Shown here: piece after piece, positions 1 to 64,000 of the stretch | How positions within the stretch are numbered: the first letter of the stretch is position 1 | Layout: the number at the start of each line of letters is the position of its first letter | From: a virus | Strand: one strand, 5' to 3' | Length of the DNA stretch: 64,000 bases | Virus genome (UHGV): UHGV-0382128 | Translations under genes and position numbers: made by a program | The notes under the pieces: model-generated | The model's database searches: none | What the model was told of the DNA's origin: nothing | What the model saw: only the letters and a program-made list of their open reading frames with translations

Positions 1-59
1 CCGCTACACTCAGGGAGAAGAAGAATGCTAAAGCGCAGATGAGACGCATGAGTTACTCC

Positions 60-470
60 TTAAATTTTAAGTTTATCCATAGCTACAACGATAGGTTTTT
101 CCGAAGTGTCTAATATCCCTACCATCGGTACACCATTTTTGATTTCGAAGAACGGTTTGTTATTGCCAGAGCACAAACGTTTGTCGTTGTATTCGAGACG
201 TTGTGCCTTCCACGTTTCGAGGTTGAGTACGGACATAGGGCTGTCGTAGCACCAGGCCCCACCCTGCTCAACGATGAACACGTATCTGCTACCTTTGTAT
301 TTAAACAGGCTCTTCGCCTGACAGTACAGACCGTCAATTTCTGTACAGTAGAAATCGTCGGTACTATTGACGTACTTAATTCCAGCTGGCAATTGTGTTA
401 TTTTTGCTGATACGTTAACAGAGAACAGAATAGCAATTGCAATGAGAAGAGTGTTGATGATAGTTTTCAT
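60..470 (-). CDS. small secreted protein (N-terminal signal peptide), unknown function
   Basis: ORF 136 aa; hydrophobic N-terminus MKTIINTLLIAIAILFSVNVSA; AGGAG RBS upstream of ATG; four Cys. Confidence 0.6.
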   Translation of the reverse strand: MKTIINTLLIAIAILFSVNVSAKITQLPAGIKYVNSTDDFYCTEIDGLYCQAKSLFKYKGSRYVFIVEQGGAWCYDSPMSVLNLETWKAQRLEYNDKRLCSGNNKPFFEIKNGVPMVGILDTSEKPIVVAMDKLKI

Positions 471-480
471 GATAAACTCC

Positions 481-966
481 TTAGTATTTAGATTGTTCTA
501 CGTACTTCTTAACCAGATAACCGAATTCAGCAACGCCGATTTCGCCGAACCAAACCAGATAACCGGGGTCGATGTTGTAGTAATAACCGACGAGTTTCTT
601 GGTGTGTGGGTTGTATAGCGTTACGATATATTCCCAGCCACAAGCGTTAGCTTTACAGCCACCACTTTCAATCCAGATTTTGTTGTTGATATTTACCGGA
701 TACATGTTACCGCCAGGGCCATCCATGTAACCTTTAGAGCCGAACATTCCATCCAGCCCCACCGGATCTAGTGTTTTATCAACAACACCTTTAAATGACT
801 TATCGGTATCGTACAAGTCGTTGATGTTTGGACACGCATTTGGCTGACCTTCCCGAGCGTTCCCATCGCAGGTAAGTAATTCGTCTACGGAGGCCGCATC
901 TACAGTAGGTGTGGCACCGATAAACAAGAAAACCAGAAAGAACATCAGTGTATGTAAACGTTTCAT
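481..966 (-). CDS. small secreted Cys-containing protein, unknown function
   Basis: ORF 161 aa; signal-peptide-like N-terminus MKRLHTLMFFLVFLFIGATPTVDA; AAGGAG RBS 8 nt upstream. Confidence 0.6.
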   Translation of the reverse strand: MKRLHTLMFFLVFLFIGATPTVDAASVDELLTCDGNAREGQPNACPNINDLYDTDKSFKGVVDKTLDPVGLDGMFGSKGYMDGPGGNMYPVNINNKIWIESGGCKANACGWEYIVTLYNPHTKKLVGYYYNIDPGYLVWFGEIGVAEFGYLVKKYVEQSKY

Positions 967-984
967 TGTGACTACTCCTTTAGA

Positions 985-1377
985 TTATTCAGCAGGACGA
1001 TTTAAAGTAACTCGGCCAATTAATTCGGAGTTATGAAAGAAGTCCACAGCGGTATAGTTACCAACTGATAACGGATGTATGCTAACCGACATGACTTTTG
1101 GTTGTTCACAGGCGATATCGGTCAAACGTTGGTAGACTTGTGCACGGGTGTCAGCAATGAGTAATCCTGTACATGTTTCACCACGTACTAAACGATAAAC
1201 TTGCAGTTTACCGAAACTGCGCATTAACGTAGGTGTCTCATCCGGGTTGATAATCGGTGAGTCAGGAGCGGGTTCGTAATGGTTGACATCCGAACCGCCG
1301 AAAGCGTAAGTGCCAGTAATGCCGATTGCACAGAAAACAATGATAGTATAAAGTATAGTTCTAATATTCATTTTCAC
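985..1377 (-). CDS. small secreted protein, unknown function
   Basis: ORF 130 aa; signal-peptide-like N-terminus (ILYTIIVFCAIGITGTYA). Confidence 0.55.
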   Translation of the reverse strand: MKMNIRTILYTIIVFCAIGITGTYAFGGSDVNHYEPAPDSPIINPDETPTLMRSFGKLQVYRLVRGETCTGLLIADTRAQVYQRLTDIACEQPKVMSVSIHPLSVGNYTAVDFFHNSELIGRVTLNRPAE

Positions 1378-1399
1378 GCACTCTAAAAAAGATTAATAC

Positions 1400-1861
1400 T
1401 TATTTGTTAGGACGGGTGTGTCCACAGTTCTGGAAGAAAGTTTCAGATAGACGTTCGCCTTCTACGGTAAAGTTAGCGGCGTCATTACCATTGATACTCA
1501 CGCTGAAATTTTTGGCATTACCGATAGCATTAACGAAAGCAACCCAAGCGAGTTCTGCTTTGTCACTACCATCCACGGTAGGGATGTTATAGGTTTTGCC
1601 GTTTACGACAATATCCATCGTGTTATCTTCAGCGTTAGTTGCACCTACAGGTTCCCCGTAATACCAAACCATGCGACCGTAAAATTTGCGATTCGCGGTT
1701 TCAGTGTCACAGTTGATAGACAGTCCGTTTCCGGTGGTGTCTTCGATTTCGTAAACTGCCTGACCAGGGTTCTGTATTTGTTCCCAGCTGTTGATAGCGG
1801 CGTGTGCAGTATTGAATCCGAAAGTTAAAATGGTTACTAAGAACGCGATAAAAGTTTTCAT
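1400..1861 (-). CDS. small secreted protein, unknown function (start adjusted from track ORF 1400..1954)
   Basis: Internal ATG at 1861 gives MKTFIAFLVTILTFGFNTAHA signal peptide and is preceded by GAAGGAG RBS; upstream extension in the track lacks an RBS. Confidence 0.55.
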   Translation of the reverse strand: MKTFIAFLVTILTFGFNTAHAAINSWEQIQNPGQAVYEIEDTTGNGLSINCDTETANRKFYGRMVWYYGEPVGATNAEDNTMDIVVNGKTYNIPTVDGSDKAELAWVAFVNAIGNAKNFSVSINGNDAANFTVEGERLSETFFQNCGHTRPNK

Positions 1862-1907
1862 TGAAATGCTCCTTCGGGTTATGGGAAAGTTCCCACAAAT
1901 CATGAAA

Positions 1908-2279
1908 TTAAATGAGAAAGTGGGCAACTCTTTTAATCTGTCTATAACTATCATCGATACCTCTTATTATTTCCAGACGTTCTTCTGAAGAAAGGCATTG
2001 GTTAATGTCTTTGTCAAGATTGAACAATGTCATGAGTTTTGCAATCGAAACTGCCAGGTTGTCCGATAGCTCGTTGTTTTTACGCCATTCTTCGTTACGG
2101 AAAATACAGATAAGGTCTTTCACCTGGTTTTCAGCGAGCGGTTTGGCTAACTGTGCGTCGCGCTGTTCGAGAAGGTATGCTTCGTTGGTAAGTAATTGTT
2201 TCAGGTCTTCTGGGTAAAGGGCAGCGCGAGTAACGATCAGTAATACAACAAACGGGTCTTTGAACAATTCGTTTTTCAT
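1908..2279 (-). CDS. hypothetical protein (start adjusted; track ORF 1908..2330 begins at a GTG inside the leader hairpin)
   Basis: ATG at 2279 preceded by TAGGAGAA RBS; the upstream 17 codons overlap the conserved 5' leader hairpin. Confidence 0.55.
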   Translation of the reverse strand: MKNELFKDPFVVLLIVTRAALYPEDLKQLLTNEAYLLEQRDAQLAKPLAENQVKDLICIFRNEEWRKNNELSDNLAVSIAKLMTLFNLDKDINQCLSSEERLEIIRGIDDSYRQIKRVAHFLI

Positions 2280-2308
2280 CTTTAGTTCTCCTAAAATGGT
2301 TTCGTTAA

Positions 2309-2349
2309 GTGAGAGTAACTGAACTCTCACCTAAGTAATATATATCTGA
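2309..2349 (-). promoter_or_regulatory. conserved promoter-like motif CAGATATATATTACTTAGGTGAGAG plus 5' leader hairpin (GTGAGAGT-loop-ACTCTCAC), copy 1
   Basis: One of six copies of the same element, all on the minus strand immediately upstream of minus-strand genes; preceded by a terminator hairpin and T-run. Confidence 0.55.
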
Positions 2350-2367
2350 AATTATTTTTAATGTTGA

Positions 2368-2403
2368 CGAACAAAAAATAAAAGGTGGGGGTAAACCCCC
2401 ACC
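2368..2403 (-). terminator. rho-independent terminator-like hairpin
   Basis: GGTGGGGGTAAACCCCCACC hairpin directly after the stop of gene 2408..2986, followed on the minus strand by TTTTATTTTTTGT. Confidence 0.6.
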
Positions 2404-2407
2404 GACG

Positions 2408-2986
2408 TTATACATCGAACCGATACTGCCGGGAGTTAATGAGGAACTCAGTATTCAGCTCAATCCATTCGAGTAAATCCCCCAACGGTAATCGGTTTGG
2501 GTTTTCTAACTCGATAGATGCAACCGGATAAGAGTTTACTAATTCCGTAATCGCCTCAATGCCCTCTTGCGTTCCATCGTCTTCTAAGGTGATTGTAAAC
2601 GGCATATCGGTACGTTCCGCATTAGGATTGTACAAACTGACTTTCGTTGCTTGCACAAACGCAGTCAGGTCGTCTCGCATAATGCGAATATCTGGCGCTA
2701 GAACTACCCAGAGATGTTGCCCTGGCTGGAGTTTACGTTTTGCGTAGTTTACGAAAGGACTTGCCGTCAAGTTATCTAAACCACAACAGATGTTACGTAA
2801 ACGAATTCCGCGCGGATCTTTGTAATCCACGTCGAAAATCCCCACAGGTTCATTCGCTGCCCGCTTTATCAGAAAGGCTAATACCGTGTCCGCTCTTTCT
2901 GGTAAGGAAAGCTCTATTCCCTCAAGCTCCCCATCGACGAGATTTTCTAACCAAACGTCTTTTCGCATTTCTATTAATCGGTACAC
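2408..2986 (-). CDS. hypothetical protein
   Basis: ORF 192 aa, tightly packed with neighbours. Confidence 0.5.
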   Translation of the reverse strand: MYRLIEMRKDVWLENLVDGELEGIELSLPERADTVLAFLIKRAANEPVGIFDVDYKDPRGIRLRNICCGLDNLTASPFVNYAKRKLQPGQHLWVVLAPDIRIMRDDLTAFVQATKVSLYNPNAERTDMPFTITLEDDGTQEGIEAITELVNSYPVASIELENPNRLPLGDLLEWIELNTEFLINSRQYRFDV

Positions 2987-2998
2987 GGTTCCACCTCA

Positions 2999-3772
2999 CT
3001 AATAATTAAGTTTTACATCGGCAATAAACAGCAACTGTTTACCGTGTTGCTGCACTTCTTTCCAACCTAGTTTCATAGCAGCGTCAACAACATCTATCAT
3101 GCTGTAACGAGACATCAACGCGGTTGATTTTGTTCCTGACATTAAGTAAAGCGGCTCGTTGGGGCAACGGTCGCGTGCATCAGGAAGTTCCCGAGAGACT
3201 GCTGAGCCTTCGGGTACGGTAACAACATGAATCACGGTAAATGGTCTTTTGTGGGTTAAATAAATACGAAACCCAACGTGTTCAGACTCATGAAAGACTT
3301 TCTTTACAACCACATCTTTTAGTGTCGTCTGAACATCAATCCCAGGTAATATCGTGGATTCGCGAGAAACAAAACAACGACTATTTTCAACCATGGAGAA
3401 ATAATTACGTATCGGTAAACTGGCGTTATGATCGCGCAGTTTTTTGCTCAGTAGATCGAAGTTCAGTTCTTTAACTTTCTCTAGCCATTCTTTGGCTTGT
3501 TGTATGTAATAACTACCAACGGTGCGATAAGTCAATACCTTACCTGTGCTTACTTTCCAAAGTTTAACGCTTAGTGAATTCGGCTTATAGCGACGATACT
3601 CACCCCGCGTATAGTTGATGCGCTCGTAACGCTCTACATCGTCAACGGGCGCAGATTCGATCGATTGTAATTGCAACGTACGATCTAATCTATCGGCGAA
3701 TAGTAGTGATGTTAGCGGACCTTCGATCAAATACGGTTCGGTTTTAAAGATATCATCTAGATGGATTTTCAT
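2999..3772 (-). CDS. hypothetical protein, member of a 4-gene paralog family with conserved C-terminal motif (GW..V.K.G.QLLF.AD)
   Basis: C-terminus AMKLGWKEVQQHGKQLLFIADVKLNY aligns with the C-termini of ORFs 3840..4991, 5023..5577 and 5604..6338. Confidence 0.6.
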   Translation of the reverse strand: MKIHLDDIFKTEPYLIEGPLTSLLFADRLDRTLQLQSIESAPVDDVERYERINYTRGEYRRYKPNSLSVKLWKVSTGKVLTYRTVGSYYIQQAKEWLEKVKELNFDLLSKKLRDHNASLPIRNYFSMVENSRCFVSRESTILPGIDVQTTLKDVVVKKVFHESEHVGFRIYLTHKRPFTVIHVVTVPEGSAVSRELPDARDRCPNEPLYLMSGTKSTALMSRYSMIDVVDAAMKLGWKEVQQHGKQLLFIADVKLNY

Positions 3773-3839
3773 TTCTATTTCCTTCTTAACAAAAGCCGCG
3801 ACTAAAGCGCGGCAGTTAGAGAAAGTCTATTTTTACTTA

Positions 3840-4991
3840 TTAGAGGTCAGCAACAAACAACAGCTGGCAGCCGTACTTTTGTACGTCCGCCCAACCGTAG
3901 TCTTTTCCGATTATAGGTAGATGTAAAAAATCCAGCTTCTCGTCTTTCGCTTTTAGTTTCGCCATTAACGTATTGGACTCCTCAGCACTGAGCAGTAATG
4001 CGGGCTCTTTTTCAGTACGTCCTTCTGCGGTTGGGAAGAAATTGTAATAGCTGCGAGTAGGTAAATCGACAGAAAAACTACGATTGCCTATTCTGGCGAT
4101 GAACGCAACTCCTTCACAGTTAGCATCTACACTACACGACCATCCCGCCTCCGTTAAAAGGTCTTTTAACAGACACCACACTTTAAGTTGGTTCTTAGAA
4201 ACTGTACGGTAAATAGCAAGATGTTCAGGAAGTAAATGTACGCCCATAACCACGTTTTCAGATTTCTCGTCAAGCAACTCTGGATGCTGTATCGGGAACA
4301 ATAATTCAGTGATACCCACGTTATCAATTTTGTTAACAAAATCAGTTAATTCATCTTTTAAGGTACACACGGATTTTTCTCCTTTGTCTTCAATAATCAG
4401 GTGGGGTTCGCCGCTAATTAAAATGTGGTAAACGAGATCGTCAGTAGAACGGTAAGTGAGCTTGATTGCTTTATCACTTAATATTTCGTAGCGGAAGAAA
4501 CTTTCGTACCAACTTGAGCCGAAATCGTTTTGTGTGAGTTCCTGCTCAACTTTGATGGTTTTTGCTTCAAAGCCGATTAACTCGCTTAATAACGCGAGTT
4601 CTTGTTTAGTTAAAATAGCTACACCGTGAAAGGGCACTTGTTCAAGCTGAAAACATAACTTAGTGACTTCACCATTTGGGAAGACCTTAAACATAATCTT
4701 CCGGTTGCTACTCTTTTCCCTAACAACGAGTTTACGGTAATTTAGTCCACAATTTGTGTAAGCCGCGAACTGGTAACCTTCAATTTCTTCATCGGAAGTA
4801 CAGACATCGACAGGCGCGATAATCTCATCGTATTCACTAAGTACACAGCAGCCCAATTTATAACCAAACAACGTATGTTGTAAAAAATAGTCGAGGGTTA
4901 AGCTTGGTAGTGGCCAAGCCCGATTATAGCATCTGTCCATCAGTTCTTTTAGGTACTTGGCATGTCTTGGTTTAGAAATAATATTTCGCAT
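3840..4991 (-). CDS. hypothetical protein, same C-terminal-motif paralog family
   Basis: C-terminus KDYGWADVQKYGCQLLFVADL. Confidence 0.6.
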   Translation of the reverse strand: MRNIISKPRHAKYLKELMDRCYNRAWPLPSLTLDYFLQHTLFGYKLGCCVLSEYDEIIAPVDVCTSDEEIEGYQFAAYTNCGLNYRKLVVREKSSNRKIMFKVFPNGEVTKLCFQLEQVPFHGVAILTKQELALLSELIGFEAKTIKVEQELTQNDFGSSWYESFFRYEILSDKAIKLTYRSTDDLVYHILISGEPHLIIEDKGEKSVCTLKDELTDFVNKIDNVGITELLFPIQHPELLDEKSENVVMGVHLLPEHLAIYRTVSKNQLKVWCLLKDLLTEAGWSCSVDANCEGVAFIARIGNRSFSVDLPTRSYYNFFPTAEGRTEKEPALLLSAEESNTLMAKLKAKDEKLDFLHLPIIGKDYGWADVQKYGCQLLFVADL

Positions 4992-5022
4992 TTTTACTCT
5001 CCTTTAGGGGTTTTTTCGTTAC

Positions 5023-5577
5023 TTAAGCAGGGCAAGCTAAGAACAACAACTGCTGACCGATTTTACGTACGGTATACCAACCGTGGGCTTTAGCGACCGC
5101 GATCAACGTTTCCCAGTCATCAACATCACATTGCTCGTTCCGAAGTTTTGTAAAGAGTGCTTCGGCTTCGTCTTGGTTTAATAACTTACCTGGATTATCA
5201 GGGGTGGTGCCAGAAGGGGTTGGAAAGAAATCGTATTGACGCGCTAAGAGAAAATCAACCAGATACTTGGTGTTCTCTTTATAAACCAGCGTGGAAGTCT
5301 TCCCTTCGTGGAAGAAGCTGCCTGTTTTCCAAACGCTATCTTTCAGTAAGCTCTGAAGGTAATCTGTAAAGCCCGTTCTAAATGGGATATGCGTTTTACG
5401 CGTGATGTTGCGACGCAGCGGGGTTTCCTCTACAGCTTGTACACTTACCCCTACTATCATCGCACCTGGCTGGATAATGGTATTGGTCAGTACGGTATAA
5501 GGACGGACAAAGAAATGTTCGCCTACGCCTTTTTCAAGGGTTTGGATAATTTCATTTTTCAGTTCAGTTTGAAACAT
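5023..5577 (-). CDS. hypothetical protein, same C-terminal-motif paralog family
   Basis: C-terminus KAHGWYTVRKIGQQLLFLACPA. Confidence 0.6.
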   Translation of the reverse strand: MFQTELKNEIIQTLEKGVGEHFFVRPYTVLTNTIIQPGAMIVGVSVQAVEETPLRRNITRKTHIPFRTGFTDYLQSLLKDSVWKTGSFFHEGKTSTLVYKENTKYLVDFLLARQYDFFPTPSGTTPDNPGKLLNQDEAEALFTKLRNEQCDVDDWETLIAVAKAHGWYTVRKIGQQLLFLACPA

Positions 5578-5603
5578 GGTATATTCTCCTTTTAGGTTTT
5601 TAC

Positions 5604-6338
5604 TTACGCGGTTTTAATTAGCAGCAGATAGCCCTTCGTAATCTCAGCACAACTCCACCCTTTTACGGCAGCGACACCACGAAGGTAATTTTCTGTGTGA
5701 TACTGTAAAAACGGATCGTCTGGATTAATCTCAACTAGGTGAGTGGCTTTAGAAATCGTTTCCGCCTCTGGGATTTGTTTTGTTAAGCCTGATGCAATCA
5801 GTTCAATAACGCGGTATCCCTCTAACCAAGAAACATAGATACGTAAACCGTATAACTTACCGTTATCTTTTAAGGGATAAAGACTGATGTCCCGGCCGAG
5901 CAACGTTAATTCTACATCAGTGGGAAGGTTTTCTACATGCTTGATTAACCCTACCCCATGTCTAAACAGTGGGAAGTAAGAGTATAGCGTCAGCATACTG
6001 CTTCCTCCAATAAACGTAACATCGGAAACGGTAGGCGTGCTGGCAATGAGGCGAACATGTTCCGCTACGACTTCAAGTTCGGCGTCACTGATCAATTTAT
6101 AGAATAAAATGACGCTGGTTTCGGTATTAAGAACAAAGAAGAACCGGTTGGCGTGACTGCTTATCGTGTATTCGTCAACCATGCTGTCGATAACGTCACT
6201 GTCTGGATAATCTTCGGGTTTAATTGTTTCAGCAGAGACTAACTTAGCAGGTTGGGATTGCCCTATTAGTTCATTAACCACCGTAGAAGAAAGTTCTAAA
6301 CTGGTGTTAGTAAAGATATCGTCTAATAATTCTCTCAT
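5604..6338 (-). CDS. hypothetical protein, divergent member of the C-terminal-motif family
   Basis: C-terminus AVKGWSCAEITKGYLLLIKTA. Confidence 0.5.
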   Translation of the reverse strand: MRELLDDIFTNTSLELSSTVVNELIGQSQPAKLVSAETIKPEDYPDSDVIDSMVDEYTISSHANRFFFVLNTETSVILFYKLISDAELEVVAEHVRLIASTPTVSDVTFIGGSSMLTLYSYFPLFRHGVGLIKHVENLPTDVELTLLGRDISLYPLKDNGKLYGLRIYVSWLEGYRVIELIASGLTKQIPEAETISKATHLVEINPDDPFLQYHTENYLRGVAAVKGWSCAEITKGYLLLIKTA

Positions 6339-6545
6339 GATTTACTCGCTAATCTCAATAAAGGGGAGTCTATTATTATGGATTGTAAAAGAGGTATAAG
6401 GAAGTCACTACGTTCCTCTGGGAAGAGTATGTCGGTATACTACGTATACCTCCGCTATTTATATCCGTATACATAATGCCCCCTACCCCCTACCGGTATC
6501 CCGAGTAGCAGAATAAAGGGGCAGACTGTAAAATTTTAGTACCTG

Positions 6546-6626
6546 TTATCGGAAGGTACTAAATGGAGTGTAGTCTTTAAGCCGTTTGAGCAGCTCATTG
6601 AGACTTTCTTTCTTTTTAGTAGACAT
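6546..6626 (-). CDS. possible small ORF (26 aa, MSTKKKESLNELLKRLKDYTPFSTFR)
   Basis: Hand-translated; GGGGAGA RBS 6 nt upstream of ATG; lies downstream of promoter-motif copy 2 and its leader hairpin; too short to appear in the ORF track. Confidence 0.3.
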   Translation of the reverse strand: MSTKKKESLNELLKRLKDYTPFSTFR

Positions 6627-6680
6627 GATCTGTCTCCCCAAATGGTTTAATCAATCCGTTTCGAATGAAACGTGTCCGTA

Positions 6681-6731
6681 GGGGCTGAACTGGCACTTCA
6701 GCCCCTATTCACTTAAGTAATATATATCTGA
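6681..6731 (-). promoter_or_regulatory. conserved promoter-like motif CAGATATATATTACTTAAGTGA plus leader hairpin (GGGGCTGAA-loop-TTCAGCCCC), copy 2
   Basis: Same AT-rich core as the other copies; perfect 9-bp inverted repeat immediately downstream on the minus strand. Confidence 0.5.
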
Positions 6732-6759
6732 AATCAATTCCGATCTAAGGAACGTCCCG

Positions 6760-7725
6760 ATGGAGAAATCCAGTGTTGATTTTTTCTCAATTGGTATCGT
6801 CGCGGAAGACAAACCCCGTGGTACAGATCGGGTAAAAGTGATACCAATTGAAACCAACTTTGCTAACCCTACCGTGGTGCAATCTGTTTCTTCAGCAACT
6901 GAAAAGACGCATGAAACATCTGGTGCAACAGATAACCTAACCATTAAGACGGGTAACACGATAACAGCAAAGTGGTGGAAGTTTAACTCCAACCGAATTA
7001 ATTCCCCTGACGTTAAACGAGAAGATTACGTTATCTTGTTACGTTTGGGGAAAACCGATATTTATTTTTGGATTGATCTGAACTTCGCTAACGTTAAGCG
7101 ATTAGAGGATGCGGTTTACGCGTGGTCTGCTGACCCTGAAAACCAGATGGCGGATGACCTGTCCAATGCGTATGTGTTGAATATCTCGACGATTGACAAA
7201 CATATCACGCTAAGAACAAGTATGGTGAACGGTGAGAAAGCGGCGTGGTTGTTTCAGTTTGATAATGCAAACGGTACGTGGCAGTGTGTTGACCATAAAG
7301 GAAACAAGTATTACATTAACTCGGTTGAAGATGATCTCGGGTTTGAGAATGCGATGCTTTCAAAAGTGAACATCAACAAAGAAGATGCGTTCATTTATTC
7401 AAAGCGTTCTATTAACCTGGAAACGAAAACAATTAATGAAAAATGCGAAGTTCGCAATACGGAAGCAGCGAAATCCGTTACGTTTAAAACGCAAACCTGG
7501 TTAACGGAAGCAGGGAGTTCGACAACATTTAAAACGCCGAACTTTAAACAAGAAGGGAATGAAGCGATGTTCACCGGTAATCTGGAAATCGCTAAGAACT
7601 TCAAATACGGTGGTACGGGCAAAGGCGTCGGTGTCTTTACGGTTAAAGATGCCGTTATTTCTGGTATTACCTTTAGCGTTCACATTCACCAAGGTAAACA
7701 TGGCCCGACATCACCTCCACAGTAA
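6760..7725 (+). CDS. hypothetical protein (possibly virion-associated)
   Basis: ORF 321 aa; AAGGA upstream; first plus-strand gene after the divergent point at about 6740. Confidence 0.55.
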   Translation: MEKSSVDFFSIGIVAEDKPRGTDRVKVIPIETNFANPTVVQSVSSATEKTHETSGATDNLTIKTGNTITAKWWKFNSNRINSPDVKREDYVILLRLGKTDIYFWIDLNFANVKRLEDAVYAWSADPENQMADDLSNAYVLNISTIDKHITLRTSMVNGEKAAWLFQFDNANGTWQCVDHKGNKYYINSVEDDLGFENAMLSKVNINKEDAFIYSKRSINLETKTINEKCEVRNTEAAKSVTFKTQTWLTEAGSSTTFKTPNFKQEGNEAMFTGNLEIAKNFKYGGTGKGVGVFTVKDAVISGITFSVHIHQGKHGPTSPPQ

Positions 7726-7931
7726 TTCCCCTTTTTCTTACGTTGTTTTTATATATTGTGACCTGACGTTGGTAAAACTTTTTATCAACACTTTTCTTAA
7801 ACCCATCGTTTAGTTAAGCAGGCCACTTTTTTCGCGCACTCTACTCCTCCCTACGGGGAGGAGCTATCTTATGCTTCGGTTGTAACACACGTCGGTCTTA
7901 GACCACTAACCTTTTGAAATGGAGAGCTGTT

Positions 7932-8141
7932 ATGTCTATTAAAGAGTTCTCTTCTGCTGAGCATATTCCAGAAGAGTTTAAGAAAATCGGTAACGTCAGC
8001 GCTTTCGGCGATACCGTTGATCATGTAACTGGTAAACTGGCTGCTGAAGCCGAAAAAATTGGTGGTGACGCATTCAAAGTTATCGGTATTTCCGGCAACA
8101 ACAAACTGCACGGTAACGCGATTGTCTACAAAAAAGACTAA
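7932..8141 (+). CDS. DUF1471 (YhcN/BhsA/YdgH-like) domain protein lacking a signal peptide (start adjusted from 7914)
   Basis: C-terminal KIGGDAFKVIGISGNNKLHGNAIVYKK resembles the YhcN/BhsA family signature; GGAGAG RBS before ATG at 7932; no hydrophobic N-terminus. Confidence 0.5.
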   Translation: MSIKEFSSAEHIPEEFKKIGNVSAFGDTVDHVTGKLAAEAEKIGGDAFKVIGISGNNKLHGNAIVYKKD

Positions 8142-8146
8142 GCGAA

Positions 8147-8200
8147 AAAAAAACGTGCTACTCCTACCCTCTAAGAGGGTAGGAGGTTACTTTATTTTTT
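8147..8200. terminator. bidirectional rho-independent terminator
   Basis: Hairpin CTCCTACCCTC-TAA-GAGGGTAGGAG flanked by an A-run (5') and a T-run (3'), between convergent genes 7932..8141 (+) and 8192..9454 (-). Confidence 0.7.
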
Positions 8201-9454
8201 TCGTGCTCTAAAGCGATGCATTTCTAAATACACTTTTTCCCAGGGACCGAATGGACCAACGATTGCTTGAGCATCGTTAATCTTCTTCTGATTATACCAC
8301 CGGGCTTCACGAAAGACGTAGTTTTGACTGTCGAATTCGGTAGTGTTAAATACCCACTCACCTTCCTCCCACGTAGGCCAATAACCTACCGTCTTTCCAA
8401 ATCGATTATTTAAGTACCCTAATGGTTTTTCAGAATCAGGATCGTTGGGGTCCTTGAGATAACAGCGTCCCCAAACGGCGTTATGCGAAACACCCACAAC
8501 TTCTTCTTCTAAATACGGATTATCTACCGTAAAGATAAAAGAGGATTCGTGGAGTAAAAGTGCTTTTAGTGTTTCAGGGTTACGAATACGTTGAACGTTG
8601 GTAGGCGATGATAAATCCCCTACACCGATGCTATCCCAGTCGTAATAACGGCGGGTTTCCAGAACGGTCCGTGCAAGATCAAAATTCGGTAAAGAAATCA
8701 TGATCGCACGGTCAGAGAAATAACCGTCCGGTGGCAACCAACGTAGCAATCCGCCTATGACGAAACCCACGGTTTTTCCCGTAATAGACTCAGGCAGCGA
8801 TATCATTAACGTGGAGTAATAGTCGCGCGTAGTGTCGAGCTTGTTTAGCGTAAGGTTGGCGATTGGGTAAGTTTTAACATTCCCTAGCTGACCAAAAACC
8901 ATACAGCCAATATCTGGTGTACATGCTCTCCGTACGATTTTACCGGCCCCAGGCAATCGCACACCTACGGTATCCGTCTGGTGTGGTACCCATTGGCCGT
9001 TAATGTTGTACAGTACACTATTACGGTATTTGTCTTTCCACTTGTCCTCACAAACGACGACAACGTCATCAGCATCGTCTAGGCTGAAATCTTGACTGTG
9101 GTGGTACCCTGGTGGACACAGATATGTTTCGACAGGTACATCGGCATTAATTGATTGGTAATGTGCCCAACTGAATTCCAGTTTCGGCAATCCAGCCTTT
9201 AGAGTGGGAATGACGTTTCCGGCCTTTTCGTTTAACCAATCTTGTAAAGTGTCTGTTCGGTTTTGTAGTTCGGCAAGATGGTATTGACTGACTAACGTAT
9301 AGTCTTTACCAAGTGCACTTAAACCGATCTCAAAGGTGTGGTAGTCTGAACACAACGTAGTTAAAGGTTGCGTGACATCGATGGCTCCCCAGGTACGGGA
9401 CTCTCGAGAGAAGCCAAAAGCGCTGTCGGGCCGCACTTGATAAGCAGTAGTCAC
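8192..9454 (-). CDS. hypothetical protein, 420 aa (possibly structural)
   Basis: Long ORF diverging from the fibre operon; no recognisable motif. Confidence 0.55.
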   Translation of the reverse strand: MTTAYQVRPDSAFGFSRESRTWGAIDVTQPLTTLCSDYHTFEIGLSALGKDYTLVSQYHLAELQNRTDTLQDWLNEKAGNVIPTLKAGLPKLEFSWAHYQSINADVPVETYLCPPGYHHSQDFSLDDADDVVVVCEDKWKDKYRNSVLYNINGQWVPHQTDTVGVRLPGAGKIVRRACTPDIGCMVFGQLGNVKTYPIANLTLNKLDTTRDYYSTLMISLPESITGKTVGFVIGGLLRWLPPDGYFSDRAIMISLPNFDLARTVLETRRYYDWDSIGVGDLSSPTNVQRIRNPETLKALLLHESSFIFTVDNPYLEEEVVGVSHNAVWGRCYLKDPNDPDSEKPLGYLNNRFGKTVGYWPTWEEGEWVFNTTEFDSQNYVFREARWYNQKKINDAQAIVGPFGPWEKVYLEMHRFRARKK

Positions 9455-9523
9455 AGCTCTTTTTCCTCTATAGATTCAAGTCATAGTATGAACTTCGACG
9501 CCCACGGACTATAGGAGTAGATA

Positions 9524-12500
9524 ATGGCTGTCGTCTTAGACCCACACTTCAAAAAACCGGGGAATAAAATAACCGGTGAAGCGGTCGCCGTCATTGGTAC
9601 GAAATACCGAATGTTGGTACCTGCCCACGCCCCTTTTTTCACCACATCCCTGGTGGTCAAGAGCGGCGGCAAAATACTGACCTTAGGCGACGATTACGTT
9701 ATTACACACTCGTACGAGACTGGTATGTTGCGCACAGCCTATCTCATTCACGGGATGATTTGGATTGTTAATGACAAATACAAATCGAACTTTACTGTAG
9801 ATTACCATGCTGTTGGTTGTGGTGAAGCAACCCAAGAGCAGATTACCGCAGAGCGCGAGCTTAATAAAGGTAAATACCCCTCCGCGTGTCAGTGGGACAC
9901 CGTTATCGGAGACGTTTACTTTCCACCGGTCGATATCCAGTTCGATTGGGAGAATTGGAAAGGTGAACTGGAGCTAATGCAGGCCATTGCTGGGGTAGGC
10001 GATTCGTTAGGGGAAGTCGTGAGTCGTCTTAACCCAATCGCACGCAATACACTGGATTTGGAATATCGTGCTAATAGCAAGGTTATCACTTCCGAGCAGT
10101 ATGCTGCGTACGATAATAAAGGCGGTTTCACCTACAACACAGCTCGCCACCGTTATAGCCTGAGTTATAAAGCGACAACCTTTAACAACTATTCCCTGTC
10201 GGTGAAACACAGAATTCCTGCTATTCTGCCAGACATGACAAAGTTGAATCCGAACGAACAGATCGATTGGATGCTCTGTTATGCCAACGGCGGTGCAAGT
10301 ATTCTACGGTTACAGCTAAAACAGCGCAAAATCTCACTGGTCTTAACTGTCGCTATTGGCAGTGGTTCAACAAACTACGATTATACTTTAATCAACGGTT
10401 TAACTGACGATGAGTTAAAAAACGATATCGATTTTAGTGTAACCCGACAACCCGGAAACGGCGTTTACGTAATCGTAGTAAAAACAAATAAACAGACCAT
10501 GGATTATACGTTCAACGTAGATACGCCGCCTGATGAGTTCTCGGCAGGGTATTCGAAAACGGATGTAGCCAAATGGTTGAAGTCTAAAACGAACATTAAC
10601 CTGAACTGGTATGCGGCTGAAAACGATTATGTTCAAATTCGTTCTTTACCCGGCGCGCCGGAGCCTGACGTCGATAACGATGTTTACCAGTTAATAGTTA
10701 AGTATCATCAGTTGGTTGAGCAGCTGTATCGTAATGCGCCTGCGCACGAACACATCACACGTAAGGACAACCCACACACAGATACGTGGGGTCCGATCCG
10801 TGCGTTAGAGTTGAACGGTATTGCGTCGGATGCAGCATTAGCTTACGGAAAAACGAAGCCGCAGTTAACGGATTATGTTAATGCTAAGTATCCAACACAA
10901 GCGACGCTGACAGCACAAAAGAAACTATTGCGCACGTCAGCTACGAAAACGGCTAACGGAACTATTGGAACGCTGCCCGGTTTTACTTCGTTCACGACGG
11001 AAGTTGACCCGGTGTCAATGTCGAAATACGTGAGTCCTCGTTTTAGCGAAAGCTACGTTAGTAATGGTCACAGGTATCACGGTGCGCTTCGTTACACAGG
11101 AACGAAGAGTGGATTCGCCACTTCTTTTAATGCGGTACCTGCTAACCTGCAAGATATTGACTTTATTGTTACCGGACGTAAAACAGCGTCTGGTAATGAA
11201 GCTGTCGGTACGGTTAGCCTACGTTTCTATCAGAAACCTGGTACTAACTCTGGAAAATTTATCCAGCTTACAGGTGAAATTTCTGCGGGTAAAGTCGGCG
11301 TTAAGTTGGAACTGAACGGTTTTTCGAATCCCACACCGGAAGTTCAGTATCTTTCCCAAGCTCCTAATCCAGCAATACCGGATGGGGATTTTACGCTGCG
11401 TTTTCAACTGAAACGCACAGGGAACGTGTTTGATGTCGTTATTACCATAAACGGCAAGACATACAGTGCACGTGTTAACTTCACTAACATGGACGCTGCA
11501 CTAGAAGCATTGGAGAATAGCCACCACTTTAAATCATTGATCAGTAATGTTGCTGACAACGTCACTATTAGCTCGGGGAATAAAGGTAACACGGTTACCA
11601 TTAAGAAAGCGCCCGACGTCGTTGACGGGACCCGTTTAGGTGCCCAGTTTGTCGTTGACCCGAAATCCATTAAGTTTATTGGACAAGGTTCAACCGAGGT
11701 TAATGTGGGGAATAACCCGGTAACGTTTCAAGCAGGTATTAACCAGCTTATATTGTATCCTGATGATCGTGGATTACAGTGGCGTGGTAAGAAACTCTTA
11801 GACCCCACTACCGTGGCTCCGTATCTGCCAGGCAATACCGCGGGCGGTACGGGATTATTCTACGGTACATCTACAACCACGGTAGAGCTTACCGGTAGCG
11901 GGATAAAAGCATCGCCGTTCGTAGCGACTTTTATTCTCCCTACCGCGACAGATACAACAGCCCTGGCAGCTTGGCAGTTGACTGATGAGTTTGGTACCGC
12001 TGAAAACCTTGCAGCAACGCCAGCACTGATTGAAAAACTCGATGCGGAGTTCACCGGTAAATTAGTTGCGGTTAAATCGTACATTAACGATATGCAACTT
12101 ACCAGCTCGGTCACTATCGACAAAATTACCTTTGGTTTAGGTAACGTTGCGAATACACCCGATGTCAATTTACCGATTTCTACAGCACAACGTGCGGAGT
12201 TAGATAAATACTCGCCTAAAGTTCACCAACACCCGTTTACCGCTTTTGGTACTGGGAACGCAACCACAGCGAAACGTGGTCTGATTAAATTTGGTCTGGA
12301 TGTGGATGATGCGACTTTAGCACTCGATGGGAGTGTGGTAATGGCGCAGACCTCCCAGATTGAAAAATTGGAAAATGCTGTCGGTGGCGTTGACTCGGGT
12401 GCTCGCGTTGACATTATTCGTTTCGGCAAGTCTGGTGACGACTTAATTAACGTTACGGTTAAAGACAAAATTCTGGCTATGCTCCCCGCTTCAACGTACT

Positions 12501-13846
12501 TTGTTGGTGGTGAGACGTATGACGTACCGTTAATGTCGGTTAACGTCACTGAACGTTTCCCGAATCCGAAAACGTTGATCTACGCAGGAATTTTTGTTGA
12601 TATTGTTGACAACAAAGCGAAGTATGTTATCCACGACAGCTACAATCAGGCTGAAACGGATACCATGACGCGCGTGGGAAGACTCGTTGTCAATGAGCTT
12701 TCCGAAGTGGACGTAGTGGAATTGCGTAACGTGACACGATTAGGCGAATTCCACGAGCTGAAAGACCACATCGCTAATGACAACGCACACATTCAACGTT
12801 CTGCTTCGCGTGCAGTATTGGGGTTAAGTGATTTAACAGTAGGTGCACCTTGCTGGGCTTCTGGACTCCAGGCAGTAGTGCGTGGTGAAGCAGATTGGCG
12901 TTATGTTGTTCGTGGACAGTATAAAGCCTTAGACGGGGTGAAATACGACCAGATCGCATCAAAGTGGATTTTCGATGCGAAAGGGGTAAGTGACAACGTT
13001 CACGGGTTTATTCACAACTTATTCCCGACTTTCAAAAACGCAGGAATGCGGGTAAGTTGGGAAACAGAAAGCAACGCAAAAACCGGAACAGTGTTAGAAA
13101 CTGTTTTAGGTTGTTGGAAGAACAACGACGGCGAGTTTATGCGGTTGTCATTACTTATCACTCGCGGTTATCGTTTAACTGACAGTAACGGTGAATATTG
13201 TTACGCAGGGTTCGGTTTGAACTTCGGTAGCGGGAAATCGGTAGTGGTAGGTTTCACACCAACGAAGCGTGTTACGCCTGCACCGTGGAGTTCATTACGA
13301 CCTGACGTAACGTTTACCCACACCCGTGGTGCAAACAACGCAATAACGTTTAATGCATCGCTGACTTTAGCTGGCACTGTGTATACTATCGTGGTGTTTT
13401 TATCCGCGACAGATAAATACGTAAGCTGTACGGCGGCAGGGGGAACTACGCAGAAAATCCCATTAGCCGACCGTTTAACCGGGTTCAATATCGAACCTAT
13501 CGTTAATGATCCGTATACCCCTATTTACTACGGTTTAGGGGGACTTTATGAGGATGAGGTTCGTGCCAACATCCGCTCTACAGCAGACAGCGCAACTGCG
13601 AACAAAGTCTACGGTACGTTGTTGGACTATGTTAGCAACTATTCCTCATTAAATCGAGTACGCGTCATGGAATTGTCCGGTGTCAGCTCAGACCCCGAAA
13701 CGCTTAATGCGTTAGTGGCAACTGAATTTAATAACAACCTGGCAGATTACGCTGCGTTACCGATACCTCCTTATCTTAACAAGGAGCGCGTAATGTCGTT
13801 TATCGACACCGACAATAAAGTGCAGGCGGTAATCATTCGCGATTAA
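9524..13846 (+). CDS. large virion fibre-like protein (1440 aa)
   Basis: First of four consecutive large proteins sharing an N-terminal P-F-[FY] ... G-x-DY-x-[LI] motif (here PAHAPFFTTSLVV...GDDYVI). Confidence 0.6.
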   Translation: MAVVLDPHFKKPGNKITGEAVAVIGTKYRMLVPAHAPFFTTSLVVKSGGKILTLGDDYVITHSYETGMLRTAYLIHGMIWIVNDKYKSNFTVDYHAVGCGEATQEQITAERELNKGKYPSACQWDTVIGDVYFPPVDIQFDWENWKGELELMQAIAGVGDSLGEVVSRLNPIARNTLDLEYRANSKVITSEQYAAYDNKGGFTYNTARHRYSLSYKATTFNNYSLSVKHRIPAILPDMTKLNPNEQIDWMLCYANGGASILRLQLKQRKISLVLTVAIGSGSTNYDYTLINGLTDDELKNDIDFSVTRQPGNGVYVIVVKTNKQTMDYTFNVDTPPDEFSAGYSKTDVAKWLKSKTNINLNWYAAENDYVQIRSLPGAPEPDVDNDVYQLIVKYHQLVEQLYRNAPAHEHITRKDNPHTDTWGPIRALELNGIASDAALAYGKTKPQLTDYVNAKYPTQATLTAQKKLLRTSATKTANGTIGTLPGFTSFTTEVDPVSMSKYVSPRFSESYVSNGHRYHGALRYTGTKSGFATSFNAVPANLQDIDFIVTGRKTASGNEAVGTVSLRFYQKPGTNSGKFIQLTGEISAGKVGVKLELNGFSNPTPEVQYLSQAPNPAIPDGDFTLRFQLKRTGNVFDVVITINGKTYSARVNFTNMDAALEALENSHHFKSLISNVADNVTISSGNKGNTVTIKKAPDVVDGTRLGAQFVVDPKSIKFIGQGSTEVNVGNNPVTFQAGINQLILYPDDRGLQWRGKKLLDPTTVAPYLPGNTAGGTGLFYGTSTTTVELTGSGIKASPFVATFILPTATDTTALAAWQLTDEFGTAENLAATPALIEKLDAEFTGKLVAVKSYINDMQLTSSVTIDKITFGLGNVANTPDVNLPISTAQRAELDKYSPKVHQHPFTAFGTGNATTAKRGLIKFGLDVDDATLALDGSVVMAQTSQIEKLENAVGGVDSGARVDIIRFGKSGDDLINVTVKDKILAMLPASTYFVGGETYDVPLMSVNVTERFPNPKTLIYAGIFVDIVDNKAKYVIHDSYNQAETDTMTRVGRLVVNELSEVDVVELRNVTRLGEFHELKDHIANDNAHIQRSASRAVLGLSDLTVGAPCWASGLQAVVRGEADWRYVVRGQYKALDGVKYDQIASKWIFDAKGVSDNVHGFIHNLFPTFKNAGMRVSWETESNAKTGTVLETVLGCWKNNDGEFMRLSLLITRGYRLTDSNGEYCYAGFGLNFGSGKSVVVGFTPTKRVTPAPWSSLRPDVTFTHTRGANNAITFNASLTLAGTVYTIVVFLSATDKYVSCTAAGGTTQKIPLADRLTGFNIEPIVNDPYTPIYYGLGGLYEDEVRANIRSTADSATANKVYGTLLDYVSNYSSLNRVRVMELSGVSSDPETLNALVATEFNNNLADYAALPIPPYLNKERVMSFIDTDNKVQAVIIRD

Positions 13847-13856
13847 GGAGAATTTT

Positions 13857-16800
13857 TTGATGAAAGCGTATCCTTACGATCCTCGGGGGACGAAAACCGA
13901 GAATCACTTCTTAGAGGAGCGTATCATCGGGTCAGAAAACAACAACGATCGGGTGGTGATTTTAGACCATCGCCCGTTCTTTGAAGATTTAGTCGTCAGA
14001 CAACCAGGTTCAACCACCCCACTGAGTCGTGGGGTGGACTACGAACTGCAATATCAGCTGACGGAACTGGATGACTCGGTAGCAGCCAACGTGTATTGTG
14101 GGGTACACCTTATCAACCCTTCCATCAAAGGCATCGTAACCTTTGAAGGACAAATGCTCGGCGGTACGTTCTACGACCCGTTTGTTGATATTCTCGATGA
14201 GCTGGTGAAATATTTGAATAACCCAGTCAGCGCTGACTGGCTGTTATTAGACGGTAGACCGTCGTTATATCCAGCGACGCCTGCGGCAACGTCTTGGGCG
14301 GATTTGCTAAACAAAAAATATTTAGCGTCGGCAGTCCACGATGTTGAATTGAAAACCGATGACGCTAACCAGTTAATTAAAGATAAATTAGCCGAAGTTA
14401 AAGCGTTAGTCGCCGCGCTGGGTAAAGAAATCGAGGCATTTAACTACCCGGCACACATCGCGGAAACCAACCCGCACCAAACTACTTCTGCACAGATTAG
14501 CGCACATCCTGTTAACTTGAAAACACCCGACACCTTTATGGCGTACGGGTTAAAGTTGAAAGCACTGACGGATGAACTGAAAGCGTTTCGTTTACCACAG
14601 TCAGTTATCGACACGTATATCTCTCACTGGATTTCTTCGGAAGTACGGGGTGTGTTTAACTGCACGGTGTCAGGAAACCGTGCACAGTTCCGCTCAAAAA
14701 ACGGTGAGTCAGAAATCATTTTTGCGAATGATGGCTTTACGTTAAAATCCAACGGTTCTGTAGTGTTAGCGGTAGGGCATCTGGAAGGAACGGGTGCAGG
14801 ACGTTACATTAACTGGCGTGCTGGTAAAAACACGTTACGCATCGAGTCAACGGGCGATGCTTTAGGGATGAACAAACTTACCCTAAACGGTAACCCGTTA
14901 CTGACCACCACAGCATTGATGGAATACCAACAGGACCCGGATGCTGGCGGGAGCGGTGGCGGTGACCCTGACGACTCAAAGGTGTACATCGAAGGCCGTA
15001 ATGGGATTAGCTTCACCGGTAAAGGCTCTCGGACCGATCCTATCGTGGGTACTATCGAACCGACGAAAGCGACAACCACCGAAAAAGGTGTTGTTAAGCT
15101 TAAAACTGGTAAAGGTACAGAAATCGTTGGGGTTGCAGCAACTCCGGCTTCGTTAGCGCCATATGCGACCGACCTATCGGGGTATGTGGCTAAAACGACC
15201 ATGATTAACGGTAAGCCGATGAATGACGGCTCCAGGACAATCACGAAAGCTGACCTGGGGTTAGGGCAAGCGGATAATACCGCAGATCTTGACAAACCGT
15301 TGTCAACCAAGTTAACTGAGGCGGTTAGCGGTCTAGCAGATGTGGGCCATCATCACGATTGGTCGGAGTTAGGTATTTATAAAGCCTCTCAATCTGTTTA
15401 CGGTATCGGTCGTTATGCAACTAACCAGAACGGTTTGGTTGAAAACCGTGCAGTGGTACCGAACATCCTAAAAGAGCTTTCGGCACGTTTAAGTGTGGTC
15501 GCTGCGGCAATTGCAAATGCGAAAGAAGGAACAGTCACGGATTTCGCTGCTGTAAAAGGCGCAGACTGGCGATTTAATAGCCAGGGTACGGCAATCTCCG
15601 TTCAGGATTTGAAATATTTCTATTTGCTGGACGGCACGAAAGGTGACAGCACCGTTACCGGTGCGATTGACCTGCAAACCACTCCGATGTTTAACTGGTT
15701 CTCACCGAACAACCAACTTGAGCTGACTTGGCCTACGGGTAAGGTGAGTAAAGGTACCGGGATTAGTTGGGATGGAATTGTTGATCCCCCAACAATGGGG
15801 TTTCAGTCAGTTCCGGTAGGTAAAAGCGCCACCCAGATGGGCGTTCAGTCCGTTGTATCGGTACTGGCTAAAACGCGCGTCAAAGCTCGTCAGAAAAGGC
15901 TGTTTGTTTATGCCGCTGGCGGTGGGACAATAACCGTTTATGTAAATGGTGTTGTAGCCGCTACTGGTGCGTCGCCATTGTTAATGAACTATGGAACGTC
16001 TCCAGATGTTGAAAACTACACAATTGCTGTTAAAGCAGAGTGTAGTGACACGGCTAAATCTGCAGCGGTACAGTTCGAAGTTTACGATGGTGACTACCCC
16101 GTTTATTTCAGTGGTCCTGAAACGCGTGTAGATCTTCTCCAGGAGTTTGTCACAACGCATGTAGGTATTCGTCATTATTTGTACGTTAACATGCTCACAG
16201 GCTCTCTGTATTCGCGTGCTGAACCAGTTCAAGGATTTGAGGTCGATCCAGAACGCGGATATATCGGTTATGTTGATATCGTTCCTGGTCAGTCTTACGC
16301 GAATAAAACCGTGGGATTTGAAACCACGTTTGATTTCGGGAAAAGTGCGGAAGTTAGCGAGCATAATAGTATTCGTAAGGCACACGGTCTCAACGCTGCG
16401 GACTGGTCACTGACGGATAACCCACGGTTGCCGTTATTAAACCGTGCTATTGCCGAACCAAGAGCGTGTATCTTTAGGAAACCGTTAGCAACCGCTACAG
16501 GGGATGTTTTCCATCTTGTCAGTCGTGGCCTTTATACCTACGCACACAACCAAAACGTGAAGTCGAGTCTTCAATACGTTGTGATACCTGAAGGTGCTAC
16601 GCCGTATTGTTGGTTTACACCATTTAACCCGAAAGAAAACAACGCACCGACATTCGAAGGCTCGTTTGCGTTCGATGTTGACGATGTTGGTGGAACGCAA
16701 GCCCTTGCTGCTGCGCCGGATTTGGTTCTATGCACGTCAACGCAAGGTAGCAGCGTTAAACGTCGCTATCTACGCATTGACCTAACTACCAAAGCCTGTA

Positions 16801-18041
16801 GGCTGGGGATTGGTTCCCGTTCAGATTCTGCCGTTACAGATATTCCGTTAGTGATGGAGGAGTCTGGGGAAACGGCGGTGGTCGCAACGTTTAAGGATGT
16901 GTTGTTCAACGGCGAGGAAACCAACCCCGCGGCACTCGACTTGATAGGTTGGGGTGCCAGCCGAGATAAAATTTCTGCAAACCATGCACCTCGTGGCATG
17001 ATTCGCTATCGTTACAACGTAAACACTCGGGTATTACGTTTAGCACTGTCGTTCTCACAGTTCGGAACGACAACAGTTAAACATCGACAGCTGGAGATTC
17101 AATTCCCGTTCGATTTAGTGGATTATTTCACTGGCGACGGTGTGGGATTGTCGTTTAAAGAACTGTCTGCGAAATGCCGTGTAACGATTAGTCATGCACT
17201 GATTGATCCGGCTACGAGTAACGTCGACATTGATAAGTACCATTACTTACGTTCGTTGTTCGAATCGTATCTGGATTCGTCCGTTGGGTATTTGGCTGAT
17301 ACCAAAGACGTTGATTTTAGTCAGTCTGTGATTGACCCTGCGACTTACGAGGTTAGTCAAAAATACCGCGTTACAGAAAGCATCGCGCTGCCAACCGGCC
17401 AGGGAAGTGTTGCTGTTTCCCATGACGGCCAGTTGCCTGCGCAGTTCTTTGACCGTAAGCTGTCTCGTGGTGCCTTGATGGCCAAGAAAGGTGAACTCAA
17501 CACTTCCTGGAATAATGAGTGGAGCACGACTAAAGCTGCTGCGAGTCGTTATCGCCATAAACTCATTCTACGCTTTGCACAAGGTGCTGATAAACAGCAG
17601 TATCGCGTTGCAAAAGTGGCCGGGACGGTGAAGTCTAACTGGCCGGGTAAAGTGATTATCGGTGATGCCGGGAAGGACCCGTATGTATCGGCTATTGATA
17701 GCGTATCTTTTGCGCTTTCGACCGCCTCTGATACAGGTAAAGCGATTACTCTTACGCCAAAGGACTTACGTGTAGGTCAGGACATTTATATTGTCTTAGA
17801 ACCACCCGGCAATAATCCAGAAGGTTATGAACTTAACTTCACTTGTTCGTTAGATGTCACTGACGAGAAAAGTGTCCGTCAAGATCAACTCAATGCACAG
17901 AGTTTCGAACTCCGTAGCGGCGAAAGTCAGTTCTTAATGGAGAAACGCAACCCGTACCACATCACGAGTAAAGCGTGGAAGTGGATTCTGGCTGTACTGA
18001 AACGAGAACTTAACGGGAAGCAGTTAGGGGATCGTACTTAG
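13857..18041 (+). CDS. tail fibre protein (1394 aa)
   Basis: Shared N-terminal motif (RPFFEDLVV...GVDYEL); contains a tail-fibre-repeat-like segment TEKGVVKLKTGKGTEIVGVAATPASLAPY. Confidence 0.65.
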   Translation: MMKAYPYDPRGTKTENHFLEERIIGSENNNDRVVILDHRPFFEDLVVRQPGSTTPLSRGVDYELQYQLTELDDSVAANVYCGVHLINPSIKGIVTFEGQMLGGTFYDPFVDILDELVKYLNNPVSADWLLLDGRPSLYPATPAATSWADLLNKKYLASAVHDVELKTDDANQLIKDKLAEVKALVAALGKEIEAFNYPAHIAETNPHQTTSAQISAHPVNLKTPDTFMAYGLKLKALTDELKAFRLPQSVIDTYISHWISSEVRGVFNCTVSGNRAQFRSKNGESEIIFANDGFTLKSNGSVVLAVGHLEGTGAGRYINWRAGKNTLRIESTGDALGMNKLTLNGNPLLTTTALMEYQQDPDAGGSGGGDPDDSKVYIEGRNGISFTGKGSRTDPIVGTIEPTKATTTEKGVVKLKTGKGTEIVGVAATPASLAPYATDLSGYVAKTTMINGKPMNDGSRTITKADLGLGQADNTADLDKPLSTKLTEAVSGLADVGHHHDWSELGIYKASQSVYGIGRYATNQNGLVENRAVVPNILKELSARLSVVAAAIANAKEGTVTDFAAVKGADWRFNSQGTAISVQDLKYFYLLDGTKGDSTVTGAIDLQTTPMFNWFSPNNQLELTWPTGKVSKGTGISWDGIVDPPTMGFQSVPVGKSATQMGVQSVVSVLAKTRVKARQKRLFVYAAGGGTITVYVNGVVAATGASPLLMNYGTSPDVENYTIAVKAECSDTAKSAAVQFEVYDGDYPVYFSGPETRVDLLQEFVTTHVGIRHYLYVNMLTGSLYSRAEPVQGFEVDPERGYIGYVDIVPGQSYANKTVGFETTFDFGKSAEVSEHNSIRKAHGLNAADWSLTDNPRLPLLNRAIAEPRACIFRKPLATATGDVFHLVSRGLYTYAHNQNVKSSLQYVVIPEGATPYCWFTPFNPKENNAPTFEGSFAFDVDDVGGTQALAAAPDLVLCTSTQGSSVKRRYLRIDLTTKACRLGIGSRSDSAVTDIPLVMEESGETAVVATFKDVLFNGEETNPAALDLIGWGASRDKISANHAPRGMIRYRYNVNTRVLRLALSFSQFGTTTVKHRQLEIQFPFDLVDYFTGDGVGLSFKELSAKCRVTISHALIDPATSNVDIDKYHYLRSLFESYLDSSVGYLADTKDVDFSQSVIDPATYEVSQKYRVTESIALPTGQGSVAVSHDGQLPAQFFDRKLSRGALMAKKGELNTSWNNEWSTTKAAASRYRHKLILRFAQGADKQQYRVAKVAGTVKSNWPGKVIIGDAGKDPYVSAIDSVSFALSTASDTGKAITLTPKDLRVGQDIYIVLEPPGNNPEGYELNFTCSLDVTDEKSVRQDQLNAQSFELRSGESQFLMEKRNPYHITSKAWKWILAVLKRELNGKQLGDRT

Positions 18042-18079
18042 GACAGACTGCCTGCGGGCAGTTGTGTGTCCGTAGGTAA

Positions 18080-18118
18080 CCCCTCCCTGTAATGGGGAGG
18101 GGTATCCATTTTATTTAA
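18080..18118 (+). terminator. terminator-like hairpin between fibre genes
   Basis: CCCCTCCC-TGTAAT-GGGGAGGGG followed by TATCCATTTTATTT. Confidence 0.45.
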
Positions 18119-18135
18119 AAGTAGGAGTCTTTACG

Positions 18136-21100
18136 ATGCCGAGAGAAGACGCGGCGCAGTTTAACGGTACGCTAAGCACAACGACGTACCCTAACCGATT
18201 TAACGTGGTCATTCCGCCTGAAGGACCTTTTTATCGTATCGGATTAAAACTCACAGTAGCCGACGATACCGCGCCTAACGGACGTCGTACTCTGATTGAG
18301 GGGTTGGACTACTATTTAGGCTATTACTTTAAAGAACTCGCAGAAGCTGAACAAGATCAGATTTATGGCGGGTTTATGTTGCTTACTGCAACAGAAATCG
18401 AATATGAGATTTTAGGGGTAGCACGTCAATACCGTGTACCGCAATCTGAAATCGGTAAGTTCTTAGTTCGTACTGACCTGAAAGACCCACGTAACGTGGA
18501 CTGGTCGGAGTTAATGGCGTACGCGCCGGTTATTCAACCAATCGACCCCCCTGCTAACTTAGAAGAAGCTATTCTGAGGGACGAGGTCGTTAAAGCGTTG
18601 AACGATATCCGCAAGAAAATCATTCAGCGTTCAACAGAGTTAGATGCGGCCTTCACCGAAGTCACTAACCTGATTTACGAGAACGGTAAAAAGATTTTCG
18701 ATGAAGAACTATACCAACACCACCTTAATCCTAACGCTCACCAGTATACGACCAATGACGTTGGGGCCCTTCCGGTTTTAGGACGTGCTGTTGACGCTAC
18801 AAAAGCGTTTGGGTTGACAATTGACCAACTGGCTACGCTGATGGGTTCGGCGGGCATTGAGCAATCAGACGTTGAACAGCTAATGGGTGAAGCCCTCGGT
18901 ACCGTTTACGGTCGTTGGGGCACCACGAACGGTAACGAACTAACGTTTAAAACACCGGGTGGACACATCATCAGCATCCGTGGTGATAAGTGGTTAATTA
19001 CCTCCCCGCAACCGTTAGTGATTAAAGCAGACCAAGACAACAACGAATCCGGTTTGGCGGTTGAGTTTAGTGCGGGACTGAATACGCTTTGGGTACACTC
19101 TGGGTCAGAACAGGATGTATTAGCACCGGTCTATAACTCTGTGTATCTCGTTACACCAGAAATGGTGAACATGTACCTGACGTCTGTAACGTTACTTGAA
19201 GCGAATGCCTATTTCAAACCGTCAGACACCGTAAAACCGTACGGTACAGCGAAGCAGTCTAACCCACTAACGTTGAACGCGAATATTCCCACAGCAACCG
19301 AGTCGGTTTATGGGGTGTTTTCGATTACGAATATCGCAACCTCTGTAGCGCTAGGCACTGCTATTTCCCAAAAGGCTGTGACCGAGTTAAAAAACCGGTT
19401 GGACTTGTACGTTGACGACGACTACACGGTTAACGGTAAAGGGTTTGTTAAGACAGGCGACAACATGGTGTTAACCTTAACGAAGGCCGATTTCGGTATC
19501 GATAAGATGAATAACACCGCACCCATCGCTAAACCGGTAACAAAAGCATTAGCGAACGTGCTGAAAAATAAAAGTTTGAAGGTTCACACGCACACTACCG
19601 CTGATTTGGATAATGTCCCGATTGGTAGCGCAACAGTGGACGGTATCTTACAGCTGTGGGATGCGATTGATACCACGAATGATAAAGCCGTCACATCACG
19701 CCAAGGGTGGCTGTTCGCAAAAGAGATTAAGAAGGTCTCTGATAAACTGAATACCCTCTTGCCCGCATGGACAACGGCCGGGAGCAAATATACCAACAAT
19801 TCGATATTGCCGATCTTGTCGATGGGTAATTACGAAGGTTATGGTAAAAACATGGATGCGCTCCAGATGGTTATAGGGGTACAACAAGGTAAGCTTTATG
19901 CTTTAATTAGCTCTAAATCCGCCCTTCCGGGAACTGAGGGTATTTATTACGCTGTTGCTGGGTTAAAAAACGACAAAAGTCTCGGTGAAATTTACAAAAC
20001 AACTTTCCGTTATAAGCCGAAAGGGTTAGAGACGAATTATCCGGGGGTGGAACTAAAAGAAATTACCGTTACTGGTACCGAAGCATTTATAGCGAAGGGC
20101 AGCGACGATAATTATTATTTAGTTAAACTGAACGGTTCAATGGATTACACCAAACATACCGATGTCAGGTTGGTAACTTTCTCAGAATTTGTTTCAGAAA
20201 CAACATGGGAATTTGTGCCGAATATGTTCATGGATCGTGTGGTCATAGCCGATAACGGCGTCTATGTTTTGCGTACGATGCTAATGGCCGATCTGAAAAA
20301 CAATACTCTGGTGGACTACATTAAGGATACCCCACAACCCATGTTCCGTGTTGGCTTATTGCGGCTTAATAAAACCGATCGGTTTGAACAGGTTGATTTA
20401 AGGTCTACACGAAAAATCGGTAAGTGTGCCGATTTGGTTGAACCTGGCGCGTTCGATGTAGATAATCCGAATACGAAGCGTCTTGCCTACTTCACTGCGG
20501 AAGGCAAAGCGTTGTGGACAGTGAACTTACAATTAACTAGAGGGTCGTCAAGATGGATAACGCCCGTTGTTAAGGACGGTCACTTGTTAACCGTCGGCGT
20601 GTCTGGTGTTTGTCTTGGTTTTTCTTCAACGAAAGGTACCACATTCGGGCCATGGAATGGTGCTTATCGTCTTGACCTATTAACCGGGGAGGTTGGGTTA
20701 GAGACAACTAACGTCTTCCCAATTAAAATCGATACTACAGGTTGTTACTTAAAAGACGGAACAAAAATAGAGCTGAAATGGAAATGGGCTACTCGAAGTT
20801 CTGGCTATATGGCCGACAATAGAATCTGTGTCGGTGATATGGTTTATTCTTGCTGCTGTTCGACAGAAAAACAACTTGCACCATCTCTCCATTACCAGAA
20901 ACTCCCAGAAGGAGTTAGTTATCTGGACTATGTTAAGTTGAGTGTGGGGTATGAGGGGCAATCTACGTTTGAAAATCGGATAAACCCTGTGGTGGGTTCG
21001 GTGTGGAAACCGTCTATGACCTTCCCATTGTTCTTCCCAGGAACAAACAAAGTATGGCTTAAACATCAAAAATCGGCTTATTTCATTGAAGCCGAATATG

Positions 21101-23322
21101 ATAAAAATACGACCTATGGTTATCCTGGATACGGTGGTTTTGGACCAACATCCCGCCGTGTTGAAAAAACAGCGAACGAATACGGCATATTGACAAATAT
21201 ACCGCTGGTTGTTACGCCAGAAATACCGAACGGCCTACTAGAAGGGGCTTATTTTATCGGTGCCGAAAGTAAACCGTGTACAGTTGTTTACGGTACCACT
21301 ACGGTGGGTAGTGATCGGTTGTCTATCGATGCGGCAGAATGGGCGAAGCTGACTAATATTGTTCAGTCCAGCCAGTTCTCCGGGGCATCTAACGGCAACG
21401 CCTATGAGCGGATTAGCGTAGCTAAGACCAAAAAGAACAACTACAGTTTGTCCTTTTGGGTGCTTGGTCAAACGATGTCTGGTGGTCCGCTTTGTATCGC
21501 GATAGTGAGTCTTATCTATAAAGACACTGACGGGGTAAATAAGTTTGCTTTTTACTTCTTTCAGGTAAAACCGACTATAACCAACGGGGTCATAAGGTTC
21601 GTTAGTTCGGAAGCGAGATTGATGACGTTTAGGGAAAAAGTGGCCAGTAACGCCATTAATCTCTCACCCACAGCTTTTAATGGTGAACTTAAACAACGCT
21701 CCGGTCAAGTTTTCCTTTATTCGCAAGACGGACAAAAGTTCAGATTCTCAATACATAACCTGGTTGGTGGGAATCTTGTAGGATCAGAGATTTCTTTTGC
21801 TTTTGGGATAAACTTGACTAAAAAAGGCGAATGGTTTACCGGCGAAATTCATCGGGCGTGGGGCTATACGTATACGCTGAATAATACATCTGAAGTCTAT
21901 ATACCCGATCTCTCGGGCATCGCGCTATTGACTTGTAACTCGGAAGATTTAAACGAGTTGTATCTCGGTGGCGAACAGTATAGAATCTCTGATTTGTTTA
22001 ACAAAAAATATACTGTTATCGATAAGATTATTATTGGCGGCGTACAAACACAGAGCGGTTGGAATTTCTATCTGACGGAGGAAACCGAGTTAAGTTTTGG
22101 AAATAAAAGATATACCGTTCCAAGATGGTCCGTTGATTTAAGCGATGAATTCCCGACTAATCATGCTAACCAGACGTTCTACGTTTATGCTGAAGTGGTC
22201 GGTTCTACTGCCCAATACCGCATCGGTTTAGAGCAGTTAGCTGATACCTCGTCGAGACTGTTTGTTGGGACTGTAACCACTGATTCGAACCGTATTACGG
22301 ATATCAGTATCGATAAAGTAAAACGGTTAGGTCGCGTAAAAGAGCTGGAAAATCATGCCTCGATTGTTGATCAACACGATGTGGCGCAGGCATTCGACAG
22401 GAAAACTGGCCCACTATTAACGCTGGTTAATAAACCCGTTAAAGTCGTTACAGCATCTGCGAGCAAGGGTGCTGGGTATGTCGATGGTCAGAAATGGAAT
22501 ACGTTGTCCGGGATTACAACACGTTCCAGGTTGCCGGTACAGGAAACCTATTCAGGTTATAAAAGTATCAGCAGGGTGGCGTATGAGAACTGCGCTGACC
22601 AGTTCTGGCAGAAAGCGGTTGCTGCGAACGTTGCAGCGGCTACTGCTTCTGAGAACAAACAAGCAGCAACCGCGAACATGAAGTGGTTGGGCGCGTATAC
22701 GAAACCGACTGTCGGTGCGAATGTGTGTCTGGTATTGAGTCTACGTGTTAAAGTGCCTGGTAATCCCGGCACCGCTAATCGTAAACTAAAAATCAGATTC
22801 GCGGCTCCGACAGGTATAACTGATGTTAGTTACGGGCTAAATCAGTCTGGCGGTTCGATGGCTGAACAGACAGTAACGCTAACTGCTAACAGTTATCTGG
22901 AAAAAGAACATGCCGGATTTAAGCCAGCCGAAGAAGTCCGTCTTCATGCTACGTTTTACATTCCAACAAATGAATACGATAGTTACCGTACGAAGTTCGG
23001 TGCTGTTCAGCTGATTGACGTTGAGACGAACACTGTCATTAAACAGACAGATATCGACACACCGTTTATCGTGTACACCGCCACAGAGCAAGCGGCACAA
23101 TCTGGTTTGGTCTATAAAGCGGTTAAGAGTCAGTTTCGTCAACTCCCGGCTCAACCTGTCGTCATTGTAACTGATGGACAGACAGGGACTACACCACCGG
23201 TGAAAACCGCGTATTCTGACGGCACGTTAACGGTCTATGTGGCAACCACGTACGATGCGGTTAACCCAGCACAAACTCGCGATATCGATAAACTCCAGTT
23301 CAATCTTATGTTTACATCTTAA
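18136..23322 (+). CDS. tail fibre protein (1728 aa)
   Basis: Shared N-terminal motif (PPEGPFYRIGL...GLDYYL); fibre-repeat-like segment TESVYGVFSITNIATSVALGTAISQKAV. Confidence 0.65.
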   Translation: MPREDAAQFNGTLSTTTYPNRFNVVIPPEGPFYRIGLKLTVADDTAPNGRRTLIEGLDYYLGYYFKELAEAEQDQIYGGFMLLTATEIEYEILGVARQYRVPQSEIGKFLVRTDLKDPRNVDWSELMAYAPVIQPIDPPANLEEAILRDEVVKALNDIRKKIIQRSTELDAAFTEVTNLIYENGKKIFDEELYQHHLNPNAHQYTTNDVGALPVLGRAVDATKAFGLTIDQLATLMGSAGIEQSDVEQLMGEALGTVYGRWGTTNGNELTFKTPGGHIISIRGDKWLITSPQPLVIKADQDNNESGLAVEFSAGLNTLWVHSGSEQDVLAPVYNSVYLVTPEMVNMYLTSVTLLEANAYFKPSDTVKPYGTAKQSNPLTLNANIPTATESVYGVFSITNIATSVALGTAISQKAVTELKNRLDLYVDDDYTVNGKGFVKTGDNMVLTLTKADFGIDKMNNTAPIAKPVTKALANVLKNKSLKVHTHTTADLDNVPIGSATVDGILQLWDAIDTTNDKAVTSRQGWLFAKEIKKVSDKLNTLLPAWTTAGSKYTNNSILPILSMGNYEGYGKNMDALQMVIGVQQGKLYALISSKSALPGTEGIYYAVAGLKNDKSLGEIYKTTFRYKPKGLETNYPGVELKEITVTGTEAFIAKGSDDNYYLVKLNGSMDYTKHTDVRLVTFSEFVSETTWEFVPNMFMDRVVIADNGVYVLRTMLMADLKNNTLVDYIKDTPQPMFRVGLLRLNKTDRFEQVDLRSTRKIGKCADLVEPGAFDVDNPNTKRLAYFTAEGKALWTVNLQLTRGSSRWITPVVKDGHLLTVGVSGVCLGFSSTKGTTFGPWNGAYRLDLLTGEVGLETTNVFPIKIDTTGCYLKDGTKIELKWKWATRSSGYMADNRICVGDMVYSCCCSTEKQLAPSLHYQKLPEGVSYLDYVKLSVGYEGQSTFENRINPVVGSVWKPSMTFPLFFPGTNKVWLKHQKSAYFIEAEYDKNTTYGYPGYGGFGPTSRRVEKTANEYGILTNIPLVVTPEIPNGLLEGAYFIGAESKPCTVVYGTTTVGSDRLSIDAAEWAKLTNIVQSSQFSGASNGNAYERISVAKTKKNNYSLSFWVLGQTMSGGPLCIAIVSLIYKDTDGVNKFAFYFFQVKPTITNGVIRFVSSEARLMTFREKVASNAINLSPTAFNGELKQRSGQVFLYSQDGQKFRFSIHNLVGGNLVGSEISFAFGINLTKKGEWFTGEIHRAWGYTYTLNNTSEVYIPDLSGIALLTCNSEDLNELYLGGEQYRISDLFNKKYTVIDKIIIGGVQTQSGWNFYLTEETELSFGNKRYTVPRWSVDLSDEFPTNHANQTFYVYAEVVGSTAQYRIGLEQLADTSSRLFVGTVTTDSNRITDISIDKVKRLGRVKELENHASIVDQHDVAQAFDRKTGPLLTLVNKPVKVVTASASKGAGYVDGQKWNTLSGITTRSRLPVQETYSGYKSISRVAYENCADQFWQKAVAANVAAATASENKQAATANMKWLGAYTKPTVGANVCLVLSLRVKVPGNPGTANRKLKIRFAAPTGITDVSYGLNQSGGSMAEQTVTLTANSYLEKEHAGFKPAEEVRLHATFYIPTNEYDSYRTKFGAVQLIDVETNTVIKQTDIDTPFIVYTATEQAAQSGLVYKAVKSQFRQLPAQPVVIVTDGQTGTTPPVKTAYSDGTLTVYVATTYDAVNPAQTRDIDKLQFNLMFTS

Positions 23323-23362
23323 CGCCACGAGACAAGGACGTCTCGGATTAAGGAGAGTGGCC

Positions 23363-24562
23363 ATGGCCTCCATTGTATACCAATACCCTTTAGATTTAAC
23401 GGGAACCCTAACCTCTAACGCCGTGGAGCGTCAGATTACGTTAGGTACAGGCAAAGTTAACCGTGCGTTTGCTTTCCCTGATGGTCCGTTTTATGCCGAT
23501 ACGTTCCGCTTGCGGGTTGCCAATCGACCTGGAGCGACATATGAGCGTGGAACGGACTATGAACTGATTTTTGCACACCCGGCTTATGAGAAATTGACGA
23601 AGAACCGGGAAGTGGTAATGGCGGTTGTTGTAACGAACACCGCGATTCCGACCGATATCACGGTATCGGCGCAAGTAGTTGGTGGTCCTCAGTCTGCAAA
23701 TGTGACCGCGATTGAGCAAGCGATTGCCGAGTTGAAACTCGATAATCGAACTGTTGGCTTTAAAGACTTGCGAAATGTGCCGGACACGTTTCCTTCAGCA
23801 CCAACGTATAAAGACGTCGGTGATATTTACGGCTTCGAATATATCATTACAGTGCTCGCTGGCATTAAAGATGCGATAACTGCGGGTGATGCTGTACAGC
23901 TTGAGAACATCAAAGCGATTCTCGATAGCCTGAAAAACGATTTCCTGGACGCGCTGAACGCGCACATTAACTCTACTGGTAATGTCCACCATCTGGATAT
24001 TCATCAGGTTAACGGGTTAACGGAAACGGAGATCCGCGCTTTAATTCGCAGTGTTCAGACAGCCATTGATGCAACGATTGCCGATATCAATGCATTGAAG
24101 AAAGCGGACGAAGCGTTAGGAAAACGTATTGATGCTGTTGTCAAATCTCTGGAAGCGTGGAACGACCAACTTAACGTCGTTGCACAAAACTATCAGAAAA
24201 TGGCACTGGCGCTGGCGAACCTAAACTCGTTAGTGTTACAGTTACAGAAAAATATCAACGATCTGAACACCAAACTCAACCAAGCGATTCAGCGCATTGC
24301 TGCGTTAGAACAGCGGGGTAATGAGACCGATCAGAAAATTGATAATCTGCAACAAAACTTGGATGCGCTTAAACAACAGGTTGCGAATAACACGAACGCA
24401 ATCAGTCAGGCGAATCAGAACCTACAAAACCATATTGCGGCAGATAACCCACACACAGGTTATCTCCACAAGAAATACGGTGGTGTGGTTCAGGCTTCAG
24501 TACACGTTAACGCTAACCTGACGTCCCGTGATGACGTTCAGGCAGAAGCAGGTACGAAATAA
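23363..24562 (+). CDS. coiled-coil fibre protein (about 399 aa; start adjusted from track ORF 23237)
   Basis: ATG at 23363 preceded by AAGGAGAG RBS; N-terminal FPDGPFYADTFRL...GTDYELIF motif shared with the three upstream proteins; long heptad-like C-terminal region. Confidence 0.6.
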   Translation: MASIVYQYPLDLTGTLTSNAVERQITLGTGKVNRAFAFPDGPFYADTFRLRVANRPGATYERGTDYELIFAHPAYEKLTKNREVVMAVVVTNTAIPTDITVSAQVVGGPQSANVTAIEQAIAELKLDNRTVGFKDLRNVPDTFPSAPTYKDVGDIYGFEYIITVLAGIKDAITAGDAVQLENIKAILDSLKNDFLDALNAHINSTGNVHHLDIHQVNGLTETEIRALIRSVQTAIDATIADINALKKADEALGKRIDAVVKSLEAWNDQLNVVAQNYQKMALALANLNSLVLQLQKNINDLNTKLNQAIQRIAALEQRGNETDQKIDNLQQNLDALKQQVANNTNAISQANQNLQNHIAADNPHTGYLHKKYGGVVQASVHVNANLTSRDDVQAEAGTK

Positions 24563-24629
24563 TTTAATTACAGGAGGAACTATGTTTATGGACGTAGTCC
24601 TCCATTCTTTTTTATTTTAAGGATACGTG

Positions 24630-25022
24630 ATGGCGATCAGTGTTAAAAATGTGCGTGACCGAATCACCAACGTAGAGAACCAAATGGCAACTGGCCCACG
24701 TGTTGATCCGCAAGTTGCGTCGAAAGCACATAATGCTGCTGATTCATTTTCAGGTTGGACACCCGGTCGATTAGATTGTGGAGGTAGCTGTAGCTGGACG
24801 TGCTCAAACGGTTGTACGCATGGTTGTACGAGTTGTTCAGGTACATGTACATCGGTGTGCGTAGGAAGCTGTTCCTCTGCGTGTGGTAATCAATGCAGTG
24901 GTTGTAGCGGAACGTGTTCTGGTGGTTGTTCAGGATGTAGCGGGACTTGTAGTGGGGGATGTGCTGGACGTTGTTCCTCGGGGTGTAGCGGTTCTTGTGC
25001 AGGTGGTTGTTCTAACCCATAA
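24630..25022 (+). CDS. Cys/Ser/Gly-rich precursor-like protein 1 (leader plus (C-x2-3)n core, about 22 Cys)
   Basis: Cys-free N-terminal about 50 aa then CGGSCSWTCSNGCTHGCTSCSGTC...; leader and junction (HY(D/N)C.G.CSW.CS) shared with two downstream paralogs; next gene is a radical SAM enzyme. Confidence 0.6.
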   Translation: MAISVKNVRDRITNVENQMATGPRVDPQVASKAHNAADSFSGWTPGRLDCGGSCSWTCSNGCTHGCTSCSGTCTSVCVGSCSSACGNQCSGCSGTCSGGCSGCSGTCSGGCAGRCSSGCSGSCAGGCSNP

Positions 25023-25041
25023 AAAATAAGGATCAATTCGA

Positions 25042-25956
25042 ATGGAAGAACTTACTAGACCGACGGTATCCGATAAGCTCTACAGTAATCCGAGAACGTT
25101 AAACGTGATTACAACATCCAAATGTAATCTGGACTGTAGCTTCTGCGGCGGAGCCTATTACATGCATAGAGAGGATACAACCGCAGAAGTACAAAAGGAA
25201 AGTATTATCGAGGCGCTGGAAAATAACCCGACTATCACAAATATCCAATGGTCAGGGGGCGAACCATTACTTGCCACGCGTAAAATTGATACCCTTATAG
25301 AAGAGATAAGGGAGAAGTATCCTCGTTGCGAACATTACCTGTATACCAATGGTTTAAAAATGCGTAAATCGCATCTACCGTTGTTAAAGGGTTTTGATAG
25401 TATCTTTTTTAGCATGGATGGATTCAAAGAATCAGAGCGTCCGTTCATGCGGATTATCGAAGAAAAACAATACGAGGTTTTGGAGACAATTTACGAATTG
25501 AAAAATATTCGTACTTGGGCGGTTTTGACGCGCGAGCGTATTGGGGATAAACGTTGGTACGAAGATATAATTGCGTTACATAACCACATTTACCATTATG
25601 GTTTTTGTGAGATGTCGCTGGTTTTGGACAAAAACATGCCAAAACCGTTATCTCCCGATCACGTTATGAACTTTATTTACGGGTATTTTAGAATTCAGGA
25701 GAATATAGAAAGACTGAATTCGTCCAATCGAAGCGAATGTGCGTTTACGCTAAATGCGTTATTTGATGAACCCTGTAACACATGTAGTCGTTGTTTTCGC
25801 ATTGAGTCTGACGGTGCCCAGAACCAAGTAAAGAACGTTGAAATCGTAACGCAACACGGCTGTAGTGACTTGGCCAGAAAGGTTGGATTAGATGCTTACG
25901 ACTATATACGTCGTGTGGTAGGGGCTAAGAATAGAGTCTCAGAAAAACTACGATAA
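25042..25956 (+). CDS. radical SAM enzyme (Cx3Cx2C; extra C-terminal Cys cluster), paralog 1
   Basis: TSKCNLDCSFCGG motif; GGEPLL glycine-rich motif; C-terminal Cys cluster (C..C.TC.RC...C) suggesting an auxiliary Fe-S domain. Confidence 0.75.
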   Translation: MEELTRPTVSDKLYSNPRTLNVITTSKCNLDCSFCGGAYYMHREDTTAEVQKESIIEALENNPTITNIQWSGGEPLLATRKIDTLIEEIREKYPRCEHYLYTNGLKMRKSHLPLLKGFDSIFFSMDGFKESERPFMRIIEEKQYEVLETIYELKNIRTWAVLTRERIGDKRWYEDIIALHNHIYHYGFCEMSLVLDKNMPKPLSPDHVMNFIYGYFRIQENIERLNSSNRSECAFTLNALFDEPCNTCSRCFRIESDGAQNQVKNVEIVTQHGCSDLARKVGLDAYDYIRRVVGAKNRVSEKLR

Positions 25957-26014
25957 TTTTACAGAAAGTGAATTATAATGTGTCCTAGGGGGCACTAAAC
26001 CAGTAGGTATTAAA

Positions 26015-26413
26015 ATGGCGATTGGTTTATCTTCTTTAAAGGCCCGGCTAGATAACATAGACTCTACTGCATTAAAAAATACAGGTGCGGTGCAGAACTA
26101 TATTCGTGGTAAAGCCACTAATAATAGCGATCTGTTTGGAGGACAGCCGAGAAATCACTATGACTGCGGAGGTAGCTGTAGCTGGACGTGCTCAAGTTGT
26201 TCGGGCGGCTGTACCGGCAACGCCTCCGGCGGCTGCGGTTCTTCCTGTTCAGCGAACTGTGTTTCAGGATGTAGTACAGGTTGCACAGGTTGTAGCAGTA
26301 CCTGCTCAGGAGGGTGCACAGGTAATTGCTCGGGCGGTTGTTCAAGTAGTTGCACCGGAACATGTTCAGGTTCATGTCGAGGCGGATGTCAGCAATCGTG
26401 TACTGGAAGATAA
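26015..26413 (+). CDS. Cys/Ser/Gly-rich precursor-like protein 2
   Basis: Leader MAIGLSSLKARLDNID..., junction HYDCGGSCSWTCSS, core rich in C-x3-C; 28-nt block identical to precursor 1 (24780-24807 = 26168-26195). Confidence 0.6.
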   Translation: MAIGLSSLKARLDNIDSTALKNTGAVQNYIRGKATNNSDLFGGQPRNHYDCGGSCSWTCSSCSGGCTGNASGGCGSSCSANCVSGCSTGCTGCSSTCSGGCTGNCSGGCSSSCTGTCSGSCRGGCQQSCTGR

Positions 26414-26416
26414 GAA

Positions 26417-27083
26417 ATGATAAGTCTTAAAAACATACGCGACAGATTAGTGACGGCGGAGGGATATATCACCACCGCTAATGCAAACAACTATATTGCA
26501 AACCAAGGAACGGTTTCCTCAACCAACAATCTCGCAGGATTACCTTTAAGTCATTATAATTGTAATGGCGGATGTAGTTGGTCGTGCAGCGGTAGCTGTA
26601 GTAAGGGGGCGGGGGGGGGTAAGTAAGCCCTCTAGCGGTGGTTCTACGCCAACCCCTTCAAGACCAACCTACGACAACAAAGCCGTTGTTTATGTTGAGT
26701 CTAAGCTACACGCTAAAGATACTGTTCGTATCAATTTCTCTACTGGGGCTGTCTTTATTCAATGCGTAACGTCAACCGGTAGAGAGAAACCGATAAGGGT
26801 CTTTAAATCGTTACTGTCTGGAAAGTCCTACGCCTACCCTCAAGTTGCAATGGGTAATGGTATCACTGTTAATTTTACAGACGCGGCTAGTTTTAAGATA
26901 GACTCTATCGGTAATGCATCTTCTGCTTCTATCTCATTAGAAGTATTAAGTAATTCCGGCGGAAGCATGGCGATTACGCAGCAACCGAGTAAATCAAACG
27001 GCTTTACTGCAGAATTTGAAGTTACCGGCAGGCAATGGCGTGGCGGGTTCTATACCTTGAACGTCAGATTGACCGTAAAATAA
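26417..27083 (+). CDS. Cys-rich precursor-like module 3 apparently fused to a C-terminal domain; reading frame interrupted at a G-tract (26605-26619)
   Basis: ORF 26417..26626 (leader plus short core ...HYNCNGGCSWSCSGSCSKGAGGGK*) and ORF 26565..27083 join into one frame if the G9 run is 8 or 11 long, continuing into a Pro/Ser/Thr linker (SKPSSGGSTPTPSRPT) and a domain of about 150 aa. Confidence 0.45.
26605..26619 (+). repeat. homopolymeric tract GGGGGCGGGGGGGGG inside coding sequence
   Basis: G5-C-G9 counted directly; coincides with the frame change between ORFs 26417..26626 and 26565..27083. Confidence 0.9.
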
Positions 27084-27095
27084 TTGGAGTAATCA

Positions 27096-27983
27096 ATGAA
27101 AAACGATTTGCATTTAGCCTATAAAACAATTTTCAACCACCCACTTCATATTTCTTCCCCCGATTCAATACGCGCTCATTTGGAAGATAAAGTTCGTTTG
27201 TTAACCCAGTTACCTGGCGAATGGCCCAAAGTGCGTGGTCGTTTTTTTACCGATCGCAATAACTATTCAGTAGAAAACACTTTTAAAATACGCGATCTGA
27301 CAGCAGAAAGCGTAGTGGTGTTTACCGGTGATTCAGATTTACGCGGTAAATTGGTTGACGGTAAATATTTCTTTAGTGACGGTATTCTGAATAATTCTGT
27401 AGATTTGGAATTGTTCTTTACGCCATTTAAAGAGTTGAATGCGAAGCCTGTAGCACGACGTTGGTGGTCTCCAGACTATCTTGGTTCATTCCCGTACTTT
27501 TATGCCCTGGTTCCTGTAGAAACAAAAAACTATGTTGATACTGAACCGTATATTGAAATAGAAGGTTACGAGGAACTTGGCATCAACTGTTTAGCAGATC
27601 TGATGGCGTACAGTTACAAATTTATGTGGGATCGTGAACGTTCAGTATGGGTTGCCCTTACAGATGAACATGAAATCACAAAACGTATTCGTAAACCATG
27701 GATGCAGCATTTAATTCAAACACGTATTGGTGAACATCCGTCATCGGAAGCAGATTTAGCGAAACTTGTTAGTTTCTTAATGACGAAAGTCACGTTAACT
27801 GATGAAGAAAAAGCGGCAGTGTCGGCGGTATTGGAACGTAACGTAACGTTAGCGGATCTAGAACGTTTAAACGTGCGTTATAAAGACCTTAATCGTATTA
27901 TTGAGGCTTACAATTCACCGTTTGTATTAAAACCTGGAGTTAACGCTTACGACGATCCTTTGTTATCCATTGGCTATATTTAA
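27096..27983 (+). CDS. hypothetical protein (295 aa) inside the radical-SAM cluster
   Basis: GGAG RBS; no recognisable motif; position between precursor 3 and rSAM paralog 2. Confidence 0.55.
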   Translation: MKNDLHLAYKTIFNHPLHISSPDSIRAHLEDKVRLLTQLPGEWPKVRGRFFTDRNNYSVENTFKIRDLTAESVVVFTGDSDLRGKLVDGKYFFSDGILNNSVDLELFFTPFKELNAKPVARRWWSPDYLGSFPYFYALVPVETKNYVDTEPYIEIEGYEELGINCLADLMAYSYKFMWDRERSVWVALTDEHEITKRIRKPWMQHLIQTRIGEHPSSEADLAKLVSFLMTKVTLTDEEKAAVSAVLERNVTLADLERLNVRYKDLNRIIEAYNSPFVLKPGVNAYDDPLLSIGYI

Positions 27984-27989
27984 AAATAG

Positions 27990-28928
27990 ATGGACTCACC
28001 TGCAATGACAACCGACGTAGAGCCAAGGTTATCGAATCGTTTATACAATAAACCCACCGTATTGTCCGTAGTTGCTACATCCAAATGTAATCTGGACTGT
28101 AGCTTCTGCGGCGGAGCCTATTACATGCATCGTGAAGATTCTCCGCGAGAGTTTCAACGTGAACGAATTTTGAAAGCGTTGGCGTCTAACCCAACCATTA
28201 CTGAAATTCAGTGGACTGGCGGTGAACCGCTACTGGCAACTCGAAAGATTGAGGCGTTTGTCGACGAATTAAAAACGATCCGTCCTGAACTCAAACACCA
28301 GATGTTCACGAACGGTTTAAAAATGCGTAAATCGCATCTACCGTTGTTAAAACAATTCGATGGTATATATGTTAGCATCGATGGGTTTAATCTTTCTGAA
28401 CGGCCTTTTAAGCGCTTTATTGATGATAATTGTCATGAAGCGTTAGAAGTAATTTACAGCTTGAATAATGTTAACACCTGGGCTGTTGTTACGAGGGAGA
28501 ATTTATCCAATAAAAGATGGCATGAAGATATCATTCAATTACATACTGCTATCTATCATTACGGTTTTCGTTCCATGTCCTTATTACTAGATAAAAACAT
28601 GCCAAAACCGTTATCTCCCGATCACGTTATGAACTTTATTTACGGGTATTTTAGAATTCAGGAGAATATAGAAAGATTAAACGTTCTAAATTCTAGAGAC
28701 TGCGGTTTTATTGTAAACAGATTCTTCGATCATGCTTGTAATGTCTGTAGCGAAAGTCTCAGGATAGACGCGGACGGGGAAGAAAACCAACTTAAAAATG
28801 TACCAATAACTACAAAAGCAGGGTGTAACCAACTAGCCTCCTCAATAGGTGTAGAAGCTTACGAGTACATTCGTCGTGTAGTGATGGCAGAGCGTAATAG
28901 AGGGGCGGAAAATGAGTCAAGAAAATAG
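27990..28928 (+). CDS. radical SAM enzyme, paralog 2
   Basis: TSKCNLDCSFCGG; three blocks of 100 percent nucleotide identity with rSAM paralog 1 (54, 38 and 84 nt). Confidence 0.75.
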   Translation: MDSPAMTTDVEPRLSNRLYNKPTVLSVVATSKCNLDCSFCGGAYYMHREDSPREFQRERILKALASNPTITEIQWTGGEPLLATRKIEAFVDELKTIRPELKHQMFTNGLKMRKSHLPLLKQFDGIYVSIDGFNLSERPFKRFIDDNCHEALEVIYSLNNVNTWAVVTRENLSNKRWHEDIIQLHTAIYHYGFRSMSLLLDKNMPKPLSPDHVMNFIYGYFRIQENIERLNVLNSRDCGFIVNRFFDHACNVCSESLRIDADGEENQLKNVPITTKAGCNQLASSIGVEAYEYIRRVVMAERNRGAENESRK

Positions 28929-30234
28929 TTATCCTAAACAACTGACTTATCAAATTGTTACAAATTTATCGTGTAACTTGGACTGTGAGTATTGTTACGA
29001 ACGTAAGTATCCCCGTAATAACAAAGCGGCGGATATTGTTGATTTTCTACACGCTTGTTTTGAACGAGATAAAGATCTGACAAACATCGAGGTCGTTATC
29101 GATATCATCGGTGGTGAGCCGTTTATGCAGCCTAAACTATTAAAGGCGGCATTTGAAACCGCAGAAGAGTTATGCGAAAAACATAATCGGCCGTTTATGT
29201 TTAGCATCTCTACTAACGGAACGTTGTTAGATAGACCTTTGAATAGAGAAATTATTGAACGTTGGAAAGACAGGCTTTCTATCGGCGTGTCTATTGATGG
29301 ATTGCCCGAATCGCACGATAAGTACCGGATTTTTACAACAACTCGTGAAGGATCTTACGAGGCCGCTGTGCGGGGCTATAACTACTTAAAAGAAGTCGGT
29401 ATTGCAGAACTTGGTGTAAAAGCGACCTTTACGTTGGAAACGTTACCGTTCTATGCTGCTGGAATGAAATCATTAATTGATATTACTGGCGGCGGAACTA
29501 TTTCTGGCAACGTAACCTTCGAAGACATTATGCCACGGAGCATGGCTACTTCAATCGCATTGCAGATGATGGACGTGGTAGATTATTGGGTTGAGAAGGG
29601 CTTACACACCAACCCACGTAACACTTTGTCGCACATCATTCCAGACGGGTTAGATTTTGATACTATCTGGGAACCAAACTGGCGTGATCAGTTATTGTAT
29701 AACGATACTGTACGTTTGAATCCAGAACGTTTACGCCCGTTCTGCGGTACGTTAACACACATGACATGCTTAGGATTTGATCGTAAGATCTTCGGTTGTA
29801 ACCGTTTCATGTCAACCGTAACATCACGTTCTGCCGTATTTGAATTAGTTGGGCGGGAATTTGTTAGCTTAGATGACGGGAAATTGCTGGAAGAGATTCA
29901 GACGCAATACACCAACTATCCTGAAACCTGTTTAGGTTGTCCAATGAAGCACGCTTGTGGTAGTTGTGCGGCTGCATCTTACGAGAATGGAGAAGGGACG
30001 CTAGAAGATCGCAAAGCTTATCACGCTGAACGCCGTCAATGTGGCTGGACAACTGCAAAGTTGATGGTTGCGGAATATTGGAAACAGAAAATGGGCACGA
30101 CGTCAGTGAAAGATTTTCATGACAATAGCATGTGTTATTGCCCTCGTTGCGTACGTGAACGTACCCAGAAAGAAAAACAATTGAGAGAAACCAAAGATGA
30201 AGCCAATTCTGATCCACAATATTACGAAGCGTAA
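28912..30234 (+). CDS. radical SAM enzyme with SPASM-like C-terminal Cys-rich domain (anSME-like architecture)
   Basis: N-terminal SCNLDCEYC (Cx3Cx2C); C-terminal CLGCPMKHACGSCAAASYENGEG and further Cys; start overlaps the stop of rSAM 2 by 17 nt. Confidence 0.75.
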   Translation: MSQENSYPKQLTYQIVTNLSCNLDCEYCYERKYPRNNKAADIVDFLHACFERDKDLTNIEVVIDIIGGEPFMQPKLLKAAFETAEELCEKHNRPFMFSISTNGTLLDRPLNREIIERWKDRLSIGVSIDGLPESHDKYRIFTTTREGSYEAAVRGYNYLKEVGIAELGVKATFTLETLPFYAAGMKSLIDITGGGTISGNVTFEDIMPRSMATSIALQMMDVVDYWVEKGLHTNPRNTLSHIIPDGLDFDTIWEPNWRDQLLYNDTVRLNPERLRPFCGTLTHMTCLGFDRKIFGCNRFMSTVTSRSAVFELVGREFVSLDDGKLLEEIQTQYTNYPETCLGCPMKHACGSCAAASYENGEGTLEDRKAYHAERRQCGWTTAKLMVAEYWKQKMGTTSVKDFHDNSMCYCPRCVRERTQKEKQLRETKDEANSDPQYYEA

Positions 30235-30769
30235 ATTCCGTTTTCTGGAAAAATTTTTAGAAACTACAAAATTGTTTGGTTGTTATGTGCAAATTAATGG
30301 TGAAGACTTCACTGACGATGTTAAACGATTATTAATTCGTCACGGAGTAACTGTAGTTATCCCAATGTATTGCACAGAACTCACCGATCTTTCAGTTACA
30401 GAAATTGAGAAACGGAATCCTGGGTTTGAACAACGTGTACTAGATTTTCCACGACATAAAATCGTGCTATTACGCAGGGCCTTGCAAGAACCAAGCGTCG
30501 AATCTATAACAGCATTAGGATTATCCTTTCCGGGCATCACGATTTACGCAATGCGGAATCCAGATTCTACTATCGATGGATTTTACGAGGAACGTGAAGC
30601 GTTCCATGATTTAATTTATCCTGAACTTACCGATGAAGAACGACAAGGATTACACATCGATTGGGATTCTGGTTTTGATAACAAATTTCGCCAAATCGAT
30701 TTTGAATTGTTAATTGAACTGGGTTTAGTTAAAGGGGAAGATGAATGTCTGTTATTGACGAAGGCTTAA
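30197..30769 (+). CDS. hypothetical protein (190 aa), translationally coupled to the rSAM genes
   Basis: Overlaps the previous gene by 38 nt. Confidence 0.5.
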   Translation: MKPILIHNITKRKFRFLEKFLETTKLFGCYVQINGEDFTDDVKRLLIRHGVTVVIPMYCTELTDLSVTEIEKRNPGFEQRVLDFPRHKIVLLRRALQEPSVESITALGLSFPGITIYAMRNPDSTIDGFYEEREAFHDLIYPELTDEERQGLHIDWDSGFDNKFRQIDFELLIELGLVKGEDECLLLTKA

Positions 30770-31419
30770 CGAAAGAGGAAATACGTCAACGTTATTTCTC
30801 ACGAGGGCTTCCAATCGATCGCCACGGTAATTACATGGAACGAATTGGCAACGAGGATCGTGGTCGTGCGGGTTTTTGTGCGCTTCTACACTACAAATTA
30901 ATCGATGGGTTGGAAGATAAGGCCGCAATCGAACAGATGCGTAGTTACGATATGTCGGAGATTGAGGCTAATTTCACTCTACAGAAAGCGAAAGAATTTA
31001 TCGCTGATGTTCTTGAGATTGATTTAGAAGAAATACGAAACAACGTTCGATCAACTGCACGTTATATCTATCAAGATGTTCAGAAAATCATGATAGAGAT
31101 GGAACGTCTTTATGAGGAACAGCGTTATGCACCCATTAAGTTAAATGGGTGTTATTTCCAAACAGACGACGCATCGCGACAGATGTTAAGTCAGTATATT
31201 CAGTCTGAAACCGCCCCGGAATATTGGTTGGATACGTCGAATGCACGAATAGAACCGTTCACGTTGGAACAATGCAAAGAACTGATGGCAGCGATTGTGA
31301 AACGTGATCAGAAATTGCATGGGCAGAAAACCGAGCAGAAAAAAGAGCTTCGGCTTTTAGCCGAGCGGCGTGATTATGATACCATCCGAGCGTACGCTTT
31401 GGAAATGGGGATAAAATAA
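30745..31419 (+). CDS. hypothetical protein (224 aa), last gene of the plus-strand cluster
   Basis: Overlaps the previous gene; followed by a strong terminator. Confidence 0.5.
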   Translation: MSVIDEGLTKEEIRQRYFSRGLPIDRHGNYMERIGNEDRGRAGFCALLHYKLIDGLEDKAAIEQMRSYDMSEIEANFTLQKAKEFIADVLEIDLEEIRNNVRSTARYIYQDVQKIMIEMERLYEEQRYAPIKLNGCYFQTDDASRQMLSQYIQSETAPEYWLDTSNARIEPFTLEQCKELMAAIVKRDQKLHGQKTEQKKELRLLAERRDYDTIRAYALEMGIK

Positions 31420-31468
31420 AAAAGTACCTACCTCCTTTACGGAGGTAGGTAAACTTATTATTTTTTTT
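31415..31468. terminator. bidirectional rho-independent terminator
   Basis: TACCTACCTCC-TTTAC-GGAGGTAGGTA hairpin flanked by A-run and T8 run, between convergent genes. Confidence 0.75.
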
Positions 31469-31490
31469 GTTATAGTAGTTGACTTAGCGA

Positions 31491-32021
31491 TTAAGCAGTA
31501 AAGCCGTCAAGTTCACCGTCGGTGGTGGCCAGGTCAATACGATTATCAACAACTTTCGGCGTAATTACGAAAGTTGCCATTACACCCGGTTTATAACGGA
31601 GGTTCTTTTCAGTAACGGTACACGTTACCGTACGCAGAGTGACGCTATCGTGTTCGTCTTTCTGGTCTTCGGTGGTGTACTCAACGTCACCAGGTGCGAT
31701 AGAGTCGTCAGGTTTTACTTTATTGATGTAAAACTGTAATCGGTCGCGTAGTTCGTTTTCTCCAGTCCAGAGAGCCAAATCGTCCGTTACCTCAATGCGT
31801 CCGACAACGCCAGGTTCCAGACGATCGTAATGCAGTTCGATTGCGCCTTTAAAATTTTCAGACTCTGTACGTGCGGTCATGGTAACTTTGGTATTTTTAT
31901 CGCCCTTTTCAAGAGCGACAGGTTGACCAAAAGTTACCTCTTTATCAGTGACCTGATGCGGTAGCTCTGTGTTAGCAGCATTATAAAGCGCAACTAACAT
32001 CATCTGGTTAGTAGCTGCCAT
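31491..32021 (-). CDS. small beta-rich protein, member of a 6-copy paralog family (putatively virion or fibre associated)
   Basis: Shares N-terminal pattern and C-terminal GELDGFTA with 32090..32620; weaker similarity to 35297, 35775, 46811 and 53418. Confidence 0.55.
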   Translation of the reverse strand: MAATNQMMLVALYNAANTELPHQVTDKEVTFGQPVALEKGDKNTKVTMTARTESENFKGAIELHYDRLEPGVVGRIEVTDDLALWTGENELRDRLQFYINKVKPDDSIAPGDVEYTTEDQKDEHDSVTLRTVTCTVTEKNLRYKPGVMATFVITPKVVDNRIDLATTDGELDGFTA

Positions 32022-32072
32022 TATCTTAAATCCTTAAAATGAAAGTTAAAGAAATATCGGGGGAGGTTACCA

Positions 32073-32082
32073 CCCCCCCCCC
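32073..32082 (+). repeat. C10 homopolymer (G10 on the coding minus strand), intergenic
   Basis: Counted directly; lies between the stop of 32090..32620 and the RBS of 31491..32021. Confidence 0.9.
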
Positions 32083-32089
32083 GAATCAA

Positions 32090-32620
32090 TTACTCTTTAG
32101 GCGCTGGTGCGGTGAAGCCATCCAGTTCACCTTCCAAACCGTTCAGTGCTACTTTCTCAATAGCCGGAGGAGTAACTTTATACGTTGCAACAGTACCTGG
32201 CAGGAACTTCAGGTGTCCAGCCACAACAGTTACTACGTAAATGGTTTTGCCTTCTTCTTCACGAGAAATAGTTTGCAGGTCGTTTTCACCGAATTCGTCA
32301 TCGGTGTACCCCTTCTCAACCATGGCTGCGTTAACTTTTGCCAGGATTTTCGTTGGTGAATCGAAATCGGTAGTAGGTGCAGTTACTTCAACTTCACCAA
32401 CGATGTCGCAGGAAAGACGAGTATAGTGGAATTCTTTCTCGCCTTTGAAGTTCTGGCTTTCTGCCTTGGCGGTCAGAGTAATTTTAGTGTTGCGGCCAGC
32501 TTCTCCGGTGAAGTCAGCGACAGCACTAAAGTCAACATCAGCTACGGTGAGAGCGGAGTTCAGAGAGCTGTTTTTAGTGTTAATAAGTTCGATAAGCTGC
32601 TGTTGAAAAGTTTTAGCCAT
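32090..32620 (-). CDS. small beta-rich protein, same paralog family
   Basis: 176 aa; C-terminal GELDGFTAPAPKE; pattern LIELINT...TKITLTAKAESQNFKG...HYTRL. Confidence 0.55.
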   Translation of the reverse strand: MAKTFQQQLIELINTKNSSLNSALTVADVDFSAVADFTGEAGRNTKITLTAKAESQNFKGEKEFHYTRLSCDIVGEVEVTAPTTDFDSPTKILAKVNAAMVEKGYTDDEFGENDLQTISREEEGKTIYVVTVVAGHLKFLPGTVATYKVTPPAIEKVALNGLEGELDGFTAPAPKE

Positions 32621-32752
32621 TGTTTTTTACCTCGTAAGTAGTATGGGTGGTTTGCATAGTATTGTTCGGATTATAGAAGCGGTGTTAATAGTTATGACAG
32701 GCGGCAGAAGGGTTGCTTGTAAAATTAATTAACTTTAACTTTTTTATAAAAG

Positions 32753-33244
32753 GTGAAAAGTATGATAAAACGTTTTCTTATTGTTATGGTTGGTGTTTTT
32801 TCATTGGCAGGATGTGCCTTACAACCGAATGGTGACGGCCAATTCTCGACTGTGCCGGTGGAGCCACATGATATGGTTATTTACACCTGTATGGGTGCAG
32901 AGCAAGATTTTGCAAATTACAAACCTGTCGTCAGCTCGACTAATATAATGTTAGGGTCAGTAACTGTACTCGATACTGGTGCTAACTGGGTAGCCACTTG
33001 GCCAAATGGTAAGATTGAGTCGCCGCAACTTTATAAAGATTTATTAGGTAAAGTTAATGGGAATATTGATCCTATCACAGGACAACGTTACTATCGTGTA
33101 AATGGTTTACTTTCAAAAACGCCAACGTTTGCGTATTCTACTTTAGAATATAAAACGGGTGATGGTAAAGGCATTACTTTCTTCCACTGTAAAGAAGGTG
33201 TAGCGTCTGACACTGGAACAATGCTCCATCCTGCGGAACAATAA
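32753..33244 (+). CDS. lipoprotein (163 aa)
   Basis: Signal peptide with lipobox LAGC (MKSMIKRFLIVMVGVFSLAGCALQ); isolated plus-strand gene with its own terminator. Confidence 0.6.
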   Translation: MKSMIKRFLIVMVGVFSLAGCALQPNGDGQFSTVPVEPHDMVIYTCMGAEQDFANYKPVVSSTNIMLGSVTVLDTGANWVATWPNGKIESPQLYKDLLGKVNGNIDPITGQRYYRVNGLLSKTPTFAYSTLEYKTGDGKGITFFHCKEGVASDTGTMLHPAEQ

Positions 33245-33250
33245 AAACTA

Positions 33251-33286
33251 CCCTACTCCTTATCGGGAGTAGGGTATATTCATTTT
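33251..33286 (+). terminator. rho-independent terminator
   Basis: CCCTACTCC-TTATCG-GGAGTAGGG hairpin followed by TATATTCATTTT. Confidence 0.6.
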
Positions 33287-33359
33287 AACCGCCAAATCGT
33301 GCGTAAAACGCATTCTGAGCGTCTTTATACAAAATAAGGTATAAACACCTTAGAAATAG

Positions 33360-33875
33360 TTAAATCTCGACTAAGGCGCTCCAATCGATTGGTTTTTGCT
33401 TAACAACTTTCACAGTACCGCGATTTGGTGACCAGAAAGTAATGTTAGGCTGGTTACGAACGTCAATGTGCAACCAACTGATGTCACATTCAATAAAGTG
33501 AATGAACGGAAACTCGTCAGGGTTAGCAGCGATATAGTCGTGAACCTGTTTTACGGTGCTATCCAACAACGTTGCATCAATGGCGTTACCGAATTTGTGT
33601 TGACTTCCTGAATCGGCGTAAAGCTGCAACGCACGTTGTTTATAACTACCACCCTTAGGCTTTTCTTGATTAATAAAGAAATCTAAGGTTCTTAGTCCAC
33701 GTTGTTGTGCGGCAGTTGAGTTAATCACCATTCTACCGAAACGGTTACGAATCTGTTGTAGGGAAATCATTAGCAACGGATTCATAAACCGAATTGCGGA
33801 ATCGCCGTATTTGGCAATATAGGACTGTGGTACTAACTCTCTGAGTTTAAAGTTACTCGGATTTGGATGAAACAT
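33360..33875 (-). CDS. peptidase M15-family-like cell-wall hydrolase (putative lysin)
   Basis: SQHKFGNAIDA (S.H..G.A.D) and WLHIDVR (H.D) motifs typical of the M15 zinc peptidase fold. Confidence 0.5.
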   Translation of the reverse strand: MFHPNPSNFKLRELVPQSYIAKYGDSAIRFMNPLLMISLQQIRNRFGRMVINSTAAQQRGLRTLDFFINQEKPKGGSYKQRALQLYADSGSQHKFGNAIDATLLDSTVKQVHDYIAANPDEFPFIHFIECDISWLHIDVRNQPNITFWSPNRGTVKVVKQKPIDWSALVEI

Positions 33876-34527
33876 CTTCCCTCCCAGACAGAAAAGCCCG
33901 TTTGATGTTCAGGTATTTGACATTAACGGGACAATCTGTGGTGATATCAATACGTTCGTGGTCAGGGATTGCAGGTTCCTTAAACTCGCGAACGAATAAA
34001 TAGTTTCGATTGTAATCTAACGTACGAAACGCGTTAGTGTTGTAGGATGGCTTTGCATTAGGATCTACGTAGGCATCCCAGCCGAAATCAACAACGGCCT
34101 TATAAAATGTTTGGCAGATATAAGGCGAGATTTCCAACGACTGCATAATACGCAGGAAAGTTAAGTCAGAAAACTCTTTATCGATAAAACGCGAAACGTT
34201 ACCACCCGGTGTCATGGGATAGCTACGCTCCGTGTTGCATTTTTGATAGAGTAAGTCGTGAATACAGGCCGCAGGTGCCCACGGTCCGTCAGGATGGAAA
34301 ATTCCCTGGAGGTGATCAGGAATTGACGCTAAATCGGTAACGAACCCTTTCGGTGCTGTTAACCACAGTTGTGTGTCAGGCAATACACCCGTTAAATAAA
34401 CCGCACGGTCTAAGTGTACGTGGTCGTGATAAATCTCGCGTAACGTAAACGGATAATGGTAATCCTCCGTTAATACAAACCACTTATTGTCTAAACGTTT
34501 ATATTGAAGCTTCTCCATTACCCACAC
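33853..34527 (-). CDS. DUF1353-like protein
   Basis: GFVTDLASIP ... AACIHDLLYQ resembles the F.TD..SIP / HD..Y signature recalled for DUF1353. Confidence 0.4.
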   Translation of the reverse strand: MWVMEKLQYKRLDNKWFVLTEDYHYPFTLREIYHDHVHLDRAVYLTGVLPDTQLWLTAPKGFVTDLASIPDHLQGIFHPDGPWAPAACIHDLLYQKCNTERSYPMTPGGNVSRFIDKEFSDLTFLRIMQSLEISPYICQTFYKAVVDFGWDAYVDPNAKPSYNTNAFRTLDYNRNYLFVREFKEPAIPDHERIDITTDCPVNVKYLNIKRAFLSGREDVSSKSE

Positions 34528-34533
34528 CTTCCC

Positions 34534-34638
34534 TTATAGAAACCAGAAAAATTCGTACCCACGCTTTTCGTCTTTACGTTTCCGTCCAGACGTTAACGCT
34601 TTCCACAATAGTGCTAAGAGTTTAGCAAACCAATTCAT
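34534..34638 (-). CDS. possible small ORF (34 aa, MNWFAKLLALLWKALTSGRKRKDEKRGYEFFWFL)
   Basis: Hand-translated; ATG overlaps the GH108 stop (AAATGA); hydrophobic then basic segment; not in the ORF track. Confidence 0.25.
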   Translation of the reverse strand: MNWFAKLLALLWKALTSGRKRKDEKRGYEFFWFL

Positions 34639-35225
34639 TTTACTAACCCCGCCTTCACTACATAATCCGGCATTTCCCTGTACACGCGTCCGTACCAGCC
34701 GTAAGCGAATTTTTCATTCTTCTTACGCTTTTCGGAGATTTCTGTGTAGTAGGTTACCTGGTGTGAGATTAACGCAAAGATTAAGATGCCTAATCCCTCG
34801 CCTTTACGGTAATTCAGATAAGCATTCAGAGCACCTAGTGTTTTAGGTCCCATACCACCGTCGGTGTCAATATCTGCGTAAAGTTTCCCTTCGTTATTTA
34901 AAACGTTGAGAATACGTTGTAATGATTTCACACAGTTAACACGACCAGAGTTAATACCAAAATCAAACATCCTGTCGGCGAGTATCGGCGAGATAGCGAA
35001 AATCTCATCGAGTTTAAGTTTCTTCCACCAACCACGATCGTAAATATCAAACGCTTGCGCACGGGTCAGATCTTTCATTCTTCCTTTGTACCCGTATTCG
35101 CGTGCAGTTGTCAGTGTTACCCCGTGACAGGTTTCCCCACCTTTATCGTCAGGGTCATTGACGTACCCACCCTCTAAATCTGTTTTCGAAGCAATAATGC
35201 CTTCTTTAGTCCAACGTTCGGCCAT
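34635..35225 (-). CDS. GH108-like muramidase with peptidoglycan-binding domain (putative endolysin)
   Basis: EGGYVNDPDDKGGETCHGVT matches the GH108 N-terminal signature; C-terminal GWYGR typical of the associated PG-binding domain; AGGAG RBS. Confidence 0.65.
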   Translation of the reverse strand: MAERWTKEGIIASKTDLEGGYVNDPDDKGGETCHGVTLTTAREYGYKGRMKDLTRAQAFDIYDRGWWKKLKLDEIFAISPILADRMFDFGINSGRVNCVKSLQRILNVLNNEGKLYADIDTDGGMGPKTLGALNAYLNYRKGEGLGILIFALISHQVTYYTEISEKRKKNEKFAYGWYGRVYREMPDYVVKAGLVK

Positions 35226-35246
35226 TTTGTTTAACTCCTCTTTTAC

Positions 35247-35282
35247 ACAAAAAAAGAAAAGAGGGTGGGATTACCCCACCCT
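35247..35282 (-). terminator. rho-independent terminator
   Basis: GGGTGGGATTACCCCACCC hairpin followed on the minus strand by a T-rich run. Confidence 0.65.
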
Positions 35283-35296
35283 GTAGTTATTTCTTC

Positions 35297-35761
35297 TTAG
35301 CGAGATGGCTTGGCTGGCGCTGCGGCGACAGACGGTTTACGCGCAACACGCACTGTAAAACCACCGACCCAGGTTAGACACTCGGGGCGGAAGAAAATAC
35401 CGTGCTCGATTGCACTGCCGTCTAGCGGTAACGCACCAACCTGCTCTACCCATACATCGTCTTCTGTAAGGGTTAAGCCATACTGCTCGTTAATTACAGG
35501 CAGCAAGTCCGCAGTCGTGGTTGCTGCCTCAACTAACAGTTTCGGCAATACGTTGTGGAAATACAAACCTGCATCAATGCGGTTATACTGGAACGTTTGC
35601 TTATTAACATAACCGAGATTCTTAACCGGCACAACCGTAATTTCGGTGTTGTACGTACCGGTACTTACGACGGGCTCACCCAATGTGACTTTGGCGGTGT
35701 CGAGCTCGGCGTCTGGGTTAGCCTTTTTAATAAGGTCGAAGATAGTTTCTTGACTGGTCAT
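35297..35761 (-). CDS. small beta-rich protein, paralog family member
   Basis: 154 aa; pattern IFDLIKKANP...VTLGEPV...TEITVVP..F.YNRI. Confidence 0.5.
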   Translation of the reverse strand: MTSQETIFDLIKKANPDAELDTAKVTLGEPVVSTGTYNTEITVVPVKNLGYVNKQTFQYNRIDAGLYFHNVLPKLLVEAATTTADLLPVINEQYGLTLTEDDVWVEQVGALPLDGSAIEHGIFFRPECLTWVGGFTVRVARKPSVAAAPAKPSR

Positions 35762-35774
35762 TACTGTAATCCTC

Positions 35775-36623
35775 TTAATCTAAGAATCCAGGTAAGACCG
35801 AATTAGTCTTGGCTAATTCAATCTTCGACTTCGGACGATCGGTTCCGTTAAAGTGAATTAACAGTTTACCGGTCAGGTTAGAACACATACCGCTTAGGGC
35901 GAGTACCAGCACACGCGTGTACTTCGCATTTGCGCCTTCGAAACCTGCGGTAGGGCCATCGTAGATAACCTTAGCACCGAACAAGTTATTAGCAGCGTTC
36001 TTAGGTACGCTTACCCATTTCTCATCAACAACGTTAGTCAGTTTAGTAGCTAACTCTACTAAGTCTACGGTGCCGTTGATGGTAATTGGATCAAGGTAAT
36101 CTTTTTCTGCGGTGAAGTCAATTGGGTAAGAATAAACCGCAGCGTTACCTTTCTTAGTGGACGGATACTCTACCAGGTTTTCTAATTGAGTAACAGGCAG
36201 CAATTTAGCCAGATCAATAGGATCGCGTAGCGTAAGCGTCACTTCGCCACACCACTCGTAAGATTTCTCGTTAGCGGTAAGTTGGTGGGTTTTACCTTCA
36301 ACTTTCGCATCAACGATATCCGATGGCAGAATATTTAAATCGTATTTTGCGTTGATTGCGTTAAGCAAATCTGAGGCGGTTACAACACCGTCGTTACCGA
36401 ATACCAACTCACCTGTTAGGTATTCGGGCAAATTACGACGATGGTAAGTCACCGTTAAAGTAGTAGACTCATCGCCTTTGAGTTTAGAAGTCAGAACCAC
36501 CTGGGTATCAACCCCAGTACCAGTAGGTTCGCCGATATCAACATCACTGAAGGTCAATGGCGGAACAATATTGTTTTCAGTGTTGATGAGTTTTAGCAGT
36601 TTCTGTTTTGACGTAAGAGACAT
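35775..36623 (-). CDS. paralog family member with C-terminal extension (282 aa)
   Basis: N-terminal LLKLINTENN...FSDVDIGEP...LTVTYHRR pattern. Confidence 0.5.
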   Translation of the reverse strand: MSLTSKQKLLKLINTENNIVPPLTFSDVDIGEPTGTGVDTQVVLTSKLKGDESTTLTVTYHRRNLPEYLTGELVFGNDGVVTASDLLNAINAKYDLNILPSDIVDAKVEGKTHQLTANEKSYEWCGEVTLTLRDPIDLAKLLPVTQLENLVEYPSTKKGNAAVYSYPIDFTAEKDYLDPITINGTVDLVELATKLTNVVDEKWVSVPKNAANNLFGAKVIYDGPTAGFEGANAKYTRVLVLALSGMCSNLTGKLLIHFNGTDRPKSKIELAKTNSVLPGFLD

Positions 36624-36724
36624 CGCGTTAACTCACAATAAGTAAAAAGGTTTAAGAGGTCGTTTTACATCCCTCAGCCAGCATAGGAATAGTCGAGTAG
36701 AAGGTAAGTAAAGTAGCGTCAAAA

Positions 36725-36782
36725 TAACAAAAAAGAAAAGGGAAAGAAAATTAATTCCGCTATAGACCGAAGTCTATAGCGG
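36725..36782 (-). terminator. rho-independent terminator (UUCG-loop hairpin)
   Basis: CCGCTATAGAC-TTCG-GTCTATAGCGG perfect 11-bp stem followed on the minus strand by a T-rich tract. Confidence 0.7.
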
Positions 36783-36789
36783 AGAGAGC

Positions 36790-37221
36790 TTAACGAACGT
36801 TGTGTGCTAAGTACATGAGCTGTCGTGTGTCTACTGCTCGAGCAGTTGGTGACAGTTGTTGCAGTATCGTACGTGTAGCATGATCGTTGTTAATACGAGT
36901 AATCCATTCATCAACCATATCTGGCACGCTGTCAGTGGTTAGTGGGTAATTAAGACTTTCTAAAACATACTCGGTAAATTCAAAAGCTAAATTTTGGTCA
37001 CGATGCATAGTGTCGCCTAGGTCACCGACCGGATATTCGTCTCGTGGTCTCTTACCTTGACAAACTATGAAACCGCAATGAGCTTCCACAACGGCTTTAA
37101 ACTGTGCTAGTTCGATTTTATCAAACTCAGCTATTGGTGTACAGAAAGTAACTAAAACGGCCAGAGCAACTGGATTATTGCGAACATAATCACGAAATTC
37201 ATCATTTAATACGAAAAACAT
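36790..37221 (-). CDS. hypothetical protein, paralog of 38468..38896
   Basis: Shared L..DLRDYIR..P...VL ... YP.GD.G..M motif. Confidence 0.55.
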   Translation of the reverse strand: MFFVLNDEFRDYVRNNPVALAVLVTFCTPIAEFDKIELAQFKAVVEAHCGFIVCQGKRPRDEYPVGDLGDTMHRDQNLAFEFTEYVLESLNYPLTTDSVPDMVDEWITRINNDHATRTILQQLSPTARAVDTRQLMYLAHNVR

Positions 37222-37239
37222 TTTAATACTCCTTTAGGT

Positions 37240-37272
37240 AAATACAATAATAGAGGGGTGGTAAACCACCCC
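37240..37272 (-). terminator. terminator-like hairpin (weak T-run)
   Basis: AGGGGTGGTTTACCACCCCT hairpin after the stop of 37291..38445. Confidence 0.4.
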
Positions 37273-37290
37273 TTGTACGAATTTAGTTAA

Positions 37291-38445
37291 TTAACGATGT
37301 TTCTGACAAGCAGGGCAAACGCAGACTACGCCAGAAGATATTTCTCTAAAGAGCGCGTCGATCGTGTGCTCATTATCCTTAAGAAAACGAACTGACCGCA
37401 AGTCACTCAGATGAGTTTTTAACTTTCCAATAATACCGGGTTCATAGTTGAGCATAATGGTAAGTGTATTGTTTGTGTAAGTCCACTGACGGACTTTCTC
37501 AGGAAACCAACGAGTGATATCACGCATAAACGTATCGGCATCTTCTTTTCCAATAGCAATGATTGTCAGAAGACGTAGCCGATCGTTAACAATATCGTCA
37601 ATGAGATCACGAATTTCATCTCCCAGAGAAAGGTCGTCTAACGGGAGTTTAATGGTGAGCTGTTCGCCCTCGAGTTTAGTTTCTACCCTGCTGGAGTAGA
37701 ATGCTGCCAAGGTATCATTAATATCTTTGGCTTCTGGGCCAGTATAATTAATGGCATCCTGTCTTTCGCCGCATTTACGGGAATTTTTCTTTATTAACTC
37801 ATCCATACGGGTGCGTAGCTGATTAATAACAACAGGGTCTTTATCAACAAGTACAGTTAGAGTGTCGCGAACATAATTAGACTGGTGAATTTTCTCCTTG
37901 TGTTCGTGAACAGCCCCACGCATGAATTCGTCCGCTTCACTTTTTCCGATACCTTGAAACGAAATAAGTAGAACGGCGCCGTTATCGATCAGCTCAGCGA
38001 TAGAACGTACTTCTTCCATGAAGTTACGATCGTCTTTCTTCAATCGAACGACGAGTTTGCTGTTATCCCAGTAAATACCTAAATCGCCGGGATAGAAGGT
38101 CTCTAACACCTTTTTAATTTGTTCAATATTTTCGCCTTCGTACCAGAGGACGTGAGGTTCGTCTTTCTGCTGTTCTTTGACTTTCGGTTGCTCTGTCTCG
38201 GCCGCTTTTGCCTTGGCGTTTGCGGCTACCGGGTTGAGCAACTCACCGATTTCCACCGCAATAGTGTCAGAAACGTACTCACTGCTGTCAGTCCAGTAGA
38301 ATACGATGCTTTCATCGTTGACCTGCTCTACACGGAAATGTACACCTTTATCCAGGAATATGCGATAAAGTTGATCAAGTAACTGTGCTTCAGGAACCGG
38401 ACGGATTTCAGTTTTAACGAGCGGAGTAATTTCGATATTAAACAT
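37291..38445 (-). CDS. hypothetical protein with internal duplicated domain (384 aa)
   Basis: Two similar segments (about aa 150-215 and 290-350); domain recurs in 42416..43258. Confidence 0.55.
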   Translation of the reverse strand: MFNIEITPLVKTEIRPVPEAQLLDQLYRIFLDKGVHFRVEQVNDESIVFYWTDSSEYVSDTIAVEIGELLNPVAANAKAKAAETEQPKVKEQQKDEPHVLWYEGENIEQIKKVLETFYPGDLGIYWDNSKLVVRLKKDDRNFMEEVRSIAELIDNGAVLLISFQGIGKSEADEFMRGAVHEHKEKIHQSNYVRDTLTVLVDKDPVVINQLRTRMDELIKKNSRKCGERQDAINYTGPEAKDINDTLAAFYSSRVETKLEGEQLTIKLPLDDLSLGDEIRDLIDDIVNDRLRLLTIIAIGKEDADTFMRDITRWFPEKVRQWTYTNNTLTIMLNYEPGIIGKLKTHLSDLRSVRFLKDNEHTIDALFREISSGVVCVCPACQKHR

Positions 38446-38467
38446 GTCATTTTTTCCTTTTGGTAAA

Positions 38468-38896
38468 TTAGCTGTAATTGTGCTTAAAGAACTCTAAAGC
38501 ACGCTGGTCGTTTGTAATCGCCGTTGTGGACATTCGTTTTAACGCCTGTCGGCAGTAAGCGTCGCTCAGAATACGTTGCTGCCAAGCGTTGACTATTTCC
38601 GTCACTGTTTCCCCTTCTACAGCAGTGTTAAGTTTATCGAGGCAGTGTCGCCCTAACAGAAATGCAACCGCATAATCTGTAAACATCTCGGTGCCGAAAT
38701 CCCCGTCGGGATAATCGCAACGTTTACGTACTGACGTTGCGGTAATGGAGTTATAAGCGGTTTTTATTATCTCGTGGAACTGTTCCACCGTTAAGATGTT
38801 AACGTCAGTACCTGAAAGCGTAAGCGAAGCCAGTACAGGAATACTGGCTGGGTACTGACGGATGTAATCACGCAAATCTGAATTGAGCGTTTTCAT
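38468..38896 (-). CDS. hypothetical protein, paralog of 36790..37221
   Basis: See 36790..37221. Confidence 0.55.
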   Translation of the reverse strand: MKTLNSDLRDYIRQYPASIPVLASLTLSGTDVNILTVEQFHEIIKTAYNSITATSVRKRCDYPDGDFGTEMFTDYAVAFLLGRHCLDKLNTAVEGETVTEIVNAWQQRILSDAYCRQALKRMSTTAITNDQRALEFFKHNYS

Positions 38897-39644
38897 TCAT
38901 GAACCCTTTTGTTTTTATCCAATATAAGCAATTTGCACCAACCTGAACTGGCTCGATCCTATCAAGTTCTTCCATCAGAGCCAGATAAGTTTGCCAAACG
39001 GTTTGACGTTCGAAGAAAAATGATGTTGTGCCATTAGACCTAAGACATGCACGTACTAAGTGCTCGGTTTGTGAAAACTGAATATTAACGTTGTTCAGGA
39101 CACGTTGAATAGTATCAGAATCGTAATGCGCGAAACGATCTTTGTGTACCAGAACCATCTCTATAGGCGTGGAATCGTCATTGACTGAAAAAGGTTCGTC
39201 AATGCGAATAAGGTTATTCCGGTGAGGTACTCCATCGTAACCGAGCGTATAGACATCCATACCTTCCCCCGGGTTACAGTCGAAATACTCCAGAATTTTA
39301 TCAGCGTTTTTCTCCGCCGAACGTTTAAAGTAAACAATATAAACGGTATGACTAATCTTCTCAACTTCGTATACTTTTTCGGAGAACGATCTGAAAATTG
39401 CCATGACGTTTAATCTTCCTTTGTCTTTAGCAACGTAACATGCAACTAAACACGTTGCTTCACCACGAAGAACATCGTCAATGAACTCTTTTGCTCGTTT
39501 TAATTCATCCTCGTTAAAACCACCGATAGTGAGCTCATTCCCATAAATCTGATAAGCAAGATGTGGAGTAACGTTTTTCAGGAAACTCGTAATGATGTGC
39601 GTGTATGCCCAAAGACTACTATTCTTAAACTCGATAGTTTTCAT
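38868..39644 (-). CDS. hypothetical protein (258 aa)
   Basis: ORF with overlapping stop/start arrangement. Confidence 0.5.
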   Translation of the reverse strand: MKTIEFKNSSLWAYTHIITSFLKNVTPHLAYQIYGNELTIGGFNEDELKRAKEFIDDVLRGEATCLVACYVAKDKGRLNVMAIFRSFSEKVYEVEKISHTVYIVYFKRSAEKNADKILEYFDCNPGEGMDVYTLGYDGVPHRNNLIRIDEPFSVNDDSTPIEMVLVHKDRFAHYDSDTIQRVLNNVNIQFSQTEHLVRACLRSNGTTSFFFERQTVWQTYLALMEELDRIEPVQVGANCLYWIKTKGFMNENAQFRFA

Positions 39645-39688
39645 TTTATTTTCCTTTTGGTTTTACAAGCTGAAGCGTTAATTTACGC

Positions 39689-40183
39689 TTAGAGGTGTTT
39701 TCCGATAACTTCCGAAACTAATTCGTAAAGGTCATCGTCACTGCACACGTCTACGCTAATTCCGATATCGATACTACGACTGCGGAACCCTACTTTGAGC
39801 GTTTTACCGAATTCGGTTTGTAGGGCTTTATAGAGTCTATTCTTATCTTCTTTAAAGAGAGGAACAGGTAGTCTAACAGTGAACTTGTAATGTTCTTTCG
39901 AAACAAGTTCGTTAGAATAATTAAAACGTTTAGCCACACGAGTTCCGATAATCTGTGTTATCAGCTTAAACATTTCTTCGTCGCTATACGGTGTTGCACC
40001 ATAACCGATATCAATAGAATTTCTACGGAATCCTGCGCAGAATAATGCACCGAATTGCTCACGGAATTCTTTGTGTAGAATATCTTTTTCTACGTCCCAC
40101 AGCCCGTAACCCAAGTCAATCGTGAATTTGTATTTTTCTTTGTCGACTAATTCGTTAGTGTAATCAAGTCTAGTGAAGTTCAT
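39689..40183 (-). CDS. hypothetical protein built from two tandem repeats of about 80 aa (start adjusted from 40234)
   Basis: Repeats NELVDKEKYKFTIDLGYGLW...SIDIGYGATPYSDEEMFKLITQIIG and NELVSKEHYKFTVRLPVPLF...SIDIGISVDVCSDDDLYELVSEVIG; ATG at 40183 preceded by TAGGAGAA. Confidence 0.55.
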   Translation of the reverse strand: MNFTRLDYTNELVDKEKYKFTIDLGYGLWDVEKDILHKEFREQFGALFCAGFRRNSIDIGYGATPYSDEEMFKLITQIIGTRVAKRFNYSNELVSKEHYKFTVRLPVPLFKEDKNRLYKALQTEFGKTLKVGFRSRSIDIGISVDVCSDDDLYELVSEVIGKHL

Positions 40184-40212
40184 GGTATATTCTCCTAAAA
40201 TGGTTTCGTTAA

Positions 40213-40253
40213 GTGAGAGTAACTGAACTCTCACCTAGGTAATATATATCTGA
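40213..40253 (-). promoter_or_regulatory. conserved promoter-like motif plus leader hairpin, copy 3 (leader nearly identical to copy 1)
   Basis: CAGATATATATTACCTAGGTGAGAGTTCAGTTACTCTCACTTAACGAAACCATTTTAGGAGAA. Confidence 0.55.
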
Positions 40254-40264
40254 AAATATTTTTA

Positions 40265-40546
40265 TTAAAAACCCGCAATAAAACTGCCTAGCGAGACACG
40301 CTGTAGGTATTTGGGCTTACGGGCCAGGTAACAGTTCTTAGGATTACCTATTGCCATCTGCGCAACTGCACGTTCTAAACGCGGTGCTTCTAAGATGGCA
40401 CGATAGTTCCCTTCGTAATGCATTAACCACGCACACTCTTCAACGAAACGTTTTGCTTCGCGATAATCTAACGTACGAATTAACTTCTTGCCCCGGTATT
40501 GTTTTACATCACCGTTTTGACAAAATACAATAGTTTCACGATTCAT
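40265..40546 (-). CDS. hypothetical small protein (start adjusted to ATG at 40546)
   Basis: GGGAGA RBS 6 nt upstream of the internal ATG; the track start at 40567 is GTG. Confidence 0.4.
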   Translation of the reverse strand: MNRETIVFCQNGDVKQYRGKKLIRTLDYREAKRFVEECAWLMHYEGNYRAILEAPRLERAVAQMAIGNPKNCYLARKPKYLQRVSLGSFIAGF

Positions 40547-40877
40547 TGATAATCTCCCAGAATTCACGTACTAAATTACTTTTATAGCCTTCAACCTCGG
40601 CACGACAACCTTTTGAGATTTTCTCAAGCAGTGCCAGGCCACCCTCTTTAGATAGCTTACCTTCGCAGATCAATTCAGATATTGCACAGAGCTTGTAATA
40701 AAGTTCCCATTGTTCGGAGATTGATTTCGACTGTACCTTGATCAGTTCATCTTGCGTAGCAATAAGTTTTTCACTGATCTCGCAGACATCGCATTTCTTA
40801 CGTTTAAAGAATTCTATTAGTTTAAAAACCACTGTCACCTCCTCTGGCAATCCAGGTCGCCACACGCACATGGGCAT
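40536..40877 (-). CDS. hypothetical small protein
   Basis: ORF 113 aa; overlaps the upstream ORF by 56 nt, so the start is uncertain. Confidence 0.4.
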   Translation of the reverse strand: MPMCVWRPGLPEEVTVVFKLIEFFKRKKCDVCEISEKLIATQDELIKVQSKSISEQWELYYKLCAISELICEGKLSKEGGLALLEKISKGCRAEVEGYKSNLVREFWEIINES

Positions 40878-41133
40878 CTTGAAAAGATGAGATTAATAAG
40901 ATCACACCACCTAACGTACGAGGTACGCGTAAGGCTTCGAAACGTCGGCAGTAAGAGCGTACACAATACTCGGAACCTAAGATAACGATTTCGCAGTATT
41001 CTGAACGAATAGGCAGTAGTTGAGAAACGAGTTTATCGCACGTTTCTTTGTTGTCTTCTAATAACCCGCCTCTGAGAATATAATTGACAATGTTCTCAGG
41101 TACCGATGTGTTCGCGATTTTATTTTCCATCAT
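40822..41133 (-). CDS. hypothetical small Cys-containing protein
   Basis: ORF 103 aa. Confidence 0.4.
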   Translation of the reverse strand: MMENKIANTSVPENIVNYILRGGLLEDNKETCDKLVSQLLPIRSEYCEIVILGSEYCVRSYCRRFEALRVPRTLGGVILLISSFQDAHVRVATWIARGGDSGF

Positions 41134-41531
41134 TAAACTCCTATTGTGATCTCCGTAATGTGCATTCTTCGCATCTCACGGGTCATTCTGTCCATTGCTC
41201 GTTGACACTCGAATAAATTGTCGTAGTATTTCTGGGCGGTAACATTGAATAAAACTCGACCATCTTTCAATTGTTTAGCAGCGACTCTTATAGTTTCCGA
41301 TTCAAACAACCGACCGCCACCCCTACCAACCTTAACCATAACGTCACGAATAGTAACGTTTATAAGTTCACCGTTAGGGGAAGTCACAACCTCCGTATAC
41401 CAGTCGCCTTCTTTAACGACATATTGTACCCTTTTACCGCACAGCCAGTTTTTAACTTTCTCGTTAACAAACAGTTGGACTTTTAATGACAAACGCCTTT
41501 TTAAGTAAACTAAACGTATCATGTAAATCAC
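41133..41531 (-). CDS. hypothetical protein
   Basis: ORF 132 aa. Confidence 0.45.
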   Translation of the reverse strand: MIYMIRLVYLKRRLSLKVQLFVNEKVKNWLCGKRVQYVVKEGDWYTEVVTSPNGELINVTIRDVMVKVGRGGGRLFESETIRVAAKQLKDGRVLFNVTAQKYYDNLFECQRAMDRMTREMRRMHITEITIGV

Positions 41532-41565
41532 CTTATCTCCCTCGGTGTTCCCGAGGGAGAGCTAA

Positions 41566-41847
41566 TCACAGTTTCTCTTCTATTGTATCTAATCGAACTA
41601 ACGCATCGTGACTGACTTTCCGTGCGTGTCCGATTGTCCCACCGAGGGCTTTTGTTGTTGGGTCTAAGGTATTCAGACGGTGATACTGATAATCGATATC
41701 ACGTATACAACGCGCCTGTTGTTTTACCATCCGAATTAATTGTCGTTTGGTTTGACGATTGTTACTAAGCTCCTGCCGTAATCGCGTGTTTTCTTTATAA
41801 AGCTCCTGTTGACGTGAGTTAATTAAACCCAACAACCAATCTAACAT
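41566..41847 (-). CDS. hypothetical coiled-coil protein
   Basis: ORF 93 aa, heptad-like polar/basic composition. Confidence 0.45.
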   Translation of the reverse strand: MLDWLLGLINSRQQELYKENTRLRQELSNNRQTKRQLIRMVKQQARCIRDIDYQYHRLNTLDPTTKALGGTIGHARKVSHDALVRLDTIEEKL

Positions 41848-41849
41848 TT

Positions 41850-42365
41850 TTACCCCCGGTGCAAGAAAATACGGTTAGTGTTTTCGAATTTCGGTTCTGT
41901 CCACTCCAGTTCCCAGTAAGCCTGGTTAATATCGCGAGACGTGAGTTTCAAATTCGAAACGCCGGGGATTTCGATCTGCTGCAGTAAATTAATAATCGTC
42001 ACCAGCTCTTTACGAGGACGGTTCCAGATAACTTCAAGATACTCTTTCAGACGCTCTGGGTAAGCAACGGGGCGAATATAAACTAGCCCAGTGGGATACT
42101 CAATTGCTGAGGGTGTTCTTGGCACTAACCAAACCCAGTCTTTTAATAGCGGCCCTGAGTGGTAGTTAGAGAGTTGAGTAAGCGCATTTGCGACCGAACA
42201 ACAACGGAAGTAGGTGATATCCCAATCGTGTTCATGGCAATTTCGCGCAACGATAACTTTTAAACGGTCAATAGGTTTACCGTCGATGGTCGTAACACCA
42301 GGTTGATTCGCCAGAATCTGACGTTCACGTTTAGTATAAAGATTCATGTTAATATTTACTGACAT
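41850..42365 (-). CDS. hypothetical protein
   Basis: ORF 171 aa. Confidence 0.5.
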   Translation of the reverse strand: MSVNINMNLYTKRERQILANQPGVTTIDGKPIDRLKVIVARNCHEHDWDITYFRCCSVANALTQLSNYHSGPLLKDWVWLVPRTPSAIEYPTGLVYIRPVAYPERLKEYLEVIWNRPRKELVTIINLLQQIEIPGVSNLKLTSRDINQAYWELEWTEPKFENTNRIFLHRG

Positions 42366-42391
42366 TTAATGCTCCTTTAGGTAAATGGTGT

Positions 42392-42401
42392 GGGGGGGGG
42401 G
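42392..42401 (+). repeat. G10 homopolymer (C10 on the coding minus strand), intergenic
   Basis: Counted directly; between the stop of 42416..43258 and the RBS of 41850..42365. Confidence 0.9.
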
Positions 42402-42415
42402 TAGTTAATGCTTCG

Positions 42416-43258
42416 TTATTTAAGATTCTGAATTTCTCTCATCTCGTTACAAAACTTATCAAACAACTGGGCGTATTTGTCAATGTGATTTTCGAACTCC
42501 CCAAAAAGGTGGCGTGAAAGGCGTTCGCTGACTTCCTTTTCGTATTTCTCGAGAAGTTGTTTAAAATATTCACTGTCTCTCTTAATTTTCTTCACATGGG
42601 ATTCCAAAACTTTAAGAATCCATGATTCGTTTCTGATCAAGAGATTCAAATTACCTTCAAGATATTTGCTTTGATAAATCATAAATTCGCGGCCTTCGAG
42701 TTCATCTTTCACGCGTCGGATAAACTCGCCAGCATTGGCTTCGCTAATATCTTCAACTGTAAATACCAGAACATTTTCTCCCTCTATGTCTTCCAATAGT
42801 TGATTTAAAAGAACACGATAGCTAGTATATTCATAGTTCACCCTAAGTACGTTGTTTTCAACCAGATAAGTGAATTTGTCGCTGTAAAAAAGGTATAATA
42901 TCGATCCAATTTTACCTGCTTGTTTGGGGGTAAGCGGAATCTCGTCTGTGAAGTAAGCGACGTCTTTTGCGGTGGGCTTGTCTTTTAGCCTACAAGTCAT
43001 TTGATCGGGTATTTCTTGCCCTTTAGGCATCTCAACAGGCCGTACCAAAATATCCATAACTGCACTAATGAGCTTGTTAGAGAAATCGACCTCGCCTTCT
43101 ACCCAGAAAATATTAAATGTTTCCGATTTAACTTTATAGTAAAAGGTGTACGTTTTTTGTAACTCAGCGATTTCCTTAATTTGTTCTTCAGTGGGGATAG
43201 GGGAGATCTTAAACCTGCTGATGACTTTTTCTTCTTCGGTGAGTTCGAACTGTAACAT
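42416..43258 (-). CDS. hypothetical protein sharing a repeated domain with 37291..38445
   Basis: Segment VFTVEDISEANAGEFIRRVKDELEGREFMIYQSKYLEGNLNLLIRNESW resembles the repeat in 37291..38445. Confidence 0.5.
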   Translation of the reverse strand: MLQFELTEEEKVISRFKISPIPTEEQIKEIAELQKTYTFYYKVKSETFNIFWVEGEVDFSNKLISAVMDILVRPVEMPKGQEIPDQMTCRLKDKPTAKDVAYFTDEIPLTPKQAGKIGSILYLFYSDKFTYLVENNVLRVNYEYTSYRVLLNQLLEDIEGENVLVFTVEDISEANAGEFIRRVKDELEGREFMIYQSKYLEGNLNLLIRNESWILKVLESHVKKIKRDSEYFKQLLEKYEKEVSERLSRHLFGEFENHIDKYAQLFDKFCNEMREIQNLK

Positions 43259-43269
43259 GTTATAGTTCC

Positions 43270-43713
43270 TTAAATCATACCTGGGAATTCGAAATCGATT
43301 TTATCTAAAAGTTTGTAGTCGTCTTTTAGTTGAAGCATTAGTGTATTCTTAAACAGTTCAAGTGAACCGATAAAGTAAGCCGTATAGCAGCTACCACGAA
43401 CAGAAGAGGAAAGACCCAAGTCTCTTAAACACTGTTTCAAGATTTCATGTTCTTCAGCGGTACCGAAAAGTTGGAAATTGATAACGGTAATATGTTTATT
43501 AATGATTGCCGATAACCATTCTTTAATTCTTCTCGTGGTTATACGTTCTTTGAAATCACTAGCTTCTGGCAACCAGGTAATGTGAACAAACGGTGCATCG
43601 TAATCCACGAGAACTTTCTGCTGCCAACGTACTTGCATCAAACCACGAATACGGTTTGCTAACGTTTCAGAATCACAAAGCAACATAATGCCATTAGTAG
43701 TATTTGGTTTCAT
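43270..43713 (-). CDS. hypothetical protein
   Basis: ORF 147 aa. Confidence 0.45.
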   Translation of the reverse strand: MKPNTTNGIMLLCDSETLANRIRGLMQVRWQQKVLVDYDAPFVHITWLPEASDFKERITTRRIKEWLSAIINKHITVINFQLFGTAEEHEILKQCLRDLGLSSSVRGSCYTAYFIGSLELFKNTLMLQLKDDYKLLDKIDFEFPGMI

Positions 43714-44561
43714 AATTGCCCTTCCTTCTTAATGTAATCTTCAACCAACTTATCAAACACGATTTTTATCTTCTCGCGTTCTTCTTCACCCAATTCACCA
43801 GAACAGGTCAGCCCATTTATCTTCCCGTACCGTAATTCCAACACATATTTCAACCGATGACGTAAGGCTTGTTCAAAATGTGTCGGGATATAGATCGGTT
43901 CGAAGTTGTGCAATAAAATAAAATCGTCTTCGGTGTGTTTAGGGGGTTCGAATTTTACTCTATCTAAGATAGTAAGCCAGCGTTGTCTGTCGACTAGCCG
44001 ATCGTCCCAATAAACAGGTTTTGTTTTAGAGGGGGTAAGTGTATTGTAGTTACTGGAATCGGAGATACGGAAATTTGCTGTGACGTAAGTCTTCGTGAGT
44101 AACGAGAGAAGACAGATCGTTCCTTCTTCAGAGTAGCTTAAACCCTCCTCGAGTACGTCTTTAGCTTTCTTGAAGTAGTCTTCAATATAGTCTTCAGCAA
44201 TTGGTTGAATCTCTACTTCTATAGCGCTAATTTGAGGTCCGTCTATCCGTAAAGGAAATTTTAGCTCAGCAATATACTGCCTATCCGATGTATAGGCGCG
44301 TGTAACAATAGGGTAAGTAACAGGCTTAGCCAAATGACGATATTCATCATCTCTAATGACTGAGTAACGTCCAAACCCACCTTTATTCGATTTTGAAAAA
44401 GCGTAAAGGTCTTTTAGATACTCTAGATACTGGCCATCTGTCATTTCATCGGTATTAAATTCACGAATATAAAGTCGTTCAACAAATCCCTTTGTTTGTT
44501 CGTAGTAATAACTGGGATCCCTATTTGCTAGAATGCGCGGGAGATAATACGGGTGTGACAT
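43710..44561 (-). CDS. hypothetical protein
   Basis: ORF 283 aa. Confidence 0.5.
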   Translation of the reverse strand: MSHPYYLPRILANRDPSYYYEQTKGFVERLYIREFNTDEMTDGQYLEYLKDLYAFSKSNKGGFGRYSVIRDDEYRHLAKPVTYPIVTRAYTSDRQYIAELKFPLRIDGPQISAIEVEIQPIAEDYIEDYFKKAKDVLEEGLSYSEEGTICLLSLLTKTYVTANFRISDSSNYNTLTPSKTKPVYWDDRLVDRQRWLTILDRVKFEPPKHTEDDFILLHNFEPIYIPTHFEQALRHRLKYVLELRYGKINGLTCSGELGEEEREKIKIVFDKLVEDYIKKEGQL

Positions 44562-44589
44562 CTAATCCTCCTTTTCGGCTATAACTAAT

Positions 44590-44636
44590 GGAGTGAACGT
44601 AAATTTCACTCTCTCTCCTAGGTAATATATATCTGA
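44590..44636 (-). promoter_or_regulatory. conserved promoter-like motif plus leader stem-loop, copy 4
   Basis: TTCTCAGATATATATTACCTAGGAGAGAGAGTGAA...; preceded by terminator hairpin 44649-44683. Confidence 0.5.
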
Positions 44637-44683
44637 GAAAAAATATAAAAACCGTAGGATGGACTTAGTCCATCCTACGGTTT
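44637..44683 (-). terminator. rho-independent terminator
   Basis: AAACCGTAGGATGGAC-TAAG-TCCATCCTACGGTTT hairpin then TTATATTTTTT on the minus strand, after the tailspike gene. Confidence 0.7.
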
Positions 44684-44686
44684 AAA

Positions 44687-46807
44687 TTAAATAACTACCC
44701 AGCTTTTACCATCGGAACCAATCTGCATTAGCGTAATACTTTCATTGGTATCAATGGGTTTGGCAAGACCTTCTGTCCCACTCTTTGGAGTGATGAGAAC
44801 GTTTGAATTTTCCGGTTTAACGGTGATCTTACCAGCCTTATTTGCCACGATCTGAATATTTCTGCCCACGCTATATTCTAGATCAGGAATAGTAAGTTGG
44901 CCGCCACGGTTGGTGGGTGGGAAATACACATAAGACGACACATCTTCCTCAGATAACACTATGCTACCAGAATCACGATTGACCGAGATCTCAAACTTAG
45001 AAATATCGATATCATAGGCAGTAACTTTCGTAATATCCGTCAGAACCAATTCGTTCAAATCGGTCTTAGCTGGACTGTTCGCCAGATCAAATGGAGTACC
45101 ATTCGTACCGTCCAGCACAGGTGTGACTGTGGTTTTATTGGCACCAGGATAAATGATTTCAAGCGTATGCCAGTTATTATCGTACGCACCAAAAGTTCCT
45201 AATTTCGCATTCTGCTTTTTATGATGCATCAGATTAAGATTCTTAGCGTCGGTCTGTAAGAAAAAAGACATTAGGTACGGGTTTGTATCAGCCACACTAG
45301 CGTCAGCAAGTGTAGTACCAGAAGGTAGGTCGGACGCGGAGATACGCCAATAAAGCCCTAAGCCGAAACGATTTTCTGCTAAATCACCTTTTAGTCTAAA
45401 AGTAACGGTCAGTCGTCCACCGTAACGTATCATGTCCGCAGCAGATGTCATTGACTTAGTTACATTCCAAGGTTTCATCGTTACAGCCTTTCTTAATTCG
45501 ACGAAATGCCCGTTTCCATCCTCAGAATCTTGCACGGTTACGTTACAATCAACGATATTGTTCCAACCCTGCCCTTTCAGGGAACCATCTCCACGACGTC
45601 CGTTATAACCCACAGACTCTACTAATGGGGTATAGCTTCTTACCACATTCATATTGTCTTTGAGCTCTTTAGTGTCGTTCTTCGTCAGGAGCATTGCACC
45701 ATTCGCTGTTCTTGATAATATCTCAGCAGCTATTCTCTCTGAGATAATACCGCGTCGTGCCCAAGAACTGAAATGGCTATTCCTTGTTTCAGACGTCCAG
45801 TTTTTATTACTACGGGTGGCAGCACCGTAGTAGGCAGCACCAGCGATATCAGGATCGTCAGTGGGATCATTAGTCGGTACACGTTGGCCATTATCGTCGT
45901 ACATGAATGGAACAAAAAAGATATTTTTTTGTTCATTGTTACGATAATTACCGTATATGGTTTCATATTGAACAGGATATTTTTCCTTCCAATAGTAGGT
46001 AGTGTCCCCGCAGATCCATGGTACTTCGGCGGTGTCGTACTCGGGCATCTGAGAGAGATGGTCAGAGAGATCAGTTCGGAAACGCTCTACCATTGCCATA
46101 AATAACGCTGGTTGTTGTGCGTAACCTACTTTAGTCAGATCATACTCCCCCTGCATCCACACTACAGCCAAGAGTTTATTTTTAGGATTAACGTCCAGAG
46201 CTTTTTTGGTCCGGCTAACTAAATCTTTATAAAGAGGTTTTTCCACCCCCCATACCGATGACGTCGCAGAGGCTCCTGTGGCTTCATCGAAGGTACCTTC
46301 TGCACCACCCGTGAAAGCAGAACCGCCGCGTGCGCAGGGTACTAGTAAGATACCAGCGTTGCTAGGAATATACGGGAGAAGACGCTTCGCGATGTGTAGA
46401 CCTTGACCCACACATCCGTATTCACCTTTGTCCAAATTGGCTTTGGGGTGCGAGAATACGGACATATCTTGCACGTCGTGCAGACAGTGATCCGCTGGAA
46501 TGACGTCGTTATACTTACAATCAGCCCCGTTAGGCGTTACCTTCGCACGGCGCGCCATCTGTTTAATTCGCGGATCGGGAGCGTCCAACGTCGCCGGTAG
46601 AGGCAACCCTTCACCATAACTCATCGCATTAGATTGCCCGGCTATAGGAATCACGAAGTAATACTCCGGCTCCGTCGTGCCCTGAAGTTTTGCAATATCA
46701 ATTTTATATTCTTTTTCTTCCTTAGAAAGAAGAACTAACGCACCTTTGAGATCGCCAGAGAAATTGTCGAGTTCATGGATACGTTTCTTTCCAATTGGCT
46801 GACTCAT
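44687..46807 (-). CDS. tailspike/fibre protein with SGNH (GDSL-type) esterase-like domain
   Basis: GQSNA motif at about residue 56; N-terminal KKRIHELDNFSGDLKGALVLLSKEEKEYK shared with the 1479-aa fibre (KKIRLHDLHPYTGDIGEGVLLFSKDEKDYK), suggesting a common attachment domain. Confidence 0.6.
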   Translation of the reverse strand: MSQPIGKKRIHELDNFSGDLKGALVLLSKEEKEYKIDIAKLQGTTEPEYYFVIPIAGQSNAMSYGEGLPLPATLDAPDPRIKQMARRAKVTPNGADCKYNDVIPADHCLHDVQDMSVFSHPKANLDKGEYGCVGQGLHIAKRLLPYIPSNAGILLVPCARGGSAFTGGAEGTFDEATGASATSSVWGVEKPLYKDLVSRTKKALDVNPKNKLLAVVWMQGEYDLTKVGYAQQPALFMAMVERFRTDLSDHLSQMPEYDTAEVPWICGDTTYYWKEKYPVQYETIYGNYRNNEQKNIFFVPFMYDDNGQRVPTNDPTDDPDIAGAAYYGAATRSNKNWTSETRNSHFSSWARRGIISERIAAEILSRTANGAMLLTKNDTKELKDNMNVVRSYTPLVESVGYNGRRGDGSLKGQGWNNIVDCNVTVQDSEDGNGHFVELRKAVTMKPWNVTKSMTSAADMIRYGGRLTVTFRLKGDLAENRFGLGLYWRISASDLPSGTTLADASVADTNPYLMSFFLQTDAKNLNLMHHKKQNAKLGTFGAYDNNWHTLEIIYPGANKTTVTPVLDGTNGTPFDLANSPAKTDLNELVLTDITKVTAYDIDISKFEISVNRDSGSIVLSEEDVSSYVYFPPTNRGGQLTIPDLEYSVGRNIQIVANKAGKITVKPENSNVLITPKSGTEGLAKPIDTNESITLMQIGSDGKSWVVI

Positions 46808-46810
46808 CTA

Positions 46811-47323
46811 CTACTCTCCAAAAGTTAAGATTTTATTGTCAAACGTCAACACGACAGAATCATCACCGATGCCACACGGTGTTTCATCTGGGCCGAAAAC
46901 CACCACGGAGAACTGTCCTTTATAAGCGATGGAATTCGGAGCGATGCTAAGCGTTACCGCGTCTTTACCTACCGTGAACGACTGGTCGGTTAAATCGTCG
47001 GTTTGTAAGTTAGCACCACAAACGGCATTGACGGATTCGATAAGATCGTGTGCATTAAACCCTTCACCTCTTACTTTTACCAGAATAGGTTGTTGGTTTA
47101 ACCACCGCTCTGCGGTTAAACGGTTGTAGTAGATTTGCAACGTTCTGTTTCCAGGACGTTTAATCTTTACAATGGCAGTGGAGTCACGATCCATTTCATC
47201 ACTGGTTTTTACGTCACTGACTTCAACCTCGTTCTCTTGCAAGTCAAGTTGGAGGTCATGGTTAACCAGTGAAATAACCATGTTAAGTGAAGTTAGTGAT
47301 AAATCTGGTGTGAATTTTTCCAC
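46811..47323 (-). CDS. small beta-rich protein, paralog family member (GTG start)
   Basis: Pattern LSLTSLNMVISLVNHD ... IYYNRL; paralog 53418..53978 sits in the equivalent position upstream of the other fibre. Confidence 0.5.
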   Translation of the reverse strand: MEKFTPDLSLTSLNMVISLVNHDLQLDLQENEVEVSDVKTSDEMDRDSTAIVKIKRPGNRTLQIYYNRLTAERWLNQQPILVKVRGEGFNAHDLIESVNAVCGANLQTDDLTDQSFTVGKDAVTLSIAPNSIAYKGQFSVVVFGPDETPCGIGDDSVVLTFDNKILTFGE

Positions 47324-47377
47324 GTATGTTTACCTCCTACGGTTGGGGGTCATAAAATATTGACTAAAAAACATTCA

Positions 47378-47387
47378 CCCCCCCCCC
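47378..47387 (+). repeat. C10 homopolymer (G10 on the coding minus strand), intergenic
   Basis: Counted directly; follows a 12-bp AT-rich stem-loop (47389-47420) after the stop of 47422..47865. Confidence 0.9.
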
Positions 47388-47421
47388 ACGATTATTTTCA
47401 ACCGCTTTCAGTTGAAAATAA

Positions 47422-47865
47422 TTAGCTAATTCTCAAATCACGCAGTGCGCCTGTCGATTTCATCACGTTTTGGAACGCGCCACTGATGTTATTAGTCCAG
47501 TAATAATGCTGTCCGTTAATAACCTGCTGATAGGCCAGCGCGCAGGTGTTACCACCTAAATTTACGGTAATGTTAGAGGCTCTGCCTCCTTGTAAGTAAA
47601 CCGCTAAAGTAGGCTTTGCGTTGGCAACTATCGTCGTTAACTGTAACTCAATACCTACTAAAGTTCCCACCCCGCAGTTACCCGCGTTTTGAATGGTTCC
47701 CTGATTTTTCTGGTTTAACGGCCAGCTTGGTCCTACCGCGCCCCATTTCTTACCTAAAGAATCGCTATATGCAGCGGTTGCAATTTTACAGCCCATAGAT
47801 CGTCCCACCATTTGACTCATCATAAAAGGTCTACCCAATCCTAATTTACTACCAGCAGCGCTCAT
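47422..47865 (-). CDS. receptor-binding-like protein, paralog of 48184..48729; true start probably upstream at 47930 but frame broken by a G10 tract
   Basis: Track ORF starts at an internal ATG; an upstream ATG (47930) with AGGAG RBS is followed by 10 G then TAA. With 8 or 11 G the frame reads MGGGVTGSWVGSSAKNETGEQW-MSAAGSKL..., matching the paralog N-terminus MGVASGWVGSSAKAVTGQEW-MSVAGNKL. Confidence 0.55.
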   Translation of the reverse strand: MSAAGSKLGLGRPFMMSQMVGRSMGCKIATAAYSDSLGKKWGAVGPSWPLNQKNQGTIQNAGNCGVGTLVGIELQLTTIVANAKPTLAVYLQGGRASNITVNLGGNTCALAYQQVINGQHYYWTNNISGAFQNVMKSTGALRDLRIS

Positions 47866-47918
47866 CCATTGTTCGCCCGTTTCGTTCTTGGCCGAAGAAC
47901 CGACCCACGAACCGGTTA

Positions 47919-47928
47919 CCCCCCCCCC
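47919..47928 (+). repeat. C10 homopolymer (G10 on the coding strand) directly after the start codon of the receptor-binding-like paralog
   Basis: Counted directly; length determines whether the N-terminal 22 codons are in frame. Confidence 0.9.
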
Positions 47929-47942
47929 ATCGCGATCTCCTG

Positions 47943-48173
47943 TTAAGATTTTCTACATGTTATTGAATCGAAAGCACCACGCCCAACCCAACGCCAATTA
48001 TAATGATGATCAGCTTTATAAAGTGTGTATCTGCCCTGCTTTTTTACGTCGAAAATATTGATCGTAGTCTCTTCATTACCCAGCTTAGCTGTGCCGTAAC
48101 ATACAGGTTCGGGTAGTTGTTGACATCCACTTACTGTAAGCAATGCGAAACCCAGTAAAACTTTTCTTAACAT
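47943..48173 (-). CDS. small lipoprotein (76 aa)
   Basis: MLRKVLLGFALLTVSGC lipobox-type signal; located between the two receptor-binding-like paralogs. Confidence 0.5.
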   Translation of the reverse strand: MLRKVLLGFALLTVSGCQQLPEPVCYGTAKLGNEETTINIFDVKKQGRYTLYKADHHYNWRWVGRGAFDSITCRKS

Positions 48174-48183
48174 CTTTCTGTCC

Positions 48184-48729
48184 TTAGACTACACTTATTG
48201 AAATTGTTGCGCCGTTCTGATTAAATAACCAGTTGGTTGCCGTCTTAGCCTCATAGCGCCGGACGCCGTTACTGTAAGAGTACGGTAGAAAAGTAATCTT
48301 CGTTCCGTTAAACGAAAGCGTAATATTCTGATTTGGTCCATTGGTTAGGGCCATGTAGATAATACCAGTATTTTGTACTTGGCTAAGATGTGTGACGCTA
48401 CAACCCAAGATCGAACCTGACACCGAACCGGCCGCATTTTGTGTTTGCACACGATTCGATACTGTAGAACCAGCACCCGTTGTTGTAGAGTTGTTCGAAT
48501 ACCCCCCATACGTATTTGTAATAGGAACCCACTGCGTGTTCGTAGCCTGCACCAAAACAACATAGGTTGATCGGCCTACAACGAGTTTAAGATCCTCTAC
48601 GCTACGCCCGACCATCTGCGACATGTTAAATGGCGTGCTCAGTTTAAGCTTATTACCTGCCACACTCATCCACTCCTGACCGGTTACTGCCTTTGCTGAG
48701 CTTCCAACCCAGCCGGATGCTACCCCCAT
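48184..48729 (-). CDS. receptor-binding-like protein (181 aa), intact paralog
   Basis: N-terminal MGVASGWVGSSAKAVTGQEWMSVAGNKLKLSTPFNMSQMVGRS conserved with 47422..47865; GGAGG RBS; immediately downstream of the 1479-aa fibre gene. Confidence 0.55.
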   Translation of the reverse strand: MGVASGWVGSSAKAVTGQEWMSVAGNKLKLSTPFNMSQMVGRSVEDLKLVVGRSTYVVLVQATNTQWVPITNTYGGYSNNSTTTGAGSTVSNRVQTQNAAGSVSGSILGCSVTHLSQVQNTGIIYMALTNGPNQNITLSFNGTKITFLPYSYSNGVRRYEAKTATNWLFNQNGATISISVV

Positions 48730-48743
48730 AAATCCTCCAAACT

Positions 48744-48771
48744 AAGATAGGGGGATTACTCCCCCTATCTT
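48744..48771 (-). promoter_or_regulatory. intercistronic stem-loop (perfect 12-bp stem) between fibre gene and downstream receptor-binding-like gene
   Basis: AAGATAGGGGGA-GTAA-TCCCCCTATCTT overlapping the fibre stop codon and just upstream of the RBS of 48184..48729. Confidence 0.45.
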
Positions 48772-51700
48772 TAATTCCCCTTGAGTTCTTTAAGCTCTCG
48801 GCGAAGAGACTTCATACCCTCTACTAACAGCGCAATAACGCCATTGTAATTTAGACGTAAACGTTTTTCGCCTGAAATGGCATCGTCGTCCTCGGACACA
48901 AGTTCAGGTAACGCTTCTAAAGCGTCCTGAGCAATTAGACCTACAGAAGTCTGCCAGCCGTCGTCAGGATGCTGAATTTCGTACAAATACCCTGTTAGTA
49001 ACTCTAACCGATCCAAAGCTTTATCCAGCTTCACCAGATTACGTTTGTTACGACGGTCAGAACGAATCTGTACGTCGTTAAACGAACCGTTACCGTTGCC
49101 AGTAACGTTATGTCCAAAGTTTACTTGACCGTTGGAATTATTAAAAGACAACGGACGTAATCCGTTCCAGGAACCCGCTGCGGCTTGTCCGGCATCGGTT
49201 ACTAAGAAATAGGTATTGGCACCATCGTTACGTAAAATAAAACCGTAGGTACCGTAAGCGATTCGAAAATCAGGGTATTTAGTGGCCAATTTACCGTTAA
49301 CGGTTAAATCGCCGCCTATAGTACCGCCCCCCGAAGGTAGTGCACCCACTTCCGCAGCAGTTGGCTTGTTTCTCGTATTGTAAGCACGACGCCAGCCTGG
49401 TGAGTATCCATCGCCGTTAAATACGTAGATAAACTCCGCATTAGTGAGTGCTCCGCCGACGCTCGTCGTTGTGGCGGTCGTTATACGGATCGTGTAGTTG
49501 TTTGTGCTGTTGCCGTTACTAATGACTTCTATAACGGCCCCAGCTAACGGAATGACACCACAACCCGTCTCGCTGTGAGGTATGGACGCACTGGCGGCAT
49601 AAGCCCACGCACAGCGAGCAACCCACGATCTTGTGGTAAATGCGCCGTTATTTTTCAATAACGTCACTAGCTGTGCTGTAGTTATTGCACCGCCATCAGC
49701 GCCAGTTTCTAACCAACCACTAGGTGATGCCGGACAACCTATTTCGGCTGGCCCTAACGATATATTTCTAGTGCCATCAAACGCAATACCATTGATGGTT
49801 CTTGCGGTTTGCAACTTTGTTGCCGTGGCTGCGTTTCCGGTGGTCGACTGATTCCCTGTTTGGTTTACTCCAGGTAAACTGATGTCTTTAGTACCATCAA
49901 AAGCCACGCCACCTATATTTCGCGCAGTCTGGAGCTTAGTCGCTGTCGCCGCATTCCCCGTAGTCGATTGGTTACCGGTTTGGTTTACGCCAGGAAGATT
50001 AACGTCTTTTGTCCCATCGAACACCACACCGCCGATCTTACGTGCGGTTTGTAACTTAGTAGCGGTCGCTGCATTACCTGTCGTATTCTGGTTGCCTTGC
50101 TGGTTAACGCCCGGTAAATTGATGTCACCTGTACCGTCAAAGCTAACGCCTCCGATCCTGCGAGCGGTTTTCAGTTTCGTCGCGGTAGCGGCGTTGCCGG
50201 TAGTATCCTGATTACCTGTGGCATTTACACCAGGAATGCTATCACGGGCAGTATAAACTTGTGCCCAATCTGACCACGGCGCATCAGCAGTATCACGTCG
50301 ACTACGAATATAAACGGGTGCGTGCGCACCGCTCGTCCCCGACCATCCGATTAACAGTTCTCCTTCGCCTAGCGCAGCAGAACCGCCCAAATGCAGTAAG
50401 TTACCATAAGCGGTTGGATAACCGTTATTGTAAACTTCGTACATCTGAATACCGGGTGTACCTTTGTTTGATCCAGTCAGTGCAGTAACACGTCCACGTC
50501 CTACCAACGTGTTGATATTGATGTCTCTAGACCCATCAAATTTCACACCGTTGATGTTTCGAGCCGTTTGTAATTTGGTTGCGGTTCCCGCGTTCCCAGA
50601 GGTGTTTTGATTACCCTGTTGGTTTACACCAGGGAGGCTAATGTCTCCGCTACCGTCGAAACTTACACCGCCGATTAAACGGGCTGTTTTCAGTTTCGTT
50701 GCCGTAGCAGCATTGCCTGTTAACTCACCTGATAACCCTTTTGCAAAGGTCTGTTTTTCTGCCCACGTATGCGCTGCATTCAATACGGGCATCTGGCGGC
50801 TAGTAATAGTACGTTTACCCTTTTCACCAGCGACGCGAACAGCAAAGAAGCGATAGTTAGCAGTAGACACTGTACCACGCCAGACCAACATACTCCGGCC
50901 AGTACCGGTGTCCTCCGACGCCCCTACAAGAATAGTGACCAAGTTACCGTCGATAACACCCCAATCCATTCCCGCAGGAATGTTTTTCATGGTATTCAAT
51001 GGTGTACTTATCATCTGGCCAGGAACGAAGTCGAAGGTTTGCCAGTCTAACGGATCGACCTTAGCAGCAACCCCACCGATCCCTAAAGTCAACGGGAGTG
51101 AATAGGATGTGAAAATTTCTCGCCATTCGCTCCAGGCGTTTCCTGTACGAATTCGTTGGAACTTGCGACCTTTCGAAGTTGCGCCTGTACCGTATGTGGT
51201 ATAATTTTGTTCAACACCTGAACCGTCTAAGCGTAAGGTAACTTCGCAAACACCTAGCAAGGTTGCGCCAGCAGAGTCTGTTAACGGACTGTCTGTAGCC
51301 TCACCGGTAACACTAAAGCGACCCGGTTTAGTTAAGTCGTTAAAGCTACCCTTATAGTAGGCACCGTCTACCTGATACCCAACCTGAATCCAATCTTCCC
51401 ACTGCGGATTAGACGAATCCCAAGTCGCAGTCAAACCACGGACATACATCGTACCACGTCGTGTGGTGTATCGTTGCAACCGTCCGTAAAGACCACCTTC
51501 CATGACTTCTAATACGCCTTGCGCATTACCGCCCTCTTCAGGATAATGTCTGTCGAACACCGCTAACGAACTGGACGAGTTACGCCAGTTACCCATGTGC
51601 TCAGCGCCGCCTAAGGAGTTCAGATCGATCGATGTAGATAACGGACGTACACCGGTAGTTACCATTCTCCACGGTGACCACGGGCCATTAGTTCCGTTCC

Positions 51701-53210
51701 ACGCACCTGACAACATACGGTTGTACACGTTACCATTACGACAGGTAAAACGTTGCGCACCGCTATAGTTACCCGCTTTATACACTTCTAGATAACCTAC
51801 CGCACCGTCTTCCGGGAAGTGTTTTGCTATTGATGCGTTTGTTGATGTCGACTTGGACCATGTTCCTGTGTAATTGGCATCTGGAGCAAATGTGTTAATA
51901 TCAGCATCTGCGGGCATTTCACCACGGAAACGCAGATAGGTATCAGGAGATAGACCAATATTGCGAGCAAAGGTTTCTTTATTGGGGATATCAGCACCGT
52001 TAGAGTTTTTCTGTAACGCAGCGTTCGCTTTATCTACAGTGGCTTTTAATCCCAAGAAATTGATGATATCCGCAGTTGTCCCTTTTGCTAACAAGGTTCT
52101 GGCGGTTTCTGTAAAGTCAGTTAACCCGACTTTATTAGTGCCAGTGAAATAAGGGAGCTTGTTTGCTGCGGTTGTGACTGCGGCAATAGCAGTAAGTAGT
52201 GGACTGATAGGTTGCTTCTGTGCAAGTTTCTCAGTAATCGTTGTTGCGAAGTTAGGGTCATTACCTAACGCCGTAGCTAATTCCGCTAAGGTATCTAACG
52301 TCTCAGGTGAAGAACCAACCAATTCCGCGATAGCAGCACGCACCCAGGCCGTTGTGGAGATGCTCGTGTCATTCGAGTCCTTTGGGGGCGTTGGTGATGT
52401 CGGGTTACCCGTAAAATTCGGCGAATGTTTATCGGCTTTTAACTGTAATTCGTCGTTCAGCTGTTTAACCGTGGACGGTGTGGCAGCCTCCGTCACGGAT
52501 TCGCTAGTCAGGGTATTGTTAAGTTTAACGATACCTTTACCGGTCGTACTAGCGTCAACTAAACCCTGTGCAGCGATTTTCTCCGCACGCAGAGCGGCTG
52601 ACTCCGAGCGTGTAGCTGCGCCTTCTGAGCTTTCTTTATCTTTCGTAACCTGCGCAGCAACCTTCTCCACCGCGCCCTTACTGGCCTCAATTGAAGCCGC
52701 AGTATTTGCGATACTGGTAGCGGTCTGTTGAACCTGTCCGGCCCGTTGCGTAACCGTTTCTGCTTTCTTAGTTACATCAGCCGCTACAGCTGTCACAGAT
52801 TGTTCGCTTGCGGCGACAGCTTGAGCCTTCTCATTTACTGATTGTGAAACAGTATCTACGGCAGTTTTTGCTGCTAAAACTTCAGCGTGTTTTTTGTTAA
52901 CCTCCGCAGTTTTAGTGGCGACGGTTCCCGCTTGCTCATTAACTGTGGAAGCTAAAGTGGTGGTCTGTTGCTTCGCTGTTTCTGCTAAATCTTTAGCTTT
53001 CGTAGCTTCTGTTGCGGACTGTTGTGATTTGGCCGCAGCCGTTTGTGCATCAGCAACCGCACTTCTGACGGTGTCAATGTCCGCAACGATCTCGCGGACG
53101 GGTAACTTATAATCTTTTTCGTCTTTCGAAAAAAGTAAAACGCCTTCACCGATATCCCCGGTGTACGGATGTAAGTCGTGTAAACGTATTTTCTTTACCG
53201 CTTTAGCCAT
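48771..53210 (-). CDS. long tail fibre protein (1479 aa) with tandem about 39-aa repeats and C-terminal intramolecular chaperone (peptidase S74-like) domain
   Basis: C-terminus SDRRNKRNLVKLDKALDRLELLTGYLYEIQHPDDGWQTSVGLIAQDALEALPELVS fits the S74 auto-cleaving chaperone signature; six repeats of GNQ.TTGNAATATKLQTAR.IGGV.FDGT.DI.LPGVNQ; fibre-repeat-like TTGKGIVKLNNTLTSESVTEAATPSTV. Confidence 0.8.
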   Translation of the reverse strand: MAKAVKKIRLHDLHPYTGDIGEGVLLFSKDEKDYKLPVREIVADIDTVRSAVADAQTAAAKSQQSATEATKAKDLAETAKQQTTTLASTVNEQAGTVATKTAEVNKKHAEVLAAKTAVDTVSQSVNEKAQAVAASEQSVTAVAADVTKKAETVTQRAGQVQQTATSIANTAASIEASKGAVEKVAAQVTKDKESSEGAATRSESAALRAEKIAAQGLVDASTTGKGIVKLNNTLTSESVTEAATPSTVKQLNDELQLKADKHSPNFTGNPTSPTPPKDSNDTSISTTAWVRAAIAELVGSSPETLDTLAELATALGNDPNFATTITEKLAQKQPISPLLTAIAAVTTAANKLPYFTGTNKVGLTDFTETARTLLAKGTTADIINFLGLKATVDKANAALQKNSNGADIPNKETFARNIGLSPDTYLRFRGEMPADADINTFAPDANYTGTWSKSTSTNASIAKHFPEDGAVGYLEVYKAGNYSGAQRFTCRNGNVYNRMLSGAWNGTNGPWSPWRMVTTGVRPLSTSIDLNSLGGAEHMGNWRNSSSSLAVFDRHYPEEGGNAQGVLEVMEGGLYGRLQRYTTRRGTMYVRGLTATWDSSNPQWEDWIQVGYQVDGAYYKGSFNDLTKPGRFSVTGEATDSPLTDSAGATLLGVCEVTLRLDGSGVEQNYTTYGTGATSKGRKFQRIRTGNAWSEWREIFTSYSLPLTLGIGGVAAKVDPLDWQTFDFVPGQMISTPLNTMKNIPAGMDWGVIDGNLVTILVGASEDTGTGRSMLVWRGTVSTANYRFFAVRVAGEKGKRTITSRQMPVLNAAHTWAEKQTFAKGLSGELTGNAATATKLKTARLIGGVSFDGSGDISLPGVNQQGNQNTSGNAGTATKLQTARNINGVKFDGSRDININTLVGRGRVTALTGSNKGTPGIQMYEVYNNGYPTAYGNLLHLGGSAALGEGELLIGWSGTSGAHAPVYIRSRRDTADAPWSDWAQVYTARDSIPGVNATGNQDTTGNAATATKLKTARRIGGVSFDGTGDINLPGVNQQGNQNTTGNAATATKLQTARKIGGVVFDGTKDVNLPGVNQTGNQSTTGNAATATKLQTARNIGGVAFDGTKDISLPGVNQTGNQSTTGNAATATKLQTARTINGIAFDGTRNISLGPAEIGCPASPSGWLETGADGGAITTAQLVTLLKNNGAFTTRSWVARCAWAYAASASIPHSETGCGVIPLAGAVIEVISNGNSTNNYTIRITTATTTSVGGALTNAEFIYVFNGDGYSPGWRRAYNTRNKPTAAEVGALPSGGGTIGGDLTVNGKLATKYPDFRIAYGTYGFILRNDGANTYFLVTDAGQAAAGSWNGLRPLSFNNSNGQVNFGHNVTGNGNGSFNDVQIRSDRRNKRNLVKLDKALDRLELLTGYLYEIQHPDDGWQTSVGLIAQDALEALPELVSEDDDAISGEKRLRLNYNGVIALLVEGMKSLRRELKELKGN
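49770..50720 (-). repeat. tandem coding repeats (about 117 nt units) inside the 1479-aa fibre gene
   Basis: Repeating nucleotide units readable on the plus strand (e.g. ...gccgtggctgcgtttccggtggtcgactgattccctgtttggtttac...) corresponding to the protein repeats; two runs separated by a non-repeat segment at about 50230-50500. Confidence 0.7.
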
Positions 53211-53417
53211 GATATTTAATTCTCTATCGGGAGCTAAAAGATCTGGGGAGGTACTTTACCCCCCGCCCAATATTTTTATAAGCGGATTATTATACTGGTT
53301 TTAATCCATCATCTTCTAACGTGAAAGTGATGCCCAACTCCGCGTTCTCATGATCTGGGTTTACTAAGTCTTGATAAACGTTTGCTTTGGCCTCCATTAC
53401 CAGAAAAACCGTCAAGT

Positions 53418-53978
53418 TCATGTAGCCGGGTTTTCTTCAGCGGAGTCTCCATCTGGAACCTCAAATGTAAGAACAGCATCGTCACCAATACAGAAGATTG
53501 CATCTTCTTCGTTTGCTAATGCCCGTTCAGTTGTATCAAATAACGTCACCATAAACGCATTCATCCACGCAGGAGAATCGTCAGCAACGTTGACAGCAAT
53601 AGGATCGTTACCTAAAGTGATATCTGAAGCACGTAAATCCTCGGGTTGTAAGTTCGTTCCGCAGAATTCATTTACAACACCTAAAATGTCGCGTACGTTG
53701 TCTTCGGTACCATCTAACGAAATCAAAATAGGTTCGGACGCTAACACTTTGTCCGCATCCAAACGGTCGTAATAAACAACTACAGAAGCACCATCAGGTT
53801 TCCTGATTTTTGTAATCTCTGTCAGTGTGTTACGACGCGAAGTGGTCGGGGATGGGTTTGCCGTAGTGTTGCTAATACGGATTTCGCTTAGAGACAACCG
53901 TGAACCGTTATCGTGGTTGATTAAAGCGACCACTAGTTCGGCTGAGGACAAACTTAAATCAGGTACGTAAGCAGTCAC
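53418..53978 (-). CDS. small beta-rich protein, paralog family member (GTG start at 53978 with GGGAGG RBS)
   Basis: MTAYVPDLSLSSAELVVALINHDNG parallels MEKFTPDLSLTSLNMVISLVNHDLQ of 46811..47323. Confidence 0.5.
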   Translation of the reverse strand: MTAYVPDLSLSSAELVVALINHDNGSRLSLSEIRISNTTANPSPTTSRRNTLTEITKIRKPDGASVVVYYDRLDADKVLASEPILISLDGTEDNVRDILGVVNEFCGTNLQPEDLRASDITLGNDPIAVNVADDSPAWMNAFMVTLFDTTERALANEEDAIFCIGDDAVLTFEVPDGDSAEENPAT

Positions 53979-53992
53979 TAAAACCTCCCAGA

Positions 53993-54040
53993 TCAAAAAA
54001 AATAAAAACACCTACCGCCCCATAGAATCGGGCGGTAGGC
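53993..54040 (-). terminator. rho-independent terminator
   Basis: CCTACCGCCC-loop-GGGCGGTAGG 10-bp stem followed by T-rich run on the minus strand. Confidence 0.65.
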
Positions 54041-54065
54041 GGTCATTTTACAGCTAAATATCAAA

Positions 54066-54476
54066 TCAGACCGTTAGTTCTCCACATAACTCAACGTCGA
54101 TACCGAACGTCATTCCCACTTCTTGAAGTTTGTTCGCCAGTAGGTGACGATGACAAAACTTACCTGCGGGACAATAGCACATCAAAACCAAATCTTCGTG
54201 TCTAAGCAACGAGACCAACGTTTCGGCATCGGCATCTAACAGTCGTTCGAGTTTGTACAAATACTTTATCGTGTATTCACGCTCAGCGGCAGCGTCTTGG
54301 GCAGAATTTTTATACGCCATTAGGAAATCCCAGTCGGGGGCGAGTTCCTTTCGCCCTGACTTCACAGTGATATCCACTGCGTGAAATCCTTTCTGCTTAG
54401 CTAATCGCCACTTAGCGAGTTGTAGCGTCCAGATTCGCATTAGGAACGAGTCTGCGATTCGGCCATCAGTGCACAA
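54066..54476 (-). CDS. hypothetical protein with C-terminal Cys/His motif (DUF4326-like)
   Basis: LVLMCYCPAGKFCHRHLLANKL resembles the C.C....CH signature recalled for DUF4326; start uncertain. Confidence 0.35.
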   Translation of the reverse strand: MCTDGRIADSFLMRIWTLQLAKWRLAKQKGFHAVDITVKSGRKELAPDWDFLMAYKNSAQDAAAEREYTIKYLYKLERLLDADAETLVSLLRHEDLVLMCYCPAGKFCHRHLLANKLQEVGMTFGIDVELCGELTV

Positions 54477-54637
54477 CTTTTTACAGCCTGTGCATGAAGC
54501 TCTGTACCTGGTGTGTAATCCTTTATACAGTCCTGATACAGTTCGCGCTTTGTTTCTAAAACACGATTATCGTACTCAGCACTTGCTAGTGCTCCTGCGA
54601 TAAGGATAAAAACTAGAATCGGTAACCAAATTTTCAT
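54440..54637 (-). CDS. small membrane or secreted protein
   Basis: MKIWLPILVFILIAGALASA hydrophobic N-terminus; paralogous to 54634..54846 (ELY.DC ... C motif). Confidence 0.45.
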   Translation of the reverse strand: MKIWLPILVFILIAGALASAEYDNRVLETKRELYQDCIKDYTPGTELHAQAVKSCALMAESQTRS

Positions 54638-54846
54638 CCTCCACCTCTCATTCGTTTAGCGTAATCCGTACACGCCATTACCAATTCAGCGTAGCGTGGA
54701 TTATCTACCGTAGTACCTGCCATACATTCACGATAAAGAGATTCTTTACGTGATTCGTCGGAAGTCTTAACGTAGAACATCAACATTGTTACAATCAGCG
54801 CAGTTGAAACAATTGCCGAGATGATATATCCGTCATTTATTTTCAT
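54634..54846 (-). CDS. small membrane protein, paralog of 54440..54637
   Basis: Transmembrane-like IISAIVSTALIVTMLMFYV; ATGA overlap with downstream gene. Confidence 0.45.
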   Translation of the reverse strand: MKINDGYIISAIVSTALIVTMLMFYVKTSDESRKESLYRECMAGTTVDNPRYAELVMACTDYAKRMRGGG

Positions 54847-55363
54847 CTATAAAACACCATGGTTCTGGATAAAACTCTGTAAGTAAATCAACGTAAAAAC
54901 TATGTAAATTTGTTAGCCTTATAACACGCCCTAACAAATCATTCTCAGTACGGTGATAAATCACTACAGAAGTTTCTGATACCCGTTTAACATGTATATG
55001 GCCCACGTCTTTAATGCATCGATAGAATCGTCCGAAATCAACTGTACCGACCGCATCAGATGAATCCGCAACCGAGAACTGTATGCGTGGGGTTTCATTG
55101 CCCGCCATCGATAAAAATTTCTCTGCGGTTATTGCATAAACCTGCCCTGAAAAAGATAGGTGGGGAATTACCTGTTTACGTAAAGCACTACTTGAAATCT
55201 TAGCAAAGACCTGAGTTTCCTTTAGGCGCATTATTTCGCCCAATCTCTTCAAGTCTTTGTTATAGTTCAGAAAAGCAACCACCTTTTCATCGTGCGTAAT
55301 AGGCGGCCATTCGACCGCCTTTGCCCGACGTTGCTTAAACCAACTCGCAAGTCGCGCTATCAC
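54833..55363 (-). CDS. hypothetical protein
   Basis: ORF 176 aa. Confidence 0.45.
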   Translation of the reverse strand: MIARLASWFKQRRAKAVEWPPITHDEKVVAFLNYNKDLKRLGEIMRLKETQVFAKISSSALRKQVIPHLSFSGQVYAITAEKFLSMAGNETPRIQFSVADSSDAVGTVDFGRFYRCIKDVGHIHVKRVSETSVVIYHRTENDLLGRVIRLTNLHSFYVDLLTEFYPEPWCFIDENK

Positions 55364-55365
55364 GT

Positions 55366-56058
55366 TTAGTAATCCTCTTCCTGATTGACTACCGATTGGA
55401 TACGCGTTGCGACTTCGCTAGTGTCCAGGTCAGTTTCGTCGACCTTATCCACAAGTTTCTGTACTTTACGTACATGGGATTCGGTAACATCAAAACGACC
55501 ACGATCGGCTAACAGCAACGTTACCATATCCTTACGTGTAACCATCAGTTCTTCTTCAGGTAAGTGTAGGGATTTGTCTAACAGCCCAGAATGCATGAAG
55601 TTTTCCAGTAAGCGTTCTTCTCCCTGGTCAAAATCATAACGTTCATTAGGTGCAGCAACAAAAGCATAACCGAAGTAGTTTTCTTCTGTCTCACGTAGCG
55701 ATTTAATGATTTTGTCACCGTGTTGGCAGAAATCACTTAACGTGTAGTCGTCAAGTGTTGCCACGATGGTTTCTGCCTGTACACCATTATCCGTTTCGTA
55801 GAGATGCGCAACCCAAAGTTTCCAGTTACGCGGTTCGTCAAACAAACCACCGATTAACATATCAGTCGCCGCCATGCGCATACGCGGTGACGTTGTAAAC
55901 TGGAAACCACGGCCCGCGTACGGACCGATAGGACGAATAGAGCTACCGACGAAGGTAATGCGGTTTAACGCATTTTCAGCAATGGTATGCGCGGTACGGT
56001 TAGCAGCCGCTTTCGGGTTATACTTTTTGTTACGAGGTTTCTTTTGTTTAGTAGCCAT
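55366..56058 (-). CDS. hypothetical protein with basic N-terminus
   Basis: ORF 230 aa; MATKQKKPRNKKYNPKAAANR. Confidence 0.45.
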   Translation of the reverse strand: MATKQKKPRNKKYNPKAAANRTAHTIAENALNRITFVGSSIRPIGPYAGRGFQFTTSPRMRMAATDMLIGGLFDEPRNWKLWVAHLYETDNGVQAETIVATLDDYTLSDFCQHGDKIIKSLRETEENYFGYAFVAAPNERYDFDQGEERLLENFMHSGLLDKSLHLPEEELMVTRKDMVTLLLADRGRFDVTESHVRKVQKLVDKVDETDLDTSEVATRIQSVVNQEEDY

Positions 56059-56540
56059 TATTTATTCTCAACTAATACTGTGCGAAATGCTTTATAAAGA
56101 GCCTGTCGTGCCTCAATTAATACTGGACGATTAATCAAGCACATGTATCCGATTTTCCAAGACCAGTAAGACGTGTCGTCGGTGTTTAGCCCGTAATCAG
56201 GTTCAAGATATACCAAATCCGTGTATGCATCTGGTATATAAAGACGACACAAACTAAGATTCCAAAAATTAGGTAAATCCGACTTTGCAAGTTCGGACAT
56301 AACCTGCATTGGAAGCTGGCTTCCGATACCATCTGTTGCAAAAACAATATGCAAGTTTCCTGGCGATTTAGAATACATACCGTGCCCTTCACAACTCCAC
56401 ATTGTCGCCAGATGCGGATGGTCGTTGACTAGTTTACAGGTTTCACGAACACCTTTTTCAATATAGCCGTTTTTAACTGCAAACTGAGCACGGTCTTTAA
56501 ATGACGCCAATCTTTCTGCGTCAACAGAAAATTGAATCAT
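56058..56540 (-). CDS. hypothetical protein
   Basis: ORF 160 aa. Confidence 0.45.
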   Translation of the reverse strand: MIQFSVDAERLASFKDRAQFAVKNGYIEKGVRETCKLVNDHPHLATMWSCEGHGMYSKSPGNLHIVFATDGIGSQLPMQVMSELAKSDLPNFWNLSLCRLYIPDAYTDLVYLEPDYGLNTDDTSYWSWKIGYMCLINRPVLIEARQALYKAFRTVLVENK

Positions 56541-57001
56541 ATCGGATTCTTCCCTAAAATTATCTCGCGCATTTCCAGGTAGGTGTCAAACGGCACCACA
56601 GTGTCTTTATAACGTAGCGTTACGTAGGTTACGAAGTGTTGTGGTGCCAGGAAAGCACGTTTTGGCGACCCGTCGTGGTTGTAATACTGTTTCGGACGAT
56701 AGTTGTTGAAAATGTCTTCCCGTGGGAATAATGATTTCTGAATAACCACTTCCCAACGGTGTGGCGTTTCCAAGAGTCCAATACGGATCAGCATAGCATC
56801 TACCCACCGGCTCATGTTTTCGGTTAATACGAAACTGACGTGGTGGTGCTGTACCTCTGCTAACGCGACTTCGGGTTCTTTATCCAGTCGCATTAATACC
56901 GCAAACAGAGGACGATAGTCAGAATCGTACAGGTCACGGAAAGCGGTTTTCTCACGCTGCTTAAACAACTCAACAATTTCTTTAGATTCAAAACATTTCA
57001 T
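56537..57001 (-). CDS. hypothetical protein
   Basis: ORF 154 aa. Confidence 0.45.
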   Translation of the reverse strand: MKCFESKEIVELFKQREKTAFRDLYDSDYRPLFAVLMRLDKEPEVALAEVQHHHVSFVLTENMSRWVDAMLIRIGLLETPHRWEVVIQKSLFPREDIFNNYRPKQYYNHDGSPKRAFLAPQHFVTYVTLRYKDTVVPFDTYLEMREIILGKNPI

Positions 57002-57046
57002 TTTCTTTTCTCCTAATCATTAGAATAGCCGCAGTTGTAAAAAAGA

Positions 57047-57568
57047 CTAAGGATTAAAAGGTAGCGGCTTGCAACCCCGCTTTTTCAACTCCTCTACTAG
57101 CTCAGGTAATGTACACCAACGTTTAAATTTGTTGTTGGCTTTAAAGTGACTAAGAATTTCCTCTACACGTTCAATCGACCACTTCCCTTTACCCACGTTA
57201 TCTAAATCTTTACGTAGCGAGAGCGTCTCAATGGTAAACGCTAATTCAGAACTGTCCGAGTGCTCGTACAGCAGTCTTACCGGTGTGGCTTGATGTAGCG
57301 TAACGCGCCAACCTGACTCCTTAGTCCAGTAGACATCTTTAATTCGGCCACTGGCGTCAATTACGGAACTGATATAAGTCCAATCGGTATCCAATTTGTT
57401 CTTTTCGGCGGTTAATGCATCTTCTAATCGTAAAGAGTTAGGGGACGGAATCCACCAACCGTACTTACCGTAATAATCGTCTATTACAGTAATACCTTCG
57501 TAATACAAATATTGTGTTTTTGTGTTAACAAATAATTCATCGCCAATTAAAACCGCATTTATCTTCAT
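57047..57568 (-). CDS. hypothetical protein
   Basis: ORF 173 aa. Confidence 0.45.
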   Translation of the reverse strand: MKINAVLIGDELFVNTKTQYLYYEGITVIDDYYGKYGWWIPSPNSLRLEDALTAEKNKLDTDWTYISSVIDASGRIKDVYWTKESGWRVTLHQATPVRLLYEHSDSSELAFTIETLSLRKDLDNVGKGKWSIERVEEILSHFKANNKFKRWCTLPELVEELKKRGCKPLPFNP

Positions 57569-58056
57569 CGTAAACCCTTCCTGTAAAACAAGTCGTAAGT
57601 GGTCGAGCTAGACGGATCAATAGAACCTACCAATGGCATAATTTTCTTTTCTGATATTCCAGTTGCCCAAGCAGCCCGCGCAAATCCCCCACCAGAACCC
57701 GTTGCCCAAACCGCATTTTTATTTATTACAAACGTTTTAAACTTATCTGCCGCCAATGTCAGCCAATGTGTTTCTCTAGCCGTAAAAATGACGATTTGAT
57801 CGAATATTCGCTCTTTTTCGAAAAGATCTGCAAGCAAGGGCTCAACTTTCTGACGTTTATCCTCGTCTAAATATTCTTCTATAGCAGCGGTAATCGATAT
57901 TTTCCAAAATTCGGTGTCCAGTACACGTTCTCCCGTGTAGAAAACAAACTTGTTTTTGTGTTTGTGCAGTTTGGGCAATTCTTTAACCGTGCCGCCATAA
58001 TCCACAAGTCGGTCAGCTAAAATGTAATCCTTTGTTACTAATACCGTTGTCATCAC
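57565..58056 (-). CDS. hypothetical protein
   Basis: ORF 163 aa; contains ATGSGGGFARAAW glycine-rich segment. Confidence 0.45.
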   Translation of the reverse strand: MMTTVLVTKDYILADRLVDYGGTVKELPKLHKHKNKFVFYTGERVLDTEFWKISITAAIEEYLDEDKRQKVEPLLADLFEKERIFDQIVIFTARETHWLTLAADKFKTFVINKNAVWATGSGGGFARAAWATGISEKKIMPLVGSIDPSSSTTYDLFYRKGLR

Positions 58057-58063
58057 ACACCTC

Positions 58064-58104
58064 GAAGAAAAATAAAAAGTACCCTCTCTCCGTTAGGAGA
58101 GAGG
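58064..58104 (-). terminator. rho-independent terminator
   Basis: CCCTCTCTCC-GTTA-GGAGAGAGGG hairpin followed by T-rich run on the minus strand. Confidence 0.65.
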
Positions 58105-58112
58105 GGCACTGC

Positions 58113-58382
58113 TTAAATCTTACGACTGCTACCGTAGCATCCACGACCAGCTGTCGTCTTCGCAGCACTGACGGGTGCTAACGCAACCATCGTACCATCG
58201 GCCTTAACAATGTGTAAGTTACCTGCACGAGTCAGACCTTTAAAGGTAATCTTCACACCCTTGCGTAAACTCTTCACATCGAAACCGTCGAGTTTGAGTG
58301 TTTTGATTTTCTCAGGTTTACCTTCTTCGTAATAAGAAAGTACATTACCTGCACGTTTTTCAACAATATAGATCTTAGCCAT
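58113..58382 (-). CDS. hypothetical small basic protein
   Basis: ORF 89 aa; preceded by divergent promoter-motif copy 6 and leader hairpin. Confidence 0.45.
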   Translation of the reverse strand: MAKIYIVEKRAGNVLSYYEEGKPEKIKTLKLDGFDVKSLRKGVKITFKGLTRAGNLHIVKADGTMVALAPVSAAKTTAGRGCYGSSRKI

Positions 58383-58405
58383 TTTAGATTACTCCATTTA
58401 GTTAA

Positions 58406-58440
58406 GTGAGAATTCTCACATAGATGAAATATATCTTAAA
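58406..58440 (-). promoter_or_regulatory. divergent copy of the promoter-like motif plus leader hairpin (GTGAGAATTCTCAC), copy 6
   Basis: AAGATATATTTCATCTATGTGAGAATTCTCAC; weaker match to the consensus. Confidence 0.35.
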
Positions 58441-58455
58441 TTTTTTAGACAGCCA

Positions 58456-58764
58456 TTAACATAGCGCAATATTAACAGACTTACCAGGCAGCGGGAAATG
58501 CTGAAGTTCTATCGATAGAAGTTTCCTGTCAATAGTCAGTATTTCATCAACGTTGGGTGTAAGGCGGAACACAGTGCGCGGTAACGTGAAAGGCACGTTC
58601 GTTGAGCAGTTTTTTAACAGTAACTGATCATGAGGATAGTCAATTTCTACCACCCTCCCAATTACCCAACGTTCGTGAACCTCACCACCTAGCGGTGCAG
58701 TTAGTGTCCGTTGCAAGCGCTGTAAATTCGTTTCGTCGGTATTAGTGTGGTTTTGGTTCGACAT
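58456..58764 (-). CDS. hypothetical protein (start adjusted to internal ATG)
   Basis: Track ORF 58456..58875 overlaps 58742..59059 extensively; internal start reduces the overlap to 23 nt. Confidence 0.35.
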   Translation of the reverse strand: MSNQNHTNTDETNLQRLQRTLTAPLGGEVHERWVIGRVVEIDYPHDQLLLKNCSTNVPFTLPRTVFRLTPNVDEILTIDRKLLSIELQHFPLPGKSVNIALC

Positions 58765-59059
58765 AGATTTCCCCAAACACGTATGCGGTTCCGGCTTCAT
58801 TTGTCGGTTTAGCAACACACCATTTCCATTCTTTAGTTTCAGGGATTTGCCAGGATAACAAAAGAGAACCCTCACAGATTTCAGAGGTATCGACCTCAGG
58901 GTGGAACAACATGAATTCGTTTTCGTTGTCGTCTACTACGACGAATTGACCTTCTTCTACCCTTTCGAACTTAGCAACACCTACTACAGTTGCTGGTTCC
59001 CCAACGGTAAATACCATTTCTTGTTTTGGTAAATCACGGTGAATCGCACTTAACCACAT
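58742..59059 (-). CDS. hypothetical protein
   Basis: ORF 105 aa. Confidence 0.4.
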   Translation of the reverse strand: MWLSAIHRDLPKQEMVFTVGEPATVVGVAKFERVEEGQFVVVDDNENEFMLFHPEVDTSEICEGSLLLSWQIPETKEWKWCVAKPTNEAGTAYVFGEIYVEPKPH

Positions 59060-59156
59060 TTAAGCTGTTCCTCAATTAATTTGTTTACGTGTGCATAATT
59101 AGACGCGGAAGCGTAAAAATAAATTCTCCCTCCCTCCAAACGGAGAGAGGGGAAGT

Positions 59157-59663
59157 TTACAGTACGTTTTCTTCGCGATCGTCTACTAACACAGAAGTAA
59201 TCACATAACGCGCTAAGCGATTACGTGCTTCTTCCGTTTCTTCTTCAGAAGGTAGCTGTTCGCCCGCAGGCGCACACAACGTTAGCCCAGACTCACGAAG
59301 CTGTTCGGCATAGTCTTCTACGGCTGTGTCGAACGTACCACGAATACCTGCTACCGCATCCATAATTTCGTCGTTCGGAATAATGGATTCTTTTAGCACA
59401 GCGTGGGCATCTGTAGGCTCCACCATTTGCAGGTTCTGTTCTACCAGCAATGCCTGTTTCGCTAAGCTGTCTGTGATAAAGCAAGACAGAATCTTTTCGA
59501 AATCGTCTAACGAGAATTCTGTGTCTTCAGATGCCCCGGTAATCAATTGCCCGTAGCGATTAAAGAATTCTTTACAACGTGTTTCGTAGTCAGCTTCTAA
59601 GTCGCGAACACCGAGATCAAAATCGTGCTGCTCCAGCTGATTAAAATCCAGAGTCTCTTTCAT
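59157..59663 (-). CDS. hypothetical acidic protein
   Basis: ORF 168 aa, Glu/Asp-rich. Confidence 0.45.
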   Translation of the reverse strand: MKETLDFNQLEQHDFDLGVRDLEADYETRCKEFFNRYGQLITGASEDTEFSLDDFEKILSCFITDSLAKQALLVEQNLQMVEPTDAHAVLKESIIPNDEIMDAVAGIRGTFDTAVEDYAEQLRESGLTLCAPAGEQLPSEEETEEARNRLARYVITSVLVDDREENVL

Positions 59664-59701
59664 CTCTAAGTCTCCAGTTAAGAGGTCATATTACCTGCTG
59701 G

Positions 59702-59929
59702 CTAGAGTACCAACGTTAACCCGGTATGGGTTTGTGCTGAACCAACACCATCACGCGCTTTTGCTTTGGCGATAAGTTTGTCAATCACACGTTGATGACT
59801 GCGAGTAATATCTTTACCTGGATAACCGATAATCAGCACGTTCTCAGCATTAATAACCGCCGAGAACTCGTTATCACCTGCAACATAAGCAATCTTTTTG
59901 TCTTTGGTTACAATACGTTTGATTTCCAT
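59702..59929 (-). CDS. hypothetical small protein
   Basis: ORF 75 aa. Confidence 0.4.
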   Translation of the reverse strand: MEIKRIVTKDKKIAYVAGDNEFSAVINAENVLIIGYPGKDITRSHQRVIDKLIAKAKARDGVGSAQTHTGLTLVL

Positions 59930-59938
59930 TCAATGTCC

Positions 59939-60712
59939 TTAAAAGATAAAATGACCAGTTAATGCTTCTGCTTCAACACCAGGCATCGATGGAGGTGCTG
60001 AATATGGAAAAGTAAGACGCACGGTTGCGTCCTTTAAATACGCAATACGGTAGTACGTGGTCAAGAGCGCATTCCCGTAAGTACAATCGTTATAGAAGAA
60101 ACCTTCGGTGGCAAACGTCTTTTCGTTGATTTTCGAATAGACTAAGATACCTTCAACTTTACCATCTTTACGGCAGCACAAACCTTCTGCTGCACCAATC
60201 GCTAACAATTCCAGGCAGCGCGTATCCAAGCTGACATTAACCACCTTAGTGATCGTAAACGTTTCTTCTAACGTTAGAGATTCAATATCATCTACATCAG
60301 GCAAATCGGTGCGAACTTCAGGTTTTTCAGTAAACGTCAGCTCATAATCGATGAACGACGGCTGCATACGCAAGAACGCCATTAACTGATCGCGACGTTT
60401 TAGGTCATTGGCAGGGTATGTGACATCAAACACCTCTACATTTAACAAACGTTTGAGTTGTGCGAAATTAATTTTCTTCTTCGCAAACACAACGATTGCC
60501 GACATGTAGAAAATCTTACCATCGGCGCGACCGGAGAAGACACATTGCAGCTGATTCGTGTTCGAAAGAATGATAAAGGTCGGATCTTCAGATTCGCGAA
60601 TGATGTCTTTTTCTATCAACCCTTTTCGTAGACGGGTTAGCGAAACTATTCTACCACCCACACCAATTGCTAAATGGTCATTACGATAATCGTCAATATC
60701 CACTATACGCAT
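59939..60712 (-). CDS. hypothetical protein
   Basis: ORF 257 aa; start overlaps the Dam stop (TAATG). Confidence 0.5.
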   Translation of the reverse strand: MRIVDIDDYRNDHLAIGVGGRIVSLTRLRKGLIEKDIIRESEDPTFIILSNTNQLQCVFSGRADGKIFYMSAIVVFAKKKINFAQLKRLLNVEVFDVTYPANDLKRRDQLMAFLRMQPSFIDYELTFTEKPEVRTDLPDVDDIESLTLEETFTITKVVNVSLDTRCLELLAIGAAEGLCCRKDGKVEGILVYSKINEKTFATEGFFYNDCTYGNALLTTYYRIAYLKDATVRLTFPYSAPPSMPGVEAEALTGHFIF

Positions 60713-61527
60713 TAGAGCACTCCCAGTAATTCAGTCACCGTTTTCCGAGTAGCGCCAGACGCACCCATATAGCGACCAACCTCAATACTGCGCCACTCAA
60801 AACCGTAATAAATTTCTCGGGTGAGTAGGGTGTCTGCATTTGACAACACGACACTGTTGCCACGTTCCACCTGTTGCTGTAGTAACTTGGCCAATTCACG
60901 ATGATCCGTTTGTGAGAATTCTTTACGGTGGTATTGCGCATGTTTCGCAGTATCCGATAACGGAATATACGGAGGATCAGCATAAATCACAGCATCCTCA
61001 GGTGTCCGTGCTAATACAGAACGAAAGTCCTCACAAACAATTTCCAGATAATCAACTTCCGCACAACGTTTAGCCCAGTCACGAATTTCTTCTAATGGAT
61101 AATAAACCCCATTCGGGTAACGTCCAAACGGAACATTGAACCCACCGCTACTGTTATAGCGACACATACCGTTATAACCGTGACGCATTAAGTATAAAAA
61201 CATCGCAGCACGCTCAACTTCTGACATCGATTTACCGCTATTAAACAGCTCACGACGCTCCATATACTTTACAGTAGTATTACCGTCTAAGAACAACGGC
61301 TGCGACGCAGCGATCAGTTCTTCAGGCTGTTCACGCGCAACACAAAGTAAGCGTATCAAATCAGGGTTAGAATCCGATAAAATATACCGGCTGTAATTCG
61401 TATTTAGGAAAACAGACCCTGCACCCACAAACGGTTCTACAAAGGTTGTACGTTTAGGCAAGACCTTTTGTAATTCCCCTAAAACACGTGTTTTCCCACC
61501 CATCCACTTAATAATTGGTTTCCGCAT
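60712..61527 (-). CDS. dam: DNA adenine methyltransferase (Dam family, GATC-type N6-adenine MTase)
   Basis: KWMGGK, VEPFVGAGSVFLNTNYSRYILSDSNPDLI and DPPY motifs closely match E. coli Dam as recalled. Confidence 0.85.
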   Translation of the reverse strand: MRKPIIKWMGGKTRVLGELQKVLPKRTTFVEPFVGAGSVFLNTNYSRYILSDSNPDLIRLLCVAREQPEELIAASQPLFLDGNTTVKYMERRELFNSGKSMSEVERAAMFLYLMRHGYNGMCRYNSSGGFNVPFGRYPNGVYYPLEEIRDWAKRCAEVDYLEIVCEDFRSVLARTPEDAVIYADPPYIPLSDTAKHAQYHRKEFSQTDHRELAKLLQQQVERGNSVVLSNADTLLTREIYYGFEWRSIEVGRYMGASGATRKTVTELLGVL

Positions 61528-62506
61528 TATATCCGCCTTGTAACGATGATACTTCGTCGCCTAACACCAGCTCGACACGATTTTTCCGACGCTCCCAACT
61601 GACGACGTCATCGTCGCGCACTAAAACAAATTCGTACTCGTAGGACCGAAATTTAAATAATTCGACGACCAGGTGTCTAAATGCAGGGTTGTTATTGAAA
61701 CACCCTATCTCCAATGGTGCCGCTGTTGTCGATGCAATCTGCAGAGCACGGTATAACAAAGTCCGTCCGATACCACGCCCCCGATGTGTTTCACTTACCG
61801 CAATGGCTTTTAATTCACACTCGTTAAGATTACGCAATTTAACTTGCACCACGCCCACAACATCGTTGCCGTCCATCCAAACGTAGGTGTGGTGGTTGAC
61901 GTGACGTACTAACTCCACCAACGTTTCGACTTGTGGCATGATTTGTCGTGAGCGGCCCACAGGGTCAGCGTTGATGTTTTCAACTACGCTCGCGCCTAAA
62001 AGCAACATAAGCTGTTCTCGTTGTGCAGCGGTTAACTCTTTATAAAAATCACCAGAGATGTTCTTCACGTTCGTTGGTAGAGCGATATCCAATAACGAGC
62101 GTGTACCTAAACGGTATGTGGTGTGGGTGTGTCTAAATCCTAAGTCATTAAGCTCAGAGATTTCTTCTACACCACTGGCGATTCGATTAAGATACGTAAA
62201 ACCGGTGTAGTCGAGTACCAGTAGTAGGTTCAGTTTGTTCAAACAACCTGGTACAATTTCATGCATATACAAGCAGTGTAACGTTGGATCGCCGTAAATG
62301 TGTTTTGTGATGATAAACCCTTGAATTGTTTTTCCTTTTTGTAAAGAGAACGTATTCAGTTCACTATTGCACAACGCCTCACGAATCACCGCACCGTTAG
62401 GGCCCGATAAACAAGCCTGAAGTTGAGGGTTGCGAATATCTCTACGTGCTAACCGACCTACTGTTAAATCCGTGGCGGTACGTTCTATAGTCTTCCTAAA
62501 AGCCAT
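61508..62506 (-). CDS. two-domain protein with C-terminal GNAT-type acetyltransferase motif
   Basis: ELKAIAVSETHRGRGIGRTLL matches the GNAT acetyl-CoA-binding motif; N-terminal about 200 aa unknown; overlaps Dam by 20 nt. Confidence 0.55.
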   Translation of the reverse strand: MAFRKTIERTATDLTVGRLARRDIRNPQLQACLSGPNGAVIREALCNSELNTFSLQKGKTIQGFIITKHIYGDPTLHCLYMHEIVPGCLNKLNLLLVLDYTGFTYLNRIASGVEEISELNDLGFRHTHTTYRLGTRSLLDIALPTNVKNISGDFYKELTAAQREQLMLLLGASVVENINADPVGRSRQIMPQVETLVELVRHVNHHTYVWMDGNDVVGVVQVKLRNLNECELKAIAVSETHRGRGIGRTLLYRALQIASTTAAPLEIGCFNNNPAFRHLVVELFKFRSYEYEFVLVRDDDVVSWERRKNRVELVLGDEVSSLQGGYNAETNY

Positions 62507-62600
62507 GTTAATTACTCCTTAAAAGGTCGTCTCAAAACAATACGCTAAAGCTGTAAAAACAAAAAAGAAAGGGGAACCGAAGTTCCCCAATTATTGAACA

Positions 62601-63257
62601 TCATGCAAAAGGGGCGGAGCTTGTGAAAGCAAGATTGGGTGTCATGCCAGCTTTCCCTAATTTTTCATACAGGTAATTGAAAAATCTGAGATGGACCTCG
62701 TAGTGGCCAGTCGCTACTCGCTGGCCGTAAACTTCTACCAAGTCAGGCGAAAACTTAATATGGCAGTTTTGTCTAGAGAACAAAGGTTGTTGCACCCCAC
62801 CCTTAATTAAGATGCGATACTTTTTACCATCGTCTGTTACGGCGTGAAGAATATTTGTATTGAAATGGAAATAGATAGAAGGGTTAAAACTCAACCAGTC
62901 GGCAGCATTGACTAGTAGGTCAGCTAACTTAACACCGATTTTGTCAAGTTCAGGCCCTTCAAACTTATGCATTAACCGCAGGAGAATTTCAGTAATAACC
63001 GTACCTGTAAGTAACTTGTCTCTATTAAGGCCAGGCGCAACCGCCAAAATGTCGCCATTATAAGTGCAGACAAGTGTGAATAAGTTGAAAGGCTGGTCTT
63101 GATAAAAATCGAAAACCAGGTCAGTATACGGATTAAAAGTTAAGAATTTCACCCCAATTATTTCATTAACGCAGGGTAAAAGTTCAACCTTCGCAGCCGG
63201 TTGAACTTCGTTGGCTTTAGTCTCGTTCTTTACAGTTTCTTTAGTTTTCGGTGCCAT
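62601..63257 (-). CDS. hypothetical protein
   Basis: ORF 218 aa. Confidence 0.5.
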   Translation of the reverse strand: MAPKTKETVKNETKANEVQPAAKVELLPCVNEIIGVKFLTFNPYTDLVFDFYQDQPFNLFTLVCTYNGDILAVAPGLNRDKLLTGTVITEILLRLMHKFEGPELDKIGVKLADLLVNAADWLSFNPSIYFHFNTNILHAVTDDGKKYRILIKGGVQQPLFSRQNCHIKFSPDLVEVYGQRVATGHYEVHLRFFNYLYEKLGKAGMTPNLAFTSSAPFA

Positions 63258-63278
63258 GATATTACTCCTTCAGGTTGA

Positions 63279-63638
63279 TTAGTGTGTTACAGTGTTAGTG
63301 ATAAAACGCACATTCTTCTTGGTACGTTTAATGGACGTGTTTGCAACGTAGTCCAATGCGGACTCTACGTGAACGGTTACTGAGCAACGACCCTTAACGG
63401 AATTAAAACTAATCTGATATTTCAGACGAATCGCATCAGCAACTTTCATCATAATCGGCAAGCTTAAACGTTCTACGCGTTCGTTCTTAATAGATGAGAT
63501 AACGGGTTGTGAAACTTTCGCAAGCTGGGCAAGCTCACGCTGGGTAATGTCTTTCGTGGTCAAATGACAAACTACGTAAGACAAATGAAGCCCAAATTTA
63601 CGTTTTGCCAGAACGATGGAATTGTGATTGTAAGCCAC
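63279..63638 (-). CDS. helix-turn-helix DNA-binding protein (putative transcriptional regulator), GTG start
   Basis: ITQRELAQLAKVSQPVISSIKN resembles an XRE-type HTH; AAGGAG RBS; follows promoter-motif copy 5. Confidence 0.5.
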   Translation of the reverse strand: MAYNHNSIVLAKRKFGLHLSYVVCHLTTKDITQRELAQLAKVSQPVISSIKNERVERLSLPIMMKVADAIRLKYQISFNSVKGRCSVTVHVESALDYVANTSIKRTKKNVRFITNTVTH

Positions 63639-63674
63639 GGTAATACTCCTTTAGGTTAACAAGTCGGTGTAAAG

Positions 63675-63712
63675 AGTTAATTGTAACTCTCACCTAAGTA
63701 ATATATATCTGA
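63675..63712 (-). promoter_or_regulatory. conserved promoter-like motif plus leader, copy 5
   Basis: TTCTCAGATATATATTACTTAGGTGAGAGTTACAATTAACTC; preceded by terminator 63727-63752 and T-run. Confidence 0.55.
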
Positions 63713-63752
63713 GAAAAAATAAAATATAGGTACCACCGTTGGGTGGTACCTA
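63711..63752 (-). terminator. rho-independent terminator
   Basis: TAGGTACCACC-loop-GGTGGTACCTA hairpin followed by TATATTTTATTTTTT on the minus strand. Confidence 0.65.
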
Positions 63753-63757
63753 AGCGG

Positions 63758-64000
63758 TTAGTTTGCTAAAATGTGCGTAACAATCTCTGCGGCTTTCAAA
63801 CGGTAATCGTCATTCTGCGTTACCGGTAATAACGTGTGAAGACAACCGCCTTCTGTTAAGATGTGGTGCGCGAATCGATAATGGTCGCGTAAGCCATCCC
63901 AACATTGGTTGTCTTTTAGATACTTAACTGTAAGTACCTCATCATCCCAATTCTTACCTTGTTCTTCTACACGTTTCTTAAATCGCGCTAACGCTGTTGG
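63758..64000 (-). CDS. 3' end of a minus-strand gene extending beyond the window (partial CDS)
   Basis: Hand-translated open frame ...KYLKDNQCWDGLRDHYRFAHHILTEGGCLHTLLPVTQNDDYRLKAAEIVTHILAN* ending at TAA 63758-63760, followed by a terminator. Confidence 0.45.
   Translation of the reverse strand, partial: PTALARFKKRVEEQGKNWDDEVLTVKYLKDNQCWDGLRDHYRFAHHILTEGGCLHTLLPVTQNDDYRLKAAEIVTHILAN

What the first reader, a model, noticed from the sequence alone, without database searches (positions are those of the whole stretch)
26605..47928. Five G/C homopolymer tracts of 9-10 nt in one 64-kb window
Tracts at 26611-26619 (G9), 32073-32082 (C10), 42392-42401 (G10), 47378-47387 (C10) and 47919-47928 (C10). 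In a roughly 45 percent GC sequence, a single 10-nt G or C run would be rare by chance (my rough composition estimate, not computed). Three are intergenic, placed between a stop codon or hairpin and the next RBS; two interrupt coding frames. They could be slippage-prone regulatory or phase-variation elements, or systematic sequencing-error hotspots.
Basis: partly seen in the sequence, partly recalled or inferred. Interest (0 to 1): 0.6.

Follow-up and report, generated by a model that had tools for sequence, protein, structure and literature searches.

The report
Slippage-prone poly-G tracts in jumbo phage
Five 9-10-base runs of G or C in a gut jumbo phage are real and change length between natural strains; two switch reading frames on or off, one of them in a spare tail-fibre adhesin gene, which is a known kind of phage switch found here in a new phage group.

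Summary
All five tracts sit at the stated coordinates. Markov simulations expect 0.07 such runs in 64 kb, and the window has no G/C runs of 7-8.

The window is a Seoul-like (SPN3US-related) jumbo phage of about 225 kb, found in many gut metagenomes and in Enterobacteriaceae isolate assemblies. Across 20 related contigs that differ by 0.1-6%, every tract varies in length (8-11) while its flanks stay fixed. G/C runs of 5-6 show no length slippage.

The tracts are not one functional class:
- **T5 (47919-47928)** begins at the G of the start codon of a second gp38-like tail-fibre adhesin. G8 or G11 is ON; G9 or G10 is OFF. Both states are common in nature and the gene is under purifying selection, so this looks like a contingency locus.
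- **T1 (26611-26619)** ends a conserved 68-residue Cys-motif protein and gates a C-terminal extension that is almost always out of frame, yet intact.
- **T2 and T4** are the G-rich arms of conserved hairpins upstream of DUF7941 genes. They are the only long G/C runs in a complete relative genome, and their length changes look neutral.
- **T3** is a young, lineage-specific intergenic tract.

Sequencing error alone does not explain this. It is a new member of a known kind (Campylobacter phage polyG tracts; T2/T4 contingency loci).

The parts
26611..26619 (+). T1: G9 tract on the sense strand. It encodes the terminal Gly residues of a 68-69-aa Cys-motif protein and separates them from a 150-aa C-terminal ORF in another frame.
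   Evidence: G9 reads GGG GGG GGT AAG TAA and G10 reads GGG GGG GGG TAA; both are OFF. G8 or G11 fuses to the downstream frame. Natural lengths are G9 x4, G10 x5, G11 x1 (L020, called as a 222-aa fused ORF), and one interrupted GGGGAGGGGG.
26417..26626 (+). Short product of the T1 gene (69 aa): a leader-like N-terminus, then CNGGCSWSCSGSCS, then GAGGG. It is a paralogue of the Cys-rich 132-aa protein at 26015-26413.
   Evidence: phrog_6085 positions 2-66 of 129. The same 67-68-aa module, ending without a long tract, is present in SPN3US and in L030/L031.
26620..27083 (+). C-terminal extension ORF of the T1 gene, reachable only with G8/G11 or by slippage during expression.
   Evidence: It has no internal stop in any of 11 strains and pN/pS is 0.20. 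Homologues occur only in this phage group. It is degraded in relatives whose tract is interrupted. An unrelated 160-aa ORF sits in the same frame relation behind a G9 tract in the Enterobacter relative.
32059..32082 (-). T2: G10 (C10 on the + strand at 32073-32082) forming the 5' arm of the hairpin G10-UGGUAA-CCUCCCCC. It lies between two tandem DUF7941 paralogues (32090-32620 and 31491-32021).
   Evidence: The minimum free energy is -22.2 kcal/mol with z = -2.7. The energy plateaus at 8 or more Gs. The element is conserved with G8-G11 and variable loops (GA/TGA/TAA/TGGTAA) in more than 15 relatives.
42392..42401 (-). T3: C10 on the sense strand. It lies 14 nt after the stop of gene 42416-43258 and 26 nt before the start of gene 41850-42365 (phrog_8180).
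   Evidence: It is present only in the window, L002 and L007 (C10) and L008 (C8). Six other strains carry AATCACACCACC instead, and in L011 the adjacent gene is deleted and the site could not be anchored. No structure is predicted.
47345..47387 (-). T4: G10 (C10 on the + strand at 47378-47387) pairing with ACCCCC 28 nt downstream and enclosing an AU mini-hairpin. It lies just upstream of the RBS of DUF7941 gene 46811-47323.
   Evidence: Natural lengths are G9 x4, G10 x5, G11 x1 and one G-A-G10. The orthologous tract is present in L022, L023, L025 and CP173450. L024 and the Enterobacter relative carry the variant GGAGGGGG...CCCCCTACC.
47919..47928 (-). T5: G10 on the sense strand whose first G is the G of the start codon (A at 47930, T at 47929) of the second gp38-like adhesin gene. 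The RBS AGGAG is at 47941-47937.
   Evidence: G10 reads ATG GGG GGG GGG TAA. G8 or G11 reads through to the stop at 47422. Natural lengths are G8 x1 (L002, called as a 168-aa Gp38_N protein), G9 x4 and G10 x6.
47422..47930 (-). gp38b: a phase-variable accessory tail-fibre adhesin (168 aa when ON).
   Evidence: The truncated ORF matches phrog_1121 only from profile position 23 and Gp38_N only at positions 21-40 (26 bits). The ON protein matches Gp38_N at 2-40 of 40 with 67 bits. The ORF is intact in 11 of 11 strains and pN/pS is 0.07.
47943..53210 (-). Context for T5: tail-fibre gene (48771-53210, 1479 aa, gp37/gp34-like), primary adhesin gp38a (48184-48729, start ATGGGGGTA with G5), and a Cor-like exclusion gene (47943-48173).

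Best explanation
The five tracts are genuine hypermutable mononucleotide repeats in a Seoul-like (SPN3US-related, Chimalliviridae) jumbo phage. They most likely gain and lose single G:C pairs by slipped-strand mispairing during replication; that step is inferred. They arose where point substitutions merged shorter G runs. They persist at sites where +/-1 changes are either useful or harmless.

**T5 (shown by sequence and natural alleles).** The tract starts at the G of the ATG of a second, horizontally acquired gp38-type adhesin. With 8 or 11 Gs the gene is in frame (MGGV...). With 9 or 10 it stops after 4-27 codons. Natural populations hold both states. Because a first adhesin, gp38a, is constitutive, switching gp38b would give a mixed virion population with different receptor specificity. 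That phenotype is inferred.

**T1.** The tract ends a conserved 68-aa Cys-motif protein. With 8 or 11 Gs it appends a 150-aa all-beta domain. Genomes are nearly always G9 or G10, so the extension is made either by rare ON genotypes or by -1/+1 slippage during expression. Which route is used is unresolved.

**T2 and T4.** These are the 5' arms of conserved G/C hairpins in front of DUF7941 virion-protein genes. They probably act as mRNA-stabilising or attenuating stem-loops. Once the run is at least 8 nt, its length is nearly neutral.

**T3.** This is a recent intergenic tract that is probably neutral.
For: **The tracts are real and non-random.**

All five G/C runs of 9-10 nt are length-polymorphic among 11 strains. 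Among the 24 runs of 5-6 nt, none shows slippage polymorphism; the one that varies does so through a large deletion. The closest pair of strains, with 26 SNPs in 21 kb, differs by an indel only at T1. Lengths 9 and 10 are interspersed across SNP clusters, which indicates recurrent change.

**T5.**
- An ON allele (G8) is called as a 168-aa Gp38_N protein in L002.
- The ON protein restores a full Gp38_N match.
- Among the 15 cluster members listed (40 of 328 were read), 17 contigs are ON and 13 are OFF.
- A second lineage (MGGVASGW) also has ON and OFF members.
- Start sequences form a series: ATGGCG, then ATGGGGGTA, then ATG+G8, then G9/G10.
- pN/pS is 0.07 and no strain has an internal stop.

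**T1.**
- An ON allele exists in L020.
- The C-part is intact in 11 of 11 strains and pN/pS is 0.20.
- The C-part is degraded where the tract is interrupted, and intact where it is a pure G run, including a different domain in the Enterobacter relative.

**T2 and T4.**
- They are the only G/C runs of 7 or more in the complete 221,873-bp relative genome.
- Arms are conserved while loops vary.
- A sibling hairpin, GGGGGAGG...CCTCCCCC, shows the A-to-G origin of the run.

**Precedent.** Fletchervirus polyG tracts in receptor-binding genes (Sorensen 2021) and phage contingency loci are described in bioRxiv 10.1101/2025.10.21.683753.
Against: - No reads were available, so heterogeneity within a sample, switching rates and reversibility are unmeasured.
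- Assembly consensus at G9-G11 can carry +/-1 errors.
- T1 is ON in only 3 of about 128 contigs. That fits poorly with a classical ON/OFF switch and better with slippage during expression, or with strong selection against ON.
- T4 pairing shows only one-sided changes and no compensatory pairs. Its fold is not better than shuffles (z = -1.0).
- The function of the hairpins is inferred.
- pN/pS rests on few substitutions.
- No host-range phenotype is known.
Confidence: 0.72

Rival explanations
1. Programmed recoding rather than genetic switching. The tracts at T1, and possibly T5, are slippery sites where the phage RNA polymerase adds or drops a G, or where tRNA-Gly slips -1 at GGG GGG GGG TAA. 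Every genome would then make mostly the short product and a little of the long one, as with the tail chaperones G/GT.
For: - In the G10 state both T1 and T5 read GGG GGG GGG TAA, and the productive frame is exactly -1.
- T1 is out of frame in about 125 of 128 contigs, yet its C-part is intact and under purifying selection.
- The out-of-frame arrangement is kept in the Enterobacter relative with a different C-domain.
- From general knowledge, not tested here: runs followed by stop codons ('shifty stops') promote frameshifting, and long homopolymers promote transcriptional slippage.
Against: - Tract length is not fixed. G9 and G10 are both common and need opposite shifts. Programmed sites are normally invariant.
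- No significant downstream stimulatory structure is predicted.
- For T5, in-frame G8 genomes are common, so DNA-level switching clearly operates.
Confidence: 0.3
2. Neutral mutational hotspots only. Runs that pass about 8 nt expand to 9-11 and survive merely where indels are tolerated: intergenic DNA, the last codons of a short gene, and the first codons of a dispensable adhesin. None is used by the phage.
For: - All five sit at indel-tolerant positions.
- The bimodal length distribution suggests a slippage threshold.
- T3 is lineage-specific.
- A/T runs in intergenic DNA also vary between strains.
- In the T2 hairpin, length is energetically neutral at 8 or more Gs.
Against: - The frames downstream of T1 and T5 are intact in all strains with low pN/pS. 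The T1 C-part degrades once the tract is interrupted.
- T2 and T4 are conserved at orthologous sites across relatives at about 76-82% nucleotide identity. They are the only long G/C runs in a 222-kb genome.
- A gp38b G8-ON allele also occurs in a second lineage.
Confidence: 0.2
3. Sequencing or assembly artefact. The tracts have one true length each, and the frameshifts and length differences are homopolymer miscalls.
For: Homopolymers of about 10 nt are error-prone in PCR-based libraries and in long-read data (general knowledge). No reads could be inspected.
Against: - The same two or three lengths recur in many independent assemblies from different assemblers and sources. For T1, 83 contigs give the 68-aa product and 42 give the 69-aa product.
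- Flanks are identical while lengths differ.
- Runs of 5-6 nt show no slippage polymorphism.
- Interrupted variants and orthologous tracts exist in distant relatives.
Confidence: 0.05

Closest known systems
Hypermutable polyG tracts in receptor-binding-protein genes of Campylobacter Fletchervirus phages (Sorensen et al. 2021, Cell Rep 35:109214; cited in PMC12823448 and in bioRxiv 10.1101/2025.10.21.683753)
   Same: Both have G runs of 7-11 nt inside a phage host-recognition gene. Length changes shift the frame and yield phage subpopulations with or without that protein.
   Different: - The phage family and host differ: a Seoul-like chimallivirus of Enterobacteriaceae, at 44% G+C.
- The gene differs: a T2-type gp38 adhesin.
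- The tract sits at codons 1-4, and a second constitutive adhesin lies next to it.
- No sequence homology was tested or is expected.
- The phenotype has not been tested here.
Phage contingency loci in T2 and T4 (Gomez, Barrick & Waters, bioRxiv 10.1101/2025.10.21.683753)
   Same: Both involve homopolymer repeats in coliphage genes that give reversible frameshifts by polymerase slippage. Intergenic repeats are noted there too.
   Different: - Their loci are mostly A runs of 6-9 nt in genes such as agt and rIIA, with mutant frequencies of about 1e-3.
- They report that such repeats are under-represented in tail-fibre genes.
- Here the tracts are G/C runs of 8-11 nt, alternative alleles dominate whole natural populations, and one lies in an adhesin gene.
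Bacterial contingency loci with poly-G/C tracts (Campylobacter, Neisseria, Haemophilus)
   Same: Both use a mononucleotide tract near the 5' end of a surface-interaction gene, with ON/OFF set by tract length modulo 3.
   Different: Here the tract is carried by a virus that replicates with its own family B polymerase. By inference from its family, replication takes place inside a phage nucleus away from host mismatch repair.
Programmed frameshift or transcriptional slippage sites (tail chaperone G/GT, dnaX, IS elements)
   Same: For T1, a short product and a longer product share an N-terminus and are separated by a slippery run next to a stop codon.
   Different: The run varies in length between strains. 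No conserved heptamer or stimulatory structure is present.
Alternative tail-fibre switching by DNA inversion (Mu Gin/G segment, P1 Cin/C segment)
   Same: The inferred outcome is the same: a phage population split between two receptor specificities.
   Different: The mechanism differs, being repeat slippage rather than site-specific inversion. The window's fibre protein shares sequence with P1 S, but no invertase or inverted-repeat system was looked for or noticed near it.

Membership tests
SSR-mediated contingency locus (phase variation by slipped-strand mispairing) | A simple sequence repeat lies inside an ORF or its expression signals. | tested here: met
   T5 covers codons 1-4 of gp38b and T1 covers the last codons of the 68-aa gene. 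T2, T3 and T4 are intergenic.
SSR-mediated contingency locus (phase variation by slipped-strand mispairing) | A change in repeat number switches the product between full-length and truncated. | tested here: met
   For both T1 and T5, translation of the G8/G11 versions against the G9/G10 versions shows the switch. Natural ON alleles were called as ORFs in L002 and L020. The Gp38_N match is restored in the ON protein.
SSR-mediated contingency locus (phase variation by slipped-strand mispairing) | Repeat length is polymorphic among otherwise closely related genomes. | tested here: met
   
SSR-mediated contingency locus (phase variation by slipped-strand mispairing) | The switchable gene is kept functional by purifying selection. 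| tested here: met
   No strain has an internal stop. pN/pS is 0.07 for T5 and 0.20 for the T1 C-part. The number of substitutions is small.
SSR-mediated contingency locus (phase variation by slipped-strand mispairing) | Switching is high-frequency and reversible within a clonal lineage. | not testable with these tools
   This needs reads or plaque-lineage sequencing. Only homoplasy across strains was seen.
SSR-mediated contingency locus (phase variation by slipped-strand mispairing) | ON and OFF states differ in phenotype under alternating selection. | not testable with these tools
   No host-range or adsorption data exist.
T2-type gp38 tail-fibre adhesin | A Gp38_N domain is present and the gene lies downstream of a gp37-like distal fibre gene. 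| tested here: met
   PF21721 matches at 67 bits for the ON gp38b and 73 bits for gp38a. phrog_1121 also matches. The fibre protein matches T6/PST long tail fibre proteins.
Programmed ribosomal frameshift or transcriptional slippage site | The slippery motif is invariant across relatives. | tested here: not met
   T1 is G9, G10 or G11 in natural strains, and the tract is interrupted or absent in relatives.
Programmed ribosomal frameshift or transcriptional slippage site | A stimulatory structure or SD-like element flanks the site. | tested here: inconclusive
   The fold around T1 is no better than shuffles (z = +0.4). A stop codon immediately follows the run in the G10 state.
Programmed ribosomal frameshift or transcriptional slippage site | Two products are made from one genotype. 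| not testable with these tools
   This needs proteomics or RNA sequencing.
Rho-independent terminator | A G+C-rich hairpin is followed directly by a U run. | tested here: inconclusive
   The T2 hairpin is strong (-22.2 kcal/mol), but its tail GAUAUUUCU is U-poor compared with this phage group's usual terminators, which carry 9-10 Us. The sibling hairpin at 53245-53264 is flagged as terminator-like.

The most novel reading that the evidence does not exclude
A nucleus-forming, persistently infecting jumbo phage of Enterobacteriaceae uses poly-G tracts as a deliberate diversification system. One tract toggles a second gp38 adhesin and so shifts the virion population among Salmonella, Escherichia, Shigella or receptor variants. 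Another uses a 'G-run plus stop' signal to append exchangeable C-terminal domains to a small Cys-motif, radical-SAM-associated protein, through slippage at either the DNA or the expression level. Replication inside the phage nucleus, away from host mismatch repair, would make these tracts exceptionally mutable.
Probability: 0.25. Interest if true: 0.7.

Novelty: new member of a known kind. Interest (0 to 1): 0.5.

Why it matters
Seoul-like jumbo phages are common in infant-gut metagenomes. They also persist inside clinical Salmonella, E. coli, Shigella and Enterobacter isolates, and they are being considered for therapy. A frameshift switch at the start of an alternative adhesin would let a single stock hold subpopulations with different receptor specificity. 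That affects host-range measurements, the evolution of resistance and the annotation of these genomes: the adhesin and the T1 extension are usually mis-called or left out.

The data also give a natural test of how homopolymer length relates to mutability for a phage-encoded polymerase. Runs of 5-6 nt are stable and runs of 8-11 nt are unstable. The decay of the T1 extension wherever its tract is interrupted shows that a hypermutable tract can keep an out-of-frame ORF under selection.

Tried and rejected
- **Exact-flank scans.** Searches for T5 in JGI metagenomes and for T1 in IMG/VR found nothing. Larger samples came from cluster counts instead.
- **Structure of the T1 C-terminal domain.** The AlphaFold2 model has mean pLDDT 46 and is all-beta. 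It was too poor for a fold search, so none was run. Pfam gave no hit on the fused protein, PHROGs gave none on the 172-aa ORF that carries the domain, and homologues exist only within this phage group.
- **A shared promoter motif.** T2 and T4 share AATC-Gn-TGA. The genome-wide search shows this motif occurs only at these two sites, so it is not a general promoter. Sigma-70-like matches in the region are no more frequent than in shuffles.
- **Small upstream ORFs starting just after the T2 and T4 tracts.** Their peptides are not conserved and a 1-nt indel breaks the T2 frame between relatives (reading). Rejected as weak.
- **G-quadruplex.** A single G10 run cannot supply four G-tracts with loops, and no further G-tracts lie nearby (reading). 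Not pursued.
- **Deletion of gp38b by recombination between the T4 and T5 direct repeats.** No such deletion variant was seen in the 10 loci L002-L011 that cover this region.
- **Close relatives in INPHARED.** None exists at the nucleotide level. Relatives came from ENA assemblies, IMG/VR, RefSeq E. coli replicons and PLSDB.
Full report
**1. Observation**

The window is 44.1% G+C.

The distribution of G/C run lengths is bimodal. There are 30 runs of 5 and 5 runs of 6, none of 7 or 8, then one of 9 and four of 10. Order-1 and order-3 Markov simulations give a mean of 0.065-0.075 runs of 9 or more per window, and never more than one in 200 trials. The Poisson probability of five or more at mean 0.075 is 1.9e-8.

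Relative to local gene orientation, four of the five tracts are G on the sense strand. T3 is the exception, being C on the sense strand.

**2. What the window is**

Nucleotide matches to isolated phages are weak. The family B DNA polymerase of a close relative is 80% identical to that of Salmonella phage SPN3US.

Exact protein look-ups show the same phage, about 225 kb long, on many ENA gut-metagenome contigs. One window protein is indexed in 192 blocks of the collection. It also appears in NCBI assemblies of Salmonella, Shigella and E. coli isolates.

Two relatives are filed as circular 'plasmids': E. coli 98232 (CP173450.1, 221,873 bp) and Enterobacter ludwigii (CP134650.1). This matches the 'Seoul-like' persistent chimalliviruses described in bioRxiv 10.1101/2024.12.31.630880.

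**3. Length variation in nature**

Twenty loci of about 20 kb from different samples were aligned to the window. They differ from each other by 0.1-6% in SNPs. The tract flanks are conserved while the lengths vary:

| Tract | Lengths seen (window plus 10 loci) |
|---|---|
| T1 | G9 x4, G10 x5, G11 x1, one interrupted GGGGAGGGGG |
| T2 | 9 x1, 10 x9, 11 x1 |
| T3 | 10 x3, 8 x1; different sequence in six loci; site unanchored in L011, where the adjacent gene is deleted |
| T4 | 9 x4, 10 x5, 11 x1, one G-A-G10 |
| T5 | 8 x1, 9 x4, 10 x6 |

- All five G/C runs of 9-10 nt are length-polymorphic. Among 24 runs of 5-6 nt, none shows slippage; the one that varies does so through a large deletion.
- The closest pair of strains, with 26 SNPs in 21 kb, differs by an indel only at T1.
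- Lengths 9 and 10 are interspersed among SNP clusters, so the changes are recurrent.
- Intergenic A/T runs also vary between strains, though less consistently.

Because dozens of independent assemblies give the same alternative lengths, consensus error cannot be the main cause. Read-level confirmation was not possible.

**4. T5: a frameshift switch at the start of a second adhesin**

On the sense (minus) strand the sequence is AGGAG-ATCGCG-ATG GGG GGG GGG TAA. The first G of the tract is the G of the start codon.

The ORF downstream (47422-47865) matches tail-fibre adhesin families only from profile position 21-23 onward. Its N-terminus is therefore missing. With 8 or 11 Gs the ATG at 47930 reads through as MGG(G)VTGSWVGSSAKNETGEQWMSAAG.... 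This 168-aa protein gives a full Gp38_N match at positions 2-40 of 40 with 67 bits, against 26 bits for the truncated form.

L002 carries G8 and was called as a 168-aa Gp38_N protein. Among the 15 cluster members listed (40 of 328 were read), ON forms lie on 17 contigs and OFF forms on 13. A second lineage (MGGVASGW) also has both ON and OFF members.

Homologues elsewhere start differently:
- ATG GCG GT in L022 and L024;
- ATG GGG GTA (G5) in L025, in E. coli element CMS-2020a, and in the neighbouring gp38a of this window.

The tract therefore grew from a G5 by a 3-nt gain and then became unstable.

The gene has no internal stop in 11 of 11 strains, and pN/pS is 0.07. Its neighbours are a 1479-aa fibre protein with T6/P1-like segments, the constitutive adhesin gp38a and a Cor-like exclusion gene.

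The most likely working is as follows. Slippage toggles gp38b, so progeny carry either gp38a alone or gp38a plus gp38b at the fibre tip. The genotype logic and the natural alleles are shown. The host-range consequence is inferred.

**5. T1: a tract that gates a C-terminal extension**

ORF 26417-26626 encodes 69 aa ending ...CSGSCSKGAGGGK*. It matches the first half of phrog_6085, as does the neighbouring Cys-rich 132-aa paralogue.

With G8 or G11 it fuses to a 150-aa ORF. L020 (G11) is called as a 222-aa fused protein. Counts are lopsided, though. The 68-aa form (G10) is on 83 contigs, the 69-aa form (G9) on 42, and the 222-aa form on 3.

Even so, the C-part is open in all 11 strains, and pN/pS is 0.20. 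Relatives clarify the picture:
- SPN3US, L030 and L031 have only the short gene and no long tract.
- L026, L028, L029 and CP173450 have interrupted tracts (GGGGGGAAGG, GGGGGGAGGCAGG) followed by deleted or stop-ridden remnants of the C-part.
- The Enterobacter relative has a pure G9 followed by an unrelated 160-aa open frame in the same frame relation.

So an intact extension goes with a slippery tract. That argues the tract gives real access to it.

Whether access comes through rare ON genotypes or through slippage during expression is unresolved. In the G10 state the run is followed by TAA and the productive frame is -1.

The C-part has homologues only in this phage group. Its AlphaFold2 model is too poor to use, at pLDDT 46.

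**6. T2 and T4: arms of conserved hairpins**

In the complete relative genome CP173450.1 there are only two G/C runs of 7 or more in 221,873 bp. They lie at the sites orthologous to T2 (C9) and T4 (C10).

*T2.* On the sense strand T2 is G10-UGGUAA-CCUCCCCC, between two tandem DUF7941 paralogues.
- It folds at -22.2 kcal/mol with z = -2.7.
- In more than 15 relatives the 3' arm is invariant, the loop varies (GA, TGA, TAA, TGGTAA) and the run is 8-11 nt.
- Predicted stability plateaus at 8 or more Gs and falls below that. This explains both why the run is kept and why its length drifts.
- A sibling hairpin upstream of the fibre gene is GGGGGAGG...CCTCCCCC in CP173450. This suggests the pure run arose by an A-to-G change that RNA pairing tolerates as a G-U pair.

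*T4.* T4 pairs with CUCCCC or ACCCCC about 28-31 nt downstream, depending on the relative, enclosing an AU mini-hairpin just upstream of the RBS of DUF7941 gene 46811-47323. L024 and the Enterobacter relative carry GGAGGGGG...CCCCCTACC instead. The alignment fold shows only one-sided changes, and the single-sequence fold is not better than shuffles. This structure is therefore less secure than T2.

T2 and T4 share AATC-Gn-TGA, a motif found nowhere else in the genome. They are probably paralogous, duplicated along with the DUF7941 genes.

Their role is inferred: an attenuating terminator, an mRNA-stabilising hairpin or a processing site. The phage's ordinary terminators carry runs of 9-10 Us, which T2 lacks.

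**7. T3**

T3 is C10 on the sense strand. It lies 14 nt after a stop codon and 26 nt before the start of a phrog_8180 gene. It occurs only in one sublineage, as C10 or C8. Six other strains carry AATCACACCACC at that site, and in L011 the adjacent gene is deleted. No structure is predicted. It is most simply a recent, tolerated tract.

**8. Comparison with what is known**

PolyG tracts of 7-11 nt in receptor-binding genes of Campylobacter Fletchervirus phages are the nearest precedent (Sorensen et al. 2021, as cited). A 2025 preprint defines phage contingency loci in T2 and T4, and reports that homopolymers are under-represented in coliphage tail-fibre genes.

T5 meets the sequence-level criteria of a contingency locus. 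Switching rate and phenotype could not be tested. T1 fits neither a classical switch nor a programmed frameshift cleanly. T2 and T4 are better described as hairpin arms than as switches.

**9. Verdict**

The slippage reading is right and the sequencing-error reading is largely wrong. Phase variation is well supported for one tract, plausible for a second, and unlikely for the other three.

This is a new member of a known kind, in a phage group where it had not been noted. It has practical consequences for annotation and for host-range work.

Noticed in passing
window 25042-30234 (also L037 8030-9645): One Cys-rich CxxxC-repeat protein (26015-26413; two copies in the Enterobacter relative), the 68-aa Cys-motif protein of T1, and three radical SAM genes (25042-25956, 27990-28928, 28912-30234) sit together. 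The layout recalls a RiPP-like precursor-plus-maturase set, or a cross-linked virion protein.
   Followed up: partly
L027 5772-5969 (SPN3US NC_027402.1, about 143200-143397): A conserved 67-aa ORF, 91% identical to the T1 N-module, lies unannotated between gp100 and gp101 of the reference phage SPN3US.
   Followed up: partly
whole window; CP173450.1 and CP134650.1: This jumbo phage group is deposited as circular 'plasmids' of about 222 kb in closed E. coli and Enterobacter genomes. It also appears in many Salmonella and Shigella isolate assemblies, matching the 'persistent virulent phage' Seoul-like cluster of bioRxiv 10.1101/2024.12.31.630880.
   Followed up: partly
window 47773-47907: A 135-bp stretch at the 5' end of gp38b is 96% identical to 109-kb E. 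coli elements: phage CMS-2020a and the replicons NC_018651.1 and NZ_CP022085.2 of O104:H4 strains. This points to recent exchange of adhesin cassettes between unrelated phages.
   Followed up: partly
window 31491-32620, 35297-36623, 46811-47323, 53418-54011: At least six DUF7941 / 'virion structural protein' paralogues are scattered through the fibre region. Copy number varies between relatives: one in SPN3US, two here at the T2 site, and three in L030.
   Followed up: partly
window 53995-54002; CP173450 genome-wide: Intrinsic terminators in this phage group end in runs of 9-10 T on the sense strand. The one at 53995-54002 is A8 on the + strand here and 9-10 in other strains, so A/T terminator tails also slip.
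   Followed up: partly
window 49870-49989: A 120-bp in-frame segment of the 1479-aa tail-fibre gene is missing in one strain (L002, fibre called as 1439 aa). This suggests gain or loss of a repeat unit in the fibre shaft.
   Followed up: no
window 42409-43258 and 37285-37950: The 280-aa gene next to T3 is entirely absent in L011. The gene at 37291-38445 is replaced by a different cassette in most strains. The region is a mosaic of exchangeable genes.
   Followed up: no
window 44687-46807: A 706-aa protein with a SASA (sialate O-acetylesterase-like) domain and DUF6645 lies directly downstream of the T4-associated DUF7941 gene. It is a likely glycan-modifying tail protein.
   Followed up: no

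What the first reader, a model, noticed from the sequence alone, without database searches (positions are those of the whole stretch)
31491..53978. Six-member family of small beta-rich proteins interleaved with fibre, tailspike and lysis genes
ORFs 31491..32021, 32090..32620, 35297..35761, 35775..36623, 46811..47323 and 53418..53978 share an N-terminal pattern (L..LIN ... T.V/I-T-L-T ... Y.RL), and two share the C-terminal GELDGFTA. Two sit immediately beside the large fibre or tailspike genes, the position where fibre assembly, chaperone or decoration proteins are normally found. The family expansion is unusual and the function is unknown.
Basis: seen in the sequence. Interest (0 to 1): 0.5.

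Follow-up and report, generated by a model that had tools for sequence, protein, structure and literature searches.

The report
DUF7941 virion proteins of a jumbo phage
The six small proteins are a real family, but a known one: DUF7941 (SPN3US "paralog family B"), a virion-protein family of nucleus-forming jumbo phages thought to link head-to-tail into filaments, and two of the six sit beside receptor-binding genes that share a common N-terminal peptide.

Summary
All six ORFs pass the Pfam gathering threshold for DUF7941 (PF25613). Against all 203 window ORFs, the top five hits of D and of C are exactly the other five. Models of D and B match only phiKZ gp127 (PDB 9XQD) among solved structures. 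The window is the fibre/peripheral-baseplate module of a new SPN3US-like Chimalliviridae phage.

The family is known: SPN3US "paralog family B" (20-21 members; Ali 2017) and DUF7941 (ten in Goslar; 2026 preprint with filament EM). Six members is a contraction, not an unusual expansion.

Three subtypes:
- D is full length (gp127/gp22-like), and C is a tail-less N-terminal domain.
- A and B are gp23/gp126/gp160-like, with a conserved GELDGF tail.
- E and F are gp122-like.

The E/F type lies directly upstream of genes whose products begin with a conserved ~40-residue peptide on unrelated bodies (esterase, long fibre). SPN3US proteomics shows this cassette is tail-dependent. D and A/B orthologues instead co-purify with tailless heads, which conflicts with the baseplate-filament model.

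Verdict: new members of a known kind, with an open question about where the proteins sit in the virion.

The parts
35775..36623 (-). D: full-length DUF7941 protein, 282 aa. N-terminal domain aa 1-136, flexible linker 137-216, C-terminal domain 217-259, and a lineage-specific extra tail 260-282 (GTDRPKSKIELAKTNSVLPGFLD). Orthologue of SPN3US gp138; homologue of phiKZ gp127 and Goslar gp22.
   Evidence: Pfam DUF7941 180 bits across the whole profile. PDB sequence hit 9xqd_0 PHIKZ127, E=4e-7. AF2 model and Foldseek: 9xqd_0 is the only significant hit, E=2e-5, TM-score 0.62 normalised to the target. Similarity to gp22 6e-15 and gp127 9e-12. The extra tail is absent from nine homologues and conserved within the lineage.
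35297..35761 (-). C: 154 aa, D-type N-terminal domain only, ending in a Pro/Ala-rich stub with no docking-tail motif. It lies 13 nt downstream of D, mirroring phiKZ gp127 followed by gp126.
   Evidence: Pfam DUF7941 105 bits over profile positions 7-155. Closest to the N-terminal half of Goslar gp22, 3e-9. C-terminus shown. phiKZ gene order.
32090..32620 (-). B: 176 aa, gp23/gp126/gp160 type. N-terminal domain aa 1-155 plus a flexible tail containing GELDGF (aa 164-169).
31491..32021 (-). A: 176 aa, paralogue of B (35% identity) with the same GELDGFTA C-terminus. Together with B it is a duplication of the single SPN3US gp160.
   Evidence: A~B E=1e-26. Pfam 36 bits. Goslar gp23 1.4e-11 over the full length. 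SPN3US has one place matching this type. gp160 tail NGELDGFV.
46811..47323 (-). E: 170 aa, gp122-type DUF7941 protein (phrog_2935) with a conserved tail (...VVLTF..LTFGE). Its TAG stop, a second TAG and the esterase ATG are all in one reading frame.
   Evidence: Pfam 52 bits; phrog_2935 5e-23. E~F 1e-32. Junction sequence.
53418..53978 (-). F: 186 aa, gp122-type DUF7941 protein. Orthologue of SPN3US gp122 (46% identity) with the invariant tail CIGDDAVLTF.
   Evidence: Pfam 69 bits. tblastn finds one orthologue per SPN3US-like genome. Tail conservation.
44687..46807 (-). 706-aa SGNH/SASA carbohydrate esterase (tailspike-like) directly downstream of E. Residues 1-40 are the conserved N-terminal 'plug' peptide (nt 46688-46807).
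   Evidence: Pfam SASA and DUF6645; phrog_143. N-peptide homologous to that of the fibre, 39% identity, E=4e-8 pairwise.
48771..53210 (-). 1479-aa T4-like long fibre (Phage_fiber_2, Gp34_trimer, S74 chaperone). Residues 1-40 are the same N-terminal plug peptide (nt 53091-53210). Two Gp38-like adhesin genes follow, at 48184-48729 and 47422-47865.
53348..53452 (-). Stub of a third plug-bearing gene (METPLKKTRLHELDGFSGN...), overlapping the 3' end of F in another frame. It was left by a ~3.3-kb deletion that removed the gp123-like and gp124-like genes.
   Evidence: N-peptide HMM hit at 6e-7. Translation. In relative L014, 3375 nt (a 153-aa and a 1002-aa gene) occupy the place of window 53329-53399.
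34635..35225 (-). GH108 + PG_binding_3 endolysin directly downstream of D and C. The same neighbourhood is seen in Goslar (gp22, gp23, endolysin gp24) and phiKZ (gp143, endolysin gp144).
8192..24562 (.). Context that identifies the module: a phiKZ gp130 homologue (8192-9454, minus strand) and four plus-strand proteins with the gp131/133/134/135-type N-terminal fibre domain (9524-13846, 13857-18041, 18136-23322, 23237-24562). These correspond to SPN3US paralog family C.
   Evidence: phmmer with phiKZ proteins: gp130 9e-11, gp131 3e-9, gp135 8e-15. PHROGs 2163, 7449, 7557 and 8078. PMC5694885.

Best explanation
The six genes encode DUF7941 proteins (SPN3US 'paralog family B'), a virion-protein family restricted to Chimalliviridae jumbo phages.

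Each protein has an alpha/beta N-terminal domain of about 140-155 residues, followed by a short, flexible, strongly conserved segment. That segment is a linker in the full-length form and a C-terminal tail in the short forms. In the published AlphaFold model it docks on the N-terminal domain of the next subunit, giving head-to-tail chains.

The six probably divide the work as follows. This division is inferred, not shown.
- D (N-terminal domain, linker, C-terminal domain, plus an extra tail) is the gp127/gp22-like unit that can sit on the virion and hold the next subunit.
- A and B (N-terminal domain plus GELDGF tail) are gp23/gp160-like abundant chain units.
- C (N-terminal domain with no tail) can accept a partner but cannot donate one, so it would cap a chain, as gp126 does on gp127 in phiKZ.
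- E and F (gp122-like) are low-copy, tail-dependent members. They are encoded next to receptor-binding proteins that all begin with one conserved ~40-residue peptide, and they probably serve as the attachment point for those interchangeable proteins.

Shown here: family membership, fold, subtypes, tail conservation, the conserved gene cassette, and tail-dependence of the cassette in SPN3US.
Inferred: docking of tails on N-terminal domains, the roles of the individual paralogues, and a physical E/F-to-plug contact.

For: Phage identity: 44-50% amino-acid identity to SPN3US and relatives, and Seoulvirus is in Chimalliviridae. phiKZ gp130 and gp131-family homologues are present.

Published function: Goslar gp22 (~580 copies) and gp23 (~2140 copies) per virion; gp22 filaments by negative-stain EM; AF3 head-to-tail models; a gp126-gp127 dimer fitted into the phiKZ outer baseplate. 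gp127 terminates the gp139 band.

Tails are constrained: GELDGF is identical in A, B and gp160 at ~47% overall identity; LATVLADNVADGF is near-invariant in gp23-type proteins at 44-54% identity; CIGDDAVLT[FY] is invariant in the gp122 type at ~45%. The tails are disordered in monomer models.

Cassette: in 25 of 25 phage records the plug peptide lies directly downstream of the gp122-type gene. The plug sits at residues 1-43 of proteins 55-1494 aa long with unrelated bodies.

SPN3US proteomics, PSMs in wild type versus tailless heads: gp122 7/7/8 vs 0/0/0; gp123 16/16/23 vs 0/0/0; gp124 186/185/159 vs 8/9/3.
Against: SPN3US orthologues of D (gp138: 94/85/103 in wild type vs 96/116/80 in tailless heads) and of A/B (gp160: 625/533/592 vs 472/580/476) are as abundant in CsCl-purified tailless heads as in whole virions. 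The bulk of the family is therefore not baseplate-anchored in the closest model phage. The Goslar preprint does not discuss this.

No multimer prediction could be run here, so docking is taken from the preprint, which is itself prediction plus EM of one protein.

No natural DUF7941-plug fusion was found among 1.84 billion representatives.

In relative L014 there are three plug-bearing proteins but only two E/F-type genes, so the pairing is not one-to-one.

SPN3US gp122 fell below the authors' virion threshold and was called non-virion.

No gp139-type anchor was found in the window.

The resemblance of D's extra tail to the A/B tail is only suggestive: score 32 against a best random score of 31.
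Confidence: 0.6

Rival explanations
1. Head proteins. D, C, A and B (and perhaps all six) are components of the capsid, either internal or ejection proteins or an external capsid or neck decoration, as the SPN3US group concluded for paralog family B. On this reading the position next to fibre genes is just genome organisation.
For: SPN3US gp138-155, gp160 and gp83 have equal or higher normalised spectral counts in purified tailless heads of the tail-tube amber mutant 255(am107) than in wild-type virions. gp141 and gp160 were estimated at >300 copies per capsid. Copy numbers of hundreds to thousands are hard to fit on six baseplate sites.
Against: phiKZ gp127 is modelled in density in the outer peripheral baseplate (PDB 9XQD). 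No family B member is among the eight SPN3US head proteins that Ali 2017 lists as cleaved by the prohead protease. Self-assembling filaments could stick to or co-sediment with heads. Goslar fusions with carbohydrate-binding, glycosidase and LRR domains point outward, toward the host. The E/F orthologue gp122 and its cassette are absent from tailless heads. One family B member, gp237, was itself reassigned to the tail.
Confidence: 0.3
2. Fibre or tailspike assembly chaperones. The small proteins fold or trimerise the adjacent large proteins and are not part of the particle.
For: E and F are immediately upstream of the esterase and the fibre cluster. SPN3US gp122 is at very low abundance in virions and was classed as non-virion.
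Against: Orthologues of D, A/B and the SPN3US array are abundant in purified particles. gp122 was found in all three wild-type replicates and in none of the tailless ones, the same pattern as its tail partners. The fibre carries its own S74 intramolecular chaperone domain, and a separate gene labelled 'tail assembly chaperone' by PHROGs (DUF1353) and Gp38-like genes are present. A, B, C and D are not next to fibre genes.
Confidence: 0.04
3. No real family: the shared motifs are chance similarity among small ORFs.
For: Some pairs are individually non-significant, for example B vs E or F at E>0.2.
Against: All six pass a curated Pfam threshold. The searches retrieve each other reciprocally against 203 ORFs. 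HHalign gives 98.8%. Two independent models hit the same solved structure.
Confidence: 0.01

Closest known systems
SPN3US paralog family B (Ali et al. 2017, PMC5694885; Thomas lab 2023, PMC10052503)
   Same: Direct orthology and synteny. F corresponds to gp122, D to gp138, and A/B to gp160. The order gp122 ... gp138 ... endolysin ... gp160 is preserved. Identity is ~44-50%.
   Different: SPN3US has 20-21 members, including a 17-gene array gp138-154. Here that array is reduced to D plus C, while gp160 and the gp122 cassette are each duplicated. D has an extra 23-residue tail that gp138 lacks.
Goslar DUF7941 proteins gp22 and gp23 and the proposed 'DUF7941 fiber cloud' (bioRxiv 10.64898/2026.04.21.720040)
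   Same: D matches gp22 (N-terminal domain, linker, C-terminal domain). A and B match gp23 (N-terminal domain plus linker/tail) over the full length, including the ...DGF tail. The neighbourhood with a GH108-type endolysin is the same.
   Different: Goslar attaches receptor-binding domains by fusion (gp86, gp92, gp161). Here the esterase and fibre are separate proteins with a plug peptide, encoded next to E/F-type genes, and no DUF7941 module was detected in them. Filament formation has been shown only for Goslar gp22.
phiKZ gp127/gp126 (and gp143) in the outer peripheral baseplate, PDB 9XQD (PMC13250141)
   Same: D followed by C mirrors gp127 (290 aa) followed by gp126 (147 aa, no tail) in order, strand and size. 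D and B models superpose on the gp127 N-terminal domain. E is weakly similar to gp143 (2e-3), which also lies next to an endolysin.
   Different: By sequence gp126 is closer to A/B than to C. phiKZ has only about three members. No gp139-type anchor was detected in this window.
Conserved N-terminal attachment modules on exchangeable receptor-binding proteins in other phages, such as the branched tailspike systems of CBA120 and G7C (recalled from general knowledge, not tested here)
   Same: A short conserved N-terminal module on otherwise unrelated receptor-binding bodies, encoded in a mosaic, recombination-prone cluster.
   Different: The plug here is a ~40-residue peptide found only next to gp122-type DUF7941 genes. 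No sequence relationship to those systems was tested, and the binding partner is inferred.

Membership tests
Pfam PF25613 DUF7941 | Score at or above the curated gathering threshold (27 bits) against the family HMM | tested here: met
   A 36.3, B 44.7, C 104.8, D 180.3, E 51.6, F 68.6 bits. Only D covers the whole 276-position profile. The others cover the N-terminal ~75-155 positions.
Pfam PF25613 DUF7941 | N-terminal domain fold as in the only solved member (phiKZ gp127, PDB 9XQD chain 0) | tested here: met
Pfam PF25613 DUF7941 | Restriction to Chimalliviridae jumbo phages (as stated in the Goslar preprint) | tested here: met
   The 119 phage records with a D homologue are all jumbo phages of Erwinia, Salmonella, Serratia, Klebsiella, Pseudomonas and others, including phiKZ and Goslar. 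The nearest relatives are Seoulvirus-like, and Seoulvirus is in Chimalliviridae. phiKZ gp130 and gp131-family homologues are in the window. Hallmark genes such as chimallin or the RNA polymerases were not looked for in this window.
SPN3US paralog family B | Orthology and synteny with named members (gp122?, gp138-154, gp160) | tested here: met
   tblastn: D to gp138 44% identity over 92% of the query; F to gp122 46%; B to gp160 48%. Gene numbers mapped. The gp161 equivalent (30745-31419) did not test as a member.
Head-to-tail DUF7941 filament (Goslar model) | N-terminal domain followed by a flexible docking linker or tail | tested here: met
   D: linker 137-216 and tail 262-282 at pLDDT<50. B: tail 160-176 at ~50. 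HHalign aligns the A/B tail on the linker. Tails are among the best-conserved blocks. C lacks the tail motif.
Head-to-tail DUF7941 filament (Goslar model) | Linker or tail of one protomer binds the N-terminal domain of the next; the proteins polymerise | not testable with these tools
   Only single-chain prediction is available and no coordinates or PAE are returned. The claim rests on AF3 models and negative-stain EM of Goslar gp22.
Head-to-tail DUF7941 filament (Goslar model) | Anchoring at the peripheral baseplate | tested here: inconclusive
   For: phiKZ gp127 in 9XQD, and gp122/gp123/gp124 are tail-dependent in SPN3US. Against: gp138 and gp160 are at wild-type levels in tailless heads. 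No gp139 homologue was found in the window.
Phage tail-fibre assembly chaperones | Similarity to known chaperone families; absence from the mature virion | tested here: not met
   The six have no Pfam or PHROG chaperone hit. Their orthologues are virion components.

The most novel reading that the evidence does not exclude
The gp122-type members (E and F) form a tail-specific adaptor subclass of DUF7941. They accept a conserved ~40-residue N-terminal plug (M..KK.R.HELD.[FY].GD...L.SK.EKEYK) carried by interchangeable receptor-binding proteins such as an esterase tailspike, a T4-like long fibre and gp123-like proteins. This would be a non-covalent counterpart of the DUF7941-receptor-binding fusions of Goslar. 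It would physically connect host-recognition modules to the DUF7941 scaffold and make host range swappable by recombination at the plug boundary. The ELDxF core, shared by the plug and the A/B tail (GELDGF), might use the same groove on the N-terminal domain.
Probability: 0.35. Interest if true: 0.55.

Novelty: new member of a known kind. Interest (0 to 1): 0.33.

Why it matters
The finding as stated is ordinary. The family has a Pfam entry, a 2017 description in SPN3US and a 2026 functional proposal.

What the analysis adds:
1. It equates SPN3US "paralog family B" with DUF7941. The Goslar preprint does not mention SPN3US, and in what I read of the SPN3US papers I saw no mention of DUF7941. 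That exposes a direct conflict: head-associated by proteomics, baseplate filaments by cryo-EM and modelling.
2. It sorts the family into three subtypes that behave differently in existing proteomic data.
3. It identifies a conserved cassette of a gp122-type DUF7941 gene plus plug-bearing receptor-binding proteins. This gives a testable handle on how chimalliviruses mount and exchange host-recognition modules.

Natural variants, such as this phage with a deletion of the gp123/gp124-like genes versus relative L014, offer ready-made material for host-range comparison.

Tried and rejected
- A seventh member. ORF 41566-41847 gave a weak jackhmmer hit (0.003-0.03) but was rejected by Pfam/PHROGs and HHalign (0.3%). 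The positional equivalent of SPN3US gp161 (30745-31419), listed as family B by Ali 2017, was also rejected (0.1%; Pfam DUF4376 only).
- A cryptic DUF7941 module at the N-terminus of the large neighbours (esterase, fibre, the 384-aa ORF, the giant plus-strand proteins, the radical-SAM proteins): none found.
- Natural fusions of DUF7941 with the plug peptide (a Rosetta-stone test): none among 1.84 billion representatives. Of the three hits that were not N-terminal, two are repeat artefacts and one (P0096) looks scrambled.
- A gp139/Goslar gp32-type anchor in the window: not detected by phmmer.
- Strict one-to-one pairing of E/F with a receptor-binding protein: abandoned after relative L014 showed F, then a 153-aa plug protein, then a 1002-aa protein, then the fibre.
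- D's extra tail as a second docking peptide: the 17-mer scan ranks it second of 26,111 positions but only one point above the best random match. It is kept as a weak idea only.
- Sigma-70 promoter scan: not enriched (11 found, 11.1 expected), as expected for a phage with its own RNA polymerases.
- Nucleotide search for the source phage: no close relative in the phage collection.

Full report
**1.

The six ORFs are present on the minus strand at the stated coordinates. A~B (E=1e-26) and E~F (E=1e-32) are obvious pairs. The links between groups are weak but specific. Against all 203 ORFs of at least 50 aa in the window, D finds E, B, F, C and A as its top five hits (2e-4 to 0.08). C likewise finds the other five first. 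jackhmmer from D or E converges on exactly these six.

All six exceed the curated 27-bit threshold of one Pfam family, PF25613 DUF7941 (36-180 bits). They hit PHROGs 1037, 2935, 3589 and 4862, mostly labelled 'virion structural protein'.

Two further candidates, 41566-41847 and 30745-31419, were tested and rejected.

**2. Where the window comes from**

There is no close nucleotide relative among deposited phages. The proteins are 44-50% identical to those of Salmonella phage SPN3US, SPAsTU and Erwinia phage pEa_SNUABM_29. Seoulvirus belongs to the Chimalliviridae.

The window also encodes a homologue of phiKZ outer-baseplate protein gp130, and four proteins with the gp131/133/134/135-type N-terminal fibre domain. 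The latter correspond to SPN3US 'paralog family C'. The window is therefore the fibre/peripheral-baseplate module of a new SPN3US-like jumbo phage. Near-identical D proteins occur on ~224-227-kb contigs in many Salmonella enterica isolate assemblies.

**3. The family is already known, under two names**

*DUF7941.* A 2026 preprint on phage Goslar (bioRxiv 10.64898/2026.04.21.720040) describes DUF7941 as chimallivirus-specific.
- It counts ten members in Goslar, at least three in phiKZ (gp126, gp127, gp143) and at least five in Erwinia phage RAY.
- It estimates ~580 copies of gp22 and ~2140 copies of gp23 per virion.
- It shows filaments of purified gp22 by negative-stain EM.
- It predicts head-to-tail assembly, in which the disordered linker of one protomer docks on the N-terminal domain of the next.
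- It proposes a baseplate-anchored 'fiber cloud' for host recognition.

*phiKZ.* The phiKZ structural atlas (PMC13250141) places one gp127 per star-lobe complex, at the end of the gp139 band in the outer baseplate (PDB 9XQD).

*Paralog family B.* By mapping gene numbers, I find that SPN3US 'paralog family B' (gp83, gp138-154, gp161, gp237, possibly gp122; PMC5694885) is the same family. Specifically, gp138 is the orthologue of D, gp160 of A/B, and gp122 of F. The Goslar preprint does not mention SPN3US.

Six members is therefore not an unusual expansion. At the syntenic site SPN3US has a 17-gene array where this phage has only D and C. In the other direction, gp160 and the gp122 cassette are each duplicated here.

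**4. Anatomy and subtypes**

D is full length.
- By sequence it hits PHIKZ127 in the PDB (E=4e-7).
- Its AF2 model has a confident N-terminal domain (aa 1-136, pLDDT ~80), a low-confidence linker (137-216), a moderate C-terminal domain and a disordered tail.
- Foldseek finds only 9xqd_0 (E=2e-5).

Direct comparisons give three subtypes:
- D is gp22/gp127-like, and C is the N-terminal domain of that type with no tail.
- A and B are gp23/gp126/gp160-like.
- E and F are gp122-like (phrog_2935), with a weak link to phiKZ gp143.

HHalign between the short and full-length groups gives 98.8% probability (E=6e-17) and aligns the A/B tail onto the full-length linker.

The tails are among the most conserved blocks:
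- GELDGF is identical in A, B and gp160.
- LATVLADNVADGF is nearly invariant in gp23-type proteins that are only 44-54% identical overall.
- CIGDDAVLT[FY] is invariant in gp122-type proteins at ~45% identity.

D carries an additional 23-residue tail that is absent from nine homologues but conserved in its lineage. Its resemblance to the A/B tail is only suggestive. C and phiKZ gp126 end right after the domain. The gene pair D then C mirrors gp127 then gp126.

Terminator-like hairpins bracket D+C and follow B and A separately. This suggests separate expression units (inference).

**5. The E/F cassette**

The esterase (706 aa; SASA/SGNH plus DUF6645) and the long fibre (1479 aa; Gp34_trimer plus S74) are unrelated apart from their first ~36-40 residues, which are 39% identical (E=4e-8 pairwise). 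An HMM of this peptide also hits SPN3US gp123, the gene directly downstream of gp122 (2e-16).

Further evidence for the cassette:
- In 25 of 25 phage records the peptide lies directly downstream of the gp122-type gene (compare).
- Among 1.84 billion representative proteins the peptide occurs 16 times, always at residues 1-43, on bodies of 55-1494 aa that are otherwise unrelated. It never occurs fused behind a DUF7941 domain.
- A stub of a third such gene overlaps the end of F. In relative L014 the full 153-aa and 1002-aa genes are present there, so this phage has a ~3.3-kb deletion.
- That relative also shows the pairing is not one-to-one: three plug proteins, two E/F-type genes.

**6. Independent experimental support and a conflict**

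SPN3US Table S2 (PMC10052503) gives PSMs in wild-type virions versus tailless heads:

| Protein | Type | Wild type | Tailless heads |
|---|---|---|---|
| gp122 | E/F type | 7/7/8 | 0/0/0 |
| gp123 | plug-bearing protein | 16/16/23 | 0/0/0 |
| gp124 | 113.7-kDa tail-associated protein | 186/185/159 | 8/9/3 |
| gp138 | D type | 94/85/103 | 96/116/80 |
| gp160 | A/B type | 625/533/592 | 472/580/476 |

The gp122 cassette is therefore tail-dependent, although the authors scored gp122 as non-virion on an abundance cut-off. The D and A/B types stay with tailless heads. That contradicts a purely baseplate location, even though phiKZ gp127 is seen in the baseplate. Possible reconciliations are attachment at more than one site, or self-assembled filaments that co-purify with heads. 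Neither can be tested here.

**7. Verdict**

Family membership is secure (about 0.97). The mechanism is that of DUF7941: an N-terminal domain plus a docking tail forming head-to-tail chains. I add a proposed division of labour among the six: D as holder, A and B as chain units, C as cap, E and F as tail-specific adaptors for plug-bearing receptor-binding proteins. This is moderately supported (0.6 overall), and the location of the bulk subunits is unresolved.

The chaperone reading is disfavoured, and chance similarity is excluded. The finding is a new set of members of a known kind. Its modest value lies in linking two literatures and in the adaptor-plug cassette.

Noticed in passing
window 53329-53399 (and stub ORF 53348-53452, minus strand): Compared with a close relative (L014, Logan SRR6922511), 71 nt stand in place of 3375 nt that encode a 153-aa gp123-like and a 1002-aa gp124-like tail protein. 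This phage is a natural deletion variant that lacks an abundant SPN3US-type tail protein.
   Followed up: yes
window 25042-25956, 27990-28928, 28912-30234 (plus strand): Three radical-SAM paralogues (Pfam Radical_SAM + Fer4_12; phrog_1802) lie between the giant fibre proteins and genes A/B. Their role in a virion-structure module is unexplained.
   Followed up: no
window 9524-24562 (plus strand) and 8192-9454 (minus strand): A second paralogue family: four proteins (1440, 1394, 1728 and 441 aa) share the phiKZ gp131/133/134/135-type N-terminal fibre domain (SPN3US paralog family C). They sit next to a phiKZ gp130 homologue, the baseplate protein beneath which the hetero-hexameric fibres attach in phiKZ.
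   Followed up: partly
window 46805-46813: E's stop codon TAG, a second TAG and the esterase ATG are contiguous and in the same reading frame (GAG TAG TAG ATG). This may be coincidence, or a trace of a former fusion like the Goslar DUF7941-receptor-binding proteins.
   Followed up: partly
window ~46000-54000: G+C content is 0.46-0.49 here against ~0.41-0.42 in the flanks. A 135-nt stretch (47774-47908, in a Gp38-like adhesin gene) is 96% identical to an unrelated 109-kb Escherichia phage record (CP054387). The receptor-binding cluster looks like a mosaic, horizontally exchanged island.
   Followed up: partly
proteins P0001-P0025 (homologues of D, 35775-36623): Near-identical copies (77-93% identity) lie on ~224-227-kb contigs in many Salmonella enterica isolate assemblies (serovars Dublin, Kedougou, Enteritidis, Bovismorbificans), and one cluster has 508 member sequences. 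This suggests the jumbo phage is often carried along with cultured Salmonella isolates.
   Followed up: no
window 32057-32084 and ~53240-53265 (minus strand): Similar G-run hairpins (CGGGGGGGGGGTGGTAACCTCCCCCG and GGGCGGGGGGTAAAGTACCTCCCC) follow B and lie between F and the fibre gene. Terminator-like hairpins are enriched in 31000-37500 (15 found, 5.3 expected).
   Followed up: partly
window 37291-38445 (minus strand) and other ORFs in 36790-44561: A 384-aa ORF and several neighbours (258, 181, 280, 147 and 283 aa) have no PHROG match; the 384-aa ORF also has no Pfam match, and the others were not checked against Pfam. 36790-37221 and 38468-38896 are paralogues of each other (phrog_8484).
   Followed up: no

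What the first reader, a model, noticed from the sequence alone, without database searches (positions are those of the whole stretch)
32753..35225. Lysis-type module with two different peptidoglycan hydrolases, a DUF1353-like protein, a cryptic small ORF and a divergent lipoprotein
An M15-like peptidase (33360..33875), a DUF1353-like protein, a 34-aa ORF overlapping the GH108 stop (34534..34638) and a GH108-like muramidase (34635..35225) are contiguous on the minus strand, and a 163-aa lipoprotein is encoded divergently (32753..33244). No canonical holin was recognised. The small ORF or the two membrane proteins at 54440..54846 are candidates.
Basis: partly seen in the sequence, partly recalled or inferred. 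Interest (0 to 1): 0.4.

Follow-up and report, generated by a model that had tools for sequence, protein, structure and literature searches.

The report
Jumbo-phage envelope-breaking operon with phospholipase
A giant phage carries a compact four-gene unit (a cell-wall muramidase, a tiny cationic membrane peptide, a phospholipase A2 and a zinc wall peptidase), which suggests that some phages break Gram-negative envelopes by digesting membrane lipid as well as cell wall, using the same muramidase and phospholipase pair that Salmonella Typhi keeps in its typhoid-toxin islet.

Summary
All the reported ORFs exist. The window comes from an uncultured SPN3US-like jumbo phage. The minus-strand genes form a four-gene unit bounded by hairpins:
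- A GH108 + PG_binding_3 muramidase of the TtsA/SagA family.
- A 34-aa cationic peptide whose ATG overlaps the GH108 stop. It is conserved across three genera and under purifying selection.
- A DUF1353 protein.

The main new point concerns DUF1353. It is widely annotated "tail assembly chaperone", but it is the TtaP family, shown in 2024 to be a phospholipase A2. The window protein keeps the catalytic His/Asp residues, and its profile's best PDB hits are all secreted PLA2s. In Fusobacterium phages DUF1353 lies between endolysin and holin.

The best reading is an envelope-degrading lysis operon in which a PLA2, and perhaps the peptide, replace spanins. SPN3US proteomics found the DUF1353 and M15 homologues at low levels in virions, so a role in entry remains a serious rival.

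The lipoprotein is convergent with the block, not divergent from it, and is probably an unrelated gene. The 54440–54846 proteins are orphan single-TM paralogues.

The parts
35262..35282 (-). Terminator-like hairpin (8-9 bp G+C-rich stem followed by CUUUUCUUUU) between the upstream DUF7941 head-protein gene and the GH108 start. It marks the 5' boundary of the block.
   Evidence: pattern scan. MFE -15.5 kcal/mol, z -3.46, 0 of 200 shuffles fold as well.
34635..35225 (-). GH108 + PG_binding_3 N-acetylmuramidase of the TtsA/SagA family, 196 aa, with the EGGY motif and no signal peptide or TM segment. Probable endolysin.
   Evidence: PF05838 82.3 bits, PF09374 59 bits. (phrog_315 endolysin, 7.9e-43). 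(PDB 6v40 2.1e-44, 6v3z 1.1e-43, 7dnp 4.2e-12). (NF040573 holin-associated muramidase, 70.6 bits, below its cut-off of 240). (not flagged for any TM or signal segment). SPN3US homologue gp156 is absent from the virion lists.
34534..34638 (-). 34-aa cationic 'NWF' peptide, MNWFAKLLALLWKALTSGRKRKDEKRGYEFFWFL, net charge +5. Its ATG overlaps the GH108 stop (ATGA). Candidate membrane-active lysis accessory protein, either holin-like or disruptin-like.
   Evidence: homologues in SPN3US, Asesino gp172, pEa_SNUABM_29 and L011-L013, all overlapping the GH108 stop. (charge +5 to +8, hydrophobic moment 0.39-0.50). (9 of 14 variable sites at third codon positions; 8 synonymous-only codons against 3 non-synonymous; the pattern reverses in the off-frames).
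33853..34518 (-). DUF1353 / TtaP-family phospholipase A2, 221 aa (alternative GTG start at 34527). Catalytic H87, D88 and D118 are intact. Long form with N- and C-terminal extensions and a 16-residue insertion. No signal peptide.
   Evidence: PF07087, 53.6 bits. (invariant PKGFVTD, P67, H87, D88, D118 across 24 diverse sequences). (the top 4 PDB hits of the profile are all secreted PLA2s: 8k1w 0.0017, 1faz/1lwb 0.04, 7ygk 0.05, 4aup 0.092). (TtaP = DUF1353 = experimentally shown PLA2). (located inside lysis cassettes elsewhere).
33360..33875 (-). LAS-fold / M15-type zinc peptidoglycan peptidase, 171 aa. It overlaps the DUF1353 stop by 23 nt. Bond specificity unknown.
33249..33276 (.). Bidirectional terminator-like hairpin with a 12-bp stem, between the convergent M15-like and lipoprotein genes. 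It marks the 3' boundary of the block.
   Evidence: -20.9 kcal/mol (z -4.5) on the minus strand and -20.4 kcal/mol (z -5.6) on the plus strand; 0 of 200 shuffles in each case.
32762..33244 (+). Neighbouring outer-membrane-type lipoprotein, 160 aa from the ATG (alternative GTG at 32753). Lipobox LAGC, two conserved Cys, predicted 8-stranded beta-barrel. Orphan family restricted to enterobacterial jumbo phages. Probably not part of the lysis unit.

Best explanation
The minus-strand genes from 35225 to 33360 form one compact late operon. It is bounded by hairpins, and its start and stop codons overlap or nearly touch. Its products degrade the Gram-negative envelope at the end of infection.

Shown:
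- The first gene is a TtsA/SagA-type GH108 muramidase with a peptidoglycan-binding domain and no export signal.
- The third is a DUF1353 protein of the TtaP phospholipase A2 family, with its catalytic His/Asp residues intact.
- The fourth is a LAS/M15 zinc peptidase with an intact metal site.
- The second is a conserved, translationally coupled 34-aa cationic peptide.

Inferred:
- The small peptide damages the inner membrane, which lets the three signal-less enzymes reach the periplasm. In sister lineages the same slot holds 33-52-aa peptides with a single TM segment.
- The muramidase cuts the glycan strands and the M15 peptidase cuts the peptide stems or cross-links.
- The PLA2 is presumably idle in the low-Ca2+ cytoplasm. 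Once released it hydrolyses phospholipids of the outer membrane's inner leaflet and of the inner membrane. That would weaken the outer membrane and do the job that spanins or a disruptin do in other phages.
- The ttsA-ttaP pair of the typhoid-toxin islet would be a domesticated remnant of such a phage pair.

The adjacent lipoprotein is a separate gene, possibly for superinfection exclusion.
For: Enzyme identities:
- GH108.
- PLA2 family: with TtaP biochemistry in PMC11525133.
- M15/LAS.

Operon structure:
- ATGA overlap between GH108 and the peptide, and a 23-nt overlap between DUF1353 and M15.
- Stable flanking hairpins.

Conservation of adjacency:
- GH108 -> small ORF(s) -> DUF1353 in 13 of 17 jumbo loci.
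- DUF1353 -> M15-like in four lineages: the window clade, SPN3US, the CR5 type and L148.

Lysis context elsewhere:
- Fusobacterium phages: Amidase_3 or M15_4 endolysin, ~100-aa ORF, DUF1353, Phage_holin_4_1.
- The same order in the depositors' own annotations of phiRTG5 and FNU_1P.
- DUF1353 beside a GH24 lysozyme in L064 and an M15 endolysin in L079.

Other points:
- SPN3US gp156 (GH108) is not in the virion lists.
- None of the three enzymes has a TM or signal segment.
- TtsA-dependent toxin release needs added outer-membrane perturbation, and the authors suggest TtaP may supply it.
- The peptide meets the published disruptin screening criteria of <80 aa and >=+4 charge.
- No spanin-like gene pair (lipoprotein plus type II inner-membrane protein) was seen in the window.
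- Two genome papers on SPN3US-like phages mention no holin or spanin.
Against: - SPN3US mass spectrometry lists gp157 (DUF1353) as a low-abundance head protein (9 spectra, 25% coverage). It found gp158 (M15-like) at 2-3 spectra in tailed but not tailless particles. Known non-virion proteins were not detected there.
- The block lies inside a cluster of head-protein paralogues (DUF7941, which corresponds to SPN3US paralog family B).
- The M15-like homologue of podophage phiVC8 sits among structural genes.
- A ttaP deletion gave no envelope or secretion phenotype in S. Typhi.
- In bacterial chromosomes and several phages DUF1353 has unrelated neighbours.
- The peptide's helix carries two basic residues, and in the window clade it is only marginally amphipathic (shuffle fraction 0.08).
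- phiKZ, a distant relative, uses a canonical holin-spanin cassette. Only 64 kb of this ~221-kb genome could be inspected, so a canonical holin or spanin may lie elsewhere.
- No activity was measured here.
Confidence: 0.5

Rival explanations
1. Entry module. The DUF1353 PLA2 and the M15 peptidase are minor virion components, carried in the head or tail and ejected. They locally digest membrane lipid and peptidoglycan cross-links during genome and protein ejection. Only GH108, with or without the peptide, acts at lysis. Gene adjacency would then reflect shared late expression.
For: - SPN3US gp157 appears in purified virions and tailless heads.
- gp158 appears in virions but not in tailless particles.
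- gp156 and gp159 are not in the virion lists.
- Terminase and DNA polymerase were absent from those preparations.
- The block is embedded among head-protein paralogues.
- The phiVC8 homologue of the M15-like gene lies between head and tail genes.
- CR5-type phages keep the DUF1353 and M15 pair without an adjacent GH108.
Against: - Spectral counts are very low (9 and 2-3). Membrane-binding late proteins could co-purify with particles.
- DUF1353 sits between endolysin and holin in Fusobacterium phages, away from the structural genes.
- Tight coupling with the non-virion GH108 and the small peptide is conserved in 13 of 17 jumbo loci.
- TtaP acts within the producing cell and is not secreted.
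Confidence: 0.3
2. No functional unit. The genes are neighbours by descent only, DUF1353 is a tail assembly chaperone as annotated in RefSeq and PHROGs, and the small ORF is not translated.
For: - phrog_1158 and many records use the name 'tail assembly chaperone'.
- Gene content around DUF1353 varies between lineages. M15 is absent in Asesino-type loci and GH108 is absent near DUF1353 in CR5-type loci.
Against: - No result here or in the SPN3US, CR5 or Fusobacterium records supports the chaperone name. It traces to a 'tail assembly-like' label only.
- The family has an experimentally shown PLA2 member, conserved catalytic residues and PLA2 structures as its best PDB hits.
- Overlapping stop and start codons, flanking hairpins and third-position-biased variation in the small ORF argue for co-expression and translation.
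Confidence: 0.05
3. The lipoprotein belongs to the module, either as an outer-membrane partner (an o-spanin analogue) or as an MliC/PliC/PhiA-like inhibitor that restrains the GH108 muramidase or blocks the lysin of a superinfecting phage.
For: - Lipobox and predicted 8-stranded barrel with two conserved Cys.
- A conserved [ST]G-x-R-[YF]-Y motif at a hairpin loop resembles the SGxxY motif of MliC/PliC.
- The lipoprotein is present in all 13 jumbo loci that have GH108 next to DUF1353 and in none of the CR5-type loci.
Against: - The barrel hits are generic, with Cap15, BFA1 and OmpW scoring similarly.
- No sequence-level similarity to any PDB chain or Pfam family, MliC included.
- PhiA itself lacks the SGxxY motif and did not inhibit SagA in vitro.
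- In Goslar the homologue follows the tail-fibre and tail-fibre-assembly genes, and no GH108 is annotated among the genes within 5 kb on either side.
- In L148 it accompanies DUF1353 and M15 with no GH108 seen in the short upstream stretch that was available.
- It is too large and globular for an o-spanin, has no adjacent i-spanin partner and no C-terminal TM segment.
Confidence: 0.12

Closest known systems
Typhoid-toxin islet pair TtsA (GH108 muramidase) and TtaP (DUF1353 phospholipase A2) of Salmonella Typhi
   Same: The same two protein families are encoded together. The window GH108 matches the TtsA structure 6v40 at 2.1e-44. The window DUF1353 belongs to the TtaP Pfam family and keeps the His/Asp catalytic residues. 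Neither protein has an export signal. TtsA action needs additional outer-membrane perturbation.
   Different: - This is a phage operon rather than a toxin-secretion islet.
- The PLA2 is a 221-aa long form with terminal extensions and a 16-residue insertion, against 125 aa for TtaP.
- A coupled cationic peptide and an M15 peptidase are added.
- The biological role of TtaP is itself unknown, and its deletion gave no phenotype.
phiKZ lysis cassette gp141/gp141.1/gp142/gp143/gp144 (Manohar et al. 2026, PMC12894885)
   Same: It is a jumbo-phage cluster of lysis genes around the endolysin. The holin there is a single-TM protein with N-in topology, which is the topology suggested for the 33-52-aa peptides in the equivalent slot of L014-L019.
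   Different: - phiKZ has a lytic transglycosylase endolysin, an overlapping i-spanin/o-spanin pair, a class IIIb holin with a cytoplasmic domain of roughly 75-80 residues, and a cytoplasmic regulator.
- This block has a GH108 endolysin, no spanin pair, only a 34-aa peptide, plus a PLA2 and an M15 peptidase.
- Homology of any window gene to gp141-143 was not tested.
phiKT gp28 'disruptin' (cationic antimicrobial-peptide-like outer-membrane disruptor; bioRxiv 10.1101/515445)
   Same: It is a small, cationic, helical peptide encoded inside the lysis cassette of a spanin-less phage. The NWF peptide (34 aa, +5) meets the authors' screening criteria of <80 aa and >=+4.
   Different: gp28 is 56 aa, hydrophilic and +7, with no homologues beyond a nearly identical protein in the closely related phage PGT2. 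The NWF peptide has a hydrophobic N-terminal helix and a basic C-terminal half. Its function is untested.
Fusobacterium phage lysis cassettes (phiRTG5, FNU_1P and uncultured relatives): endolysin, small ORF(s), DUF1353, holin
   Same: DUF1353 sits next to a peptidoglycan hydrolase and small ORFs, in phages of a diderm host.
   Different: - DUF1353 there is the short form of ~150 aa.
- The endolysin is Amidase_3 or M15_4.
- A canonical Phage_holin_4_1 is present.
- The gene is annotated as a tail assembly chaperone or as DUF1353, never as a lysis gene.
Mycobacteriophage LysA/LysB lysis cassettes (from my own knowledge, not tested here)
   Same: This is a precedent for a lipid-hydrolysing enzyme as a standard lysis-cassette member that detaches or weakens the outer lipid layer after the endolysin has acted.
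   Different: LysB is a cutinase-like esterase that acts on the mycolyl-arabinogalactan linkage. It is unrelated in fold and substrate to a group XIV-like PLA2.

Membership tests
GH108 / TtsA-SagA muramidases | Glyco_hydro_108 domain above Pfam's gathering score | tested here: met
   PF05838, 82.3 bits against 21.2.
GH108 / TtsA-SagA muramidases | C-terminal PG_binding_3 domain | tested here: met
   PF09374, 59 bits against 24.6. The alignment to 6v40 runs across both domains.
GH108 / TtsA-SagA muramidases | N-terminal EGGY catalytic motif (the assignment of the catalytic Glu is from memory) | tested here: met
   DLEGGYVNDPDDKGGET aligns with SREGGYVDHPDDRGGPT of 6v40.
GH108 / TtsA-SagA muramidases | Muramidase activity and substrate preference | not testable with these tools
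   This needs an enzyme assay.
NCBIfam NF040573 holin-associated N-acetylmuramidase (equivalog) | Score above the curated cut-off | tested here: not met
   70.6 bits against a cut-off of 240. It is related but not an equivalog.
DUF1353 / TtaP phospholipase A2 (distant from group XIV sPLA2) | DUF1353 domain above Pfam's gathering score | tested here: met
   PF07087, 53.6 bits against 22.5.
DUF1353 / TtaP phospholipase A2 (distant from group XIV sPLA2) | Catalytic His, the adjacent Asp and the dyad Asp (TtaP H70, D71, D85) | tested here: met
   H87, D88 and D118 are invariant in 24 diverse sequences. The His-to-Asp spacing is 15 in short forms such as L038, as in TtaP, and 31 here because of an insertion. 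The residues align with HD and D of PLA2 structures.
DUF1353 / TtaP phospholipase A2 (distant from group XIV sPLA2) | Detectable profile similarity to solved group XIII/XIV PLA2s | tested here: met
   The four best PDB hits are all PLA2: 8k1w 0.0017, 1faz/1lwb 0.04, 7ygk 0.05, 4aup 0.092. The E-values are weak individually.
DUF1353 / TtaP phospholipase A2 (distant from group XIV sPLA2) | PLA2 activity and Ca2+ dependence | not testable with these tools
   This was shown only for TtaP.
Peptidase M15 / LAS zinc peptidases | Match of the protein itself to a Pfam M15 model | tested here: not met
   No hit even at E<=1. phmmer and the profile search against PDB sequences also found nothing.
Peptidase M15 / LAS zinc peptidases | Family-level link to M15 models | tested here: met
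   19 of 24 aligned homologues hit PF08291 (best 6.8e-8) and 13 hit PF13539.
Peptidase M15 / LAS zinc peptidases | Zinc ligands H-x(n)-D ... H, with the catalytic Asp after the second His | tested here: met
   H92, D99, H135 and D137 are invariant, together with R61 and E128.
Peptidase M15 / LAS zinc peptidases | LAS (Hedgehog / DD-peptidase) fold | tested here: met
Holins | At least one transmembrane domain | tested here: inconclusive
   The 17-18-residue hydrophobic helix contains two Lys/Arg and was not flagged at Kyte-Doolittle 1.6 over 19 residues. The peptides in the same slot of L014-L019 do have a clear C-terminal hydrophobic segment.
Holins | Membership of a described holin family | tested here: not met
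   No Pfam, PHROG or NCBIfam hit.
Holins | Timed lethal permeabilisation of the inner membrane | not testable with these tools
   This needs lambda S-am complementation.
Disruptins (phiKT gp28 type) | Small (<80 aa), net charge >=+4, encoded with the lysis genes | tested here: met
   34 aa, +5, coupled to the endolysin.
Disruptins (phiKT gp28 type) | Amphipathic helix | tested here: inconclusive
   Hydrophobic moment 0.39 with shuffle fraction 0.08 in the window, and 0.43-0.50 with fraction about 0.01 in SPN3US- and Asesino-type homologues.
Disruptins (phiKT gp28 type) | Complementation of a spanin defect | not testable with these tools
   This needs the lambda Rz/Rz1-am assay.
Spanins (two-component or unimolecular) | Outer-membrane lipoprotein with a lipobox | tested here: met
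   LAGC lipobox in 32753-33244.
Spanins (two-component or unimolecular) | Adjacent or embedded i-spanin with an N-terminal TMD, or a C-terminal TMD in the same chain | tested here: not met
   The neighbouring genes have no TM segment and there is no C-terminal TMD. The protein is predicted to be a globular beta-barrel.
MliC/PliC/PhiA lysozyme-inhibitor fold | 8-stranded beta-barrel with a disulfide | tested here: inconclusive
MliC/PliC/PhiA lysozyme-inhibitor fold | Sequence-family membership and the SGxxY loop | tested here: not met
   No MliC Pfam hit even at E<=10 and no PDB sequence hit. There is only a loosely similar [ST]GxR[YF]Y loop.

The most novel reading that the evidence does not exclude
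DUF1353 phospholipases A2 are a previously unrecognised class of phage lysis protein. After a small membrane peptide or holin opens the inner membrane, the enzyme, which is silent in the cytoplasm, reaches the Ca2+-rich periplasm. There it hydrolyses envelope phospholipids and destroys the outer membrane in place of spanins. This would apply both to SPN3US-like jumbo phages and to Fusobacterium phages. The ttsA-ttaP pair of the typhoid-toxin islet would be a domesticated copy of this two-enzyme lysis core, which would give TtaP the outer-membrane-perturbing role that typhoid-toxin release is known to require.
Probability: 0.3. Interest if true: 0.8.

Novelty: new variant of a known kind. Interest (0 to 1): 0.6.

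Why it matters
Phage lysis of Gram-negative cells is thought to need three functions: a holin, an endolysin and an outer-membrane disruptor, the last being a spanin or, rarely, a disruptin. About 15% of phages have no recognisable spanin. A phospholipase in the cassette would be a third, enzymatic, solution.

DUF1353 occurs in many jumbo phages, where it is routinely mislabelled "tail assembly chaperone".

The link also bears on an open question in typhoid-toxin biology. TtaP is a conserved PLA2 of unknown role, encoded with a muramidase that cannot release toxin without outer-membrane damage. A phage-lysis origin gives a concrete, testable function.

Practically, muramidase, PLA2 and peptidase sets and the 34-aa cationic peptide are candidate antibacterial parts.

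Tried and rejected
- Near-identity DNA search of phage genomes: only a 408-bp match at 76% identity, so relatives had to be reached through proteins.
- M15-like protein against PDB sequences, alone and as a profile: nothing relevant. Only fold comparison worked.
- Certrevirus phages, whose GH108 is the closest (65% identity): no small ORF or DUF1353 beside it, so the block is not inherited with the muramidase.
- Lipoprotein as an MliC/PliC/PhiA-like inhibitor or a spanin: the fold hit is generic, there is no sequence or Pfam support, and the Goslar context points elsewhere. Kept only as a low-probability rival.
- TM proteins at 54440-54846 as holins: no PHROG family and no DNA match in phages. 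There is no evidence either way beyond one TM segment each.
- Bacterial-genome scan for GH108 next to DUF1353: the exact-pattern scan did not retrieve the Salmonella toxin islet, and the chromosomal neighbours were unrelated genes.
- TtaP itself was not among the 114 homologues returned, so no direct pairwise comparison could be made.
- The first structure job was rejected because two sequences came from loci. It was redone as A3.
- Literature search for a phospholipase as a phage lysis-cassette component: four incidental hits and no such proposal.

Full report
**Observation**

All five ORFs named in the finding are present at the stated coordinates.
- The window has no close DNA relative among 50,697 phage records.
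- Its proteins are 62-78% identical to those of Salmonella phage SPN3US and related Erwinia, Escherichia and Proteus jumbo phages.
- The window is 100% identical over the DUF1353 gene to the 220,786-bp contig IMGVR_UViG_3300045988_113438, so that contig is very probably its source.
- SPN3US has the same gene order: SPN3US_0156 (GH108), 0157 (DUF1353), 0158 (M15-like) and 0159 (lipoprotein on the opposite strand).

Corrections to the finding:
- The DUF1353 gene most likely starts at ATG 34518, and the lipoprotein gene at ATG 32762.
- The lipoprotein gene is convergent with the M15-like gene, not divergent from the block.

**The four enzymes and the peptide**

GH108 (34635-35225):
- It passes Pfam's cut-offs for Glyco_hydro_108 and PG_binding_3.
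- It matches the solved muramidases TtsA (6v40, 2.1e-44), Sen1395 (6v3z) and Brucella SagA (7dnp, 4.2e-12).

M15-like ORF (33360-33875):
- It has no Pfam hit of its own.
- Its family conserves R61, H92, G95, D99, E128, W133, H135 and D137.
- 19 of 24 members hit Peptidase_M15_3.

None of the three enzymes has a signal peptide or TM segment.

**DUF1353 is a phospholipase A2 family**

The 221-aa protein (33853-34518) scores 53.6 bits on PF07087. PHROGs and RefSeq call this family "tail assembly chaperone", and I found no evidence for that name.

Gartly et al. 2024 (PMC11525133) showed that TtaP has PLA2 activity. TtaP is a 125-aa DUF1353 protein of the five-gene typhoid-toxin islet, which also encodes TtsA. 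It is distantly related to group XIV secreted PLA2s, with a catalytic His70/Asp85 dyad and Asp71.

An alignment of 24 DUF1353 proteins, from jumbo phages to 120-aa small-phage forms, has as invariant columns only PKGFVTD, P67, H87, D88 and D118 in window numbering. The short forms have the same 15-residue His-to-Asp spacing as TtaP.

A profile of that alignment searched against all PDB sequences returns secreted PLA2s as its four best hits: 8k1w 0.0017, 1faz/1lwb 0.04, 7ygk 0.05 and 4aup 0.092. The HD, the D and the C-terminal Y..V..FG motifs align. The E-values are individually weak, but the ranking is unambiguous, and it reproduces the published HHpred link independently.

The window protein is a long form, with N- and C-terminal extensions and a 16-residue insertion between the His and the Asp.

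**The small ORF**

The peptide MNWFAKLLALLWKALTSGRKRKDEKRGYEFFWFL starts at an ATG that overlaps the GH108 TGA. Homologues with the same ATGA or GTGA overlap occur in:
- SPN3US (unannotated)
- Asesino (annotated as gp172)
- pEa_SNUABM_29 (unannotated)
- several IMG/VR contigs

Evidence that it is coding:
- Among five clade members, 9 of 14 variable nucleotides fall at third codon positions.
- 8 variable codons are synonymous-only, against 3 non-synonymous.
- The flanking genes show the same pattern, and it reverses in the off-frames.
- By my own binomial arithmetic, 9 or more of 14 at one position has a probability of about 0.02.

The peptides carry +5 to +8 net charge. They have a hydrophobic N-terminal helix with two basic residues, then a basic cluster.

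Other lineages fill the same GH108-to-DUF1353 slot with different small ORFs:
- 39-52-aa peptides ending in a TM segment in L014-L016.
- 33-37-aa peptides with a C-terminal hydrophobic segment in L017-L019.
- SPN3US has the NWF peptide plus two further conserved small ORFs.

What is conserved is therefore the position of a small membrane-active gene next to the endolysin, more than any one sequence.

**Operon structure**

- GH108 and the peptide overlap by 4 nt.
- DUF1353 and the M15-like gene overlap by 23 nt.
- A hairpin with a U-tract lies just upstream of the GH108 start (35262-35282; -15.5 kcal/mol, z -3.5).
- A 12-bp bidirectional hairpin follows the M15-like stop (33249-33276; about -21 kcal/mol, z -4.5 and -5.6).

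**Comparative context**

In 17 jumbo-phage loci DUF1353 is the constant element:
- GH108 and small ORF(s) precede it in 13.
- The M15-like gene follows it in the window clade, SPN3US and the CR5 type. It also does so in a fourth lineage, L148.

Outside the jumbo phages:
- Two Fusobacterium-phage lineages have endolysin (Amidase_3 or Peptidase_M15_4), a ~100-aa ORF, DUF1353 and Phage_holin_4_1, in that order.
- The depositors' annotations of the cultured phages phiRTG5 and FNU_1P show the same order.
- DUF1353 also abuts an M15 endolysin in L079 and a GH24 lysozyme in L064.
- Other phage loci and bacterial chromosomes show unrelated neighbours, so the association is recurrent but not universal.

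**Evidence bearing on role**

SPN3US virion proteomics (PMC5105663, PMC5694885) gives:
- gp157 (DUF1353): a low-abundance head protein, with 9 spectra.
- gp158 (M15-like): 2-3 spectra in virions, none in tailless particles.
- gp156 (GH108) and gp159 (lipoprotein): not listed.

The block lies among DUF7941 paralogues, which correspond to SPN3US head paralog family B. For example, gp160 corresponds to 32090-32620.

This is the main evidence for a role in entry and against a pure lysis reading. The counts are low, however, and the Fusobacterium cassettes point the other way.

phiKZ, for which a lysis cassette was defined experimentally in 2026, uses an overlapping spanin pair, a class IIIb holin, a regulator and a transglycosylase. 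None of these is seen in this block. Two genome papers on SPN3US-like phages mention no holin or spanin. Only 64 kb of the genome could be examined.

**Mechanism proposed (inference)**

1. The peptide, or its single-TM counterparts in other lineages, compromises the inner membrane.
2. GH108 cuts the glycan strands and the M15 peptidase cuts the peptides.
3. The PLA2 is presumably inactive in the low-Ca2+ cytoplasm. The Ca2+ requirement of group XIV enzymes is from my own knowledge. Once released, it hydrolyses envelope phospholipids and removes the outer-membrane barrier.

This parallels two known facts: TtsA cannot release toxin without outer-membrane perturbation, and the phiKT disruptin is a cationic peptide encoded in a spanin-less lysis cassette. 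I put the probability at about 0.5 for the lysis reading of the whole block and about 0.3 for an entry role of the PLA2 and M15 pair.

**The lipoprotein and the distant TM proteins**

The lipoprotein family has 12 clusters and occurs in 55 phage records, all enterobacterial jumbo phages.
- It has an invariant lipobox Cys and two other conserved Cys.
- It is predicted to form an 8-stranded barrel.
- Sequence-level searches give nothing.
- PhiA itself failed to inhibit SagA in vitro.
- In Goslar the homologue follows the tail-fibre genes, which is a typical place for a superinfection-exclusion lipoprotein.

I treat the lipoprotein as a neighbour and not a member of the block.

The proteins at 54440-54846 are paralogues with one N-terminal TM segment and two conserved Cys each. 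They match no PHROG family and have no DNA match in the phage collection.

**Verdict**

The enzyme families are known, and the gene block already exists, largely unannotated or misannotated, in published genomes.

What is new is a phage operon that couples a TtsA-type muramidase with a TtaP-type phospholipase A2, a conserved cationic mini-protein and a LAS peptidase. The same PLA2 family also recurs in holin-endolysin cassettes. No paper in the searched library proposes a phospholipase as a phage lysis-cassette component.

Noticed in passing
window 47943-48173 (-), with 48184-48729 (-) and 47422-47865 (-): A 76-aa lipoprotein matches the Cor superinfection-exclusion family (phrog_1119, 1.3e-25). 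It lies between two paralogous tail-fibre adhesin genes (phrog_1121). This T1/phi80-style arrangement is unexpected in a jumbo phage.
   Followed up: partly
window 54440-54637 (-) and 54634-54846 (-): Two overlapping paralogous genes (65 and 70 aa). Each has one N-terminal TM segment and a short C-terminal part with two conserved Cys. They match no PHROG family and have no DNA match in the phage collection.
   Followed up: partly
window 60-1954 (-): A run of four consecutive small genes (136, 161, 130 and 184 aa), each with an N-terminal signal-peptide-like hydrophobic segment. This suggests a cluster of secreted or periplasmic phage proteins.
   Followed up: no
L001 (SPN3US NC_027402.1) 8034-8324, i.e. 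record 136033-136323: The 288-bp 'intergenic' gap between SPN3US_0156 and 0157 holds three conserved but unannotated small ORFs:
- the NWF peptide
- a ...DSGFFKLLRAIFCRRV peptide in another frame
- a 30-aa TM peptide, MQYDNDDWPKGLMPILLGLMVLTMLVRYMT
In L014-L016 the last two appear fused into one 39-52-aa ORF.
   Followed up: partly
PHROG phrog_1158 and RefSeq records such as NC_027402.1 gp109 and NC_021531.1 CR5_150: DUF1353 proteins are widely annotated 'tail assembly chaperone' or 'tail assembly-like protein'. The family is a phospholipase A2 family (TtaP), and no evidence for a chaperone role was found.
   Followed up: yes
window 31491-32021, 32090-32620, 35297-35761, 35775-36623, 46811-47323, 53418-54011 (all -): There are at least six DUF7941 / phrog_1037-2935-4862 paralogues. 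They correspond to SPN3US 'paralog family B' head proteins, and gp160 is present at more than 300 copies per capsid. The envelope-degrading block is inserted among them.
   Followed up: partly
proteins P0034, P0035 and P0053: Close homologues of the lipoprotein and DUF1353 proteins come from NCBI assemblies of Salmonella enterica isolates (serovars Agona and Enteritidis), on contigs of 226-242 kb. Jumbo phages of this clade therefore appear to travel with cultured Salmonella isolates, and Salmonella is a likely host.
   Followed up: no
window 32762-33244 (+), residues T108-Y113 of alignment A4: The lipoprotein family conserves a [ST]G-x-R-[YF]-Y motif at a predicted beta-hairpin loop. It loosely resembles the SGxxY lysozyme-binding loop of MliC/PliC inhibitors. 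There is no sequence-family support.
   Followed up: partly
L088 (Vibrio phage phiVC8) 2986-3459; L089 (KVP40) 2486-2971: Homologues of the M15-like peptidase occur in ~40-kb Vibrio podophages, between the major head and tail tubular genes, and in KVP40-type myophages next to PhoH. The family therefore moves between very different phage types and genomic contexts.
   Followed up: partly
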